Below are positions 1-64,000 of a stretch of DNA of 64,000 bases, piece by piece. Position 1 is the stretch's first letter, and every line of letters begins with the position of its first letter. The notes beneath the pieces were generated by a model. That model did no database searches. It saw only the letters and a list, made by a program, of their open reading frames with translations, and was not told the DNA's origin. The position numbers were made by a program, and so were the translations under genes. Origin of the DNA: a virus (taxonomy: Duplodnaviria; Heunggongvirae; Uroviricota; Caudoviricetes). The stretch is taken from the IMG/VR virus record IMGVR_UViG_3300046542_000616; one strand, written 5' to 3'.

Positions 1-28
1 GGTCACTGCCGGCTGCGAGAAGATCGAT

Positions 29-304
29 TCACTCATGAGCGGCCTCTTCGGCCTTAAGCTTAAAAACAGGGTGCATGATTTCTCGTGTGCCGGAGCTGTC
101 GCAGGCGCGTATGTAACCATCACTCACGAACAGGTCAGAGCGCCGTGCCGAATCCACCACCGCCTTGATGCGATTGAGCGGGTGTTTCACTTTGCCGCCG
201 AAGCGCAGGTAAGCGGAGAGGCACAGATCCGGTTCGCCGGCCCACACCTGGGTTTCATTTTCCTTGAGCATCTGAAGCTTCAGGCATTCAGCAAGCGTCG
301 ACAT
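29..304 (-). CDS. hypothetical protein (91 aa)
   Basis: ORF track; co-oriented with 317-727 and hipA; no recognisable motif. Confidence 0.5.
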   Translation of the reverse strand: MSTLAECLKLQMLKENETQVWAGEPDLCLSAYLRFGGKVKHPLNRIKAVVDSARRSDLFVSDGYIRACDSSGTREIMHPVFKLKAEEAAHE

Positions 305-316
305 AACAAAAGCCTT

Positions 317-727
317 CTAGACGGAACTCGTTGAATTTGATGCCGCAGCTTTGGCCGCTCGCAGGCTTTGCCTTTGCGATTCCCAGTAGCCAGCCTCAAA
401 GCATGCCTGCAGTTCTGTGTCAGATACTTTGTGAGCATAACTTTGCGCATAGACAGCGGTGCCATCCGCGCAGGGCTTTCGGTTCTCGGGTTCGTCGCGG
501 TACGCGCAAAAGCCATCCACCCAGGCCTTGGCATCCTTGCGGCGTGCCAGATCAACCGTGCCACTGCGTGTGTTGTTTCCAGAGGTATAGCCACCGGTGA
601 CACGCTTGCCTTCGGCATCGAGCACGTACCAACAAGCCACATGGTTGTGCCCGGCATCTGAACCCCAGCTGTAGATCCGCCAGATGTAGGCAGGATCATT
701 CTCAATGCGAAAACCTTTGTAGTTCAT
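317..727 (-). CDS. hypothetical protein (136 aa)
   Basis: ORF track; ATG start with AAGGA 5' of it; no recognisable motif. Confidence 0.65.
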   Translation of the reverse strand: MNYKGFRIENDPAYIWRIYSWGSDAGHNHVACWYVLDAEGKRVTGGYTSGNNTRSGTVDLARRKDAKAWVDGFCAYRDEPENRKPCADGTAVYAQSYAHKVSDTELQACFEAGYWESQRQSLRAAKAAASNSTSSV

Positions 728-763
728 GGTGCAGTCCTTGCCGGGGTTTGTTTGACGATCACG

Positions 764-2083
764 TTAGATGGTCAGCCGCAGGTTCTTTTCAATCTGTTCG
801 GCGAGGGATTTAGGCACCTCGTTGTTCTTGGCCAGCTTGCGCCAGGTCGACACGTGCTCGATGGTTTCATCAATGATTGCGTCGATCTTCTGTTTGGAGA
901 AAATTTTGCTCTGGTTCATGAAGGTGTAGAAGTCAGCACGCTCAAAGTTCTCACGCTTGCCGTTGATGCTCATCCAGTGGCTGTTCACCCACTTGCTACC
1001 AGGCTTGTAGCTGTAGGCCAAGTCGTAAGCCGGCGCGAGACGCCATTGGTGGTCATCGCCCATCAGGAAGGCAAAGTTCTTTGAGTGGTCATCATGGTTT
1101 CGGGCCACGACGTTGAACACCATGCGCTTGAAGATCTGTTCAGCTTCCTTGATCGAGAGCTTAAGCTGTCTAGCGAGGCCCAGCAGCTCGGCGTACGAGT
1201 AAGAGCCTGGCTGCTTGTAGTCGACGTGCGCCATGCCGTTGAGGGTTTGCACATGAATCTTGTCATTACCCAAGCGATCAAAACGCTGGGTGATGAAGTG
1301 ACGACGGTTGCCTTCGTTAAGCAGGCGGCAGGGCATCATGTCGAGACCGCATTTTTTTGCCATCAAAAAGTAAGCGTATTCCATGGCGCCGTAGCCCATG
1401 GGGTCACCAAAGGTTTCCTTGGTCGTGTTGTGCTCGCTGACCCCGTCGAACTTCATCAGATAGTGCGTGAAGCCTTTGGGCACCTTGGCCTGGCCCGAGC
1501 GCACTTGGGTGAAGTCGTCGTTGAAGGCCAGTACGGCCTTTGGCCGGGCACCCCCGGCGCTCATGCCCACCGTCAGCAAGGCCATCATGCCTTCGCGATC
1601 TGCATGACCGTTGCCGGCCAGCTCCACATTAAAATTTGCGCGATCATCCAGGATCTCCTGGGCGATGCTGACCAGCGATCTGATTTCAATCGGCTGCGAA
1701 GCATTGAGGCTTCTGACTTGCGTGGCCGGGATGTACTCCAATGCGCCCATACCGCGCTTTCCGGTGTACTGCAGGCGCTGCAAGGGCGTGATATCGCCAG
1801 GCAAACGGCCCTGGCTGGCCACCCAGGCGTTTAACACCGCATTACCGAAATCATCGGGCAGGGAATCGGCAATCAAGCCAGGAAGGCCCTTGAAGGTCGC
1901 TGTATCGATTTCAGGAAAGGTGTAAATCCGCTTGGACAGCGGCATTTTGATTGGCGAGAGCTCGATTCCAGTCTTGATGAACGCAGGGGTGTACTCAAAG
2001 GCCCCGAGGCCGGTGTCGGTATCAAAACTCACCGCACCCACGTCATGGCCGGCATAAGCGACCTTTACGACTTCCATTACCAT
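764..2083 (-). CDS. hipA: HipA-family Ser/Thr kinase toxin with N-terminal couple domain
   Basis: Motifs SAGGARPKA, LMKFD, QRFDR, NHDDHSKNFAF and LAPAYDL; start overlaps the upstream XRE gene. Confidence 0.93.
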   Translation of the reverse strand: MVMEVVKVAYAGHDVGAVSFDTDTGLGAFEYTPAFIKTGIELSPIKMPLSKRIYTFPEIDTATFKGLPGLIADSLPDDFGNAVLNAWVASQGRLPGDITPLQRLQYTGKRGMGALEYIPATQVRSLNASQPIEIRSLVSIAQEILDDRANFNVELAGNGHADREGMMALLTVGMSAGGARPKAVLAFNDDFTQVRSGQAKVPKGFTHYLMKFDGVSEHNTTKETFGDPMGYGAMEYAYFLMAKKCGLDMMPCRLLNEGNRRHFITQRFDRLGNDKIHVQTLNGMAHVDYKQPGSYSYAELLGLARQLKLSIKEAEQIFKRMVFNVVARNHDDHSKNFAFLMGDDHQWRLAPAYDLAYSYKPGSKWVNSHWMSINGKRENFERADFYTFMNQSKIFSKQKIDAIIDETIEHVSTWRKLAKNNEVPKSLAEQIEKNLRLTI

Positions 2084-2406
2084 GTGGGTTCATCCTTCTC
2101 GGGTTTAGCAGGGGCTGATCGGGTGGCCCTCTGGCGTTCTCTACTCTGCAATTTGAGCAACTGCAGGGGTGAAAGCTCCTGTTTGGGCAAGAACGTATTG
2201 AGTTGCTCCACCAAGTCAAGAGCCGTCAGGATGGCCGCCAGGGTATTGAGCTGGACACGACCTTTCTCCGCCGCAACCACGACCTTGCGAGTCACGCCAA
2301 TACGTTCCGCCACCTCAGCTTGGGTGAGGCCGGCATTGAGCCTGGCCTGCTGAAGGCGTTGACCGATCTCTTCGGCGATGGCGTCTGGCGTTAAATCTTT
2401 GAACAC
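2077..2406 (-). CDS. hipB: HipB-like XRE HTH antitoxin
   Basis: RLNAGLTQAEVAERIGVTRKVVVAAEKG HTH; C-terminal Trp as in E. coli HipB; GTG at 2406 follows an AAGGGG SD (ORF track starts at 2430). Confidence 0.85.
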   Translation of the reverse strand: MFKDLTPDAIAEEIGQRLQQARLNAGLTQAEVAERIGVTRKVVVAAEKGRVQLNTLAAILTALDLVEQLNTFLPKQELSPLQLLKLQSRERQRATRSAPAKPEKDEPTW

Positions 2407-2407
2407 G

Positions 2408-2569
2408 TTAATGACCCCTTTATGGGTCACTAAGTGCCAAAAGTGGCCTTAATGTCCCCGATAGGGGTCACTATAACAGACGCGTATTTTTACGCAATGC
2501 TGTTAGTGACCCATTTTTGGGTCATTAACTGGTGTTTTATGGGTTAATGACCCATTTTGGGGTCACTAA
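2408..2569. promoter_or_regulatory. four 26-bp palindromic operators TTARTGACCC-N6-GGGTCAYTAA, probable HipB sites
   Basis: Copies at 2408-2433, 2449-2474, 2503-2528 and 2544-2569, directly upstream of hipB. Confidence 0.85.
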
Positions 2570-2677
2570 CAATAGCCTGCCTGCGGCAGAAGGGGCGACC
2601 TCTCGGCAAAGCAAGTCAGGTTGCTCAGGGAGGTGCGTGTTCCTCGGATACGGGTGCTGAGCTTCGGCGGTGGCAGG

Positions 2678-2890
2678 TTATGGCCTGCGGGGAAGATCCG
2701 ACAGGGCCTTTTCGAGGTACTCGCAGGCATTCCAAAGCTCAGAGGCGGGGACATTGCAGCCTTCGCGGATCTGAGCGACGAGATTCAGCGCGTGGCCGAC
2801 ATTGGCGCGGGCTTTAAAGGTCTTCTCGATGGTCGCCTTAAGCTCTTCGTTTTCGAGCCCAAGGCGTTTCAATTCTTTTTTGTCGCCCAT
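2678..2890 (-). CDS. hypothetical protein (70 aa)
   Basis: ORF track; part of a tight minus-strand run. Confidence 0.55.
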   Translation of the reverse strand: MGDKKELKRLGLENEELKATIEKTFKARANVGHALNLVAQIREGCNVPASELWNACEYLEKALSDLPRRP

Positions 2891-2895
2891 CGGTG

Positions 2896-3165
2896 TTATT
2901 CGCCTTCGTCGGCCAGGAGTGCGTGAAGCTCTTCGAGCGCGTCCTGTACGGCGTCTTCACCGTGCTTGGCGCACAGGTCAGCCCAGATCGATCCATCGCA
3001 AAGGGCGTCCTTAGAAAGATCGACAGGAGCGCTTGATGTGGCGCCGGTGAGCATCGAGTCGACCAGGCCGATGATGTCTTCAATGCCGTAGTGAGCATGC
3101 TCATCCACGTCAAGTGCGCGAGATTCACGGGTGTTGCCAGGGAAAAAGTTGATGTAAGCCATCAC
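2896..3165 (-). CDS. hypothetical protein (89 aa)
   Basis: ORF track; AAGGA SD upstream. Confidence 0.6.
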   Translation of the reverse strand: MMAYINFFPGNTRESRALDVDEHAHYGIEDIIGLVDSMLTGATSSAPVDLSKDALCDGSIWADLCAKHGEDAVQDALEELHALLADEGE

Positions 3166-3198
3166 TGTTATCCTTTTCTCGGTGTTTTCAGGTATGAA

Positions 3199-3840
3199 TT
3201 ACCAGGTCACTGATCCGGGTTCGATGACAGGCTGAATCCAGTGAGAAAGCTTGGGGTATGCCGGTTTTTCCAGTCCGCGAACCCGCCTGGCCAGGCAAAA
3301 GCCCGCGTGTGCCAATCCATTGATACCTGCGTGGCAGTTCATGGATAGTGCCTGGCGCATGACTGCACCTTCCCCGTCGAACTCGCTATCCAGGATTCGC
3401 AGGTCTTCCGGAATGCCGAGGTGCTCACCGCAGGCCCAGCCCCATGCCTGAACTTCAGGGTCTGAGGCCTGAATCGTTGCCCGGTACAGCAAGTCGTCAG
3501 GGTGAAGGTCGAGTGCTCCAATTTCATCCAGCATGCGGTGCAGACCGGAGCCCACATTGCCGTTGAGGTAGGCGCGAAACTGAGCCGGAACCACCGCTAG
3601 GTGGCCACCTTCGTGCAGCAAGTCGGAGACGACGCAGTCAGGGCCCACGGCCAGAGTGCCGTTGCGCACGGAAATGCCAGGGAAGAAGCCGGTGGCCTCA
3701 TCGCAATAGGTCGTGACCAGGCCGATACTGTTGAAGAAATTGACGGTGACGTCCACCCAGTGTTTCTGGCTTTGCAGTATCACATCATCTTCTGTGCCCA
3801 TGTTTCTTCCTTGGCTATTCAGTTCGCTTATGGCTGGCAC
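3199..3840 (-). CDS. hypothetical protein with HExxH zinc-peptidase-like motif
   Basis: LLHEGGHLAVVP plus a downstream Glu (DPEVQAWGW). Confidence 0.55.
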   Translation of the reverse strand: MPAISELNSQGRNMGTEDDVILQSQKHWVDVTVNFFNSIGLVTTYCDEATGFFPGISVRNGTLAVGPDCVVSDLLHEGGHLAVVPAQFRAYLNGNVGSGLHRMLDEIGALDLHPDDLLYRATIQASDPEVQAWGWACGEHLGIPEDLRILDSEFDGEGAVMRQALSMNCHAGINGLAHAGFCLARRVRGLEKPAYPKLSHWIQPVIEPGSVTW

Positions 3841-4046
3841 GGAATGATGACGGCCATTTCAGGTAGGCAATCATAGAGCTTCTGGAAGAGCTCAGCGTTA
3901 TCAGCGCTGTCAAAAAAGAACTCGCGGACTTCGGCGTTGCTGTAGTCGCAACCACCGGGGATGTACCAGAGGGACACCATATGCGTAGAAGTGGAGGTCT
4001 TATCGACGTAGCCACCGCGCTCTTCAGCGTCCTGGAAAATGCTCAT
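3828..4046 (-). CDS. hypothetical protein (72 aa)
   Basis: ORF track; AAGGA SD. Confidence 0.5.
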   Translation of the reverse strand: MSIFQDAEERGGYVDKTSTSTHMVSLWYIPGGCDYSNAEVREFFFDSADNAELFQKLYDCLPEMAVIIPCQP

Positions 4047-4082
4047 GTTCGCATCCTTTCGTTAAGATTACGGGGCTTTTTG

Positions 4083-4340
4083 TCACTTTTCAGCCAAGTC
4101 TGCCGAGTCTGAGAGCTCCGCCTGAGCAGGCTCTTCGAAGAGGTTGCTGAAGAGAAATTTTCGGATTTTTGGACTAGAGAAGAGGTAGATGACAATCCAG
4201 CCCAACGCGCCAATCAGCTGGAAGAGCCCCAGCAAAAATGAGGACTTGATTAGGAGACAACCGACCAAGGTCAAAATCATCGCCATCACCAGGACTAGGA
4301 TCTGGAATGCCTTCAGGTTGCGCTTGCTCGATGGAGTCAT
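4083..4340 (-). CDS. small two-TM membrane protein
   Basis: Two hydrophobic segments; start overlaps the upstream stop. Confidence 0.6.
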   Translation of the reverse strand: MTPSSKRNLKAFQILVLVMAMILTLVGCLLIKSSFLLGLFQLIGALGWIVIYLFSSPKIRKFLFSNLFEEPAQAELSDSADLAEK

Positions 4341-4576
4341 GCAGCTGCCACCTCAGATTCAATTGGAGTAATCCCGTGACGCAGAAAGCCGCCAGTGGTT
4401 TCGCCGTCATCCCAAAGCACTTCGTACATTTCCTCGTAACGGAAGCGACGATCCGAGCAGTCGTAGCTGCTGTAGACACGAGAGACTCGGCCATAGCGCA
4501 GGCCCTTGGAGGCGTCGTAGATGTCCAGTTCTCGAGAAACCTTTTGGCCTTCACGGTAGGCTTTTGAGAAAGGCAT
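4337..4576 (-). CDS. hypothetical protein (79 aa)
   Basis: ORF track; abuts neighbours on both sides. Confidence 0.6.
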   Translation of the reverse strand: MPFSKAYREGQKVSRELDIYDASKGLRYGRVSRVYSSYDCSDRRFRYEEMYEVLWDDGETTGGFLRHGITPIESEVAAA

Positions 4577-4870
4577 TTATGGTTTGTCCTTGGTGGCTGG
4601 CACAGTCGGCTTCCGGTAGTCCTTGTATTTCTCTGCCCAGGCGGCGACTGATCCGCCGTGATCCTTACAGATGTCTTCAGCGCGTGTGCCGGTGAAGTCT
4701 ACGTTGAAGCGCTTCATCGCATCCAGGGCTGTTTGAGCCATGCTGATTTGCCGCTTGAGCTCACTTTTCGGCGCGGATTTTTTCATCGCGAGGTCGCACA
4801 CGGTCGCCAGGGTGCAGTCGGTTAGGTAGGAGAGCGCCTGATCGGTAGACGCGATGCGACTTGGGTGCAT
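4577..4870 (-). CDS. hypothetical protein
   Basis: ORF 4577-4972; likely ATG at 4870 after an AAAGGA SD. Confidence 0.6.
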   Translation of the reverse strand: MHPSRIASTDQALSYLTDCTLATVCDLAMKKSAPKSELKRQISMAQTALDAMKRFNVDFTGTRAEDICKDHGGSVAAWAEKYKDYRKPTVPATKDKP

Positions 4871-4980
4871 GTTGATTCCTTTGCCGGGTGGTTGGCTTAT
4901 GAATTTATTATAGAGTATATTGACAGAATATCCAATTGAAATTATAAACTGCTGACTTAAATCAGCAGGCAACTCATCGG

Positions 4981-5160
4981 ATGCCCTACATGCGCTTAAT
5001 TATGATCATTCTAGGTGTGCTCCTGACCGCCTATTGCTTCAGGGTCATTCATGACTACCTGATGGGCAAAGGCCCGGAAGGCGGGATGCGCTCGTTCGTA
5101 GCAATGGTGGGTGAGGCAGCCGGCATCACCATGATCATGTTTGGCGCCGGGGTGGCGTAG
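4981..5160 (+). CDS. small two-TM protein (59 aa, below the ORF track cutoff)
   Basis: Read by hand: MPYMRLIMIILGVLLTAYCFRVIHDYLMGKGPEGGMRSFVAMVGEAAGITMIMFGAGVA*. Confidence 0.5.
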   Translation: MPYMRLIMIILGVLLTAYCFRVIHDYLMGKGPEGGMRSFVAMVGEAAGITMIMFGAGVA

Positions 5161-5252
5161 GGTCGTCGCGCAAGCAAAGATCGAGTTTCTAGCAGTACAG
5201 CGTTTTTAAAGGCGGGCCTAGTGCCTGCGCAAACACAAAAAGGACTTTTCCC

Positions 5253-5495
5253 ATGCTCAGTACTGTAAACCCAATCGCCACCCTTGAACTCATGCTAGAT
5301 GGTTGTGGTGCACGCCCTGAACAGCTTGCCGCCATGCGAAATCTCGTGCAGATGATCAAGGATGAAAACGAAGTGCTGGTGGCGGGTGTTATCAGCCTGG
5401 ATCCTGACTCACAGATGGCCAGGGAGGCTGAGTTGTTAGATGAGATAGAGACCCTGAAAGCAAGGCTCAAGGCCTACGAGCCGAATCAAGCATAG
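5253..5495 (+). CDS. hypothetical protein (80 aa)
   Basis: ORF track; AAAGGA SD. Confidence 0.55.
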   Translation: MLSTVNPIATLELMLDGCGARPEQLAAMRNLVQMIKDENEVLVAGVISLDPDSQMAREAELLDEIETLKARLKAYEPNQA

Positions 5496-5557
5496 TTTGT
5501 AGGCAAAGGTGGTTGAGCCTTTGGTATGCTGCCAGGAATCATGATTGAGGACTGTCC

Positions 5558-5746
5558 ATGTACACCGCGACGATGGATTCCGAAGGCCAAATAACCATCC
5601 CTGATGAGGTGCTTGAGATTCTCGGCCTAAAGCCTGGGGATGAAGTTGAGTTCGTCGAATTGGAAGGCGGTCAGTTCGCTATTACTGCCGCAGCCAAGGT
5701 GGATGAGCGCGACCGGACATCAGGGCAAGAGCGAGAGGCTTTCTGA
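5558..5746 (+). CDS. AbrB/MazE/SpoVT-family DNA-binding protein
   Basis: MDSEGQITIPDEVLEILGLKPGDEVEF is the typical AbrB swapped-hairpin signature. Confidence 0.85.
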   Translation: MYTATMDSEGQITIPDEVLEILGLKPGDEVEFVELEGGQFAITAAAKVDERDRTSGQEREAF

Positions 5747-5941
5747 ATCCTAATTGCAAACGCCTGGTGTGCCACGTAGGATTGATGATGACTACGCAGA
5801 CAGCAGAAAATTTGTCGGTGGTGCTGCGCAGGCCCAAATGGTCGGGTCATATGAGGGGAAATTGGGTGTTTATGGGCTGTTCTGCTTCAGTGCGGAAGGC
5901 TTGCACTCGAAGCCGTCCCTCCTCGTAGTCAACCAAATTCC

Positions 5942-7057
5942 TTAAAGCAGGCTGGCCTGATCAGGCACATCCTCTTGCGTGGCGGAATGGTCTTCCTGAT
6001 CATAGTGGGCCACCGGATCCGCCTCGATATAGGTTCCCTTGAGCAGCTCAGACTTGATTTTAAGGGCTGCCGCACCTTTAAGCCCTGTCACCATCCAGCG
6101 ATGATCGCGATTGCGCACTATGGCCCATCCCGGCTCGATGTAGGTCTTGCTCTCATACTCCTGCAGCCGCTTGTTGAAATCAGACTTGAACCTGCGCTCG
6201 ACCGAATCGTAAGTCGACTTGCTGCCTGAAAGGCTGTGGTAGCTCTCCAGGAGCAGGTTAAACACTCCGTCCCGGTGCGAGGCAATGAAGGGCATCAATT
6301 TCTTGCCGTAGGAGTCCAGCGAATCCCATATCTCGAAGGGCACCAGAGTGGTGTTCACTCCATCAAACAGCAGAGCCATCATGTCGTCGAGCTCCACCAT
6401 TAGCCGGCGCGACTGGCCCTGGGTCGCATTGCGATTGATAAAGCTCAGCGAGATCTCAAAGGGCTCCTTGTTGTTATAGCAATCCATGATCATCGGCAGG
6501 TATTCGCTGTAGCGGTTGGTCACGCTCTGCTTGAGGAAGTTGCCATCGGGCAGCAACTCAAGGTCTTTGCGCGTGAGCACGTTGTACAGGCGGGCCAGCA
6601 TGGACTTGCTCGCGATCTTGACGCTGCCGGCCTCCAGGTCTTCGAGCATGGTGCGGATGCGCGTGCGGTTGGGCCCCGAGTCCTTGATGTCCAGCCAGCC
6701 CAGCGCTTCGGTCATTAGGAAGGGCACTGGCTTGGTCAGCGAGCGACCTCGAGCCTTCACCAGGATGCGGGTAAACAGCGTCTCGTGGTCAACGGTCAGC
6801 TGCGGGCCCTTGTACTTGACGGTGCCGCCGAGGGAGAAGATGTCAGTCCATTCGTCATAGCGGCCCTTGGACTTGATCGCCGCAAAGAGCGCGCTGCGGA
6901 CAATGGGATTGGCCTGCTCGTGAAACTCTTCGTTGGTCAGGGGGAGAACACCCTGGGCCGAGGCCAGGTCGAAGCCTTTGAGAAGCTTGGTGCGTCGATC
7001 ACCAATCGTTTGAGTCAACTCTGTCGGATTCAAGATCTTGGTTTCTTGTACCGACAT
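5942..7057 (-). CDS. trfA: TrfA-family plasmid replication initiator
   Basis: NPIVRSALFAA...VKYKGPQLTVDHETLF...ILVKAR...PVPF...LEDL resembles RK2 TrfA (PNDTARSALF...ITYTGVEL); iterons upstream. Confidence 0.75.
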   Translation of the reverse strand: MSVQETKILNPTELTQTIGDRRTKLLKGFDLASAQGVLPLTNEEFHEQANPIVRSALFAAIKSKGRYDEWTDIFSLGGTVKYKGPQLTVDHETLFTRILVKARGRSLTKPVPFLMTEALGWLDIKDSGPNRTRIRTMLEDLEAGSVKIASKSMLARLYNVLTRKDLELLPDGNFLKQSVTNRYSEYLPMIMDCYNNKEPFEISLSFINRNATQGQSRRLMVELDDMMALLFDGVNTTLVPFEIWDSLDSYGKKLMPFIASHRDGVFNLLLESYHSLSGSKSTYDSVERRFKSDFNKRLQEYESKTYIEPGWAIVRNRDHRWMVTGLKGAAALKIKSELLKGTYIEADPVAHYDQEDHSATQEDVPDQASLL

Positions 7058-7182
7058 TGGCGGGCTCCTGGTGATCGATGAATGGGTAACCGAAGTATAT
7101 ATTTTGAAAGCGCTAGTGAAAGGCTCTGGTTAGATCGGTTTGTTATTTACAGGCCCATGATGCGAGCCAGCGGTTTAAAAAT

Positions 7183-7242
7183 GCGATGTTCGCTGAACGA
7201 ATTCCGATGTTTCCTGAGCGGGTTCCGATAACTGCTGAGCAC
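7183..7242 (-). repeat. three 18-bp iterons at 21-bp spacing upstream of trfA
   Basis: Starts 7183, 7204 and 7225; reverse-complement consensus xxGCTCAGxAAACATCGG. Confidence 0.75.
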
Positions 7243-7352
7243 CCAGGCACGCAGCAGGCCACAGGGAGGGAGACATAAGGAGAAGATCGTTCATTCGGCC
7301 TTTAGGCCGCCTACGGTTTTTCTTCGTATCGCTACAGGCCACGTAATACGTG

Positions 7353-8900
7353 GCGCTCATGGAATATCGGGACAGATTACGGGTGCCGTTCATCGCCGCC
7401 TCGCAGGCGCACAGAAAACATCGGCATCTCAAGGCCTGGGCCAGTCGTCAGAGATCCGTGGCACCCATCCATGAAAGCCTTTAAAACCGGGGCGCTCAGC
7501 AGATATCGGGACATCTATGCGACACCGGCGTCACGGGGTAAATGTGGACAGATACCCGACTTGGGCTGGAAAAGAGGCGCTAATAGGCGAACAGCCCTAC
7601 AAGCAAATGACAGTACAGGCTGAAGGCCACGGAATACGGGGCGCTCAGAGAATATCGGGACACTTATGTGACACATTGAATGGCGGTCAAATGAGACGGA
7701 TCGAGGAAGCACGATGGCTTGGTGGGGCCTTCCACCTGCAGGTGGACAGGCCACTGAGGGCCAAATGTGGACAGATACCGGCACTTTTCAGCCCAGGCGC
7801 ACAGCAAACATCGGGATTTACCTGGAAGAAACGAAGGTGAGCAGTCTCCACGACCAGTTATTGAGGGCACCGGCACCTATCGGCTGACTCGACCAGGTCT
7901 TTAATCTGGACAGATTCCGGGTGTCCGGAGGGCCAAAGGCGTCTTTTTGGCCTGTGAGGGGCTTGATCCTGGCTGATAGCAGTCCGATGGACGATGTGGT
8001 ACATGGCCGGAGCCCTTATAAACCGTGGCGCTCAGCTAATATCGGGACAGATTTAGGCCATGACAGAGGGATGCAGGCTAGGGAGGTGATTTACATGCTC
8101 GTCGGCCTGCCGTCCTGGTGAAAGGTCGCCAAATATGGACAGATTCCATGCCATGACCTGGCTTAAGGGCCAGATAAACTCAGGCGCACAGCAAATATCG
8201 TTCGATTTGAGGCCAAACGAATCCTTCGATCAGGATCCTGGCCGAGGCGCTGTCCATGCAAATGTGGACAGATACCAGACATGCTCAGCAACCATCGGCC
8301 TTCGCTCATGAAACATCGTGTTTTTGCTGGGCAGAGGCCGGATCGAGAAGAAAAGCCTTATTAATCAGTGCAAAAAGCTGTTTTAGCAGGCGAGGGGAGG
8401 GTGGAAAAAATGACGGATTGATCATTATTTAACCAAAATATGGTGGCATTTAAAATTATTGAGAAGAAACAATCGGTTAAGTCACTTATACCAATCCATC
8501 CACAGTGTATGCACAGCATATCCACAGCTTTTATACAGTTTTTTCCACTGTTTTTTGATGTTTCTTGTGCGGTGACCGATGTTTGCTGAGCGGTGACGAT
8601 GACTCCTGAGCAGACTACGTTATCTGGTGTGCATCTGGCGATGTCTGCCGTGCAAATTTTGATATCCACGGAATCTGGTTCGATGCCTGCTGTGCAATGT
8701 ATAACTTTCTAGCCAGGGCTAGCGCGACCTGCGGCCAATTTGGCGATCCTCCTAACCCCAAGGTAACCCCGTATCTCTAACCCGCCATCACCAGGCTCTT
8801 GATCCCGTAGATAATAAAGCAAAGCTTTAACCCTTTTTTTGATGCTTAACCCTTTTGTCGCGCATCACGCACGCGAGGCAACGCGCTCAGCAAACATCGG
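7353..8900 (+). repeat. dispersed 18-bp iterons GCGCWCAGCAAAYATCGG interspersed with TGGACAGAT sites
   Basis: Copies at 7353, 7407, 7492, 7641, 7797, 8028, 8184, 8281 and 8883; TGGACAGAT at 7545, 7768, 7907, 8136 and 8265. Confidence 0.75.
8400..8700. other. probable oriV: AT-rich tract, DnaA-like boxes and an iteron array
   Basis: AT-rich 8400-8480; five TTWTNCACA-like boxes at about 11-bp period 8495-8550; iterons (minus strand) at 8555, 8576, 8596, 8617, 8638 and 8680. Confidence 0.7.
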
Positions 8901-9056
8901 CGGGTGGGAAGCCGGCAAAGCCTTAATTTTGAAGGCAAACCAACGGTTTTAAATTCTCTGCCAGGTCGAATTTGGTTTTAACCTGTGGCACAATAAGGCA
9001 CATATTGACAGTTTCCAGTCTTTCAACTGGACGTTTCATTCCCAAGGATTTGCACG

Positions 9057-9608
9057 ATGCAGAAAAGCGCGGTAACGACGAGCAGGCGATCTGCCTCGGC
9101 AGCCTTCAGCATTCAAGTAATCAACACGAGCCTGGTCAACATCGCGTTTCGCTTGATGTTTGTCCGGGATATCAGCGGCCTGCTGGTGGTCGTCAGTCAG
9201 GACGACTGCATTCGACAAGTCGCCTTCACCGACGAAGAGGTTGGCGATGACGTGCAAAGCTTCCTTGCCATCCAAGATCCTGCTGCCGTGGCTGCCAAGG
9301 TGATCTCCACCCATCCGGTGCGTGAGCTGGATGATGAGCAGTTCTTTGATAGCGTTGAGCAGAATCTTCGCTCGCTCAATGAGCGGTGCGTGATTTCCAA
9401 TGAAGCCTTCGGCGATCACATGTCCATGGTGGATCTATACCGAGAGAACATCAGTTCCGAATGCCTGACCTCGTACCTGATTCTGGAGAACCTCCAAGAC
9501 GTCGTTGAGAACAGTCAGGTGCACCAGATTATTCCGGAGGAGATTCATTTCTGGAAAGCCATCTGGAAACCCATCGTCAACAAGGCTTCTGCCATGAGCG
9601 GCCAATAA
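9057..9608 (+). CDS. hypothetical protein (start uncertain)
   Basis: ORF track; first of three plus-strand genes. Confidence 0.6.
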   Translation: MQKSAVTTSRRSASAAFSIQVINTSLVNIAFRLMFVRDISGLLVVVSQDDCIRQVAFTDEEVGDDVQSFLAIQDPAAVAAKVISTHPVRELDDEQFFDSVEQNLRSLNERCVISNEAFGDHMSMVDLYRENISSECLTSYLILENLQDVVENSQVHQIIPEEIHFWKAIWKPIVNKASAMSGQ

Positions 9609-9620
9609 TCAGGGGGTTTC

Positions 9621-10121
9621 ATGAGTACCGTAAGAGCCATTGAAAACGCATACATCAAGACAGCCAAGCGCAAGTGGGACAGGGTGTACTGGGCCCTGGA
9701 TCTGCATGACACCTGCATCAAGGCCACCTATGAGGCGAACAAGCCCCACACGTACGAATGGATCAACCCGTACGTCAAAAATGCTCTGAAGCGCCTGCAG
9801 GCTCACCCTGAGACCTGTTTGATTCTGTGGAGCTCCGTGCACGAAGCCGAGAAGGTGCACTACCTGAATTTCTTCGCCAATGAAGGCATTCATGTGTCGG
9901 GCTTCAACCACAACCCGTTTGAGACGGGAAGTGAGTCCTGCTGCGTGGATGAGAAGTTCTACTTTTCGATCCTGGTGGATGACAAGGCCGGCTTTGATCA
10001 GAGTGAGTGGCTGCACATCCCAGACTTCGTCGACTACATTCGTCAGGAATACCCACCAGTCGTGAAGGCTGCGAAGAAGACCATTCCCGACGCGGAACTG
10101 GACGCCACCACCCTGGCCTAA
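9621..10121 (+). CDS. HAD-superfamily-like protein
   Basis: YWALDLHDT (motif I variant), LILWSS (motif II) and ILVDDKAG (motif IV). Confidence 0.6.
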   Translation: MSTVRAIENAYIKTAKRKWDRVYWALDLHDTCIKATYEANKPHTYEWINPYVKNALKRLQAHPETCLILWSSVHEAEKVHYLNFFANEGIHVSGFNHNPFETGSESCCVDEKFYFSILVDDKAGFDQSEWLHIPDFVDYIRQEYPPVVKAAKKTIPDAELDATTLA

Positions 10122-10138
10122 CCACTGGAGCTTGACTG

Positions 10139-10738
10139 ATGGATTCATTGAAGGAAGTTCTGGCGGCTGAAAACCAGCAGGTGGCTCGCCAACTGATCTG
10201 TGCCCAGGGGTACAACAAGGCGGTGGCAAACGAGTGGTCAAGCCATCCCGTTGGCGTCATGACCATGGTTGTCATGACCCCTACGGATGCTGACTTTTTC
10301 GGGGACAGCTACCTCAACTGGGTGGCCGTTGCTCCTGCTCGCTGGACGGTGCTGTGGCAGAACGTCTATGACCTGCCCGATGGGCAGAATGTGGCGATCA
10401 AGCTGCACGAATATCAGTCCTCAACCGACCCTGTCGACAATGCCGTGATCATCGCGAGCCTGGCTATGTCGAGTGCTGAAATCCGTGGGCTGGTGCTGTT
10501 TGCTGTCGACAACGGTGTCCGTCTGGAAAACTGCCGCGTTGACTGCCCGTGGATGAGTCAGAGTGTGTTTGACGCGCTTGCGCATGACTTTGGCAAGGAG
10601 TGGGCCGAGAAAGCCCTGTCCACGGTAGGCGTGGTGCCTGACGAGCTCGTGAAGGGTGTCAGCCTGGGTCGCCTGCTCAACCTGCCGGTGAAAGACCTCG
10701 CTTACATGCCGGCCCGCGTAGCCGCCATGCTGCAGTAA
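10139..10738 (+). CDS. hypothetical protein (199 aa)
   Basis: ORF track; GGAG SD. Confidence 0.65.
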   Translation: MDSLKEVLAAENQQVARQLICAQGYNKAVANEWSSHPVGVMTMVVMTPTDADFFGDSYLNWVAVAPARWTVLWQNVYDLPDGQNVAIKLHEYQSSTDPVDNAVIIASLAMSSAEIRGLVLFAVDNGVRLENCRVDCPWMSQSVFDALAHDFGKEWAEKALSTVGVVPDELVKGVSLGRLLNLPVKDLAYMPARVAAMLQ

Positions 10739-10821
10739 CTGACTGGAAGCTATCGGCGACTCACGGACGACTTAAGGATCAGGCATGTCTGAACTCATTA
10801 AAAACAGGATGGTGGCAGAGT

Positions 10822-11613
10822 CTAAGGGGAGGGCCCGTCGTTGATTTCGCACCTTGGTGCGGCAGGAACGGTCACCATCCCCTTGGCGTCGACCTGTAGC
10901 AACGTGACGACCTTGGCTGGATCCAGCGCGTCGTAGTAAAACTCATCACCATTGCTGGCCTTGTACACACGGGAAGCCAGCACCAGGGCGGTGGTGACGT
11001 GTTGCGGTGCAGCTTCGTATATCGCGGTGGTGACGGCGTGATCGAGTGTTAGTCGGAGCATGCGCTCAGTTGCATTACGCGCCTGATTGCCTTCCTCGTA
11101 ATCCTTCAGTACCCGACGAGCCGTACTCTTGAGGCTTCGAGCATCGGCCTTGTAGGCATAGTCCATGGGGAATAGGTGATTCACCTCGGCGCTCATGGCC
11201 CTTATCAGTGAATAGCCCAATGCCGATGACGATGCCTTAACGCATTCGCCACGGAAACTCTCGCGGCGCTGTTGATTGATAGCAGGATTGAGCAGGTGCC
11301 CGAACTTCTCTTGCAAGTGGTCTTCGTAAAACCTCGCATTAAGAAGCGTGCCTTTGGCTACAAAAATCTCACCGCTTTCATCTGGATGGCCAGTGATGAT
11401 GTCGGCTTCGTCGTAGCTGTAGTCGAGAACCACGTCCTTATCGTCGGTGCCTTCGATGTAGTACTGCAGGAAATCCAGGTCTGTGCCCAGGTAGAAACCG
11501 CCACGCCCGGTGTTCACCGAACCCAGGGTCAAGTCCACCGGCCAGCGCATCTGGAGCGTATGAGCCTGGAGGTTCTGCAGGTTGTAGGAAACGATCCTGT
11601 GGCCGACTGGCAT
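10822..11613 (-). CDS. hypothetical protein (263 aa) at the distal end of array 1, lacking the LEDALGL tail
   Basis: ORF track; ends EINDGPSP*. Confidence 0.65.
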   Translation of the reverse strand: MPVGHRIVSYNLQNLQAHTLQMRWPVDLTLGSVNTGRGGFYLGTDLDFLQYYIEGTDDKDVVLDYSYDEADIITGHPDESGEIFVAKGTLLNARFYEDHLQEKFGHLLNPAINQQRRESFRGECVKASSSALGYSLIRAMSAEVNHLFPMDYAYKADARSLKSTARRVLKDYEEGNQARNATERMLRLTLDHAVTTAIYEAAPQHVTTALVLASRVYKASNGDEFYYDALDPAKVVTLLQVDAKGMVTVPAAPRCEINDGPSP

Positions 11614-11633
11614 TTAAAACCTCTGGATGTGCG

Positions 11634-12806
11634 TTAAAGGCCCAACGCGTCTTCGAGCATGTATGCCTTGCTCCATCGCAGGCCAAGCGCCGTCTCAACA
11701 GCGAACACCGTTTTGACGAAGGTGTTTTTATTAATGGGCGTCGTGTTTTTAAGCATCTCATCGATCTCGTTTCGATTGGCGCCCAGCTTTATTTTTTCCG
11801 CGCAGTCATTCTCAGCACCAAGCTCGTCAAAAACCCACTTGAGCTTGATCCGCTCAGGCGGCTTCTGAGCTATCGTCTTGTCTGCGTCGATGCCTTTAAC
11901 CTCGGCTTTTGCGACAACCAGGCCAGACTGAACAATTTCGCAGTGCCAGAAGTCTGCCTTGTAAAATTCTGATTGGGTTGTGTGAGCGGTTGCTTTGGCA
12001 ATCGCCTGAGACAGCGTAGGGGCAGCGGCAATAAGGAATCGAAATCCTTTTGTTAGGTTAGATGAAAATTCGATCCGATATTGGCCGGCAAAACAATCAT
12101 CGCGTAGCCAAGTCTTTTGAGCCTCGCTGAAAAGCTCGGTTTTTCCGGCAATTACCCTGGACTCGTATGTTTCCTGAAGGCATTCAGGCAGTTCGATGTC
12201 CTTTCCGGTCAAGTCGATCAGCCAGCCTATGTCGAAACCTTCATAAGCGTGGAAGTATTGGTAGATGGCTTCTTGCTGATCAGGCGATGATTCGTTGTAC
12301 AGAATTGCAATATCGACCCACCTGACGTTTGCAGTCATTTTTGCTTGGAACATAAAGTAGCTGCATAGCTGATCCAAGCTGGATGGCTGAAATTTTCCAT
12401 GAAGTTCTTCGAAGCGAGCGTCTTCTTTGGCGGCTATTTCTGCAAGCTCAATTTTTGTCACAAATGGAGCGTTATGGATCCTTGGTTTTAAGATTGAGAA
12501 CAGTCGCTCAAAGGTTAGTTCTGACATCGATTTGAGTGGCGCAATTATCTCAGGATGAATGCTGCCAGGAAGGTCGAAGTGGTTCTCGCTCAGACGATCC
12601 AATGCATCGGCGTCGGGCACGACCTCTTCGCCAAACAAGGTGGTGAACCTTGCAGGGTTTCGATAAAACGCACTGTTGATGAATACATGGCTGTATGCGC
12701 TTGGAATTGGCAACATCTCTGGTTTATTTGACATAGTCACTACTTGGATTTGGATTACTTGCATTATCCGACAAGAACATCGATCCGGACAAGAAAACCA
12801 GTGCAT
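11634..12806 (-). CDS. family A tailed protein A1 (likely start 12734)
   Basis: Family A motifs; ends WSKAYMLEDALGL*. Confidence 0.85.
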   Translation of the reverse strand: MHWFSCPDRCSCRIMQVIQIQVVTMSNKPEMLPIPSAYSHVFINSAFYRNPARFTTLFGEEVVPDADALDRLSENHFDLPGSIHPEIIAPLKSMSELTFERLFSILKPRIHNAPFVTKIELAEIAAKEDARFEELHGKFQPSSLDQLCSYFMFQAKMTANVRWVDIAILYNESSPDQQEAIYQYFHAYEGFDIGWLIDLTGKDIELPECLQETYESRVIAGKTELFSEAQKTWLRDDCFAGQYRIEFSSNLTKGFRFLIAAAPTLSQAIAKATAHTTQSEFYKADFWHCEIVQSGLVVAKAEVKGIDADKTIAQKPPERIKLKWVFDELGAENDCAEKIKLGANRNEIDEMLKNTTPINKNTFVKTVFAVETALGLRWSKAYMLEDALGL

Positions 12807-12815
12807 GGTTAAGGC

Positions 12816-13835
12816 TTAAAGGCCCAATTCGTCTTCAAGCCGGCTCACCTTCGACCACTGCATACCAAGTGCTTCTTCGGTGGCATACAGCGTCTTGAGG
12901 AACTCAGTCTTGGTGATGCCGCCCTGGTCGTTCTTTGGGCGAAGGTCAGCATGTCGCCAGGTAATTCTCGGGTCTTTGTCCTTCACGTGAGGGTGATTGC
13001 CGGAGGTGAACTTGACCTCACCCGTTGCAACAAACTGCCCTAGCTGGGCGAGACTGATGTGGGCAAGCGTGCCTTTGAAGTTGATGGCTCCCTGGATGGC
13101 ACGAGCAATTGCAAGCTCCAGTGTCGGTGCTGTGCTGATCAACAAGTCGCGATGATAAGAGTCGACTCCATACACCTCGAATTGGTTAATAACGAAATCC
13201 TCTCTGAGCCACCGGTCTTTGGCCACGTCGAAAGCCTGCTTCTCCCCATTTTCGATTCTGGTTTGCAAGGGCTTGTCGAAGGCGGGCGGGAGGTCGATAG
13301 CCGGCGCCTGGGTCGCTAGAAGGATGGCAAGGTCTCTGTTCTTTACGATACTAAAGTATTGGTACAAAGCCTCCTGCTGGTCGTCTGTGGACGCGTTATA
13401 GAGATCTGCCAGTCGAGCCCATTCGACATAGCGGTTTACTCGGGCGGAGAGGAGCAGATAGCTCATGACCTGGTCTGTCGAAGCAGGATGGGATGCCTCA
13501 GTAATGTTGCCGTATTCCCTGCGCGCCATATCGGCGAGGTTGTCACGGCTGGTGATGATTTCATTTTGAAACTTAGGCTTGAGCACCGAGCAAAGCGCCT
13601 CAAACGTCTCGCCAGTCATGGCGGCCAGCGGAGCCATGATCGTGGTATCGATTTTGTGAGGGCCGTTTTGGTTTGAGTCATCGAAATCGATGTCAGCCAC
13701 CACATGCGGCCCGACCCTTTCTGAGTCCTTATGCTCATCTGGATGATGGCAGTCGAGGTTTTCGTAGAGCAGTCGAATGTACGGATAGGCTTCCACGCTG
13801 GGTGGCGTGATGTGGTTTGGGCTGGTCGATGACAT
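12816..13835 (-). CDS. family A tailed protein A2
   Basis: PPSVEAYPYI ... ends WSKVSRLEDELGL*. Confidence 0.85.
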   Translation of the reverse strand: MSSTSPNHITPPSVEAYPYIRLLYENLDCHHPDEHKDSERVGPHVVADIDFDDSNQNGPHKIDTTIMAPLAAMTGETFEALCSVLKPKFQNEIITSRDNLADMARREYGNITEASHPASTDQVMSYLLLSARVNRYVEWARLADLYNASTDDQQEALYQYFSIVKNRDLAILLATQAPAIDLPPAFDKPLQTRIENGEKQAFDVAKDRWLREDFVINQFEVYGVDSYHRDLLISTAPTLELAIARAIQGAINFKGTLAHISLAQLGQFVATGEVKFTSGNHPHVKDKDPRITWRHADLRPKNDQGGITKTEFLKTLYATEEALGMQWSKVSRLEDELGL

Positions 13836-13910
13836 GGTGAAGCTCCTGGTGGTGCTTTGTTAAGTATCCGTGTTGCGCATACCGCTGGGCAACTTGCTAC
13901 GGGGGATAGG

Positions 13911-15005
13911 TCACAGGCCCAGCGCATCTTCCAGGAGTTGCACCTTGCTCCACTGAACGCCCATGGCTTTCTCAACGGTGAAGAGTGTCTTGATGAAGTC
14001 GTCTTTTTTGAGCGGCGTGGTGAATCTCGACAGGGTCTCGATCTGCTGTTCTGTAAGGTTTTGTGTCCTGATTTTCTCAGCAATTTCCTCCTCACAGCCA
14101 AGTTGATCCACAAGCCACAGGGGTTTCACCGGACGTCTGGCAAAATCGATTAAATGGCTGTCATCACCTATGGACTGAAACCTGGCGCCGGCAATCCTTA
14201 GTCCGCCTTGCGTAATGTCGCAGAAACAGAAGTCAAGCGAGTATTCGGTTTCTTTGAGATGGGCAGTGGCTTTGGCCAATGCCTCGCATAACGTCGGAGC
14301 AGTAGCGACAAGCGTTTTAAATGCGTCATTCACGATGTCTACGCGGTACTGTTGGATATAGGCATCATCGCGCAACCACCGCTGCAGCACCTGGCTGTAG
14401 TGGTAGTCATTGCCGTTATGCACCCTTGTTTCCAATGGCTCGACGAGTGATTCTGGCAGGTCGAATTCCTTGGCCTTGTGCTCAAGTAACCGCGCAAGCT
14501 CGAGCCCATGGTAATGATTGAAGTATTGCCAGATGGCTTGCTGCTGGCCTTTCGCAGATCGATTGTAAAAATCGACAAAATTGCCCCAATGGATATTTTT
14601 CTTTGCGAGCGTTGCTTTCGCAATGGCGAACGACTCAAGCTGCGTTGGCGAATACGTTTCAAGGTGTGGATCAGACTTCAGGAGTTCTACCAGGTCATTT
14701 TGCGAGAAGCGCTGTAGGCTCTCTCGATTCCTGATTTCATAGTCGTCGTATTTAAAGCTTAGGATTGAGGCCAGGGTAGCGAACGTTTCATCGCTCATCG
14801 CTTCTAACGGGGCAATGCGGGTCAAGTCAATGTTGCCTGGCGAACCAAATCGGTTGTGCATGATATTGGAATGCAGGGTGCGATCTCCAGCCGCATCAAG
14901 GCCATCAGCAGTGGTAAAGCCAGTAGGATCACCACGGTAAATGATGTTGATGAAGGGATAATCCCTCAAGGCTGGCTTGATCAGCTCGGTTGGGCCTGCG
15001 ATCAC
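13911..15005 (-). CDS. family A tailed protein A3
   Basis: Ends WSKVQLLEDALGL*. Confidence 0.85.
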   Translation of the reverse strand: MIAGPTELIKPALRDYPFINIIYRGDPTGFTTADGLDAAGDRTLHSNIMHNRFGSPGNIDLTRIAPLEAMSDETFATLASILSFKYDDYEIRNRESLQRFSQNDLVELLKSDPHLETYSPTQLESFAIAKATLAKKNIHWGNFVDFYNRSAKGQQQAIWQYFNHYHGLELARLLEHKAKEFDLPESLVEPLETRVHNGNDYHYSQVLQRWLRDDAYIQQYRVDIVNDAFKTLVATAPTLCEALAKATAHLKETEYSLDFCFCDITQGGLRIAGARFQSIGDDSHLIDFARRPVKPLWLVDQLGCEEEIAEKIRTQNLTEQQIETLSRFTTPLKKDDFIKTLFTVEKAMGVQWSKVQLLEDALGL

Positions 15006-15048
15006 GAAAATGCTCCTTGTGAATTCTTATTGTGGGTATGAGCGTCCA

Positions 15049-16221
15049 TTAAATCCCCAGCGCCTCTTCCATGTGCCTCACCTTGTTCCATTGCACGCCC
15101 AAGGCCTTCTCAACCGCGAACAGGGTCTTGATAAATTCGTTTTTTTTGAGCGGCGTGGTGTACTTAGTCACTGCCCCGATCTCCGCACCAGGCTCATACT
15201 GAACCCACAGTGGCTTGACTGGGCGAGATGCCCAGTCCAAAAGGCGGTCGTCGCTGGAATTGATTGACTCAAGCGTTGCCCAAGCGACTATCCGACCGCC
15301 TTGGAGAATATCGCAGTAGTCGGTATCAATCGGATACTCATTGTCCTTCAGGTACGCTGTCGCTTTGGCAAGTATTTGAGCCAGGGTCGGCGCGGTCGCA
15401 ATCAGTGTTCGGGTCACCGGGTTTACGATGTCAAAGCGGTACTGCTGCTGATACGCATCATCGCGCAACCACTTCTGAAGAACCTGGCTATAGCGGTATT
15501 CATTACCTTTATGCGATCTCGACTCAAACGGCTCAATTAGACAATCGGGGATGGTGAGATCCTTGGCTTTGTGCGCGAGCAGAGATTCAAGCTCAAGACC
15601 GTGATATGTCTCGAAGTATTGGCGGATGGCTTGCTGCTGGTCATCGGCAGACTGGTTGTAGAGGCTAACCAGGTTGCCCCAGTGGACGCTTTTGGAAAAC
15701 GTGGCCCTGGCCAAGAAGTAGGCCTCAAACTGGGCTCGAATGTAGGGCTCACGACCTTCGTCATTTGGCAGGTGGTAACTGCTGTTTTTGTATGTGAAAT
15801 GCTCAAGGCTGCTGCGTTCACGTATGTCCGCGTCGTCACATTTGATGCCGAGGATTGAGGCCAGGGAAGCGAACGTTTCGTCGGTCATGGCACAATAAGG
15901 CGCCAATAGGGTATCAGTGATGTCCGCCGCAGAGCGGAATTGCGAGCTGTTGATCTTAGTTCGTCGCTCAGGATCACCTGCCATGCAGACGTCCTCGTAG
16001 ATGTCATCCTTTCCATCTTCTCCGGCCAGCACACAGTGAACCTTATCCGTAATGAACCGAGTGCGATCCCCTTGAAAGACGATGTTGATGAAGGGGTAGT
16101 TCTTCAAGTCAGGTGCGGTTAACTGGTGGGTGGTCACGTCTGTGTTCCTTGTCTGTTCTTGTCGAAGGGGGCCAGGCATCAAAGCCCAAGCGCATCTTCC
16201 AGCTTGGACACCCGGTTCCAC
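15049..16221 (-). CDS. family A tailed protein A4 (likely GTG start 16137)
   Basis: Ends WNKVRHMEEALGI*. Confidence 0.85.
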   Translation of the reverse strand: MEPGVQAGRCAWALMPGPLRQEQTRNTDVTTHQLTAPDLKNYPFINIVFQGDRTRFITDKVHCVLAGEDGKDDIYEDVCMAGDPERRTKINSSQFRSAADITDTLLAPYCAMTDETFASLASILGIKCDDADIRERSSLEHFTYKNSSYHLPNDEGREPYIRAQFEAYFLARATFSKSVHWGNLVSLYNQSADDQQQAIRQYFETYHGLELESLLAHKAKDLTIPDCLIEPFESRSHKGNEYRYSQVLQKWLRDDAYQQQYRFDIVNPVTRTLIATAPTLAQILAKATAYLKDNEYPIDTDYCDILQGGRIVAWATLESINSSDDRLLDWASRPVKPLWVQYEPGAEIGAVTKYTTPLKKNEFIKTLFAVEKALGVQWNKVRHMEEALGI

Positions 16222-17432
16222 TGAAGGCCCATGGTCTTCTCTACGAAGAACACTGCTTTGGTAAACTCCTTTTCCGAGACCTTTACCGTCTTGCTAAGTC
16301 GGAGATCGATTTCACTGACCTGCTGTTTAAGCTGACCGATGATCAGTGAATCCTTGGTGTTCTCGATTTCCTGCAGGAGCTTTTCGCCCTTAGCCCGCAA
16401 ATTGCCTAGGTCTTCACCCAACTGCTCAAAATTCCACTTAAGCTTGTAGGGGGACATGATCATCTCGAACAAATCGGCATCATCAGGAAAGTCCTTCGCC
16501 ATCTTGAACTCACCTTGAGCCAGGTATTTGCCTTGCTGACGCAGGACGATCAGGTCAGACACCATGGAGCCCGTGGCTTTTTCGACATACGCGGTAGCCT
16601 TGGCAATGGCTTGGTTGAGCGTCGGAGCGGAGCCCAGCAGGAAGATCTCTTGTGTGCTGCGATGATAGGCGTCAACCCTGTATTGCTTGTGCAGGATGTC
16701 TTCACGAACCCATTGTTGCTGTAGATCACTGAATAAAAATTTCTCGCCATCAACGTCCTTGGATTGAAACGTCTCCTGGAGTTTCTCTGGAATGGTAATG
16801 GATACCGGTGGGGTGCTCATCAGCACACTCAGGTCACGGTTCATGCAGCGGAGGAAGTATTGATGAATCGCCTCCTGCTGGCCAGGCTCGGCGCCGTTGT
16901 AGAGCTCGGCAAGATGGCCCCAGTGAATGTCCTGGGTGGTCAGCGCTTTGGACAGGATGTATGTCTGAAGCTGATCGACGGTATACGACTCCTCATCATG
17001 GAATCGATTCAGGTTGCTGGCCGTAATTGTCTCAAGGGTCTGCCGGCTCACGATGTCTGATCCGAAGGCGCGAGGCTGCAGGATTTTCATCAGGCGGGCG
17101 AAGGTTTCGTCTGACATCGCCTGGACGGCGGCCACGGCGGGATCGCTCACGTAGGAGGGTTCCTGAAAAAAGCTGACCTCGAATTCTTCGTCAGCCTTTG
17201 AATTAGGGGACTGATCTTGCTGTATCACGTTGTGCTTGAACGATACGTTGTGATGGAAATGCACGGCATTGATGAACGGATAGGCGTCCAGGCTAGGTAC
17301 GGTAAGGCTGTCCGGTCTGCTCGTGGTCATGTTTGCGATCCTGATCTGGTTTTCCTCATTATCGGCGCTGAGACTGCGCTCGAACAAGCAATGATGCAGG
17401 GGTTTGATGCGACGGCTGCTCATAAGGGACAA
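16179..17432 (-). CDS. family A tailed protein A5 (likely start 17330)
   Basis: Ends WNRVSKLEDALGL*. Confidence 0.85.
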   Translation of the reverse strand: MSLMSSRRIKPLHHCLFERSLSADNEENQIRIANMTTSRPDSLTVPSLDAYPFINAVHFHHNVSFKHNVIQQDQSPNSKADEEFEVSFFQEPSYVSDPAVAAVQAMSDETFARLMKILQPRAFGSDIVSRQTLETITASNLNRFHDEESYTVDQLQTYILSKALTTQDIHWGHLAELYNGAEPGQQEAIHQYFLRCMNRDLSVLMSTPPVSITIPEKLQETFQSKDVDGEKFLFSDLQQQWVREDILHKQYRVDAYHRSTQEIFLLGSAPTLNQAIAKATAYVEKATGSMVSDLIVLRQQGKYLAQGEFKMAKDFPDDADLFEMIMSPYKLKWNFEQLGEDLGNLRAKGEKLLQEIENTKDSLIIGQLKQQVSEIDLRLSKTVKVSEKEFTKAVFFVEKTMGLQWNRVSKLEDALGL

Positions 17433-17455
17433 TACGTTATGGCCTGGAGTGACTC

Positions 17456-17893
17456 ATGGAATTGCAACAGAAGAAATACGGTTATAACTTGATTTTTTGC
17501 GAGCAGCGCAAAGACCAGACATACCATTGGAAAGATATTACGAATTTTGCGGCAGCCGACACCGCTGAGGAAGCTGTAGAAAATTTGTTGAAGCTCATGC
17601 GTGGATCGACGGAGCTAAAAGACATGTTTAAAACGAATGCAACTGTCTTATTAACCAAGTTTGAGTTAATCGGAAGCGGCAAAAAACTACTTAGTTTCGA
17701 AACACGCAGGATGGGAACAGTCGTTGATAATTTGGCAAATATACTTATAAGCGGAAGTATGGTTGGAGATCCTTGGAAAAACATCGTCTTTGACTATGTG
17801 GATCGGGAACTTCTAAGTGCCTTGGTGAAGACATTCCCAGATCAAAAGCAGTTCTTTAAAGGCAAGGTTTTAGAAGGCTCCCTAGGTCTGTGA
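17456..17893 (+). CDS. family B tailed protein B1
   Basis: FAAADTAEEAVENL; ends FKGKVLEGSLGL*. Confidence 0.85.
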   Translation: MELQQKKYGYNLIFCEQRKDQTYHWKDITNFAAADTAEEAVENLLKLMRGSTELKDMFKTNATVLLTKFELIGSGKKLLSFETRRMGTVVDNLANILISGSMVGDPWKNIVFDYVDRELLSALVKTFPDQKQFFKGKVLEGSLGL

Positions 17894-18352
17894 TTGGGCG
17901 TGGAGATAAAAGTTAGGAGCATAGCAGTGGATTATGACAAAAAGAAATTCGGGTTCACAATTTGGTTCCACGACCGGAACAAGAATCTTACGATCAACTG
18001 GTATGATTTTCCGGAATTTGCCTGTGCCGACACGGCGGGCGAGGCTATGGCTAATTTGGTCGATATTCTCGATGGATCTATTCCGTTGTGGCAGTTGCCG
18101 GACAAAGGAAGCAAGGCAGAATTGACCAGGATTGAGTTGCACGGTGATGGCAAGAGGCTGTTCAGGCTCAATGGTCTGAAAGAGGTCAAGAACCAGGCGC
18201 AACCTTGGCTTAAGACCATCGTTACTGTGCAGTGGAAATATACGGTATTCGATGACGTAAATCGCGAGCTCCTGGATGCTTTGGTGCAGACGTTTCCGGA
18301 GCAGCAGCGGATTTTCAAGGGTAAATTTTTGGAAGATGCTCTGGGCCTCTGA
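17894..18352 (+). CDS. family B tailed protein B2
   Basis: Ends FKGKFLEDALGL*. Confidence 0.85.
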   Translation: MGVEIKVRSIAVDYDKKKFGFTIWFHDRNKNLTINWYDFPEFACADTAGEAMANLVDILDGSIPLWQLPDKGSKAELTRIELHGDGKRLFRLNGLKEVKNQAQPWLKTIVTVQWKYTVFDDVNRELLDALVQTFPEQQRIFKGKFLEDALGL

Positions 18353-18382
18353 CCTGGTGGATTTCTTCTGAGGAATAAAGCG

Positions 18383-18826
18383 ATGGAAAACGCGAAAAAC
18401 AATTTTGGTTATATATTGGCCTTTAATGAGCGACTGAGTGGCGTAGGAAACCTGATAAAACATCACTACGTCTATGATTTCGCCGCCGCACAAACGGCTG
18501 AGGAAGCTGTCGACAACCTGGCGAAGGTGCTTGAAGGGTCGATTCCGTTTAAGCAGGATCTTGATAAGGGCCTCAGAGACAAAACCAAACTTGTCAGCCT
18601 TGAGTTAATGGGCGATGGCAAGAAGCTGTTCAAATTGCATTCCATTGAAGGAACGGAGAGCTTGTTCGGTTTGCCCTGGTTCAAGAAGCCGAGCTTGAGT
18701 GTTCACTGGGGTTGGATGGAATTTGAGCGCGTGGATCGGAATCTGCTGGATGCCTTGGTGAAGACGTTTCCGGAGCAGAAGCAGATCTTTAAGGGGAAAT
18801 TTCTGGAAGACGCCCTGGGCCTCTGA
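18383..18826 (+). CDS. family B tailed protein B3
   Basis: Ends FKGKFLEDALGL*. Confidence 0.85.
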   Translation: MENAKNNFGYILAFNERLSGVGNLIKHHYVYDFAAAQTAEEAVDNLAKVLEGSIPFKQDLDKGLRDKTKLVSLELMGDGKKLFKLHSIEGTESLFGLPWFKKPSLSVHWGWMEFERVDRNLLDALVKTFPEQKQIFKGKFLEDALGL

Positions 18827-18865
18827 TTCAATCTAAGTGCCGAAGCATTAAGGAATGCCAGAACG

Positions 18866-19252
18866 ATGAACCAAAGCCGATTTTCTTGCCGGCTGTATTT
18901 TAGCCGAGTGAGCATCACAGGCCGGCGAGACGTCTCCCTGATCCCTAATTACGTAGTCGGTACTTCCCTGGACGAAATTGTCAGCCAAGTGGCCAAGCTG
19001 TTTGATGGTTCCCGCCCGTTAGCAGGTGCAGGAAGCTCGGATGAGGCCCTATTCAGAGTGGTGATCGAAGAGATGGAGGATGAGTTGCTGACTCTTTCGG
19101 TGTTCGACGATGGCGAGCACTGCCTGATCAACTGGGAGGATTCGACATTCCACGGAGTGGGCAAGGAGATGGTCAATGCACTGACAGCAGTCTTTCCAGA
19201 TCATGTGGATCAATTCAAGCGCTTTGCACTGGAAGGGGCGCTCGGTCTCTGA
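18866..19252 (+). CDS. divergent family B tailed protein B4
   Basis: Ends FKRFALEGALGL*; MVNALTAVFPD resembles LLDALVKTFPE. Confidence 0.8.
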   Translation: MNQSRFSCRLYFSRVSITGRRDVSLIPNYVVGTSLDEIVSQVAKLFDGSRPLAGAGSSDEALFRVVIEEMEDELLTLSVFDDGEHCLINWEDSTFHGVGKEMVNALTAVFPDHVDQFKRFALEGALGL

Positions 19253-19278
19253 AAGGGCCGGGAAGGCCTTGTAGTCGC

Positions 19279-20400
19279 CTACAGCCCCAAAGCATCCTCA
19301 AGGTCATGCACCTTAGACCATTGCAGGCCTAAAGCCTTCTCGACGCGATACACGGCCTCTCGGAAGTCTTTCAGGGGCACTGGGATCGGTTTGTCCAAAA
19401 GCGCCTCCAGCCTGGCGACGTTAGCCATGATTTTATCCTCTTCGCTCCTGAACGTATTGAGCGAGCGCATGGCGTCCTTCTTGATGCCTTGAACGTAGGA
19501 ACGATCCGCACCCAATTGATCAAGGTTCCACTTGAGCTTGGTGATAATGCCTTTGCCGGCAATCACTTCAGCATGGGCCACGGGTTCGGCGAACTGAAGG
19601 ATATCCAGGCGCCATTTGCCAGCCGCATATTCATCATCCTTGAGGCACAGCGAAGCCTTGGCGATGGCCTGGTCAAGCGTCGGCGCACCCCCAATAAGGT
19701 AGCGAGCATTGAGTGACGTGAGCACGATGTCGATGCGGTATTGCTGGTGAAACCGATCCTCTCGAAGCCATTTCTGCATCACCTCACTGAAGTGGTACGC
19801 ATCACCGTTTTTGGCCTTGGTCTGGAATTCCTCCTGAACACATCCTGGCAAGGTGATGGCGGGGCCAGTGGTGCCCAACAGGTCTGGAAGATCAATGTCG
19901 TGATGATTTAAGAAGTATTTCAGGATGGATTCTTGCTGATCGGGGTCTGACTCATTGTATAGGGACGCCACCTTTGCCCACTGCACGCTTTTGGACATGT
20001 CAGCATGGAACATCAGGTAAGTCTGAAGCTGCCCGGCTGTATAGGGCCCGCAATCATCTTCCTCGTTCACGACATAACTCGGCGTTTTTCGGAAGGCCAG
20101 TGCCTCAAGGTCAGCCTTTGTCCTGATTTCAGTGTCGTAGATTGATGGCTTGAGCAGGGTGAAAAGGCTATTGAAAGTGAAGTCGCTCATCGCGAGGAGC
20201 GGCGCAATGTGATGATTGCGAACACTGGCGGGAAAATCGAAGTATTCACTGGCAACTTTATCGTACGAATCGACGTCAGGCGCCCTGGCCTCACCGGTAG
20301 CGTCGGTGAACCCAGCAAAGTCCCTGTGGAACATCACGTTGATGAACGGATAGTCGCTGAGGCTGGGCGGATTCAGGCGGGCAGGGCGCTTGGCGGTCAT
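19279..20400 (-). CDS. family A tailed protein A6
   Basis: PPSLSDYPFI ... ends WSKVHDLEDALGL*. Confidence 0.85.
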   Translation of the reverse strand: MTAKRPARLNPPSLSDYPFINVMFHRDFAGFTDATGEARAPDVDSYDKVASEYFDFPASVRNHHIAPLLAMSDFTFNSLFTLLKPSIYDTEIRTKADLEALAFRKTPSYVVNEEDDCGPYTAGQLQTYLMFHADMSKSVQWAKVASLYNESDPDQQESILKYFLNHHDIDLPDLLGTTGPAITLPGCVQEEFQTKAKNGDAYHFSEVMQKWLREDRFHQQYRIDIVLTSLNARYLIGGAPTLDQAIAKASLCLKDDEYAAGKWRLDILQFAEPVAHAEVIAGKGIITKLKWNLDQLGADRSYVQGIKKDAMRSLNTFRSEEDKIMANVARLEALLDKPIPVPLKDFREAVYRVEKALGLQWSKVHDLEDALGL

Positions 20401-20525
20401 TGAGTGTGTCCTTGTACTGGCATGTGTTCATTATCCAGACTGAGCCAGTGAGCGCACAAGAAAGCCAGCGAGCGCTTTTCCTTTTGAGGCCAAACAACCA
20501 CGGCCTTCAAGTCGTTGTTTTTAAA

Positions 20526-20568
20526 CGATTATAGTCAATTATAGACCGATTATAGAGCGACTATAGAC
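20526..20568. repeat. four tandem 10-11 bp repeats overlapping the A7 stop codon
   Basis: cgattatagtc / aattatagac / cgattatagag / cgactatagac. Confidence 0.65.
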
Positions 20569-21616
20569 CAAGGGCATCTTCAAGGAGCAGGCCTTTGTGC
20601 CATTTCACACCAATCGCCTCCTCGGCAATAGCGATGGATTTCTCAAGGCGATCCTTGGTAAAGCCGAGTTTGAGATGATCGGTATCCCAGCGCAGCCTGG
20701 CCGGCAAAGCATGGTAAAACCGGTTTTCTGGATTAACACCAGAGCCAACAATACTGGCCACGGCGAACTCAGTACCACGGTATTGGATACTGAAGTGTCG
20801 AATCGAGTCCTTGGCCTCGATGTTTGCCGTGTACCGGGTAGCCATAGCTATTGCCTCTTCCAGCGACATGGTGGTGGCGATTATGTACGAAGTCTTGCGG
20901 TCATTTCCTCGAAAGCCGACCACGTGGAAGTTGAAGATCATCAGCTGATCGGGAACGAAGCTGGCTGTGAGCTCGTTGTAGGTGCATGGAATACCGTCGA
21001 CGACTCTTGTCTCGAGCACAGGCAGCACGCCTTGTGGCAGGGCATCAGGGCCTGGCATAGTCATCAGATCTTCGAGCGACCGGTTCATGATCCGGCTGAA
21101 GAACTGGTAGATGGCTTCTTGCTGATCAGGTTCCGAAGAATTGTACAGATCGACGACCTCATGCCAATTGACGCAGATTTCCTGGGTCTTGTAGTACAAC
21201 AGGTAGGTCTGGATTTGCTCAGGACTGGCGTTATGAAAGTTATGAGGAAACTCTCTTTCATCATCGTCGAGGTCGGGATTTGCTATTGCATAGGCGAGAT
21301 CGTGCCTGGTCTTGATATTCCAACCTTGGATTTCGTAGCCAAATTTGCCGATCAGCCGCTCGAAGGTCTCATCACTCATGGCAGCAATGGGTGCCATGTG
21401 CTCCAGTTTTACCAATTGTGGCGCAGAAAAATGTTCCCTAGAGTACTTGTAGTCATCGAACGTCCACTTTGAGAGGTCATAAGGAACCAGTGGAATGACT
21501 TTGCTGCCAAATTCACGGGAGTCGTAGAGCATGAAATTGATGAACTGAAAGGCAGAGAGCGGCGGCTTGAACAGCTGGGCGGGCCGTGTCATGTCGAAAT
21601 CCTTGGAATGAAGCAT
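20561..21616 (-). CDS. family A tailed protein A7
   Basis: Ends WHKGLLLEDALGL*. Confidence 0.85.
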   Translation of the reverse strand: MLHSKDFDMTRPAQLFKPPLSAFQFINFMLYDSREFGSKVIPLVPYDLSKWTFDDYKYSREHFSAPQLVKLEHMAPIAAMSDETFERLIGKFGYEIQGWNIKTRHDLAYAIANPDLDDDEREFPHNFHNASPEQIQTYLLYYKTQEICVNWHEVVDLYNSSEPDQQEAIYQFFSRIMNRSLEDLMTMPGPDALPQGVLPVLETRVVDGIPCTYNELTASFVPDQLMIFNFHVVGFRGNDRKTSYIIATTMSLEEAIAMATRYTANIEAKDSIRHFSIQYRGTEFAVASIVGSGVNPENRFYHALPARLRWDTDHLKLGFTKDRLEKSIAIAEEAIGVKWHKGLLLEDALGL

Positions 21617-21747
21617 GGTTCATTATCCGCCTGGAGGCGAAGTGGCGACAACGCTTCAATGCAGCGCCGTCTCGCTTCGGCGCCTTGAGCCTTTGCACCC
21701 GCCTGCTCAACGACCAGTTAGGTATTGATGCAGGCGGGATATTGGGA

Positions 21748-22272
21748 TCAGTAGGCCAGGATCACGTCATTCAGGAATCGAACCAGATCACTACCGAGTT
21801 GCCGCTGCAAAATCTCTCGGGTTTTGGGGGTGTCCGGAGCCTTGTACGATGCAAAGCAGGGCTCTGTGCGCTTCTCAACAAAGGTATTGGTTTTTGCTTT
21901 GCGCTTGAGGGACTTCAGCTCGGCAGCCTCATCACCCAGTTGGCCAGCCGCGAACTCAAACCATGACTCAACCGTCTCGGGCTCGTCGAGCACGCTCTCT
22001 CCATAGTTCAGCGTCAGCGTATAGCCAGCAGACTTGAGGGCATCCACGACCTGTTGTTGCTGGTCAACGCCAAACTCGACCCGAGTCATTCCGCCGTCGC
22101 CCATATTGCTGACCATGCCCAGCTTCTTGCCCTGGAAGTAAACCGTACACGACCATGCAATCCCACGATGTGTTTCGGTCTGGCTGAACGATTTAATCTG
22201 AACGCTGGCGTTTTTGGCGGCATCAAGATTGTCGAATGGCTTCACGGGCAGTCCCTCATGGTTTCGCTTCAA
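21748..22272 (-). CDS. hypothetical protein (174 aa), no tail
   Basis: ORF track. Confidence 0.7.
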   Translation of the reverse strand: MKRNHEGLPVKPFDNLDAAKNASVQIKSFSQTETHRGIAWSCTVYFQGKKLGMVSNMGDGGMTRVEFGVDQQQQVVDALKSAGYTLTLNYGESVLDEPETVESWFEFAAGQLGDEAAELKSLKRKAKTNTFVEKRTEPCFASYKAPDTPKTREILQRQLGSDLVRFLNDVILAY

Positions 22273-22323
22273 TGAGGGGTAATTCTATACTTTGCTATGG
22301 AATTAAACAAGGCTTTTCCATAC

Positions 22324-22572
22324 TTATGTATAGAATTTCAGGGCCTTCAGAATGAACGCATGCTTGTCCTGAATGCCTTTGAGCCGGTTGTAGAACTGGC
22401 TTGTGGTCACGCCATGCTTCTCGGTTGCTTCCTTGGCCGTAAGGCCACGGACAAGGTGGTCGCGCAGGGCGGGAATGACCTTTTTCCCGCTGAATTTAGT
22501 GTCGCTCAGTAAAAGCTCAAAATGTTCTTCGTCGACTTTCCCTGGCATTAAGGTCTGGGCATCAACAGCCAT
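22324..22572 (-). CDS. PapB/FocB-family transcriptional regulator
   Basis: LMPGKVDEEHFELLL...VIPALRDHLVRG...KEATEKHGV...F...L...KFY parallels PapB (LLPG...EEQF.LL...VI.AMKDYLV.G..RKDVCEKY). Confidence 0.7.
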   Translation of the reverse strand: MAVDAQTLMPGKVDEEHFELLLSDTKFSGKKVIPALRDHLVRGLTAKEATEKHGVTTSQFYNRLKGIQDKHAFILKALKFYT

Positions 22573-22645
22573 CTGAAAAACTCCGCAAATGAATTAATAT
22601 TCCACAGTTTACTATGGAATTTACCAGGACAGCCACCGGTATTTC

Positions 22646-23665
22646 TTACAGTCCCAACTCATCTTCAAGCTTCTGCACCTTGTACCACTGCAGGCCCAGC
22701 TCTTTCTCTACCTCCAAAAGAGCTTCAGTAAACGCATCTTTAATCAGACCGCTATGCAGGGAGATCCTTTGACTTTTTAGGCAGAATTCGCCAACGCTAT
22801 TGATGCTCCAAAGCAACTTCATCGCAGATTGATGGCCTTGGATGTCGACGATCTTGGCAAAGGCCAGGCGCTGCCCGTTAACGGACATACGGATGGCGAT
22901 ATGGTCTCCATTAGGGCTGACGGTCTGAGCAAAGAGGGAGGCTTTCGCAATGGCGATGGCCAGGGTAGGGGCGCTACCGACCAGGCCGATACTGCCTTCC
23001 GCAAGAACACTTTTGATCACAAATTCCTGATGAAACAGATCATCCCGCACCCATGTCTGCTTTATGTCACTGAAGCAATAACTCTGGCCATTCTCGACTC
23101 TGCTGAGGAATTTCCTCTGGAGTCTGTCAGGGATCGTGAAGCTGGGCGCTTGGATACTCAGCAGATCGACCAGGGAGCGATTCTTGAAATGCGTGAAGTA
23201 ATCGCTGATGGATTGCTGTTGGCCAGGGGAGGCCGCGTTGTAGAGATCGGCGACCTGACCCCAATGAATGTTTTCGCCCACTATGAGGCTGTACAGCAAA
23301 AAGGTTTCAAGCTGATCGGGCCGAAATTTCTCATCGATGTAGAGGTCGCAATCCCTGGCGGCCAATTTAGATAAATCAGACTTGGAGCTGATGGTACTGA
23401 AGTTGTGGTAGCTCAGCTTCAGAATGCTGAAAAGACCTATGAAGGTGCTGTCATGCATCCCGGCCAGCGTTCCTGATTGAGCGATCTTGATTTTTCCGGG
23501 TGATGCGAAGAACTCCGACTCGAAATCGGCATCATCCGTTTCGCTTGGCCACGCACCATCCTTGATGTGCTCAATGGCAATGTCGTCAGCCAGAAACTTG
23601 GCTGTGATGAACGGATAGGCGTCCAGGCTTGGTGGTGTGATGTAGGTTGGCAGCTTGCGACTCAT
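22646..23665 (-). CDS. family A tailed protein A8
   Basis: PPSLDAYPFI ... ends WYKVQKLEDELGL*. Confidence 0.85.
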   Translation of the reverse strand: MSRKLPTYITPPSLDAYPFITAKFLADDIAIEHIKDGAWPSETDDADFESEFFASPGKIKIAQSGTLAGMHDSTFIGLFSILKLSYHNFSTISSKSDLSKLAARDCDLYIDEKFRPDQLETFLLYSLIVGENIHWGQVADLYNAASPGQQQSISDYFTHFKNRSLVDLLSIQAPSFTIPDRLQRKFLSRVENGQSYCFSDIKQTWVRDDLFHQEFVIKSVLAEGSIGLVGSAPTLAIAIAKASLFAQTVSPNGDHIAIRMSVNGQRLAFAKIVDIQGHQSAMKLLWSINSVGEFCLKSQRISLHSGLIKDAFTEALLEVEKELGLQWYKVQKLEDELGL

Positions 23666-23722
23666 TATGGGCCCGTCTGGTAATCACAATATGGTTTAAA
23701 TTGACGCCGCAAGGGCCAGGCA

Positions 23723-24778
23723 CTACATGCCGAGTTCGTCTTCGAGCCTTTGCACCTTGCTCCACTGCAGGCCTAATGCTTTCTCAGTGGCATACAACGT
23801 CTTGATGAATTCAGCCTTGGTGATCCGTGGGGGCAAGGTCGGATCCTTCTGGATCTCTTCATCCCAGACATCATCCTCAAGGTTCCAGCGTATTTTGACT
23901 GGCTTCTTCATTGCGCTAAGAAATGACTGGGGGGTTCTTCCAATCTCTCTTTTGAACGCACCATCGGCAACATATTGGCCATCGAGCAGCACAGAGTACT
24001 CGCTGATGTTAAAGGATTGAGGGTTAATATTTTTGGTGAAGACCGACAGCTTGGCGATAGCCTGGGCCAACGTTGGAGCCGTAGCCAGCAGAAAAATCTG
24101 GTTTCTGCCGCCGTTAAACCCCTCAACCCGGTAACGGTTGAGCAACAGATCTTCGCGTAGCCATTTCTGGCGAGACTCGCTGAACAGCAGGCACTGACCC
24201 TGTTCAACCTTGCTCTCGAACTCATGGTGAAGGCTGGCAGGCAGCTCAAACACGGGCGCAGGGACTTTCATCAGGTCTTCCAGGCAGCGGTTGCGCACCC
24301 TGAGAAAGTAATTGGAGATGGCTTCTTGCTGGTCAGCAGTCGACTCGTTGTACAGATTGACCAGAGTACCCCAGTGGACATTGCTGGTGAGCGTCGATTC
24401 GAAAAGCACGGCAGTCTGTCGCATGGCCGCCTGGTGGCCGGCGCTATCGTCAGATGGCATTGTACCCGCCAACATGGCAAGTTCTTCCTTCGTTCTGTAG
24501 GCATGGCCCGAATGATGGATGGGCTCCAAAATGGCGCACAGCCATTCGAAGGTGTGATCCGTCATGGCCATTAAGGGCTCGGTTCGAGAGGGTGCCATAG
24601 AGGCATTCCCAAGGTGGTCAAAGAAGACGTTGGCAAACGACTTGTCCGAGTAAGCCTGCTCAAAGTCCTTCTCGTTGTATTTGTGCTTGATGTGGATATC
24701 CAGGCGATGAAACAGGATGTCGATGAAGGGATAGGCCTCAAGCGACGGCTGCGCCAGGTAATTTCTGGTCGTGCTCAT
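23723..24778 (-). CDS. family A tailed protein A9
   Basis: Ends WSKVQRLEDELGM*. Confidence 0.85.
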   Translation of the reverse strand: MSTTRNYLAQPSLEAYPFIDILFHRLDIHIKHKYNEKDFEQAYSDKSFANVFFDHLGNASMAPSRTEPLMAMTDHTFEWLCAILEPIHHSGHAYRTKEELAMLAGTMPSDDSAGHQAAMRQTAVLFESTLTSNVHWGTLVNLYNESTADQQEAISNYFLRVRNRCLEDLMKVPAPVFELPASLHHEFESKVEQGQCLLFSESRQKWLREDLLLNRYRVEGFNGGRNQIFLLATAPTLAQAIAKLSVFTKNINPQSFNISEYSVLLDGQYVADGAFKREIGRTPQSFLSAMKKPVKIRWNLEDDVWDEEIQKDPTLPPRITKAEFIKTLYATEKALGLQWSKVQRLEDELGM

Positions 24779-25923
24779 AGTCCAAGCGCATCCTCAAGCA
24801 ACTGAGCCTTGATCCACTGAACGCCGAGTGCACGCTCAGCTGACAATACTGCTTTGGTGAAGCTCTCTGGCGTGTCACTGGCGCAGGCATGGATGAGCCT
24901 ACACATTTCGCGATGTTCTTGCTCAAGGCCATCACGAAGCTTTGGGTTGCAGTTCTCGATTAGCGAAACCAGGTTGTCGCGAACGGCTTTGTAGTGACCC
25001 GTGCTGACGCCTACCTTTGGAAGATCCCATACCAGTTTGACATTTTCGTCGCACAGCGGCTGGATCTGTGTGCCTCCAGATATCGCCTTTAAGTCAGCGT
25101 TGGCGATATCGCCGTTATCGGTTCGAATAGTAATTCTGTCGCCAGGCCGTTTGCCGGTGGAGTTCTGAGCATAAAGTGTTGCGAATGCAATGGCCTGAAC
25201 AGCAGTCGGAGCAGTCGCGATCAGAAGGTCTGGGTTGGCACTTCCTCTGAAGTTGATCACCACGCGGTAGAGTTGCTGGAGCTTGGCCTCGTTCATCCAT
25301 TGCTGTTCGACCTCGCTGTACAAGAAGGTCTCGCCATTTTCAATCTTGGTCTCAAAGGTCAAATTCAATGACTCTGGCAGCTTCAGGTCATGGGCCGGGG
25401 TTTCAAGAATCACATCCAGCTGACGGTTATAGTTCTTCAGAAAAAACTGGTGAATGGCCTCCTGCTGATCGGGAGCGGAGTTGTTGTACAGATCAACCAT
25501 CTGACCCCAGTGAACAGGCTCGGTAAGAACGGCCTTGTACACCTGATAGCTGACCATCTGCTCAAGGCTGGCGACATCGATCCTGCCGCCGTTGCTGTCG
25601 ACGTGGCTGTCGTAGGCCTGAAGCGCTACCTGATCCAGGGCAGCTTTGGTATCAATGATCTCATTCCATATTTTTGGTTTCAAAACATAGAGCAAGCGAT
25701 CCAAGGTGGCCTCGTTCATGGCCTGGAGCGGGGCCATTTGCTCAGCGCTTATATTCTCCAGTGGAAAATAGTTCTGGCTGTAAACGTTGTCGAGGTAGCA
25801 GCGGTTGCTCACATTGAAGGGGGCGTGGGCGATGCCAAGTAGCATGTTTTTGAACATCACGTCGATGAAGGGGTAGGCCTCCAGGCTCGGTGGAATAAGG
25901 CGTTCAGGTCTGCTGGAGGTCAT
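24775..25923 (-). CDS. family A tailed protein A10
   Basis: Ends WIKAQLLEDALGL*; stop overlaps the A9 start (ATGA). Confidence 0.85.
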   Translation of the reverse strand: MTSSRPERLIPPSLEAYPFIDVMFKNMLLGIAHAPFNVSNRCYLDNVYSQNYFPLENISAEQMAPLQAMNEATLDRLLYVLKPKIWNEIIDTKAALDQVALQAYDSHVDSNGGRIDVASLEQMVSYQVYKAVLTEPVHWGQMVDLYNNSAPDQQEAIHQFFLKNYNRQLDVILETPAHDLKLPESLNLTFETKIENGETFLYSEVEQQWMNEAKLQQLYRVVINFRGSANPDLLIATAPTAVQAIAFATLYAQNSTGKRPGDRITIRTDNGDIANADLKAISGGTQIQPLCDENVKLVWDLPKVGVSTGHYKAVRDNLVSLIENCNPKLRDGLEQEHREMCRLIHACASDTPESFTKAVLSAERALGVQWIKAQLLEDALGL

Positions 25924-26042
25924 AGGGTCGATCCTTGTGCGGTTATCCTAAGAGTATGAGGATTGAGCCTGGATCAAGGCAAGGTAGCCGCTGCGCCAGG
26001 CGCAGCAAAGGGGCGATCTATCTCGAAGCGCAAAGATCTCGG

Positions 26043-27146
26043 CTAGAGGCCAAGATCATCCTCGAGTTTCTGCACCTTGCTCCACTGCAGGCCGAGCAGC
26101 TTTTCGGTCTTGAACAGGGTGTCGATGAAATGCTTGTTGCTGATCTTGTCGGTGCCAGCGCCAGCGCCGTCTAGATCCCATATGAGCTTTGCCGGCTGCT
26201 CGATGTGCGGAAACGGCATTGACCACATCCTTTTGCTATCGACCTTCGCTATCGCCAGTACCTCGTTCATGTACCTGAGTTCGATCTCCCGAATGCAGTC
26301 ATTCGATTCGATGTTTTGAGTGTACAGGGTGGCGCTGGCCAGTGCTTCCTTGAGCGTTGAGGCGGTGGCAATGAGCAAGTAGCGCTGAACACTTGGTGTC
26401 TGAGAGAGGGGGGTGAAGGATTTACCGATGATAGTGAATTTTTCGTTCAGGTCAGCATCGCGAAACCAGTGCTGATCAATTGGACAAAGGCCATAGCGCT
26501 TGCCGTCCTGCTCGGTGACTTCGAGATCCTCGGTGATAGCAGCTGGCAGCTCCAGGCTCGGGCCAGGCACGGAGAGCAGCTGGTCAAGCGGGCGATTCAG
26601 GCAATGGGTGAAAAACTGGCTGACGGCCTGCTGCTGATCTTGGGGAAGGGCATTGTAGAACTCGGCCAGTTCGATCCAGTGAGGCCTCATGTCCTGCTTG
26701 GCGTGGAGCAGCATGAAGACTTGCAGCTGATCGAGCGTACAGTCTTGGGTGCTGTATTCGTCTTGAGGATCATCCCATTCCCTCAAGGCTGCATTGAGCA
26801 GATCGGCCTTGGTTGAGATCAGGTCTTCATAGACGATCACACCCAGGATTGAGAACAACGCGCTGGCTGTTTCATCAGACATTGCCTGGAAGGGGGCTAA
26901 CTGCTCAGGTTTGACCTGGTTAGCCTGGTCGAAATGCTTATCCCGAAACTCGATGTCACCAAAGGAAAAAGGGGTTTCGCCCTGAAGGTGAGCGATGCCC
27001 TTAAGGTAATGAAACCTCTCATCGAACACCAGGCTGATGAAATGAAAGGCCGCGAGGCTTGGGGGTTCGATACGGTCAGGCTGTGACATGGGCGCGATCC
27101 AGGTGGCGTTTCCTCGATTATTGGGCTTGAGCGCCAACCGGTGCAA
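26043..27146 (-). CDS. family A tailed protein A11 (likely start 27089)
   Basis: Ends WSKVQKLEDDLGL*. Confidence 0.85.
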   Translation of the reverse strand: MHRLALKPNNRGNATWIAPMSQPDRIEPPSLAAFHFISLVFDERFHYLKGIAHLQGETPFSFGDIEFRDKHFDQANQVKPEQLAPFQAMSDETASALFSILGVIVYEDLISTKADLLNAALREWDDPQDEYSTQDCTLDQLQVFMLLHAKQDMRPHWIELAEFYNALPQDQQQAVSQFFTHCLNRPLDQLLSVPGPSLELPAAITEDLEVTEQDGKRYGLCPIDQHWFRDADLNEKFTIIGKSFTPLSQTPSVQRYLLIATASTLKEALASATLYTQNIESNDCIREIELRYMNEVLAIAKVDSKRMWSMPFPHIEQPAKLIWDLDGAGAGTDKISNKHFIDTLFKTEKLLGLQWSKVQKLEDDLGL

Positions 27147-27154
27147 CGCTGACT

Positions 27155-28183
27155 CTACATGCCCAGGTCATCTTCGAGGTGCCGTCCCTTGGAGCTCGTC
27201 AGGCCAAGGGCCTTCTCTGCTCGATAGAGCGAGGCTTCAAATTCTCGGATCGTCATGCGGTGCGGGGACGGGTCGTTGGTCTTGATCAGCGCCCGACTCC
27301 AAATGACGTCGGTCACGAAGGGTGTGTGGTGATTTAAGGGCTGACCAAAGCGCATTGGCATTGGACTGTATTCAATTTTGCCTTCAACCAGCGGCCTGCC
27401 GTCCAGCAAGAGAGTGATCTTCGATATGAACGGGTAGTTCCGGCGCCGCTCGATGTTGAAGTATTCAGTCGGGAAGGGGAAGCGCGCACTGGGAAGGCTC
27501 AGGTACGACCAGGCCTTGGCAATGGCGACCTCTGGGGTGCCGGCACTGCCAACGAAATGGATGATCTTATTCCTTTCTCGCTGAACGATGATCGTGAACT
27601 GGCGGCAGAAGTGCTTTTCGTGCACAGGTGCCTGGGCCAGCCTGCAGTTGACCAGCCGCTTGCCATCGACAAGCAAAGCCTCTTCTTTTGACAGCAAATC
27701 ATCCGGCACGGACAGCTTGGGGCCCTGGGTTTCCATCAGCTTGCGCAGGTTGATGTCCAGGCAGTACTTGAAGAATCCCTTAACGAACTTGCGTGATTCG
27801 GCGGTCATGCCGTTGTACAGATCGGCCAGGGCCCGCCAGTCGACGTCATTGGAGCGATAAGCCTTCATCAAATCGTACGAGCGCAATTGGTCTTTGGTAT
27901 GGGCCGGCGCGTCACCGACCTCGTCCGCCAGCAGATCAAGGTGTTCGGGCGTGGTGATCTCGATGCCGAGATGAAAGGGCCTCAGGATCCCGAAGAGGGG
28001 AATGAACACCTCTCGCGGCAATCGGGCGCCATACATCTGCTGGGCATGGGTGACTTTGGACGGACACAGGCTCTTGCGGGCGGCATCGGATCCGCCAGGC
28101 CCTGAAAACACCGCGTATTTACGGTCGATGTGGCAGTAGTCGTCGAGTTCAGGCGTTCGGATAAAGCCAGCCGGCAAAGTCAT
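27155..28183 (-). CDS. family A tailed protein A12 (divergent)
   Basis: VDWRALADLYN, GSAGTPEVAIAKA; ends SSKGRHLEDDLGM*. Confidence 0.8.
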   Translation of the reverse strand: MTLPAGFIRTPELDDYCHIDRKYAVFSGPGGSDAARKSLCPSKVTHAQQMYGARLPREVFIPLFGILRPFHLGIEITTPEHLDLLADEVGDAPAHTKDQLRSYDLMKAYRSNDVDWRALADLYNGMTAESRKFVKGFFKYCLDINLRKLMETQGPKLSVPDDLLSKEEALLVDGKRLVNCRLAQAPVHEKHFCRQFTIIVQRERNKIIHFVGSAGTPEVAIAKAWSYLSLPSARFPFPTEYFNIERRRNYPFISKITLLLDGRPLVEGKIEYSPMPMRFGQPLNHHTPFVTDVIWSRALIKTNDPSPHRMTIREFEASLYRAEKALGLTSSKGRHLEDDLGM

Positions 28184-28229
28184 GAGCAGTCCTTTAAGCA
28201 GATATTGTCGTTAAGCGCCCAGGGACGCC

Positions 28230-29291
28230 TCAGAGGCCCAGGGCATCCTCAAGGTTGTGAACCTTCGACCATTGAACGCCGAACAGCTTCTCGGTGGCGT
28301 AGAGCGCCTTGCGAAAGTCTTTTTCAGCGAAAGGGGCCTTGCACGATCCCCATTGAAGCTGGCAGTCCAAGGCGTTGGTCGAATCAGGCAGTTTTAGGAG
28401 GCGGCGGCTCAATCGTGCCCCAGCTACCTGCGAAAGCTGGGCGCCATCATGGAAGTGAATGTACACCGAGTGAGGGTTTCGTTTTAGCGTGTCCTCATCC
28501 ATGAACCTAGGTCTACCGGATGAATCGAGGAGAGGGCCGTTTTTACCAAGGGTGAACGTGGTCGCTTTGGCGATGGCCTGCTCAAGCGTACCGGCGTAGG
28601 CGATAGCCTCAGGCTGCATGGTGAAACTCTGAAACAAGCTGAGCATGAACTGCTTATGAAACAGATCATCGCGCAACCAATCTTTGGCGATTTCGCAATA
28701 CACGAAGGTTTCGCCGTCGACTTCTTTCGTCTGTGTCGCCAGCAATGCATCAGGCAGGCTGTGCGGGGAAAGTCCGGTATTCACCAGGTCGTTTAGATCG
28801 ATAGGCCTGATGCCATGGAGAAGGCTGGAGATCGCTTTCTTCTCCGGATAGGTGGCGGCGTTGTACAGCCTGGAAAACTTTCGCCAATCGATGTTTTGTT
28901 CACACCCTCCAGCGATCAGCAAGAAGACCTTGAGCTGAGAATCAGTGAAGTTATCGTGATCAGGATCAATCACAAAATACTCGCGAAAGTCATCCCTGGA
29001 CTCGATGGTGAAGGCATCCAAATCTCCGGATGTCCGAATGATCCTCCCATCGAACTTTGGCTGAAGAATGGCCATCAGGGATTCAAGAGATTCTTGACTC
29101 CACGATTTAAGGACTTTTACCAGAGAATCCGGTATCTCAGACGGCGACGTCAGGATGCGTTGTGTCGAATGGAAAGCCTCATTGATAAAGGGCAGCTGAT
29201 CGGCATCGGGGACGCTGACTGATGCAGGGGTGTGCATGGCAACTTGATCCTTGTTTTTCCGATTATGGTCAATGAGCGTACAGCAGCACAA
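28230..29291 (-). CDS. family A tailed protein A13 (likely start 29237)
   Basis: Ends WSKVHNLEDALGL*. Confidence 0.85.
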   Translation of the reverse strand: MCCCTLIDHNRKNKDQVAMHTPASVSVPDADQLPFINEAFHSTQRILTSPSEIPDSLVKVLKSWSQESLESLMAILQPKFDGRIIRTSGDLDAFTIESRDDFREYFVIDPDHDNFTDSQLKVFLLIAGGCEQNIDWRKFSRLYNAATYPEKKAISSLLHGIRPIDLNDLVNTGLSPHSLPDALLATQTKEVDGETFVYCEIAKDWLRDDLFHKQFMLSLFQSFTMQPEAIAYAGTLEQAIAKATTFTLGKNGPLLDSSGRPRFMDEDTLKRNPHSVYIHFHDGAQLSQVAGARLSRRLLKLPDSTNALDCQLQWGSCKAPFAEKDFRKALYATEKLFGVQWSKVHNLEDALGL

Positions 29292-29317
29292 ATGCGCAGG
29301 CAGGGGCCAGCAGGTCG

Positions 29318-37457: not shown

Positions 37458-37676
37458 CGGTGGTCTGCATGCCTAGACCACCGGCTCTGGCTTGTGATCT
37501 TTGGCAGTAGGATGAAGGCTTTTTGCTTTTAAATCCTACTGCCTTTTCTTTTGATCTGGCGGTGCTCTTGGGGCGATAAGGTCGGGCTTTGGCTTTTAAA
37601 AACCTTATCGCTTTGGTCTTTTGATCTTGCTTTGGGCAATAGGGTGCAGGGCTTTTGCTTTTACACCCTATTGCTC
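37458..37676. repeat. array of hairpins with variable stems and a conserved loop (candidate structured RNA or ssDNA element)
   Basis: Perfect stems 37458-37483, 37503-37543, 37573-37611 and 37636-37674; the last three share the loop core GGCTTTTGCTTTTA (one mismatch or extra base). Confidence 0.7.
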
Positions 37677-38036
37677 TGGCGCTTGACCTTGTACCTAACT
37701 CGCAGGACACGGGGAAGGGTACACCCCTGACACGCGACGAAGGGGCAGACGGCACCGATAAAACCTTCCAGGTATGCCTGGCTATTTCGCCTTGGGAAAA
37801 ACTGACTGAAAAGCTGGCTGAAAAGCCGATCAAGAGCTGACTGGTGGGGTGTGGGGGTGACGGGCGGTGATAGGGCAGGCGAGGTTTAGAAGAACTTCAG
37901 TAAGTCGTTGAAAAGATGAATGAATGCCGAACAACATGCATCGAAAACACTGAATGAGTGTCGAACAACGTGCGTATTTCCTCAATTTCACGTAAATTGC
38001 CAGTCTTACACGAGGTACACACCAGGAGCCGGAGAC

Positions 38037-39137
38037 ATGTTGGACTTGTACTTGATCAATCTGCCGGACGGCGTGGGTAAGGGTTCGATCCTGAAAAGTG
38101 GTGGCCTGGAAAGTCTCGCCATCAACGTCGACGCTTTGCGATCCATGTACGCCAGCCCGTCATTGCTACCCTCCGGCGAGCTGGGTTTCCCGAGCGGCCT
38201 GGATGAGTTGGTCAAATCCAAGGTTTTCGAGATCCTTGAGCACCGCATGACGCTGGGTGAAACCACCTTCCTTGAGGTCGAGCTCACCGACACCGATCTG
38301 TCCCGCTACAAGGCGCTGGCCAAGAAGTGGGGCTACACCGTCCATGTCGTGCACGAGGGATCAGGCCCTGCGCCAGCCGGCGTCAAGCTGCTCAACCACA
38401 TGAGCCTGAGCAACCAGATTTTCAAGGAAACACCTGACTACTCCCATCAGTACCGCGAGATCGTGTTCATCGGCGACGTGCATGGCTGCGCCGTACCGCT
38501 GCGCAAATTTTTGAACAAGCACTTCGATGAGCAGAAGCTCTACATCTTCGTCGGTGACCTGTTCGACCGTGGCCCGGACAACGCCATCGTTCTGAAGCTG
38601 ATCATGTCCCTGCTGAAAAAACCGAACGTGAAGCTGCTGTGCGGCAATCATGAGCGCCATATCCTGAGTTGGCTGAACAAGCGCGAGCAGCCGGGCGAGT
38701 TTCGCAACAAGACGCTGCCGCAGTTACTGCGCCAGGGCTTCAATCGCGAGACCGCCGAGTACCTGCTGGGTCGCGCCGAGCACATGCTGCAATTCGTGTT
38801 CAAGGGCGCCCACTTCCAGGTGTCCCATGGGGCGATCTCGGACGTGATCCGCTGGCCCCAGCTGTTTGCCGGGCATCAGTGCTGGCGTGGCGTGGGCAAG
38901 CGCCAGGACGACATCGACGCTGCTTTTGAGCGTAATGCCCCACGCGACTGGTTTCAGGTGCACGGTCACAGCAATGCTCATGGCCGGGTCATCACCGAAG
39001 GGCAGCGCAGTTTCAATCTGGAATCGTCTGTCGAATTTGGTGGCAAACTGAGCGTATTAGCCTACGACGGCAGTCGCTTCAAAGACCTGAGCGTTAAAAA
39101 CAATTTGGATGGCAAGGGAAAGAAGAAAGCTGCCTAA
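38037..39137 (+). CDS. Pnkp-like calcineurin-type metallophosphoesterase with a degenerate N-terminal kinase domain
   Basis: GDVHG, GDLFDRG, GNHE, SHG and HGH intact; N-terminal PDGVGKGS is a degenerate P-loop; GGAG SD before ATG 38037. Confidence 0.8.
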   Translation: MLDLYLINLPDGVGKGSILKSGGLESLAINVDALRSMYASPSLLPSGELGFPSGLDELVKSKVFEILEHRMTLGETTFLEVELTDTDLSRYKALAKKWGYTVHVVHEGSGPAPAGVKLLNHMSLSNQIFKETPDYSHQYREIVFIGDVHGCAVPLRKFLNKHFDEQKLYIFVGDLFDRGPDNAIVLKLIMSLLKKPNVKLLCGNHERHILSWLNKREQPGEFRNKTLPQLLRQGFNRETAEYLLGRAEHMLQFVFKGAHFQVSHGAISDVIRWPQLFAGHQCWRGVGKRQDDIDAAFERNAPRDWFQVHGHSNAHGRVITEGQRSFNLESSVEFGGKLSVLAYDGSRFKDLSVKNNLDGKGKKKAA

Positions 39138-39354
39138 GCCAGATCTTTCCTGGCGGATGCGAGATAACTCAATTGCGGAGTGTGGCTGTGACGAAATTTA
39201 TGATTTGGTCGACGGTATATTGGGCGGGGCTGCAGATGTTTTTTCTCCTCATGATTTACCTCGAGGAGCGCCCTAAATTACGATTTAATTTAGCGATGGT
39301 CAGAAACTGCTTTAAAAAATAATACTGGATTGAACAATAGTTAAGGAATATCGC

Positions 39355-39633
39355 ATGAATGTTGTGATTGGCTGGGCTGTTTTATTGCTGGTGCTCTCAG
39401 GTTTTTTCATATTTTGCGGCTTTCGCAATGGCCAAAACGTGAAGCGCAATTTGCAACGATTTGTCGAGAATCCAGCAGAAATCAAGGCGGTGCGTCGAGA
39501 TGAAGATGGCGAGGGGTACACTCGTCTGTATGTCGATACCGTGAGCGGAAAAACAGTTCAGGTGGCTTATCACGAAGAATTGAAGGCGGCTGAGGCCAAG
39601 CTTCAAGCTGTATTTCCAATGGCCATTGCCTGA
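39355..39633 (+). CDS. single-TM protein (92 aa)
   Basis: ORF track; TAAGGA SD. Confidence 0.6.
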   Translation: MNVVIGWAVLLLVLSGFFIFCGFRNGQNVKRNLQRFVENPAEIKAVRRDEDGEGYTRLYVDTVSGKTVQVAYHEELKAAEAKLQAVFPMAIA

Positions 39634-39648
39634 GCAGCGGGCAGCTGC

Positions 39649-39924
39649 TTACACCTGCTCGTCGCGATTAAAGTGGGCGTATCCATCTCTGAATCTTTGT
39701 GCGCTGGCGCCACCACCGAAGTCAGGAACGGCTTTTTTGGCCAAGACCAAAAGGGCCCGAGCTTCCGTAAGCTTCTCCAGATCGGAACGTAGTTGGACTA
39801 CGTCCGCAATGATATCCGCCACTTTAAGCAATGTGCCCTGAACGTCACCGCTGCGAGCGATTTTAGTCACTTCATCGAGCAGGTCGAGCGCGGCCTTGTC
39901 TTTGTTCATGACGGATAACTCCAT
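39649..39924 (-). CDS. hypothetical protein (91 aa)
   Basis: ORF track. Confidence 0.55.
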   Translation of the reverse strand: MELSVMNKDKAALDLLDEVTKIARSGDVQGTLLKVADIIADVVQLRSDLEKLTEARALLVLAKKAVPDFGGGASAQRFRDGYAHFNRDEQV

Positions 39925-40045
39925 ACTGTCAATTTATTTGGTATTCTGCAAGCATACTCTATTTGTCTCGTATTGCAAGTCAGCGTTGCAGTGTTTCACT
40001 TTTTCGTAATCAAACACGAGGCCGCCACATCAAAACGCAGGAAAC

Positions 40046-40068
40046 AAAAAGCCCGCACGGGGCGGGCT
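40046..40068 (-). terminator. intrinsic terminator
   Basis: AGCCCGC-5nt-GCGGGCT with a T-tract on the minus strand. Confidence 0.6.
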
Positions 40069-40095
40069 GGTAATCGGCACGAATACTGCCTGCTC

Positions 40096-40323
40096 CTAGT
40101 CCACTTTTTCAAGCTGGCCGAAGAGCGGGATTTCGAGCAGATGCGTGTCTCCTGGCCTGGCGGTTTCATACGCCTGCAGAATCTTCTGCGCCAATTGGAT
40201 CGCGTGATCCCTGGGGACGACCAGTCGCACCAAATCCGGGTAATGAGATTTGCCACCCGACATCTTCTGGCCTTTGCCGATGGTGAACTCTTGATCTTTG
40301 GTACGCATGGTTCTTTTCCCCAC
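40096..40323 (-). CDS. hypothetical protein (75 aa)
   Basis: ORF track. Confidence 0.6.
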   Translation of the reverse strand: MGKRTMRTKDQEFTIGKGQKMSGGKSHYPDLVRLVVPRDHAIQLAQKILQAYETARPGDTHLLEIPLFGQLEKVD

Positions 40324-40359
40324 TAAAAACTGAAGAAGCGCAGCTTAATGAAAAAGGGC

Positions 40360-40650
40360 TCAGGACAGAAATTTCTTGGCCTGCTGATGCTTTGAGATCG
40401 TGCCCAGGCGTCGACCGTGGTGGTGATGGATCTTGCCGTAGGAATTGAAGTCCAGCGGGTTGGTGCCATACCAGTAACCGCTGAAGACATACAGGCCAGG
40501 TCGCCGCACCTGCACGTTGCTGGTCTTGATGTCCTTGAGGGTTACGCGCAGCACAATGCCTTTGCGGCTGTAGCCTGGCAGCGATACCAATTGTCCGTGG
40601 TGCATGGCAACTCCTTGACCGTCGTGGTCGATGTAAACGATTACTTCCAC
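40360..40650 (-). CDS. hypothetical protein (96 aa)
   Basis: ORF track. Confidence 0.55.
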   Translation of the reverse strand: MEVIVYIDHDGQGVAMHHGQLVSLPGYSRKGIVLRVTLKDIKTSNVQVRRPGLYVFSGYWYGTNPLDFNSYGKIHHHHGRRLGTISKHQQAKKFLS

Positions 40651-40919
40651 TCGCCTTTGCGAGCCTGAATGTCATTGAGTACGGCGCGAAAGTCCTTCTT
40701 TGCCTCGGCCATCTTTTTCGTGTCGATTTCATCGACGAAAAAATCCTCGCAAAACAGCGCAAAGACGCCATCGGGCTGGGCTTCGGCCAGCAGGTACTTG
40801 GCAGCGACTTTGATGTCCTCGTCCGAGAAAAACTGGTCGAAGCCGTAGCAGGGGTCACCTTCTTTGATGGTCAGCAGGTACTTCCAGGCGGCGTCGAAAT
40901 CGTAAGGCGTTTTACTCAT
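40641..40919 (-). CDS. hypothetical protein (92 aa)
   Basis: ORF track; ATGA coupling. Confidence 0.6.
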   Translation of the reverse strand: MSKTPYDFDAAWKYLLTIKEGDPCYGFDQFFSDEDIKVAAKYLLAEAQPDGVFALFCEDFFVDEIDTKKMAEAKKDFRAVLNDIQARKGEWK

Positions 40920-41494
40920 GAGTTTTTGTTCTCGTAGGCCCTGGCAGCTTCTTTAAGCTCGTCAGAAAGCTCACCCAAGCCAAAGATGCGGCGAGTGCTC
41001 TCGGAAGCGGTGCGCATCAAGCCAGCCATGTGATCCATCGCTTGCTTGAGGCTCGCGTTCTCGGCGGCCAGTTCGTGGTAATCCTCACACAGCTTTTCTA
41101 CGCCTTCGGGGTCTGAAAGCTCTTCGTAGCGGTTAATGCTTTCCTGGCTGCTCACCGAGCATTGCATCCAGCTGGCCAGCATTTCGAGCTCAGCGTATTT
41201 CTTGAGCGCGGGCAGGGTAAAGGTGTCGTCACAGCGCGACATCAGCGTCAGGTTGGTTGGCTCGACCATTACATACTGACCGGCTTTCACAGACGTCTCG
41301 CCGGCCATGGGGAAGTACAGTTGCGCGACATTTAGAAAAGGCACTTGATGCAGCACGATGCCGATCTGACCGTCGTGTCGGGAGTCGACCGTGAAACACT
41401 GGTTGCCAAATCCGGAAGGCGTGATCTGCACCCGGTCGCCGCGTTGCAGGACGTTCCCGTCAGGATAAAAGACAGCAGGCAATGGCGAGGTCAT
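40916..41494 (-). CDS. hypothetical protein (192 aa)
   Basis: ORF track; ATGA coupling. Confidence 0.65.
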   Translation of the reverse strand: MTSPLPAVFYPDGNVLQRGDRVQITPSGFGNQCFTVDSRHDGQIGIVLHQVPFLNVAQLYFPMAGETSVKAGQYVMVEPTNLTLMSRCDDTFTLPALKKYAELEMLASWMQCSVSSQESINRYEELSDPEGVEKLCEDYHELAAENASLKQAMDHMAGLMRTASESTRRIFGLGELSDELKEAARAYENKNS

Positions 41495-41817
41495 TTAAAA
41501 AAGTACCCTTCTTGTGCCACCGGGGTGGTCTCCATCTCGCCAGGGCGGGCACGCCGATAGGGATTAGGTTTCTTAAAACCGCGAGGCAGGCGGTTCTGCT
41601 TTGAAATATTGCCGATCCAGCAAGACCAAAAGCTCTTCCAAGTTCCATTGGGCTTGGTGCAGGTGACCGAATGGTCTCGGTTTTCACGCTTGCCGCCCCT
41701 GAAAAACTGATCGTGGCTGACGTAGAGCTTGCGGTGGTCGACGTTAGACAGCGCCCGAAGCTGGTTGGGTGAGGCCTGAGCCTTGAGGCGTTTCAATTTA
41801 GCTTGAGTGCCGCGCAT
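41491..41817 (-). CDS. basic hypothetical protein (paralogue F1)
   Basis: MRGT...GTWK...NISKQNRLPRGFKKP. Confidence 0.65.
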   Translation of the reverse strand: MRGTQAKLKRLKAQASPNQLRALSNVDHRKLYVSHDQFFRGGKRENRDHSVTCTKPNGTWKSFWSCWIGNISKQNRLPRGFKKPNPYRRARPGEMETTPVAQEGYFFK

Positions 41818-41819
41818 GA

Positions 41820-42164
41820 TTATTCTTCCAGTGATGCGATCTGGTGAGGCAGTAGCGGCTTGCGCGATACGACCCAGCCCTGCGTGGTGTCAATGTCCGA
41901 AGCATCGAAGTCGAAGGCCTTAGGCTCTTTGAAGCCTCGAGGCAGACGGTTCTTTGCCGAAACGTTGCGGATTTTCTTCTGCCAGTATTCTTTCCAGGTG
42001 CCACGAGGTTTTCTTACCTCATTGACCATCTTTCCCATGATGAAAGACTTGCCGGCACCACCCTTGCCGAAGACAAACTCAAGATCAACGACATTAGGGT
42101 TTACGCGCTTGCGCACAGCGGCCAGTTCCTGACGTCGAAGCTGCTTAACTTTGGTTCCGCGCAT
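41820..42164 (-). CDS. basic hypothetical protein (paralogue F2)
   Basis: MRGT...GTWK...NVSAKNRLPRGFKEP. Confidence 0.65.
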   Translation of the reverse strand: MRGTKVKQLRRQELAAVRKRVNPNVVDLEFVFGKGGAGKSFIMGKMVNEVRKPRGTWKEYWQKKIRNVSAKNRLPRGFKEPKAFDFDASDIDTTQGWVVSRKPLLPHQIASLEE

Positions 42165-42246
42165 GGCCTTTCTCCGAATCCTTCCAATTAATGCATATAC
42201 AGTATCCTGTTCAGATACTGTTATCAACCATTATGCATAAGTGCGA

Positions 42247-42759
42247 TTATTTGCTGTCATTATTGAGCGGCGAGGTGCGCAGCGCCTCTTTCGCAGCCAA
42301 CGCAAAATGACCGCAGATCGCCTCGAATGGGATGGACACGTTCTGAATGCCGTGGCTGTTCTTCACCGTGACATCCCATGGCGAATTCAGTGCATGGGCC
42401 ATCTCAGACATCCGGCGCGTGGTGAAGCCGCGATAGCTTTCCCATACGTTAGTTAGAAAGCGCTGCACGTCTTCAGAGTCAGGGGCTGGAACGACCACAA
42501 ACGCTAGGACATCAGTCTCGGTCGCCCGGCCCGTGATGGGCTCTGTGCCAAATTGGATGAATGCGTGGTACACAGACGGGATGATCGGGCCATGAGCCCA
42601 GGCCTTGACCTCTTCATCAATCAGCCGTGCGCCGGTGTTGCCCGCATACCAGCCAATGGCGTAATACACAAGCTTCTGCAGCTTGATCGGGTCAAGCGGC
42701 TCGCCGGAGGCCGCCGCCAAATCCAAAAAATAATTGGCAATCGCTTTGGCGCTGTACAT
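42247..42759 (-). CDS. Panacea (DUF4065, SocA/GepA-like) domain protein
   Basis: YSAKAIANYF...IKLQKLVYYA.GW...LIDEEVKAWAHGPIIPSVYHAF. Confidence 0.88.
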   Translation of the reverse strand: MYSAKAIANYFLDLAAASGEPLDPIKLQKLVYYAIGWYAGNTGARLIDEEVKAWAHGPIIPSVYHAFIQFGTEPITGRATETDVLAFVVVPAPDSEDVQRFLTNVWESYRGFTTRRMSEMAHALNSPWDVTVKNSHGIQNVSIPFEAICGHFALAAKEALRTSPLNNDSK

Positions 42760-42833
42760 GGGAGTCCTCTCAGGCAATAACGCTTATTTGGTATGCGATT
42801 AGAATACTCAATAAAGGCATAATTGGCAATATG

Positions 42834-43613
42834 TCAGGCGCCGTCCAGGTGGCCCAGTCGCTGGCGAATCTTCTCCAGGCTTAATAACAGCTCTGCTTCC
42901 TGCTTCTTGAGGTCTTCCTCACTCTCGGCCTGAGCCGGCGCCTTCACCGCAGTCTTAGATGGCTTCACGGCTTTAAGGGCCCTGTTTTTGTCATCAAACG
43001 GCTTATATCCCCCAAGCTCTAAAGCCTCAATGAACGCATCCGGGGTCTCGGTTTCATGGGTAATACCGAGAGAGTATTCGGTGCCGTTGCCACTGCCTTT
43101 GAGGAACATCCTCATGCTGTAGCCGAGTGGGCCCAGCCAGCCATTCATGAACACTTCCAGCCGGAGCATGGGCGCTCGATGATAGCTATGAAACACATGG
43201 GTTTTCATGATGTTCGAGAAGCTGCAATCGTGCAGATCCACGTACTGGTTGTTCCAAATGCTGTGCCAGATGGCTTCTGGCTCAATCGGGCTGTCCATTG
43301 GCAGATTAACCAGGAGGCCCTGGTATCTGTTGTGGGTGTGGGGATGCGGTGCTTGGACGCAGATCGAATGGTGATCAATTATCCACTGATAGGGTGCCGG
43401 AAGGCTGACCGCCAGCAGCGTTTCGTAGTCTCGAATCATCTGCCTGGATTTTTGCCAGTAAGACAGGCGCCAAAAATCGTAGAGATCGTTGTATTCGAAC
43501 GACTTTCTCGATTCCAGCCAATCAGGAATGGTTTGGGTGATTACACCGTGAAGCCACTCGACTCTTTCCGCTTCCTGTTGATAGCGATTGCGCTTTTGCT
43601 CTTCATAATTCAA
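42834..43613 (-). CDS. hypothetical protein (259 aa)
   Basis: ORF track. Confidence 0.7.
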   Translation of the reverse strand: MNYEEQKRNRYQQEAERVEWLHGVITQTIPDWLESRKSFEYNDLYDFWRLSYWQKSRQMIRDYETLLAVSLPAPYQWIIDHHSICVQAPHPHTHNRYQGLLVNLPMDSPIEPEAIWHSIWNNQYVDLHDCSFSNIMKTHVFHSYHRAPMLRLEVFMNGWLGPLGYSMRMFLKGSGNGTEYSLGITHETETPDAFIEALELGGYKPFDDKNRALKAVKPSKTAVKAPAQAESEEDLKKQEAELLLSLEKIRQRLGHLDGA

Positions 43614-43657
43614 TGGCTATCACCCGATGCCGGACGGAAAGAGGAAACTGTACACCA

Positions 43658-44683
43658 TTAAAGTGCTTCACCGGATTCAGCGTTGACCCGGTCAGTCCGC
43701 TCCTGCTTTCGCGCAAGCGCCTTGGCCTCAAGCACCTGATCAACCTCATGCTTCTTCAGGATCATTTCAACGTCCAGGCCTCGCATGCGCCAGCGCAGAG
43801 CCTTTTGCATGTCAGGGGTGGTAAAGACCTTGGTTTTTAGGACATGGATGGCTGGATCGCCTTCCAGGGCCTCCAGTAACGCCGGCAATTTCATCAGCGA
43901 ATAGGAGTCGCGCCCACAGCGCAGCTTGACCAGATCATCAAAGCTCGCCTGCGCGCCAAGGGTGTTCATCTTTTTCACAAGCTTGGTGACCTGTTTCTGA
44001 TGGTCATTGAGGGCGCGCACATTCATCGGGGGCAGTTCAGGAATCAGCGGACTGGCCACCCGCTCGGTGCGGTAACGCTTGCCCGTGATGTCGAGCGAGC
44101 CAAACAGCCAGTCGTCCAGAATGATGAAAAACATCTGCCGGAACACCTGATTAAAGCCGTGGCAGGCGATAGGGCAGACGCTGCGATCAAGATTGACCCA
44201 GCCCAGGGATGTCCATACCGCTTCCAAGGCGGGCGGCATGTCCTCGACAAAGGAAATGCTTGGCACCCGCCCCATGGGGTGGTGATCCCCTTCACAGCTG
44301 GCGGTGGTCGCAAAGCCCTGGTCGTTCAATGCCTGGACAAAGGTCTGCAACGCCAGGTCGACGCGCCCGATGCTGCCATCGGCATAACGCAGCTCGGCGG
44401 TGCTATGCGGGCGGGTAAATACCCGAAAATGTTCACGCCAGTTCGGGTTGAAGCGAAAAGCGCTAATCAGTTTGGTCACAAAAGCAGGGCTGTTCTGCTC
44501 TTGATTCATGCGGATGACAAAGAGATCGCCGTTGTCGGCCTCAATATTCAGATCACAGACCCCGTCTCGGTAGCGGGTGGCGTCTCGCTGGACAGGGGTC
44601 AGCAAGGCTGAAAACCCACCAACGCCTTGAATGCGGCGGCTGCGCTCTGTGTTCATCGCGGTACTCGAAATAATTTTCATCAT
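43658..44683 (-). CDS. hypothetical protein with a TYW3-like LNxxGxxTxxSCxG motif
   Basis: VDLALQTFVQALNDQGFATTASCEGDHH. Confidence 0.5.
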   Translation of the reverse strand: MMKIISSTAMNTERSRRIQGVGGFSALLTPVQRDATRYRDGVCDLNIEADNGDLFVIRMNQEQNSPAFVTKLISAFRFNPNWREHFRVFTRPHSTAELRYADGSIGRVDLALQTFVQALNDQGFATTASCEGDHHPMGRVPSISFVEDMPPALEAVWTSLGWVNLDRSVCPIACHGFNQVFRQMFFIILDDWLFGSLDITGKRYRTERVASPLIPELPPMNVRALNDHQKQVTKLVKKMNTLGAQASFDDLVKLRCGRDSYSLMKLPALLEALEGDPAIHVLKTKVFTTPDMQKALRWRMRGLDVEMILKKHEVDQVLEAKALARKQERTDRVNAESGEAL

Positions 44684-44830
44684 CTTAACGCATGAGAGGG
44701 CCCTCGCTCGACTGTCAATATTGTATTAAATATCTGCCGGGTATAGAGTGGCGCATCCTTCAAATACGTTGCGCAGGCCCGAAAACAAAGGGCCAAAGAC
44801 GCTGACAACACAGACATCAAGGCACCCATC

Positions 44831-45748
44831 ATGGCAAGAGGGCTGTTTGCAACACTGTTTCTGACCGACCTGGACAACACCCTGTTCCAAAGCAAATGGC
44901 AGGACAGCGCCGGTCTGCACCCGATGAGCAAGACAGCCACGGGTGAGGCTCATGGTTATGCCAGCGAAGCGCAGGCAGAGTTGTGGGACGCGATGCGGTA
45001 TGAGGCGTTCTGCGTAGGCGTGACTGCCCGCAACATGGAGCAGGTCAGCCGGGTAGGGGGCTGGAATCCTATTCACGAGCACCAGTTGATGCTCGTCGAT
45101 CACGGCTTGACGCTGCTGCACCGCGACATCAGCAAGAGCTATGAATGGGAGCCTATCGAAGGCTGGAGTGCGCCTTACATTGAGCAGGCCAGGGCGAACA
45201 ACCGCAAGCTGGACAAGGAAGGGGCCAGGCTGTACTTCGCCATGGTGGAAGCGATGCCGGAGTTGGCGTCCAAATACGAAACCAAAGTGGCCTACACCAC
45301 CATCCCCGGTAGCAACAGCGTGAAGCTGTTTTATTCGCTGCGGGCGAATGCGTTTTATGCGGATGCGATCAAGAACAATCGCCACGACCAGATCAATGCC
45401 TTGCGCAACGTGCTGCACCGGCACATCGCCGCCAGCGAATTACCCATGACCTACTTTGAGGTCGATGGCACGTTCTCATTGCTGCCGGGCTGGTTTAGCA
45501 AGAAGGACGCGGTCAAGCGCTTGTTGACGTTGCTCAAGACGCAGGAACCTGGCTTGGATGATCCACGCTTGAACGATGCGATCCGCGCCATTGGCCGTCC
45601 CAAGCTGGTACTGACTGCCGGTGATGGCCTGGATGACGTGGCGTTCATGGGCCTGGGGCACTTCATGCTGACCCCGAGCAAGTCGGCCATCGCCAACACC
45701 CTGACCGACATGACCACGGATATTCCGCTGCTTACCGACGTGGCCTGA
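44831..45748 (+). CDS. HAD-superfamily phosphatase (resembles Ter-cluster HADs)
   Basis: LTDLDNTLFQS (motif I), VTAR (II), SKKDAV (III), AGDGLDDVAFM (IV). Confidence 0.75.
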   Translation: MARGLFATLFLTDLDNTLFQSKWQDSAGLHPMSKTATGEAHGYASEAQAELWDAMRYEAFCVGVTARNMEQVSRVGGWNPIHEHQLMLVDHGLTLLHRDISKSYEWEPIEGWSAPYIEQARANNRKLDKEGARLYFAMVEAMPELASKYETKVAYTTIPGSNSVKLFYSLRANAFYADAIKNNRHDQINALRNVLHRHIAASELPMTYFEVDGTFSLLPGWFSKKDAVKRLLTLLKTQEPGLDDPRLNDAIRAIGRPKLVLTAGDGLDDVAFMGLGHFMLTPSKSAIANTLTDMTTDIPLLTDVA

Positions 45749-45862
45749 GCTTGACACCAGTATTCCGTCAATATACTGTTAATGCATCGATGTGAAATCG
45801 CTCGGCGTGGCCACTGCTCACGAGCGATAATCGACTCAAACAACAGCGGACGGAATTTTGCC

Positions 45863-46783
45863 ATGACGGACAACCTGATTACTCTTACCAGCCAACTGGA
45901 TCAATCGGTGAACTTCATCACGCCGGCCAGCGGTGTAGGATTTTTTGAGGCCCGTCATGTGCGCCGCGACCCGGCACCGGGTCAGAAAGTGGATTACGTC
46001 ATTTTCTACCTGTCTTCCCAGTCCGGATGCGATCAGGCGTGCCGCTTTTGCCACCTTACGGCGACCGGGCAGAACAAGTTCGTCAATGCCGAGTACCAGG
46101 ATTTCATGGATCAGGCGGACACGTTCTTCGCCTTTTACGACAGCCATAAGCCAGCGCAGCTGGTGCATTTCAATTTCATGGCCCGTGGCGAAGCGCTCAA
46201 CAATCCGCTGATCCTTCAAGACAGCGCCAAGCTGCTCAACGGCCTCAAGGCTTACACCGACCAGCGTGGCCTGGACAGCAAGTTTTTGATCTCGACGATC
46301 ATGCCCGCCGAAATGGGCGCAGCCAAACTCACGGAGATCTTCCCTGAGGTGCATCCGGAGATTTACTACTCGCTGTACAGCATGAGCCCGAAATTCCGTA
46401 AGCGCTGGTTGCCTCGGGCCCACACCGCCGAGCATGGCCTGGATCTGCTCAAAGAGTGGCAAGACAGCACCGGCAAGGTGCCAAAGATTCACTTCGCCTT
46501 CATCGAAGGGCAGAACGACAGTGAAGACGACATGTTGGCGATGGCCGCTGCCATTAACGAGCGTGAGCTGAAAGTGAACCTCAACATCGTTCGCTACAAC
46601 CCGCATTCCGAGCGCCATGGCCGCGAGCCGCAAGAATGTGTGATTCAGCGCAACACCGACCTGCTGGCCGGCTTGATCAATGCCGAACAGGTCAGGATCG
46701 TGCCGAAAGTCGGGTTCGACGTGAAGGCCAGCTGCGGCATGTTCGTCGACAAGGATCACCTGATCGTCAAGGCCGGCGCATGA
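45863..46783 (+). CDS. RlmN/Cfr-like radical SAM protein
   Basis: LSSQSGCDQACRFCH (CxxxCxxC), FMARGEAL (cf. MGMGEPL), YSLYS, LNIVRYNP, DVKASCGM (cf. DIDAACGQL). Confidence 0.85.
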   Translation: MTDNLITLTSQLDQSVNFITPASGVGFFEARHVRRDPAPGQKVDYVIFYLSSQSGCDQACRFCHLTATGQNKFVNAEYQDFMDQADTFFAFYDSHKPAQLVHFNFMARGEALNNPLILQDSAKLLNGLKAYTDQRGLDSKFLISTIMPAEMGAAKLTEIFPEVHPEIYYSLYSMSPKFRKRWLPRAHTAEHGLDLLKEWQDSTGKVPKIHFAFIEGQNDSEDDMLAMAAAINERELKVNLNIVRYNPHSERHGREPQECVIQRNTDLLAGLINAEQVRIVPKVGFDVKASCGMFVDKDHLIVKAGA

Positions 46784-46977
46784 ACCTCACCAAAAAGCCG
46801 TCGCGCAAAGATCTCCTCAAGGTCATTGCTGAGTTGCAGCAATTGGTGGGCTCTGCCCATGGCCTGCATGCCAATGACCGCAACCCGATGGGTTTTGAGG
46901 AAGGCCAAAAGAAATTGGAGGCCGCCCATGAGCTGTGCATCCAGGCCAGGTCTTTCGATCCACCAACCGATCAGTAA
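46780..46977 (+). CDS. hypothetical protein (65 aa)
   Basis: ATGA overlap with the radical SAM stop; MNLTKKPSRKDLLKVIAELQ. Confidence 0.6.
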   Translation: MNLTKKPSRKDLLKVIAELQQLVGSAHGLHANDRNPMGFEEGQKKLEAAHELCIQARSFDPPTDQ

Positions 46978-47025
46978 ATGCTGACGGCCTTGGCCGTCAA
47001 CACCACTATTTTCGAGATCTTTTTA

Positions 47026-47586
47026 ATGTCCGAATCTGACATAAAGTGCCAATTCAGTGGCGAGTACCCTGAATTCTGGTGGTTCCGTCATCTGCGTAAT
47101 ATGTTGCCGATCCTTCCCCAGTACCGCTGGTTGTTCAAAGGCGCTCAGGCCGAGCTGGTATTCACCCAGTGCGAGGTGGAGGAGTGCGGCTATTTCAGTG
47201 ATGGCAGTACTTACACGAACCTGGACGACGTTTGGGAGCTGGCCTGGAAGTTTAAGGGCGATGTCGACGCCTGGTGGGCAAGCCAGGAGGCGAAAGGCTA
47301 CTTCCTGCGTCTTCGCTACACCTACGAGCTGCGCGCTCCCGATCCGATGCTGGAAGGCGTTGTCGGCGGTGTATACACCCGCACATCGACCCAAAAGAGC
47401 GATGTCATCCGCCGTATCAGGCGCATGATCGGGCCCGGCCTGGTCGTCCGTAACGAATGCTCAACCAGCCGTTCTGAGATCATGAAAGCCTGGAAGCGGC
47501 ACAAATACGAAGGCGCCAAGCAGGCGGCCATCGAATACTGGGAGCGCAAGGCTCGCCAGCAAGCCAAATCCGCCCCAGAAGCTTAA
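47026..47586 (+). CDS. hypothetical protein (paralogue G1)
   Basis: Shares AELVFT, DVDAWWA, YELR..DP.L.G.V.GVY and VIRRI.RM.G..LV.RNEC.TSR with G2. Confidence 0.75.
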   Translation: MSESDIKCQFSGEYPEFWWFRHLRNMLPILPQYRWLFKGAQAELVFTQCEVEECGYFSDGSTYTNLDDVWELAWKFKGDVDAWWASQEAKGYFLRLRYTYELRAPDPMLEGVVGGVYTRTSTQKSDVIRRIRRMIGPGLVVRNECSTSRSEIMKAWKRHKYEGAKQAAIEYWERKARQQAKSAPEA

Positions 47587-47680
47587 GCACCAAGGCCCCT
47601 TAAATGCGGGTCTTGTTGTATATTGCATTCAGTATTGTATTGAGATACTGTAATAAAACTATTCATGACGAGTAAAAGAA

Positions 47681-48214
47681 ATGCCCGGAATCGAGAAAAT
47701 CTGTGAACTGAGCGGTGAAGATGGCAGCTACGATATGTATAGCTTAAAGCGTAGCCACATCCAGATCATGCCGGAGCATCGTCACCGTTTTCGCGGCGTT
47801 GAAGCAGAGCTGGTATTCACCAGCATTGAGCCCAAGATTTGCTTCAAAGTGGGTAGCAGCTTGTACAGCACGTTTCCTTGTATGTGGGGCCTCATTGAGG
47901 ACTTCAAGTGTGACGTCGATGCCTGGTGGGCAGATCAGCAGTACTATGATGATCGCTTTCTTCGCTTCGAATATCAGTACGAACTGCGTGTGAGTGATCC
48001 GGCGCTGCAGGGCCGCGTCGATGGCGTTTACAAGAACTGGTCAACGGACAAAGGCGCAGTGATTCGCCGGATCAAGCGCATGGTCGGAAAAAATCTGGTG
48101 ATTCGTAACGAATGCCCAACCAGCCGTGCGGTCATGTACAAGCAGTGGAAAGCTGGATTGCTGGTGGAGGCCAAAGATCTGATTCAGGTTTGGGCCGAGA
48201 GGGATGCGAAATGA
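47681..48214 (+). CDS. hypothetical protein (paralogue G2)
   Basis: Same shared motifs as G1. Confidence 0.75.
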   Translation: MPGIEKICELSGEDGSYDMYSLKRSHIQIMPEHRHRFRGVEAELVFTSIEPKICFKVGSSLYSTFPCMWGLIEDFKCDVDAWWADQQYYDDRFLRFEYQYELRVSDPALQGRVDGVYKNWSTDKGAVIRRIKRMVGKNLVIRNECPTSRAVMYKQWKAGLLVEAKDLIQVWAERDAK

Positions 48215-48564
48215 GGGGCCTGGCGGGTTTGATGCTGACGCTGATCGTCTCGGGTTGTGTAAGCCCAGTGCATCAAGTGTTTACCAAGGAGACCACGTTG
48301 GTGGTCATGGAGCCGATCTCGCTGACAGACAGTAAGGAAGGCAGTCCTGTGCGTTTTCGTGAGGTCGATGGCAGTTGTCAATATTTAGGGAAAATCGGCA
48401 CTGATAACAAGGCGATCTGGTGGGCCGACATCGACACCGAGTTTTGTTATCCGGAATCACGTAACCCCGGCACACGCTCCGTCAGTGTCGTGATCTCGCT
48501 GGGCAAACTCACCAGTGACGTTGAGCGAAATTCGTCAATCAACGTCCGTTACAACCAGCTCTGA
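48211..48564 (+). CDS. lipoprotein
   Basis: MRGLAGLMLTLIVSG-C lipobox; ATGA overlap with the G2 stop. Confidence 0.65.
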   Translation: MRGLAGLMLTLIVSGCVSPVHQVFTKETTLVVMEPISLTDSKEGSPVRFREVDGSCQYLGKIGTDNKAIWWADIDTEFCYPESRNPGTRSVSVVISLGKLTSDVERNSSINVRYNQL

Positions 48565-48741
48565 TTCACTCAGGGCCTGGAAAGCAAAAAGCTCGTTGCG
48601 ATTGAGATCTGAACCTCAATAGCAACGAGCTCTTGCTGTTTGGCGACCCGATAATTCTATCGCCGATAAGGCAATACTTGCAATATTGCCAGATATGGGT
48701 ATTCTTATCGTATACCCGTAATCACCCATGAAGGATGATCC

Positions 48742-49302
48742 ATGATCAGCATTCACACGAAGTGCCCTGTCGTCGACGTGACCAGCGAAGCGTTCATCGA
48801 AATCATCCCTGTTGGCGGCGAGCGTCAGGAGATGAAATTCACCCGAGAGGTTTCCTGGATTCAGGAGTCCTCAACTGAGCTTCTGTACGTCCATGGCAAC
48901 CAGGTCATCAAGACCGGCCCGGAATACAGTGACTACTGTGGTTATTTGGATTCCATTAAGCTGGAAAACATTGATGCCTATGCAGAGCAATACGGCATCA
49001 CGGATCAAAGCACCCTGATCCTGATCGCCAAGACCAAGATCATCAAACGCCCTGTGCTCGAGACTGAAGAAAACAAGGCCGAAAACCTGAGTCGAAGGGA
49101 AAAGGGAACCTCAACGTTGGTTTTCACCCCAATTCCAGACACCTGGATGCAAATCAGCGGTTTCGAGGGCGATATCCCAGTGTACGACAAAGGTCACGAA
49201 CTGAACGTCGTGTTAACCTACCAGGACATCTGGTCGAGCAAAAACAGCGAGGCTCAGAACCAGCAGCTCATGAACGACTTCAAAAACCAGTGGGCTCGCT
49301 GA
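48742..49302 (+). CDS. hypothetical protein (186 aa)
   Basis: ORF track; AAGGA SD. Confidence 0.7.
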   Translation: MISIHTKCPVVDVTSEAFIEIIPVGGERQEMKFTREVSWIQESSTELLYVHGNQVIKTGPEYSDYCGYLDSIKLENIDAYAEQYGITDQSTLILIAKTKIIKRPVLETEENKAENLSRREKGTSTLVFTPIPDTWMQISGFEGDIPVYDKGHELNVVLTYQDIWSSKNSEAQNQQLMNDFKNQWAR

Positions 49303-49346
49303 TCAGGATAATGGTTTCTCGAAACAAGTTTTAAGGGGAATGTAAC

Positions 49347-49613
49347 GTGTCGGAAAAACAGAAATCAGGCCTCGCCTTTATCTTAATTGCAGTGGTTTCG
49401 TATGCGATTGGAACTTGGTTACTCATGGACGTCACCCAACAACTTGAGTTGGTCATCAAGTCCCTGCCAGCAGACGACCATTCAGTAATCATTCTGAAGT
49501 CGGCATTGACTCAATGTGGTTATGGGCGGTTGGTTCTCACTGTGCTCGGTAGCGTTCTGTTTGGCGTGGGATATGTGTATTACCAGTCTGGAAAAAAGGC
49601 CGACAAAGGCTAA
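49347..49613 (+). CDS. two-TM membrane protein
   Basis: ORF track; two hydrophobic helices. Confidence 0.65.
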   Translation: MSEKQKSGLAFILIAVVSYAIGTWLLMDVTQQLELVIKSLPADDHSVIILKSALTQCGYGRLVLTVLGSVLFGVGYVYYQSGKKADKG

Positions 49614-49632
49614 TTGTTGGCACGAGTAGAAG

Positions 49633-49654
49633 AGGGCGCCCATGCGCCCTTTTT
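49633..49654 (+). terminator. intrinsic terminator
   Basis: AGGGCGC-CCAT-GCGCCCT followed by TTTT. Confidence 0.65.
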
Positions 49655-50081
49655 ATATGCACTCGCGAATTCGTCGCGCCTCACGTTTCATATGCGAAAC
49701 ACTGTTTTAGAAGCGAAACGACCTTTGGTTTGGGGCCAAAAAAAAGCCAAATCTCGCAACCCCCACTGACTTCTCCTGGCTGGCGCCATTTCAACCATGC
49801 GCCATCATTGAGCCATTCAAAAAGCCTCACTCATTACATAACCCGGCAAATGTGGACAGATTCAGGGTGTCCTGCCGCTGAAATCAAAAACGCTCCCCGA
49901 CGATGGCCTGGCTGCAGAGGTTGCCAAGGTGAGTGAAGATCCTGAGCTCCCCTCCGTACTGATCACTCGCTTTTGCTCTTGGCTCTGCACGAATCTGGTT
50001 TAAGTTTTAACTTTAAAACTTTCCGTTTCCCTTTGTCCTGGTCTACAGGCCGCGTCATTCATGGGCTCCAGGTTCTTAATG

Positions 50082-50260
50082 TGGACAGATACAGGGTGTT
50101 TTGTGGACGTATTCTGGGGTCGGCGCTGGACAGCTGTGCGACGGGATCTGGACGGCCCTGCGACAGGATCTGGACATATAGAAGGTGCATATCTGGACAG
50201 ATTTAGGGTGGATAACTCTGAATGCCTAGACATCTGTGCGACTTGATGTGGACATATTCA
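50082..50260 (+). repeat. iteron array 1 (22-bp period, TGGACA core) with an embedded DnaA-like box
   Basis: Cores at 50082, 50104, 50127, 50149, 50171, 50194, 50227 and 50249; GGTGGATAA at about 50207-50215. Confidence 0.8.
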
Positions 50261-50523
50261 GGTAGATCAATCGCTTAAGGGCAAATGCTAGCGAGTTACT
50301 TGCGATATGACAGTGACCTCGGACAAATGCTAGTGACGTGTGCCTCACGGGTTGGCCAAGCTTGAAACTGGAAAGAGATCTGCGCCGCCCCACCACCCTG
50401 GTCAACCTGCTTTGGCTTTTAGCTGTGACGCGAAGCGTGATTTGGTTTCGATTTCATCTTTAAAAGCTTTCCATTTACGCTGCCTTGCAGGCCACGGAAT
50501 ACAAGGGCTCTAGGGTTTTGATA

Positions 50524-50680
50524 TGGACGGCTGTGCGATGTTTGGTGGACATCTGTGCGAGGCGCTCTGGACGCTTGTGCGACTCAAGGTGGACAGATGC
50601 CTGCCCTCAATATGGACAGATGCCGTGTGGATAACTCAAAACCCATGGACGGCTGTGCGATTTGTTCTGGACAGATACCG
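50524..50680 (+). repeat. iteron array 2 (22-bp period) with an embedded DnaA box
   Basis: Cores at 50524, 50546, 50568, 50590, 50613, 50646 and 50668; TGTGGATAA at 50626-50634. Confidence 0.8.
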
Positions 50681-50714
50681 GAACTGTGGGCGCTGAGTGC
50701 CTGATTTTAGGTCA

Positions 50715-51420
50715 AATGTGGACAGATTGAGGGTGTCCGAGGCGTTGCGTGGTCAAAAACAGTGCAAATCTGGACAGATTCCAGGAGTGCTGGTGGGCGC
50801 AAGGGCCTGGTTTGTGGGGGTTGAGGCCAAATGTGGACAGATTCCAGGTGTCTTCCTCGGCTCAGGAAGCTCATATTGACCCCACCTGAGCCGGCTTAAG
50901 CCCCGTATTTACGGGTCGCTAGGGCAAATGTGGACAGATTAAAGACTCATCGGTCGCGTTGTAGTCATCTCTGCTCCACCCAGGAGAATCTCATTAAAAA
51001 CAGGTGGTTAGGCGTTGTTTTTGAAGTTTTGGGTGCGCAGTTTGTTCAAAAAACAGGCAAACATGGACAGATTCCAGCCCTTTGCCAGGCCAAATGTGGA
51101 CAGATTGCAGGCCACAGATCGGCTGGTTGGCTAAAAAATGCGCAAAGATGGACAGATTCAGGACGCCTCTACGTGCAGTTGCCTACTAATCTGGACAGAT
51201 TCCGGTAGTTAACCGATTCTGCTGATGACCTCGGCCAGTAAATACGGGGCTCCGGCCTTTTTCGCGTGAATACGGGCTACCAAAACTCAGCCATCACCCG
51301 GTTTTCGCCAAATGTGGACAGATTGCAGGACTCCATTCATCAGTTCATCGCGTCCCAATAGCCCTCTGCACCAGCGTTTTGGTTAAAAATCGTACAAACA
51401 TGGACATTTTATGCGACCCT
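50715..51420 (+). repeat. dispersed AAATSTGGACAGATT sites upstream of rep
   Basis: Cores at 50719, 50771, 50834, 50931, 51064, 51097, 51149, 51192, 51315 and 51401 (also 49853). Confidence 0.75.
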
Positions 51421-51525
51421 TTTGTCGGTTTCCCCGTGACATGAGCTAAAACGAGTGCCTGACCATGATTCTTTCGCCTACGATGCCCAGAATCAGAACG
51501 GACACACGTTGCAAGGAATACCCGC

Positions 51526-52437
51526 ATGAGCGACTTACGCGACCTCCAGGTTTACAAATCAAATGAGTTGATGTCGGCCAGCTACAAGCTGAGCGTGGCT
51601 GAAAACCGGGTGATTTTGACCTGTATCGCGAAGATTAACCGCAACCCCGAGGCCAAGGTCACCGACCAGATCATGTACAACGTGACGGCCAGGGAATTTG
51701 CCGAGCTGTGCGGTATCACCATGAAGGTGGCCTATGCCGAGCTCAAGCAGGCGGTGGAAGCACTCTATGATCGAAAAGTAGTGTTCAGCATGTCGGATCG
51801 CAAGCGTAATACGCGTCTGGTACAGACCGCCGACTACCTCAAGAACGAGGGTCGCATCGAGCTGCGTTTCGGTACAGACATCCTGCCTTACCTGGTGGCC
51901 ATCCAGACCAGCTACACCAAATACAACCTGAAGGCGGTTGTTCGCCTGTCGACTTATAACTCAGTGCGGCTCTATGAATTGATCGTCCAAAGTCGCTTTA
52001 CTGGCAGATCCACGGTCTTGCTGCCGCTGGACGTGATACGTTTTGCGATGGGCATTCCGGATGATCAGTACCCAGCCTATGCGGACTTCCGTAAGCGAGT
52101 GATTGAGCAGGCCATCAAGGAGGTCAATCGCGCCAGCGACATCCATGTCCTGTCTTTCCGCCCCAAGCGAGACGGCAAGCGGATTGCGGCGATTGAGCTG
52201 ACCTACGAAGAGAGGCCTAACTTCGGCATGGATCAGGTGCAAGAAGACCTGCTGCTGAACGATGCCGAGACCCCGCCAAAGCCCAAGGCGCCGGCCAAGT
52301 CTCGCGCTGCTTCCAAACGCACCCCGGCCATCACCGAGGAAGAGATCATTGCCCAGGCGAGACCCGGTGAAAGCCGCGAGCAAGTGATCGCTCGAATCAA
52401 AGCTCAGTGGCGAGTAATCGAAGCTGAAGTGGCCTGA
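51526..52437 (+). CDS. repA: Rep_3 (RepB/RepA initiator) family replication protein
   Basis: VYKSNELMSASYKLSVAENRVIL...VTAREFAELCG...AYAELKQA...L...F...ILPYL...YTKY.L...LS...SVRLYEL...Y.DFRKRVIEQAIKEVN. Confidence 0.92.
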   Translation: MSDLRDLQVYKSNELMSASYKLSVAENRVILTCIAKINRNPEAKVTDQIMYNVTAREFAELCGITMKVAYAELKQAVEALYDRKVVFSMSDRKRNTRLVQTADYLKNEGRIELRFGTDILPYLVAIQTSYTKYNLKAVVRLSTYNSVRLYELIVQSRFTGRSTVLLPLDVIRFAMGIPDDQYPAYADFRKRVIEQAIKEVNRASDIHVLSFRPKRDGKRIAAIELTYEERPNFGMDQVQEDLLLNDAETPPKPKAPAKSRAASKRTPAITEEEIIAQARPGESREQVIARIKAQWRVIEAEVA

Positions 52438-52453
52438 TCAAAGCTGATTCAAA

Positions 52454-52480
52454 AAAAATCCCGCCAAGTGCGGGATTTTT
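52454..52480 (+). terminator. intrinsic (bidirectional) terminator after rep
   Basis: AAAAATCCCGC-CAAGT-GCGGGATTTTT. Confidence 0.75.
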
Positions 52481-52577
52481 CGTTTTGCAAACCCTGATTC
52501 ACATATGTCGAAGAGCATATTTATGCTGAATATTATCGAATAAACATTATATCTTTTCCAATTATAGTGTACTATTA

Positions 52578-53609
52578 TTGATTGACTTTTTCGCATTGCT
52601 TCGTTTCTGGTATTCAACTTTGACTTTAGATATTGCCGTCCTACTCGTGGCGGCTCTTGTGTATGTATCATTTTCTGCTTTGCTCACTTGTATAGATAGT
52701 TCGGTGATGATGGCCGACGAAATTAGATTGGCCATCATGCTCGACATGCCACACATCAAGGAAAAGACGCGCAGGCGTTTGATCCGGATTGTGGCCAAGC
52801 GTGATCAGCACATGGCAGCAATGATGGTGTTTTCAGCAATCATCTTTGGATTGAGCAACTCCATGCTCGGTGCAATGGCCTATGGCAAGATGACTGGCCC
52901 CTGGGTCATGGTCTTTCTCATGGGCTTGATGTATTGCAACCTGGTATTTGGCCGCACGCTGCCAAAGCTGTTTGCGCGGGCGCATTATGACAAGGTGCTG
53001 ATGCACTTTGACTGGATGGCGCGGATCATCTACGTGATCATGACGCCGTTGGTGTACCTGACCCTGATGTGGGTCGACCTGTTCCACATGAACAACAAGC
53101 GCACCATGACGCTGTCCGAGCTCAAGAGCACGATCAACTACTACCGTAAGGAAGGCCTGATCGAAACCACTGAGTCCGACATGCTGCAGAACGTGTTCAG
53201 GATCAAGAAGTACACCCTTAGCGACCTGGTCACCGTGTGCAAGATGCCGGTGGTTGAGCGTGATTCGGACATTGAAGGATGCCGCGAGCTGGCGTCCAAG
53301 TATTTTGGCAAGCAGGTGTTGGTCAAGGCCGAAGGCGAGATCATCGGTGTGATGTACTACCATGACATGGCGGCCAGGTTGATTTCTGGCGAGGGTGGCA
53401 AGGTGTCTGAAGTTACCCGTGCGGTGATCGTGGGCGGTGTGCAGGACAACCTTATGGATATATTGTCACGGATGAAAGAGGAGAAGGTGTCCAAGGTGGT
53501 AGTCGTCTCCGAAGAGGGGAAACCACTAGATGTAGTGTCTGCAAAGAGCATTTACACCCACATTTTGACATCGCGCACCGAGTCGCCGTCGCCGAAAGTC
53601 TACAGCTGA
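52578..53609 (+). CDS. CNNM/DUF21 plus CBS-domain membrane protein (CorC/HlyC-like)
   Basis: N-terminal TM bundle, GRTLPKLFA, IYVIMTPLVYL, ELK...EGLIE..E..ML..VF, C-terminal CBS pair. Confidence 0.8.
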   Translation: MIDFFALLRFWYSTLTLDIAVLLVAALVYVSFSALLTCIDSSVMMADEIRLAIMLDMPHIKEKTRRRLIRIVAKRDQHMAAMMVFSAIIFGLSNSMLGAMAYGKMTGPWVMVFLMGLMYCNLVFGRTLPKLFARAHYDKVLMHFDWMARIIYVIMTPLVYLTLMWVDLFHMNNKRTMTLSELKSTINYYRKEGLIETTESDMLQNVFRIKKYTLSDLVTVCKMPVVERDSDIEGCRELASKYFGKQVLVKAEGEIIGVMYYHDMAARLISGEGGKVSEVTRAVIVGGVQDNLMDILSRMKEEKVSKVVVVSEEGKPLDVVSAKSIYTHILTSRTESPSPKVYS

Positions 53610-53624
53610 CCGATCAACAGCAAC

Positions 53625-53663
53625 AAAAAAGCCACAGACCCAATCAGGTGCTGTGGCTTTTTT
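53625..53663. terminator. bidirectional terminator between convergent genes
   Basis: AAAAAAGCCACAG...CTGTGGCTTTTTT. Confidence 0.7.
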
Positions 53664-53678
53664 GTGGGCGCCTGGCAC

Positions 53679-53870
53679 TTAAAGCGATGTGTTTTGCCAG
53701 TCGGCGTCGTTGGCCATTTCAGTCAGGTGACGCGCCAGGTTGCGCGCCTCATCGGAGGTCATGTAGTTCGGCTTGGCCAAACCCTGAGCAACCAGAACGA
53801 CTGAGCCCAGGCCATCGGTGTTTACGGAGAAGGATTCTTTTTCAGCAAAGCGGTTAGTGTCAGTCATCAT
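53679..53870 (-). CDS. hypothetical protein (63 aa)
   Basis: ORF track. Confidence 0.5.
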   Translation of the reverse strand: MMTDTNRFAEKESFSVNTDGLGSVVLVAQGLAKPNYMTSDEARNLARHLTEMANDADWQNTSL

Positions 53871-54020
53871 GTCTTCGTCAATATAAGTGTAATGCTGACC
53901 GTAAACCTGTTTTTTTTCCGTAACCCTGAGAGGGTTACGGAAAACCGAAGTGTTTACGCAACAGCAACAGCTACAGTGGAAAAGAGGGCTGTGAACACAC
54001 AGCCCACCGGTTTTTACGGC

Positions 54021-55973
54021 TCAGCGCGCCGGGTTCGGCGCACAGTTGATCGAACGGCTGGCCACGTCGATGAACTCAATCAGGACATCCATCTCTTCGC
54101 CGAGGGTGATGACCGGCTGGCCGTTTCGCATCAGGGTCACGCCGTCCGGGGTGACTTCATAGACATCCCCCTTGCGACCCAGGCTGCGGTTGGAGATAAA
54201 GCAGGAGGCGCCGGTGTCACGCATTTCGACGCGGGCGCCAGCAGGGATCACGGACACGACTTTGGCCTTGTGCGAGCTGCCCAGCTGATTCTCGTACAGA
54301 CGTACGTAGAGCGCCTGCTGAACGTCTTTGGCAGCACGGTCGGTGCTGGACATGCGGTCATCCAGGTGCGCCACGATGTTGTGCGGCATTTCAAAGCGCT
54401 GAGCGTCTTTCAACAGCGCGCTTTTCAGCGAGCGGTGGTTGAGCAGGTCAGACGCCTTACGGATCGGGGAGGTAAAGGTCGCGTAACCCTCATAACCCAG
54501 CGAGAAGTGCGGCCCGAACTCCAGCGAGTGACGTCCACGTCCCTGGAAGCTGCGCAGGGCCAACTGCAGTTGTTCACTTTGCTTGGCGTCCACTTCGCGC
54601 ATCATGGCCCGGTAACCGTCCAGGGTCTTGATGGCGTCGACGTCGGCTTCTACGCCATGCAGCTTGAGCAGTTCGACCAGATCCTGGGCCTTGTCGGCCT
54701 TATAACCCTCGTGGCGGCGGTAAATGCATGGCAGTTGGCGCTCATGCATGAACTTGGCGAAGGCCACGTTGGCGGCGACCATGCACTCTTCCACCAGCTT
54801 CTGCGAGCGGATCGAGGCAGTACGGCTCACGCTTTTCAGTTCGAAGTCTTCGATCACAAAGCGGTAGTCGGAATAACCCGACGACACCAAGGCATGCTTT
54901 TCGCGCCACTTGCCACGGCGGGTGCACAATTCGTCGATGGCTTTGATCGAGTGGTGGTGCACCAAGGCGATGGCGTCCTGCTTGCCATCCAGGAACTCCT
55001 GCACGGCCTCATAGGTAAGCTTGGCGTGCGAGGTCATGATCCCCAGCGAGAACGTCGATTCAATGACCTCGCCTTCGGTGTCAACGTCCATCACGCAGAA
55101 CACCGCATGACGCTCTTCGCCTTCAACCAGCGAAGCACCTTGTTCTGACAGTACCTTGGGCAGCATCGGAATGCTGTGGCCTGGCATGTAGGTGGTAAAC
55201 CCACGCGCCAGCGCATCCGCTTCCGTTTTCGAGCCAGGGGTCAGCAGACGCTCGGCGTCGGCAATGGCCACGGTCACACGAATACGACCGTCTTTGAGCA
55301 GCACGGCATGCAGGGCGTCGTCGATGTCGCGTGTGTATTCCCCGTCGATGGTCACAAACGGCACACGGCGGTGATCCAGCATCGATGGGTGTTCAGTGCC
55401 CTTGCTCGACGGCGGAACGTCGTTCATCTCGAACACCGGCGTCTCGAACGACACCTTGTGACGGGCACAGGCGGTGCGCCACGGCGCTTGACGCTCACGC
55501 TCGTTGGTGACGATCTCGAGGATCTCGGCATGCGCCGCGCCGTCGTCAAACGGGTGCTTGATGATGTTGGCCACGACGATGTCACCGTCGCGCTCACGAT
55601 CACGCTTGATCAGCGGAATGCGGAACCAGGTCTTCATCATCGGGTTTTCAGCCTCGATGAACGGGTGGGCGCCACGAAAGCGCACGGTGCCGATGAAGGT
55701 GCCGGTCAGCGGGGTAATGATCGACTTGATGATCGCTTCGGTCTTGCCGTCTTCCTGCTCCAGAATGGACGCGCTGACGCGATCACCAGGGAAGCACTTG
55801 GACATTTGCGGCGGGGAGATGAAATACGATTGGCCATCGTCGGCCTGAAGAAACCCGTAGCCCTGTCGGGTGCCACGGGTGATGCCTTCCACCAGCACCG
55901 TTTTGCTGGTGCTGCTCACCGAGGCGGTCATGCCGCTCTTGAGCTTCAGCAGCGCTGGGTTGTTCTTAAACAT
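54021..55973 (-). CDS. rnb: exoribonuclease II
   Basis: MFKNNPALLKLK (cf. MFQDNPLLAQLK), GYGFL cold-shock domain, catalytic TIDGEYTRDIDDAL, GPHFSLGYEGYATFTSPIRKASDLLNHR, C-terminal S1. Confidence 0.92.
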   Translation of the reverse strand: MFKNNPALLKLKSGMTASVSSTSKTVLVEGITRGTRQGYGFLQADDGQSYFISPPQMSKCFPGDRVSASILEQEDGKTEAIIKSIITPLTGTFIGTVRFRGAHPFIEAENPMMKTWFRIPLIKRDRERDGDIVVANIIKHPFDDGAAHAEILEIVTNERERQAPWRTACARHKVSFETPVFEMNDVPPSSKGTEHPSMLDHRRVPFVTIDGEYTRDIDDALHAVLLKDGRIRVTVAIADAERLLTPGSKTEADALARGFTTYMPGHSIPMLPKVLSEQGASLVEGEERHAVFCVMDVDTEGEVIESTFSLGIMTSHAKLTYEAVQEFLDGKQDAIALVHHHSIKAIDELCTRRGKWREKHALVSSGYSDYRFVIEDFELKSVSRTASIRSQKLVEECMVAANVAFAKFMHERQLPCIYRRHEGYKADKAQDLVELLKLHGVEADVDAIKTLDGYRAMMREVDAKQSEQLQLALRSFQGRGRHSLEFGPHFSLGYEGYATFTSPIRKASDLLNHRSLKSALLKDAQRFEMPHNIVAHLDDRMSSTDRAAKDVQQALYVRLYENQLGSSHKAKVVSVIPAGARVEMRDTGASCFISNRSLGRKGDVYEVTPDGVTLMRNGQPVITLGEEMDVLIEFIDVASRSINCAPNPAR

Positions 55974-56117
55974 GGAGTCCTCATCTGCCGGCCTAAGCCA
56001 GCGGTTTTCTAGTGAGGCTCCATAATTGCGTCAATTTTCTAGAAAATCAATTGTTGACATGACAATAAGGCGATAAATGTTCATCGCCTCATCGAAAAAT
56101 GCTGTCAGGGTCTGCGT

Positions 56118-56477
56118 TTACGCGCATTCCGCCAACTGGGCCTTGGCGATCTTGCTCACGGCTTTGCTGAAGTGGGGCAGTGATGCCCTGAGGTGGGTGA
56201 TGGCTTGCTGGGCGTCCTGCGTGGTGCCGGTCATGCCACGGCTGACTGAGGACATCACCTGAGCAAAGATGCCACAGCTTTTGGTGTCCAGCGCCCTGAT
56301 ATCGTTGCTATGCGTCCAGTCGGTGATATCCCCGGCAATCAGGCAGATCGTCTGCAACGGAATCATCTCCTGCTGCTCCATCCGGTCTTTGATCGTACCG
56401 AAGAGAGTGGTCAGCGCTTGTACGGGATTACTCATAAATCCATCCTTTCCGTTTATCAACAAAATTCCTGAATGCAT
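56118..56477 (-). CDS. hypothetical protein
   Basis: ORF track; likely start at MSNPV. Confidence 0.55.
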   Translation of the reverse strand: MHSGILLINGKDGFMSNPVQALTTLFGTIKDRMEQQEMIPLQTICLIAGDITDWTHSNDIRALDTKSCGIFAQVMSSVSRGMTGTTQDAQQAITHLRASLPHFSKAVSKIAKAQLAECA

Positions 56478-56655
56478 TTATATCAAGACGGTTATCCCAG
56501 AGCAATTGAGTATTATTAATGGCGAATGAATCCAGCCATACAAAAATGCATATTCGCTGGGTTATTCATTTGGGTTATCAACCATATATCGGCGTTATCC
56601 CTCCCGGCCACGGTCGCCAGCAAAAGCGCTTGTATTTTGAAGCCAAACCGACAGA

Positions 56656-56689
56656 GCGCTTTTCCATATCGGCGCTCATCCCGTACAGT
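56656..56689 (+). promoter_or_regulatory. sigma70-like promoter duplicated before C1 and C2
   Basis: GCTTTTCCA-N7-GCTCATCCCGTACAGT; TTTCCA-17bp-TACAGT. Confidence 0.6.
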
Positions 56690-56715
56690 GAGCGTATATC
56701 GAGAAGAGGTCGGCG

Positions 56716-58299
56716 ATGAGCGTTCTGCAATACGAAAATTTCCAGGAATCCAATTATTTCTCGGCGATCAATCTAGCCTGCATGCGCCTGCGCGCTGATG
56801 GAGATGTCGGCCCGCTGCGCGAATTGCTGGCAGAGGTGTCCGATGATCTGCGCCAGGAGACGGCGCTGTTCTTGTTCGACTACTCGATGACCGCCCAGTC
56901 CGATCAGCTGTTCGAGTTGTCCAAGGAAATGGGCGTGCTGCAGGTTCCGAGGTTTGAGCGCGACCTTGAGGTTGCGATGACGCTTCGCGACCGCATGTTC
57001 CAAAGCGCCAAGGAGCCGAGTGCCGGTCACCTGGCCCTGTTGCAAGGTTACGCCAAGTTCTTTGGTGAGCCCTATGCTTTCGATTCGATGTCGGCGGTGT
57101 ACAACCTGGAGTTTGCCAAGAATCGCTCGGGCGCCAGGCAATGGCCTACAGGCACTGAACAGCTGGAGACCTATTCGGCGAATCTACAGCTGTTTATCCG
57201 CTTTACCCCAGCCAAGTTCTTATCCAACCCAGACATCGGCAACATCGGTATCCGGCATATTTGCAATCAGTTGACCAACCTGAGAAATGGCGACCCCCTC
57301 GGTGATCACCTCAAGCACTTGGGTGCCCTGAGCTTCGATGATCTGGTGGCCACGGCCAGTGTCATCACATCTGATCCGATGGGGCTCGGACAATACGTGC
57401 ACAGGCAAATCGATGCGGGGGTGCACAAGGGCCTGATTGAGCTGAAGCGGGACTTTTTGCTGAACCTGGAGATCGCGCTCAAGGTCAGGCCGATGGATAC
57501 CGTGCTGACCCTCGCCAGCCTGAGTGAGCCGCTTTTCAGCCGGTTTGTGTCCTGCGATGGCATGCTCAATTACCTGACCAGCCAGTGGATCACCGAAGAC
57601 AACGCGCAGATTCTGGCGGATCAAAGCTTTCTTGATGTGCACGAATTGCTCAATAACCGCCTGTTGTCCAGTCCTTACCTGGCCGGCGTGTTCCAGCGCC
57701 ATGAAGCACTCTCCAGGCCGAACAGTGCTTCGGTCTCGCTGACGATGATGTTGGCCCAACTCAAAGACAAGGGTGTTTATGTCTCCATTTCCTCAAAAAA
57801 TGGCCTGAAGACCCTCGGGGAAAACCTGGAGTTGCTGCGTCACAACCCTGCGCATGCCGAGGTTGTACAGGCTGGTCGAGAGGAGATTGAGAGATCCATT
57901 CGTCGCCGAACCAAGCTTGTGTACGAAAAGCTGGTTAAGGACAAGAAGCACGGTTTGAAGCCTATCGATGCAATAGACAAGGAAGATATGTTCAGGCTGG
58001 TGGTGGTGCGACTGTGTGCCGAACTGCATCAAGAGGGCAAGGCCTATACAGAGGCAGAGCTCAATAACATCAAGCCGATTGGAAGGGTCGTCGATATCGG
58101 CTATGTCGAACTGCACCATAAGGAGGCCCTGCTGGCGCTGGTGTGGGGCTACGATGAGCTTTTCGTCCTTGAAGCTCTGAGTGGCTATAAGCCGGGCATA
58201 AAACCCATGATCGAGCTGGGTGTGCTGGGCAGAAAACATATGAACTTGCTGCCTTTGAAGTATCGCGGGCAGATGCTGGAAAACTCAATGGGCCTCTGA
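56716..58299 (+). CDS. family C tailed protein C1 (527 aa)
   Basis: Paralogue of C2; ends YRGQMLENSMGL*. Confidence 0.85.
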   Translation: MSVLQYENFQESNYFSAINLACMRLRADGDVGPLRELLAEVSDDLRQETALFLFDYSMTAQSDQLFELSKEMGVLQVPRFERDLEVAMTLRDRMFQSAKEPSAGHLALLQGYAKFFGEPYAFDSMSAVYNLEFAKNRSGARQWPTGTEQLETYSANLQLFIRFTPAKFLSNPDIGNIGIRHICNQLTNLRNGDPLGDHLKHLGALSFDDLVATASVITSDPMGLGQYVHRQIDAGVHKGLIELKRDFLLNLEIALKVRPMDTVLTLASLSEPLFSRFVSCDGMLNYLTSQWITEDNAQILADQSFLDVHELLNNRLLSSPYLAGVFQRHEALSRPNSASVSLTMMLAQLKDKGVYVSISSKNGLKTLGENLELLRHNPAHAEVVQAGREEIERSIRRRTKLVYEKLVKDKKHGLKPIDAIDKEDMFRLVVVRLCAELHQEGKAYTEAELNNIKPIGRVVDIGYVELHHKEALLALVWGYDELFVLEALSGYKPGIKPMIELGVLGRKHMNLLPLKYRGQMLENSMGL

Positions 58300-58316
58300 C
58301 CGCCGCCGCGTACGCT

Positions 58317-58350
58317 GTGCTTTTCCACCCCTTGGCTCATCCCGTACAGT
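58317..58350 (+). promoter_or_regulatory. second copy of the family C promoter
   Basis: GCTTTTCCA-N7-GCTCATCCCGTACAGT, 25 bp before ATG. Confidence 0.6.
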
Positions 58351-58375
58351 AGGGGTATGACCAAAGGGGTGGCAC

Positions 58376-59998
58376 ATGAGCATTTTCAGGTACGACAATT
58401 TCAGGCAGTGGGAACGGTTTTCGGAGATGACCAAGGGCATCACCCGCATCTGTGGCTCCGACAGTGACGACAGTTTCCTGCGCGCCACCCTGGCCGACCT
58501 GCCGGAAGATCTGGTCGATGAGGCAGGGGCTTACATGCTTGAGTTTGCCATCAAAAGGTTTTCCAGCAAGCTTCTCGGCTTTGTGACCGAGTTCGGCGTC
58601 TTTGAGCGTCCGGGGATGAAAAACAACCTGGACGTCGCGGTGATGATCCGTGACAAGCTGTTCACCAGCGGTGGTGACATTTCTGCTGATAATCCGTACC
58701 TCGGCCTGCTCAAAAAGGCCTCTGCTCACTACGGTGATGCCTTTGCCATCGATTCCATGGATGCGGTTTACGATGACGATATTGCCAAGCTGTATTCCGG
58801 TGCCAGTTTCTTTGCCAGTGGCAAGGAAAAGCTAGATTCCTACACGACAAACCTGAAGCGTCTCATGCTGTTCACCCCGCCCCAGTACCTGAACAGCCGA
58901 ATACTCGGCAACATTGCGATCAAAAACGTCGGCGATCAGATGAGCAACCTCGACAAGGGCGCTCAGCTTGACGAGCACCTTGAGCTCATGGGTCAGCTGT
59001 CTTTCGACGATCTGTCGGCGATTTGCAAAGTGATCAAAGACGATCCTCTAACCCGTGGTGCCTACATGGGCAGGCAAATCGACGCGGCAGTGTGCAAGGA
59101 TCTGCCGGACATGAAATCAGATTTTGTGTTCAACCTCGGTTATGCGCTTGAAGCCAGGCCGATGAATACGCTGATGACCCTGGTCACCATGAAAGAGTCC
59201 GAATTCAGCCTCTTTGTCTCAACGGGTGTGGTGCAGCAATACCTGCTCGGAAAATGGCTTCATGCCGGCAATGCCAAGATCCTTGAGGATCAAAACTTCC
59301 TGGATCTGCATGACCTGTTCAATCAGCGTCTGCTGAGCAATCCGTATTTCAGCCACGTGTTCCAGCGGACAGAGCGCCTGAACAAGCCGAACCATGTGTC
59401 GGTTACCGGCGCCTTAGTGTTTCCGGCTCTCAAGGGCAAGCACCTGGACGTCGAGATGGTCAAGAGCGCGACCGGCTCGAAGAATATCCCTACAGGCGTG
59501 CTCAAGAGCTTTGCGCAGAGCCTCGACCTGATTGCCAAGCACTGCAAGCTGCCGGAGGTTATTCAGGCGGGCCAGGAGATGATCAAGGATCAGCTGGCGC
59601 CCAATCTGATCAAGCTCTACATGCTGATGAGCAAAGACGACATCATCGGCAAGAAGCTTAAGCCGTACGACAGCGTGGACAAGGAGTACCAATTGAAGTT
59701 TGCGGCGATTCGGCTCTGTGCAGAGTTGCATGCCGCGATTCCGGTGAATAACCGTGGCCTTGAAAAGATCAAGCCGATTGAGCATGGAATGGGTGCGATG
59801 GATGCAGGGGTGACTCACAAGGAAGCCTTGCTGGTGCTGGTCAAGACCTATGACGAAGCGACGATTCTCGACGCCCTCAAGGACTACAAGCCCGGCATCA
59901 AGCCGATGATTGAGCTGGGCATCCTGAGTCAGAAGCACATCGCCCTGCTGCCGGTGAAAGATCGCGGCGAACTGCTTGAAAATGCGATGGGGCTTTAA
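58376..59998 (+). CDS. family C tailed protein C2 (540 aa)
   Basis: Ends DRGELLENAMGL*. Confidence 0.85.
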   Translation: MSIFRYDNFRQWERFSEMTKGITRICGSDSDDSFLRATLADLPEDLVDEAGAYMLEFAIKRFSSKLLGFVTEFGVFERPGMKNNLDVAVMIRDKLFTSGGDISADNPYLGLLKKASAHYGDAFAIDSMDAVYDDDIAKLYSGASFFASGKEKLDSYTTNLKRLMLFTPPQYLNSRILGNIAIKNVGDQMSNLDKGAQLDEHLELMGQLSFDDLSAICKVIKDDPLTRGAYMGRQIDAAVCKDLPDMKSDFVFNLGYALEARPMNTLMTLVTMKESEFSLFVSTGVVQQYLLGKWLHAGNAKILEDQNFLDLHDLFNQRLLSNPYFSHVFQRTERLNKPNHVSVTGALVFPALKGKHLDVEMVKSATGSKNIPTGVLKSFAQSLDLIAKHCKLPEVIQAGQEMIKDQLAPNLIKLYMLMSKDDIIGKKLKPYDSVDKEYQLKFAAIRLCAELHAAIPVNNRGLEKIKPIEHGMGAMDAGVTHKEALLVLVKTYDEATILDALKDYKPGIKPMIELGILSQKHIALLPVKDRGELLENAMGL

Positions 59999-60872
59999 GA
60001 TGAAACGTAACGAATTACTCAGACATCTGAGAGACGGGTACACCCATTTCAACTTCCTGGACTTGCCGAAACAGCACTTGGACACCGAAGTCCTTTCGGC
60101 GTGGCTGCAGAAGGGCGGGTACTTCAACGCGATCCCCAAGAAATTCGTGAATGACACGCTGCGCAGATTCGCTGTGAGCCTTAGTCTTAGCGCCCGCCCG
60201 CTGATGGACTATCCGCTCAGGACGATCCAGCCTGAAGATACCCAGTGCTATGAGGAATTGGTTTTCCTGGCGCTTGGTCAATCCCCCTTGAACATGGCTC
60301 ATGTCGACCCGTCCCTGTATGGCGAAGCGTTTTTTCTGAAGGCGCTCGAGATCAACCCAGGCTCCCTGCTGTGTTTTGGCGGTGACCATCCGGTCGCTTC
60401 AATTGACTGGTCTGAAACAATGATTGATGCAGCCGTCAGCAAGGAGCCCAAATACATCCAATTCTTCAAGCCCGATCAGATCAAAAAGAAGTCGCTTGTC
60501 CGCCTGATAACGGGTGGAGAAAACGTCGCCACAGAGCTGGAGGAGGCAGGGCTACTCGGCCTGATGAGTGAGCTGATGCGCGATACCGACTACTGGCCTC
60601 AGCTGATCGATAAGCCGGAGTCGCTCGAGGAGTGCATTGAACTGTTTGAGGAGGCTGATGGGTCGATGGAAAACCTGGCGGTTTGCTGCAAGGCATTCAT
60701 CAGGCAGTATCCGATGGAAACAGTGATACCGTTGATGATTTCAGCCAGTCACCAATCGTTGATCACCAAAGTTTACACGAGCGATGAATTAATCCCTCAC
60801 ATTCGCACTGGGCTGCTCAAGGGCGCCGGAAAAATCAGAGGAAAATTGCTGGAAGAAGGATTGGGGCTCTGA
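59976..60872 (+). CDS. family D tailed protein D1
   Basis: Ends IRGKLLEEGLGL*. Confidence 0.85.
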   Translation: MKMRWGFKMKRNELLRHLRDGYTHFNFLDLPKQHLDTEVLSAWLQKGGYFNAIPKKFVNDTLRRFAVSLSLSARPLMDYPLRTIQPEDTQCYEELVFLALGQSPLNMAHVDPSLYGEAFFLKALEINPGSLLCFGGDHPVASIDWSETMIDAAVSKEPKYIQFFKPDQIKKKSLVRLITGGENVATELEEAGLLGLMSELMRDTDYWPQLIDKPESLEECIELFEEADGSMENLAVCCKAFIRQYPMETVIPLMISASHQSLITKVYTSDELIPHIRTGLLKGAGKIRGKLLEEGLGL

Positions 60873-60874
60873 CC

Positions 60875-61738
60875 ATGACGAGAGATCAATGGATCCAGCG
60901 AATTCATGAAGGGAAAGTCAACATTTTCGGGGATATCCCAAAGAAGCACCAGGACGTTGAGATAGTGTTTCACTGGGTTGCCAGCGGTCAAGGTCATCTG
61001 AGGGAAGTTCCCTTGCACCTGGTAACGGATGACATTCGGATTGAGGCCATGGCGCCCAGGAATAAAGGTCTGACGACGTATTCACTGGTAGCTATCAAGC
61101 CATCACACACCGAGCGCTACGAAGAAATTGCATTGCTCGGCATGAAGGCAAATGCCCGCAATCTGTGGGTGGTGGATAAAAATTTTCACAATAATGATTT
61201 TATGAAAAAAGCTCTCATGGTCAACGGCGATGCCTTGCTGCCATTGTTTGATGAGGATGCCCGCCTCGACGCGATGGACATAGAGATCACCCAGGATCTG
61301 ATCGACCTGGCTGTCTCACGCAGCGCCAGCTACTTCGGCAAATTCAAATCAAGCCAGTTCAGCCCGCACGCGGTGCGCGAGTGCATTAAAAACTGCGAGA
61401 TGGACTATCAGCGCCTGGTCGACATTGGTCAGTTCGATGCCCTGGTCGACGTAATCAAAACTGGTTGGTGGGGCGATCACCTCCCCGAAAAGCCAAGAAA
61501 CCTTTCGCACTGCGCTGTCCAGTTGCTGTCCGACCATGAGGACAAGCTGGTCTATCGCGCTTATGCCAAGACTTTCCCGATACCGGATGTGATTGCATTC
61601 TTGGCCGGGCCTACGCTTCGGCAGGAGGTGTTTGAGATGTACACGGCTAAGGAACTGGCGCCATTCTTGAAGGAAGGCCCCTTGAGCGAAGACAAGGCCT
61701 TCAAGGGCCGGTTACTGGAAAGCGAGCTCGGTCTATGA
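60875..61738 (+). CDS. family D tailed protein D2
   Basis: Ends FKGRLLESELGL*. Confidence 0.85.
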   Translation: MTRDQWIQRIHEGKVNIFGDIPKKHQDVEIVFHWVASGQGHLREVPLHLVTDDIRIEAMAPRNKGLTTYSLVAIKPSHTERYEEIALLGMKANARNLWVVDKNFHNNDFMKKALMVNGDALLPLFDEDARLDAMDIEITQDLIDLAVSRSASYFGKFKSSQFSPHAVRECIKNCEMDYQRLVDIGQFDALVDVIKTGWWGDHLPEKPRNLSHCAVQLLSDHEDKLVYRAYAKTFPIPDVIAFLAGPTLRQEVFEMYTAKELAPFLKEGPLSEDKAFKGRLLESELGL

Positions 61739-62616
61739 ACAATTTCGATGAAATGACCCGTGATCAATTTTTAGTGGCGTTAAGAGCAGACGACGCCTGT
61801 AAATTCATTGAGATCCCAATGACCTACCTGGACAGCGAGGTTATCGCAACCTGGCTTGAGTTCCATGGGGAGCTCCATCAAATCCCGAAGCAGTACGTTG
61901 ACGACGAGCATCGAAGGATTGCCGTTGGCAGAAGCCATGTCCACCAAATGGTCAGAGATTACCCGCTCGCCACCATCAGAAAAGAAGACACCGACTGCTA
62001 TGAGGAGCTGGCGCTCATTGCGCTCAAGCAGTGTGAAATGAACATGAAGCACGTTGATCATGCGCTTTATTCTGAGGATTTCTTCCTGAAGGCCCTGGAA
62101 GCGAATCGGATGGCCATGATGACGTTCCTCACGGGAGCGCCGAAAGCACCCATTGAGTGGACGCAAGCCATGATCGATTCAGCGGTCAGTAAGGACGCTC
62201 GTTACCTGCAATTCTTTTCGAAGGAACAGATCAAGCAGGAGTCCCTTGAGCGTCTTGTTACGGGTGGCGAAAATACCGCCAAGGAGCTCGAAGACGCAGG
62301 CTTGCTCGACCTCATGAGCGACCTTATGCGGCGTGGTTACTGGCCACAGATGGTCAAGCCCTCGTCACTGACAGAGGCCTTGTATTTCATGGTGGACATT
62401 CCTCAGTCGGCTGAAAACCTGAAGATCTATTACAAGGCGTTTGTTCGGTTTCACCCGATAGAAGACGTGCTGCCGATCATGAAATCTCCAGAAATGCAGG
62501 CGATTATGCTTGAAATCTACCGCAGCGATGAACTTATGCCGCACCTGCGGACAGGGTTGCTCAAAGGCGCCAGCAAGGTCAGGGGCAAGCTGCTTGAAGA
62601 GGGGTTAGGTCTATGA
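61735..62616 (+). CDS. family D tailed protein D3
   Basis: Ends VRGKLLEEGLGL*; ATGA coupling. Confidence 0.85.
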   Translation: MNNFDEMTRDQFLVALRADDACKFIEIPMTYLDSEVIATWLEFHGELHQIPKQYVDDEHRRIAVGRSHVHQMVRDYPLATIRKEDTDCYEELALIALKQCEMNMKHVDHALYSEDFFLKALEANRMAMMTFLTGAPKAPIEWTQAMIDSAVSKDARYLQFFSKEQIKQESLERLVTGGENTAKELEDAGLLDLMSDLMRRGYWPQMVKPSSLTEALYFMVDIPQSAENLKIYYKAFVRFHPIEDVLPIMKSPEMQAIMLEIYRSDELMPHLRTGLLKGASKVRGKLLEEGLGL

Positions 62617-63497
62617 GCAACTACCCAACAACCCCCGAGCATTTGATCCAGAACATCGAGAGCGGTGACTACTTCTATGCCTTCCAGGAGATGCCTGAGG
62701 ATCTCTTGAACAAAGCGGTGCTGACCGCCTGGATTAAGGCAGGAGGGGATTTTACGCAAATTCCAAAGCACTACGTGGATGATGATCTGCGCCTGCTGGC
62801 GGTTAGCCAATCGCATGCAGAATTATTCACCAGGGAATACCCCCTCAGTGTGATCGCCAAGCAAGACACCTCGTGTTATGAGGAGTTTGTGTTTCTGGCG
62901 CTAAACCAGTGCTACACGAACATGGAGCACGTTGATCCTGAGGTGTACAGCGAGGCTTTTTTCCTAAAAGCGCTTGAGGTCAATAGCCTGTCCATGCTCG
63001 CGTTTCTGACCGGAAACTTGCAGCGCACCATCGAATGGACTCAGCCTATGATTGATTCGGCGGCCAGCAAGGATTCGAAGTACTTGCGTTTTTTTGACAA
63101 ATCGCAACTGAAAAAAGAGTCCCTGGAGCGCCTGATCACGGAGGGGCTCAGCGATTCAGTGTCCCTTGAGGCAGCCGGGCTGCTCGACCTCATGAGCGAG
63201 TTGATGCGAGGCGGGTACTGGCCTCAGATGATGCACAAGCCGTCCTGTGCCGAGGAAGCCCTGGATCTGCTACTGAACAATCACCATACAGCTGACCACC
63301 TGGCGGTGTACTACCGGGCATTCATACGTTCCAAGCCGATTGAGACCGTACTGCCATTGATGATCAAGCCTGAGCTTCAGCCTCTGATACTGCGGGTATA
63401 CTCGTCAAAAGAATTGATGTCCCCTCTACGCACTGGATTACTTAAAGGCGCGCCGAGAATCAGGGGGAAGCTGCTTGAAGAGGGGTTAGGACTGTGA
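62613..63497 (+). CDS. family D tailed protein D4
   Basis: Ends IRGKLLEEGLGL*; ATGA coupling. Confidence 0.85.
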   Translation: MSNYPTTPEHLIQNIESGDYFYAFQEMPEDLLNKAVLTAWIKAGGDFTQIPKHYVDDDLRLLAVSQSHAELFTREYPLSVIAKQDTSCYEEFVFLALNQCYTNMEHVDPEVYSEAFFLKALEVNSLSMLAFLTGNLQRTIEWTQPMIDSAASKDSKYLRFFDKSQLKKESLERLITEGLSDSVSLEAAGLLDLMSELMRGGYWPQMMHKPSCAEEALDLLLNNHHTADHLAVYYRAFIRSKPIETVLPLMIKPELQPLILRVYSSKELMSPLRTGLLKGAPRIRGKLLEEGLGL

Positions 63498-63499
63498 CG

Positions 63500-64000: not shown

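Follow-up and report, generated by a model that had tools for sequence, protein, structure and literature searches.

What is the function of a short peptide that ends 24 proteins of four families within one 64-kb stretch of DNA (the window, meaning here the whole stretch of 64,000 nucleotides that was analysed), and what reads it?

The C-terminal tail and its carriers

Six-frame translation of the window returned 24 occurrences of the motif [KR]-x3-[LM]-E-x2-[LM]-G-[LMI], all of them abutting a stop codon and none internal; a relaxed 7-mer, [LM]Exx[LM]G[LMI], was found 25 times, 24 of these at a terminus. Judged from amino-acid composition, about 1e-4 occurrences of the motif would be expected by chance among the 74 non-overlapping ORF C-termini. 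The tagged ORFs encode 128-540 residues and lie in two arrays (Table 1), the first (11634-30310) with 18 members, of which the 14 minus-strand ones belong to family A and the 4 plus-strand ones to family B, and the second (56716-63497) with 6, two of family C and four of family D. The original prediction had described 24 complete ORFs in two arrays, and the coordinates, strands and lengths all match; it had also held that the other ORFs lack the motif, and none of the remaining ORFs of at least 80 aa carries it. Duplication is rampant in these tandem paralog arrays.

Table 1. Tagged ORFs of the window; lengths and coordinates are those of longest-ORF starts
Family	Length (aa)	Coordinates	Strand	C-terminal tail	Remarks
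A	390	11634..12806	-	KAYMLEDALGL	paralog; longest ORF
A	339	12816..13835	-	KVSRLEDELGL	paralog
A	364	13911..15005	-	KVQLLEDALGL	paralog
A	390	15049..16221	-	KVRHMEEALGI	paralog
A	417	16179..17432	-	RVSKLEDALGL	paralog; length by longest ORF, the true start probably lying further in
B	145	17456..17893	+	KGKVLEGSLGL	small protein
B	152	17894..18352	+	KGKFLEDALGL	small protein; counterpart gene called in L001
B	147	18383..18826	+	KGKFLEDALGL	small protein
B	128	18866..19252	+	KRFALEGALGL	small protein
A	373	19279..20400	-	KVHDLEDALGL	paralog; modelled
A	351	20561..21616	-	KGLLLEDALGL	paralog
A	339	22646..23665	-	KVQKLEDELGL	paralog
A	351	23723..24778	-	KVQRLEDELGM	paralog
A	382	24775..25923	-	KAQLLEDALGL	paralog
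A	367	26043..27146	-	KVQKLEDDLGL	paralog
A	342	27155..28183	-	KGRHLEDDLGM	paralog
A	353	28230..29291	-	KVHNLEDALGL	paralog
A	330	29318..30310	-	KVHDLEDALGL	paralog
C	527	56716..58299	+	RGQMLENSMGL	modelled
C	540	58376..59998	+	RGELLENAMGL	paralog; 41% identical to first family C member
D	298	59976..60872	+	RGKLLEEGLGL	
D	287	60875..61738	+	KGRLLESELGL	weak sub-threshold DUF4116 match
D	293	61735..62616	+	RGKLLEEGLGL	translationally coupled
D	294	62613..63497	+	RGKLLEEGLGL	

As had been claimed from the window, the codons of the tails are scrambled: Gly(-2) uses all four, the Leu residues at -7, -3 and -1 use five or six each, and all three stop codons follow (TGA 13, TAA 6, TAG 5). Position profiles of the tag show K/R at -11, G/V at -10 and, between -6 and -4, no more than one or two acidic residues, with no run of Glu (E-block); all 24 window tails have L or M at -3. 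Six-frame translation of plasmid pPL1 gave 85 matches to the corresponding pattern, F..[DE]LG[LMI], and in 81 of these a stop codon followed directly, so that the scan of terminal against internal positions proposed with the original prediction came out terminal on both replicons. Position -3 is L/M in all pPL1 tails and L/F/M/I in all tails of plasmid FeN3W; in both of these sets it belonged to the selection pattern. The core of the tag is basic or Gly at -11/-10, hydrophobic at -7, acidic at -4 to -6 and hydrophobic at -3 and -1.

Outside the tail, the families are unrelated, as first proposed. When the last 14 residues were removed, no pair of families was similar at BLASTP E<0.01, and HMM-HMM comparison with hhalign gave every pair of tail-stripped families a probability below 1%; the conservation common to different families extends over ~11-16 residues only. 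The modelled family A member is mixed alpha/beta (pLDDT 88.9), matches no known fold and ends in a helix over -13 to -4 and then three residues outside the helix, while that of family C folds in its model as an all-alpha solenoid (pLDDT 86.4) whose last 9 residues are flexible (pLDDT <50). For the last family D member in Table 1, 54 cluster representatives were found in 1.8 billion proteins, and the tail is kept in 50 of the 54. These results support the view, already put forward, of a portable peptide on unrelated bodies, with selection acting on the peptide and its terminal position.

The carriers themselves are diverse. BLAST sorts the ~94 tagged ORFs of pPL1 into 48 clusters. Domain searches with 50 tagged representatives gave one DUF4116 hit and no others, and ten window representatives had no match in NCBIfam and PHROGs. 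TM-like segments were found in 8% of tagged versus 26% of untagged ORFs. Tagged homologues of pPL1 and FeN3W are 20-32% identical, whereas the DotM of each plasmid is ~59% identical to P0024, a DotM homologue described below. The tagged proteins thus look like cargo: soluble, fast-evolving and without known domains.

Rampant duplication in the arrays might suggest that the tail has no reader at all, being a relic of common ancestry or a mobile 3' cassette copied among genes. We regard this as scarcely credible, and the conservation pattern already contradicts it. The peptide is held while its codons are scrambled; in family D (representatives clustered at 50% identity) mean conservation is 0.64 in the tail versus 0.36 in the body, Gly(-2) being the single most conserved column (1.00); internal copies are absent from the window and essentially absent from pPL1; different folds carry the tail; and its dialect, as shown next, changes in concert across families.

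Megaplasmid family and plasmid dialects

The window belongs to the pMPPla107 family of ~1-Mb Pseudomonas megaplasmids. Homologues of family A lie on contigs of 1.13-1.28 Mb, and a JGI contig of 1,282,131 bases contains a copy of the window array that is 98% identical. Between P0024 and the DotM proteins of pPL1, FeN3W, pMPPla107 and pBASL58, identity is 56-59%. The longest P0024 contig (JGI, Logan) and the contig with the 98%-identical array (JGI) have the same length, 1,282,131 bases, and the same data sources; we read them as one contig, the window's replicon itself having been read for 64 kb only. The DotM-DotL neighbourhood was read on two other contigs bearing P0024. A ParM-x-DotM-x-DotL block is syntenic across the pMPPla107-family megaplasmids, whose genes are mostly hypothetical, and ParM, FtsZ/tubulin, SecA and ACP genes lie near dotML.

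The tag pattern is strongly enriched on these plasmids, with 181 hits versus 18 for the control in pMPPla107 and 155 versus 19 in pBASL58. Tagged proteins number ~85-165 per plasmid, so that one tag is common to ~7-17% of the genes of a 1-Mb plasmid. The ~6.95-Mb chromosome of P. fluorescens CFBP13716 yields 39 hits to the pattern, against ~163 for the 971-kb plasmid, making the pattern ~30-fold rarer on the chromosome. This rarity on the host chromosome agrees with the original prediction and supports a tag that is plasmid-specific rather than chromosomal. At least 29 tag matches lie within a 368-kb block of pMPPla107 that can be deleted with maintenance and conjugation kept (bioRxiv 10.1101/538629).

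Each plasmid has its own version of the tag: LE[DE]xLGL in the window, LExDLGL in pBASL58, FSxDLGL in pPL1 and [KR][KR]xx[IVL]Sx[DES][LF]x[LI] in FeN3W, which has lost the invariant Gly. The claim of an invariant G at -2 and E at -6 therefore stands for the window dialect (24/24) and fails for the dialects of other plasmids. Among 18 homologous pairs between pPL1 and FeN3W, 16 carry the local dialect on each partner. Because homologous bodies wear the local dialect, the reader is probably encoded by the plasmid and co-evolves with the tag.

Candidate readers of the tail

Type IVB secretion genes are found in the replicon family. On pPL1, DotM (PF23127, E=2e-37) adjoins an 854-aa DotL-like coupling ATPase; DotH/IcmK, T4SS_TraI, a TrbI-like protein, two T2SSE (DotB-like) ATPases and thin-pilus PilO and secretin genes are also present, while no PF02534-type VirD4 was found. 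A search run without a positive control detected no IcmS homologue. pMPPla107 is typed MPF_I and has been described as carrying a complete Dot/Icm-like T4SS with effectors unknown and 776 of its 1080 genes hypothetical (Baltrus 2011, PMC3136466).

We propose, tentatively and at somewhat less than an even chance, that the tail is a T4BSS recruitment signal. It would be a short linear signal requiring a free C-terminus and would mark accessory proteins of pMPPla107-family Pseudomonas megaplasmids, a large class that is soluble and evolves fast. Its likeliest reader would be the plasmid's own I-type/Dot-Icm-like type IVB system, whose DotL-DotM coupling complex may send the tagged proteins down the conjugation channel to target cells, either recipient bacteria in mating or possibly eukaryotic grazers or hosts. 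There they might inhibit recipient defences or manipulate the host, although this is a guess. In Legionella, acidic C-terminal signals have DotM as their receptor, and the same study proposed that in other species such interfaces have co-evolved with tails of other kinds (Meir 2018, PMC5802825). A strictly terminal tag, unrelated carriers, plasmid dialects and a DotM/DotL T4BSS on the replicon family speak for this reading, and no other candidate reader was found on the megaplasmids searched, namely encapsulin, PDZ_2 and T6SS sheath protein on four and beta-clamp on pPL1 (for PDZ, with the single model PF13180, applied to the plasmids).

The presence of a Dot/Icm-like T4SS with DotM-DotL in the replicon family bears out part of the original prediction that the carriers are T4SS substrates; the proposed reading of the tag by this T4SS meets a difficulty, since relatives carry DotM/DotL yet lack the tag. 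The tag class is absent from distant ~0.9-Mb Vibrio megaplasmids sharing the ParM-x-DotM-x-DotL block, and the tag is absent from small I-type plasmids and Methylibium RPME01, all with DotM/DotL. DotM/DotL are thus insufficient for the tag. Moreover, the true reader could be any uncharacterised plasmid gene, of which there are more than 700, or any of 174 untagged ORFs that two Pseudomonas megaplasmids have in common and the Vibrio one lacks.

These observations lend some weight to an unlikely but serious alternative, in which the tail docks proteins onto a plasmid-encoded, cytoplasmic, non-secretory hub or compartment (perhaps a scaffold, a body for partition or replication, or some unknown structure resembling an organelle), much as the SSB tail, clamp-binding motifs or PTS1-type targeting do. 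Dialects that change in concert need just a plasmid-encoded reader and no T4SS; the relatives that bear DotM/DotL without the tag fit such a hub, the 174 Pseudomonas-clade-specific ORFs are candidates for it among hundreds of unknown megaplasmid proteins, and the genes near dotML are of an unusual, cell-biological kind. The clamp-binding tail of E. coli Pol IV even ends in LGL-COOH. On the other hand, the tag lacks the Q-L of the clamp motif, pPL1 has no beta-clamp domain, encapsulin and PDZ_2 domains are missing from the four megaplasmids, and there is no obvious logic in a hub for 85-165 different ORFans that evolve fast and are in many cases dispensable. Considerably less probable is that host ClpXP, ClpAP, Lon, FtsH or Prc or a plasmid factor reads the tail as a degron or stability tag, keeping a costly accessory proteome low or conditional. 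Megaplasmid carriage is indeed costly (PMC6482414), and the model of family C leaves the tail flexible or exposed. A free non-polar C-terminus is needed here, as in ssrA-type and other C-terminal degrons. Nevertheless, the drift of dialects from plasmid to plasmid, including the loss of Gly in FeN3W, is unexpected for a host-read degron because host proteases are conserved across Pseudomonas; strong conservation reaches out to -11, further than in typical C-terminal degrons; and it is hard to see why more than 100 diversifying genes should be kept if their products are simply to be degraded.

Comparison with known systems

No published system or description matching the tag was found in the literature, in agreement with the original prediction, and the tag looks like an apparently undescribed address label. 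The XVIPCD X-Tfe effectors of Xanthomonadales T4ASS and the Bartonella BID effectors are likewise diverse sets, each marked by a common C-terminal module for one T4SS coupling protein. However, those modules are folded domains of ~100-140 aa and their systems use VirD4, in contrast to inter-family conservation of ~11-16 residues and the lack of PF02534 on pPL1, on which grounds the tag was rejected as a module of this type; the window arrays also differ in having no untagged immunity genes seen beside the tagged ones. Homogeneous polyimmunity loci resemble the tagged arrays in that diverged paralogs follow one another in long tandem series on a mobile element; no toxin partners were seen for the tagged arrays, and we know of no terminal tag across unrelated families of polyimmunity proteins.

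Short hub-binding tails are well known, among them SSB-Ct (DDDIPF), the beta-clamp-binding motifs QL[SD]LF and the QLVLGL-COOH of Pol IV. Like the tag, SSB-Ct and clamp motifs are short, end in hydrophobic residues with acidic residues nearby and need a free C-terminus, but the tag has no Gln-Leu at -6/-5 and its carriers are ORFans rather than DNA-metabolism enzymes. A clamp-binding motif (QL[SD]LF/QLxLxL) was rejected, since the window has E and D/E at positions -6/-5, where pPL1 has S/G and x; DNA_pol3_beta was not found on pPL1. An encapsulin cargo-loading peptide was also rejected, as PF04454 (Linocin_M18, HK97-fold) is absent from the four megaplasmids in a search that covers known shells only and whose positive controls worked.

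Conjugation channels, I-type included, can bring plasmid proteins that aid establishment into recipients, such as the IncI1 Sog primase and PsiB, SSB and ParA of the F plasmid. These known cases involve few proteins and no common short motif, unlike a tag on ~7-17% of a plasmid's genes, and we know of no conjugative T4SS that moves more than 100 proteins.

The Dot/Icm signals of Legionella and Coxiella differ from the tag in being degenerate and Glu-rich at -10 to -17, whereas the tag is a near-invariant short motif with basic/Gly at -11/-10 in place of the E-block of the low-pI, DotM-binding class, and has its own dialect on each plasmid. The T4SS of its replicon family is conjugative and I-type, with a thin pilus like that of R64 and no IcmS detected, unlike Dot/Icm in those two genera. 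The two nevertheless share a signal within the last 10-20 residues that needs the C-terminus (for the tag, on positional evidence), a hydrophobic residue at -3 (-3/-4 in RalF) with acidic residues nearby, and many unrelated, fast-evolving, mostly domain-less carriers, which number hundreds in Dot/Icm; the DotM-DotL pair, too, is encoded on the replicon family of the tag.

Tagged proteins of the window

The ORFs of the window were enumerated and all six reading frames were scanned for the motif [KR]-x3-[LM]-E-x2-[LM]-G-[LMI], which the original prediction had placed on 24 C-termini. Exactly 24 copies were found, each with a stop codon directly after it, and no internal copy occurred in any frame. 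Of 25 matches to the relaxed heptad [LM]Exx[LM]G[LMI], 24 are terminal; given the amino-acid composition of the window ORFs, chance would yield about 1e-4 motif C-termini among 74. The codons of this tag are scrambled, as had been claimed: Gly(-2) is encoded by all four codons, each Leu position by five or six, and all three stop codons are used. It is therefore the peptide that is under selection, and not a site in the DNA.

Positions of tagged families, untagged genes and further features
Feature	Record	Position	Strand	Remarks
HipA kinase toxin gene	window	764-2083	-	
HipA gene with overlapping small upstream ORF	window	764-2430	-	
TrfA-like initiator	window	5942-7057	-	
263-aa ORF	window	10822-11613	-	untagged; no Pfam match; directly downstream of last family A gene
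Family A	window	11634-30310	-	n=14, 330-417 aa
Family B	window	17456-19252	+	n=4, 128-152 aa; within A array
82-aa and 174-aa genes	window	21748-22572	-	untagged; break family A array
SocA/Panacea-domain antitoxin	window	42247-42777	-	
Rep3 initiator (WH1+WH2)	window	51526-52437	+	
RNase II/R	window	54021-55973		
Family C	window	within 56716-63497		n=2, 527 and 540 aa
Family D	window	within 56716-63497		n=4, 287-298 aa
dotM-dotL neighbourhood	L069	1-16906		ParM, acyl carrier protein, FtsZ/tubulin homologue, full-length SecA; also RecJ, guanylate kinase, A24 prepilin peptidase
Second tail class, examples	pPL1	7804-10602, 25525-27225, 35470-36444, 159979-161301		

Outside the tail, families A/B, C and D had been described as dissimilar. 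Without the last 14 residues, BLASTP gave no cross-family match at E<0.01, and profile-profile comparison, as a check for homology of the bodies, returned probabilities below 1% for every family pair. With tails included, cross-family alignments that reach the C-termini span the last 12-32 residues alone. AlphaFold models confirm, at the level of prediction, that families A and C differ in architecture: A is modelled as mixed alpha/beta with a central sheet (pLDDT 88.9, pTM 0.85) and a tail in which positions -13 to -4 form a short helix and the last three residues are non-helical, C as an all-alpha solenoid (pLDDT 86.4) whose last nine residues have pLDDT <50. No convincing structural relative was found for either model. 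Family A gave no match in the PDB at E<=0.001 (Foldseek), nothing beyond low-TM uncharacterised matches in AFDB clusters and a top Z of 6.3 across 66 residues with VIA-align wide; the fold search with family C gave nothing better than weak HEAT/ARM/TPR-like rows, and an ESM Atlas feature search gave no usable match.

Ten window representatives of the tagged proteins had no Pfam match above threshold and no NCBIfam or PHROGs match. When 40 representatives from pPL1, the 1.17-Mb plasmid of Pseudomonas silesiensis, were included, a single Pfam family (DUF4116) exceeded the threshold among the 50, while Pfam families were present in 10 of the 20 untagged window proteins scanned. TM-like segments were found in 8% of tagged proteins versus 26-27% of untagged ORFs; the tagged proteins are thus predicted to be soluble. 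They are also fairly large, with medians of 384-434 aa, and mildly acidic. The tagged arrays of the window are tightly packed, with no interleaved untagged partner genes fit for immunity proteins. In family D, the tail is kept in 50 of 54 representatives (clustered at 50% identity, from 1.84 billion proteins), Gly(-2) is the most conserved single column of the alignment, and the mean majority fraction is 0.64 in the tail versus 0.36 in the body.

The untagged genes of the window are plasmid-like. Its two initiator genes are of different kinds and lie 45 kb apart. The 82-aa ORF within the family A array may regulate this array; its counterpart in the relatives' loci L001 and L002 bears the annotation PapB (PF03333), which denotes a regulator of fimbrial type. 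The 263-aa ORF is kept at the same position in relatives (263 aa in L002-L004, a 252-aa gene call in L001). Scans of the window for tRNA and Rfam families found none. Only 15 family A relatives were found among 5.8 billion clustered proteins; two of these belong to syntenic arrays, on JGI metagenome contigs 1.28 and 1.13 Mb long. There is also a distant relative on pPL1. The sequencing runs containing window DNA are rhizosphere metagenomes, some possibly from the source sample itself, with no RNA runs listed. Positions 40000-52000 had no megablast match in PLSDB, since the DNA of the relatives has diverged too far.

Plasmid-specific dialects of the tag

Replicon-wide censuses were made on relatives, with pPL1, the plasmid of Pseudomonas sp. 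FeN3W and one Vibrio megaplasmid taken whole. The strict motif of the window has no copy in the whole of pPL1. About 94 of the 1378 ORFs of pPL1 end in a version of its own, or dialect, ...G-x-x-F-[SG]-x-[DE]-L-G-[LMI]; F..[DE]LG[LMI] occurs 85 times in six frames, 81 of them before a stop. The dialect of the window is LE[DE]xLGL and that of pBASL58, another Pseudomonas megaplasmid, LExDLGL (LExx[LM]G[LMI]-stop, 56 versus 4 in the control). The FeN3W dialect, [KR][KR]-x-x-[IVL]-S-x-[DES]-[LF]-x-[LI], is carried by about 85 of 960 ORFs, and Gly(-2) is not conserved in it. Several plasmids were also compared by DNA back-translation of [DE][LMI]G[LMI]-stop against a reversed-pattern control.

Counts of [DE][LMI]G[LMI]-stop and of the reversed-pattern control
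Replicon	Matches	Control
pPL1	101	13
pMPPla107	181	18
pBASL58	155	19
FeN3W plasmid	30	27
Two Vibrio megaplasmids	11 and 10	22 and 17
pND6-2, Methylibium RPME01, 112-kb P. savastanoi plasmid	1-3 each	2-3 each

The dialects share a core: positions -11/-10 carry a basic residue or Gly, position -7 is hydrophobic, an acidic residue stands at -4 to -6, positions -3 and -1 are again hydrophobic, and the carboxyl end is free. This generic core with the acidic residue had 116 terminal matches in pPL1 and 76 in FeN3W, versus 9 and 7 when shifted 30 residues upstream. A FeN3W homologue was detectable for just 18 of the 94 tagged pPL1 proteins, at 20-32% identity, while the DotM proteins of both plasmids are each about 59% identical to the DotM homologue P0024. 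Both partners carry the dialect of their own plasmid at the C-terminus in 16 of the 18 pairs. One dialect across unrelated families of a plasmid, together with dialects that differ between homologues, is what would be expected of a single plasmid-encoded reader that co-evolves with all its ligands, and speaks against a reader supplied by the host, whether a conserved hub or a protease.

A second tail class, acidic-x(1-4)-P-[GSN]-[LFMI]-COOH, closes 21 ORFs of pPL1, against a single match at an internal control position; FeN3W has 5 such ORFs, the Vibrio plasmid 4 and the window none. The class looks like the SSB tail (DDDIPF) and is possibly another hub-binding or sorting tail.

Host chromosomes had been named as a control for the specificity of the tag, and the result supports it. 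The chromosome of P. fluorescens CFBP13716 holds 39 matches in about 6.95 Mb, many of which end in TGG and hence not at a stop, versus about 163 on the 971-kb pMPCFBP13716, a density about 30-fold higher on the plasmid. A preprint on pMPPla107 describes the spontaneous loss of 368 kb (131-499 kb, with 440 genes that lack homologues), after which the plasmid is still maintained and still conjugative (bioRxiv 10.1101/538629). At least 29 of the 50 listed forward-strand tag matches of pMPPla107 lie inside this interval, which indicates that many tagged genes are dispensable accessory cargo.

The Dot/Icm-like system of the megaplasmids

The replicon family of the window, that of pMPPla107, encodes a Dot/Icm-like T4SS with a DotM-DotL pair. 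The transfer system of pPL1 is IncI/R64-like (MPF_I). An 854-aa coupling ATPase (TrwB_AAD_bind + TraG-D_C) adjoins a 454-aa DotM/IcmP (PF23127, E=2e-37), DotH/IcmK is present (E=2e-35), and the 31-56-kb block also holds T4SS_TraI, a TrbI-like protein, two T2SSE ATPases and thin-pilus PilO and secretin genes. The longest contig with P0024 has 1,282,131 bases (JGI, Logan); the JGI contig with a 98%-identical A/B array is equal to it in size and sources, and the two are therefore taken as one and the same contig. On two other contigs, the gene order around P0024 is ParM, a 148-aa ORF, DotM, DotL (854 aa), a 423-aa ORF, ACP, FtsZ and SecA; SecA and FtsZ are unusual on a plasmid.

The ParM-x-DotM-x-DotL block was found on four plasmids, pPL1, the FeN3W plasmid (910 kb), pMPPla107 (972 kb, typed MPF_I) and pBASL58 (904 kb), with DotM 55-59% identical to P0024. 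According to Baltrus et al. 2011 (PMC3136466), pMPPla107 has a complete Dot/Icm-related T4SS, its effector secretion is stated as unknown, and 776 of its 1080 genes are hypothetical. MOB-suite calls all four plasmids non-mobilizable, and no match was found on them for a MOBP relaxase (PF03432), relaxases being certain T4SS substrates; despite this call pMPPla107 conjugates in the laboratory, as the same preprint reports (bioRxiv 10.1101/538629). IcmS (PF12608) gave no match in a search run without a positive control. Among species-representative genomes, the same DotM type occurs on pPLMAXa of Pseudomonas sp. PLMAX (949 kb), the P. serbica IT-P366 plasmid (1.06 Mb), P. fluorescens pMPCFBP13716 and a 450-kb contig of P. 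nitroreducens S00179. The DLGL-type pattern shows no excess in PLMAX or P. nitroreducens, which may use other dialects.

A 925-kb Vibrio vulnificus megaplasmid has a DotM-DotL block at 27% identity; its whole sequence contains no tag class, and it encodes no homologue of any of the 94 tagged pPL1 proteins. Vibrio megaplasmids of about 0.9 Mb (V. vulnificus FORC_036 plasmid NZ_CP015514.1; locus L075), apparently remote relatives of the Pseudomonas megaplasmid family, carry a ParM-x-DotM-small ORF-DotL block, with 27% identity in DotM, but no tag; SSB-like D-[IL]-P-F tails stand at the end of several of their proteins.

Candidate readers and significance

The best-supported reading, which we hold tentatively and at slightly below an even chance, is that the tag is a recruitment signal for the coupling complex of the plasmid's type IVB secretion system (T4BSS). 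In Legionella, the acidic C-terminal peptides of effectors are bound by DotM, and co-evolved DotM interfaces for other kinds of tail have been proposed for other species (PMC5802825). The anticipated co-occurrence of tag and T4SS held in part: the tag accompanies DotM-DotL on pPL1, pMPPla107, pBASL58 and FeN3W, but is absent from other DotM/DotL-bearing replicons, which speaks against recruitment by this complex. So does the form of the tag, which varies far less than the known Dot/Icm signals do and lacks an E-block. A complex prediction of the DotM cytoplasmic domain (P0024 120-452, 25-row alignment) with 40-residue tails (24-row) scored 0.01 and carries no weight either way.

Another reader could be encoded by the hundreds of plasmid genes of unknown function; a phylogenetic profile for one (untagged ORFs that pPL1 and FeN3W have in common and the Vibrio plasmid lacks) left 174 candidates, too many to narrow down except by a binding screen. 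A non-secretory plasmid hub or compartment is accommodated by the concerted dialects, and domain searches detected no encapsulin, PDZ_2 or T6SS sheath on the four megaplasmids and no plasmid beta-clamp on pPL1; we consider this reading unlikely. That the tag is a degron seems quite improbable, the dialects arguing against a host protease, and a tag without function, set beside the selection on its peptide, is barely credible. The remaining probability goes to readers or roles of other kinds.

An extended form of the T4BSS reading, possible although we regard it as somewhat doubtful, is a conjugative plasmid with its own 'effectorome'. Its I-type T4SS would read a discrete 11-residue zip code by means of the DotM-DotL coupling complex and would inject about 85-165 diversified proteins per plasmid into recipient cells, or into eukaryotic grazers, before the 1-Mb DNA or along with it. 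A private dialect in each plasmid lineage would ensure that its own cargo alone is loaded.

Full-text literature searches gave no description of the tag, in line with the view that no described system matches it, and term searches of the pMPPla107 papers returned no mention. New here are the link to DotM-DotL, the analysis of dialects and their concerted change, the chromosome and Vibrio negative controls and the tie to the published dispensable 368-kb region. The tag provides a sequence rule that marks about 7-17% of megaplasmid genes as one functional class. On pMPPla107, an experimentally tractable, self-transmissible 1-Mb plasmid with about three quarters of its genes lacking an assigned function, effector secretion by the Dot/Icm-like T4SS has been an explicit open question since 2011 (PMC3136466); with this rule it becomes directly testable through tail fusions. 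If the reader is not a T4BSS, the tag would be categorically new and point to an unknown bacterial protein-addressing system. If the T4BSS reading is true, a compact C-terminal signal, plasmid-specific dialects and a very large cargo would be combined on a conjugative plasmid; the tag would be the first compact, portable, near-deterministic type IVB signal, of use as a delivery tag and for effector prediction, and its carriers the first large protein cargo set of a conjugation machine.
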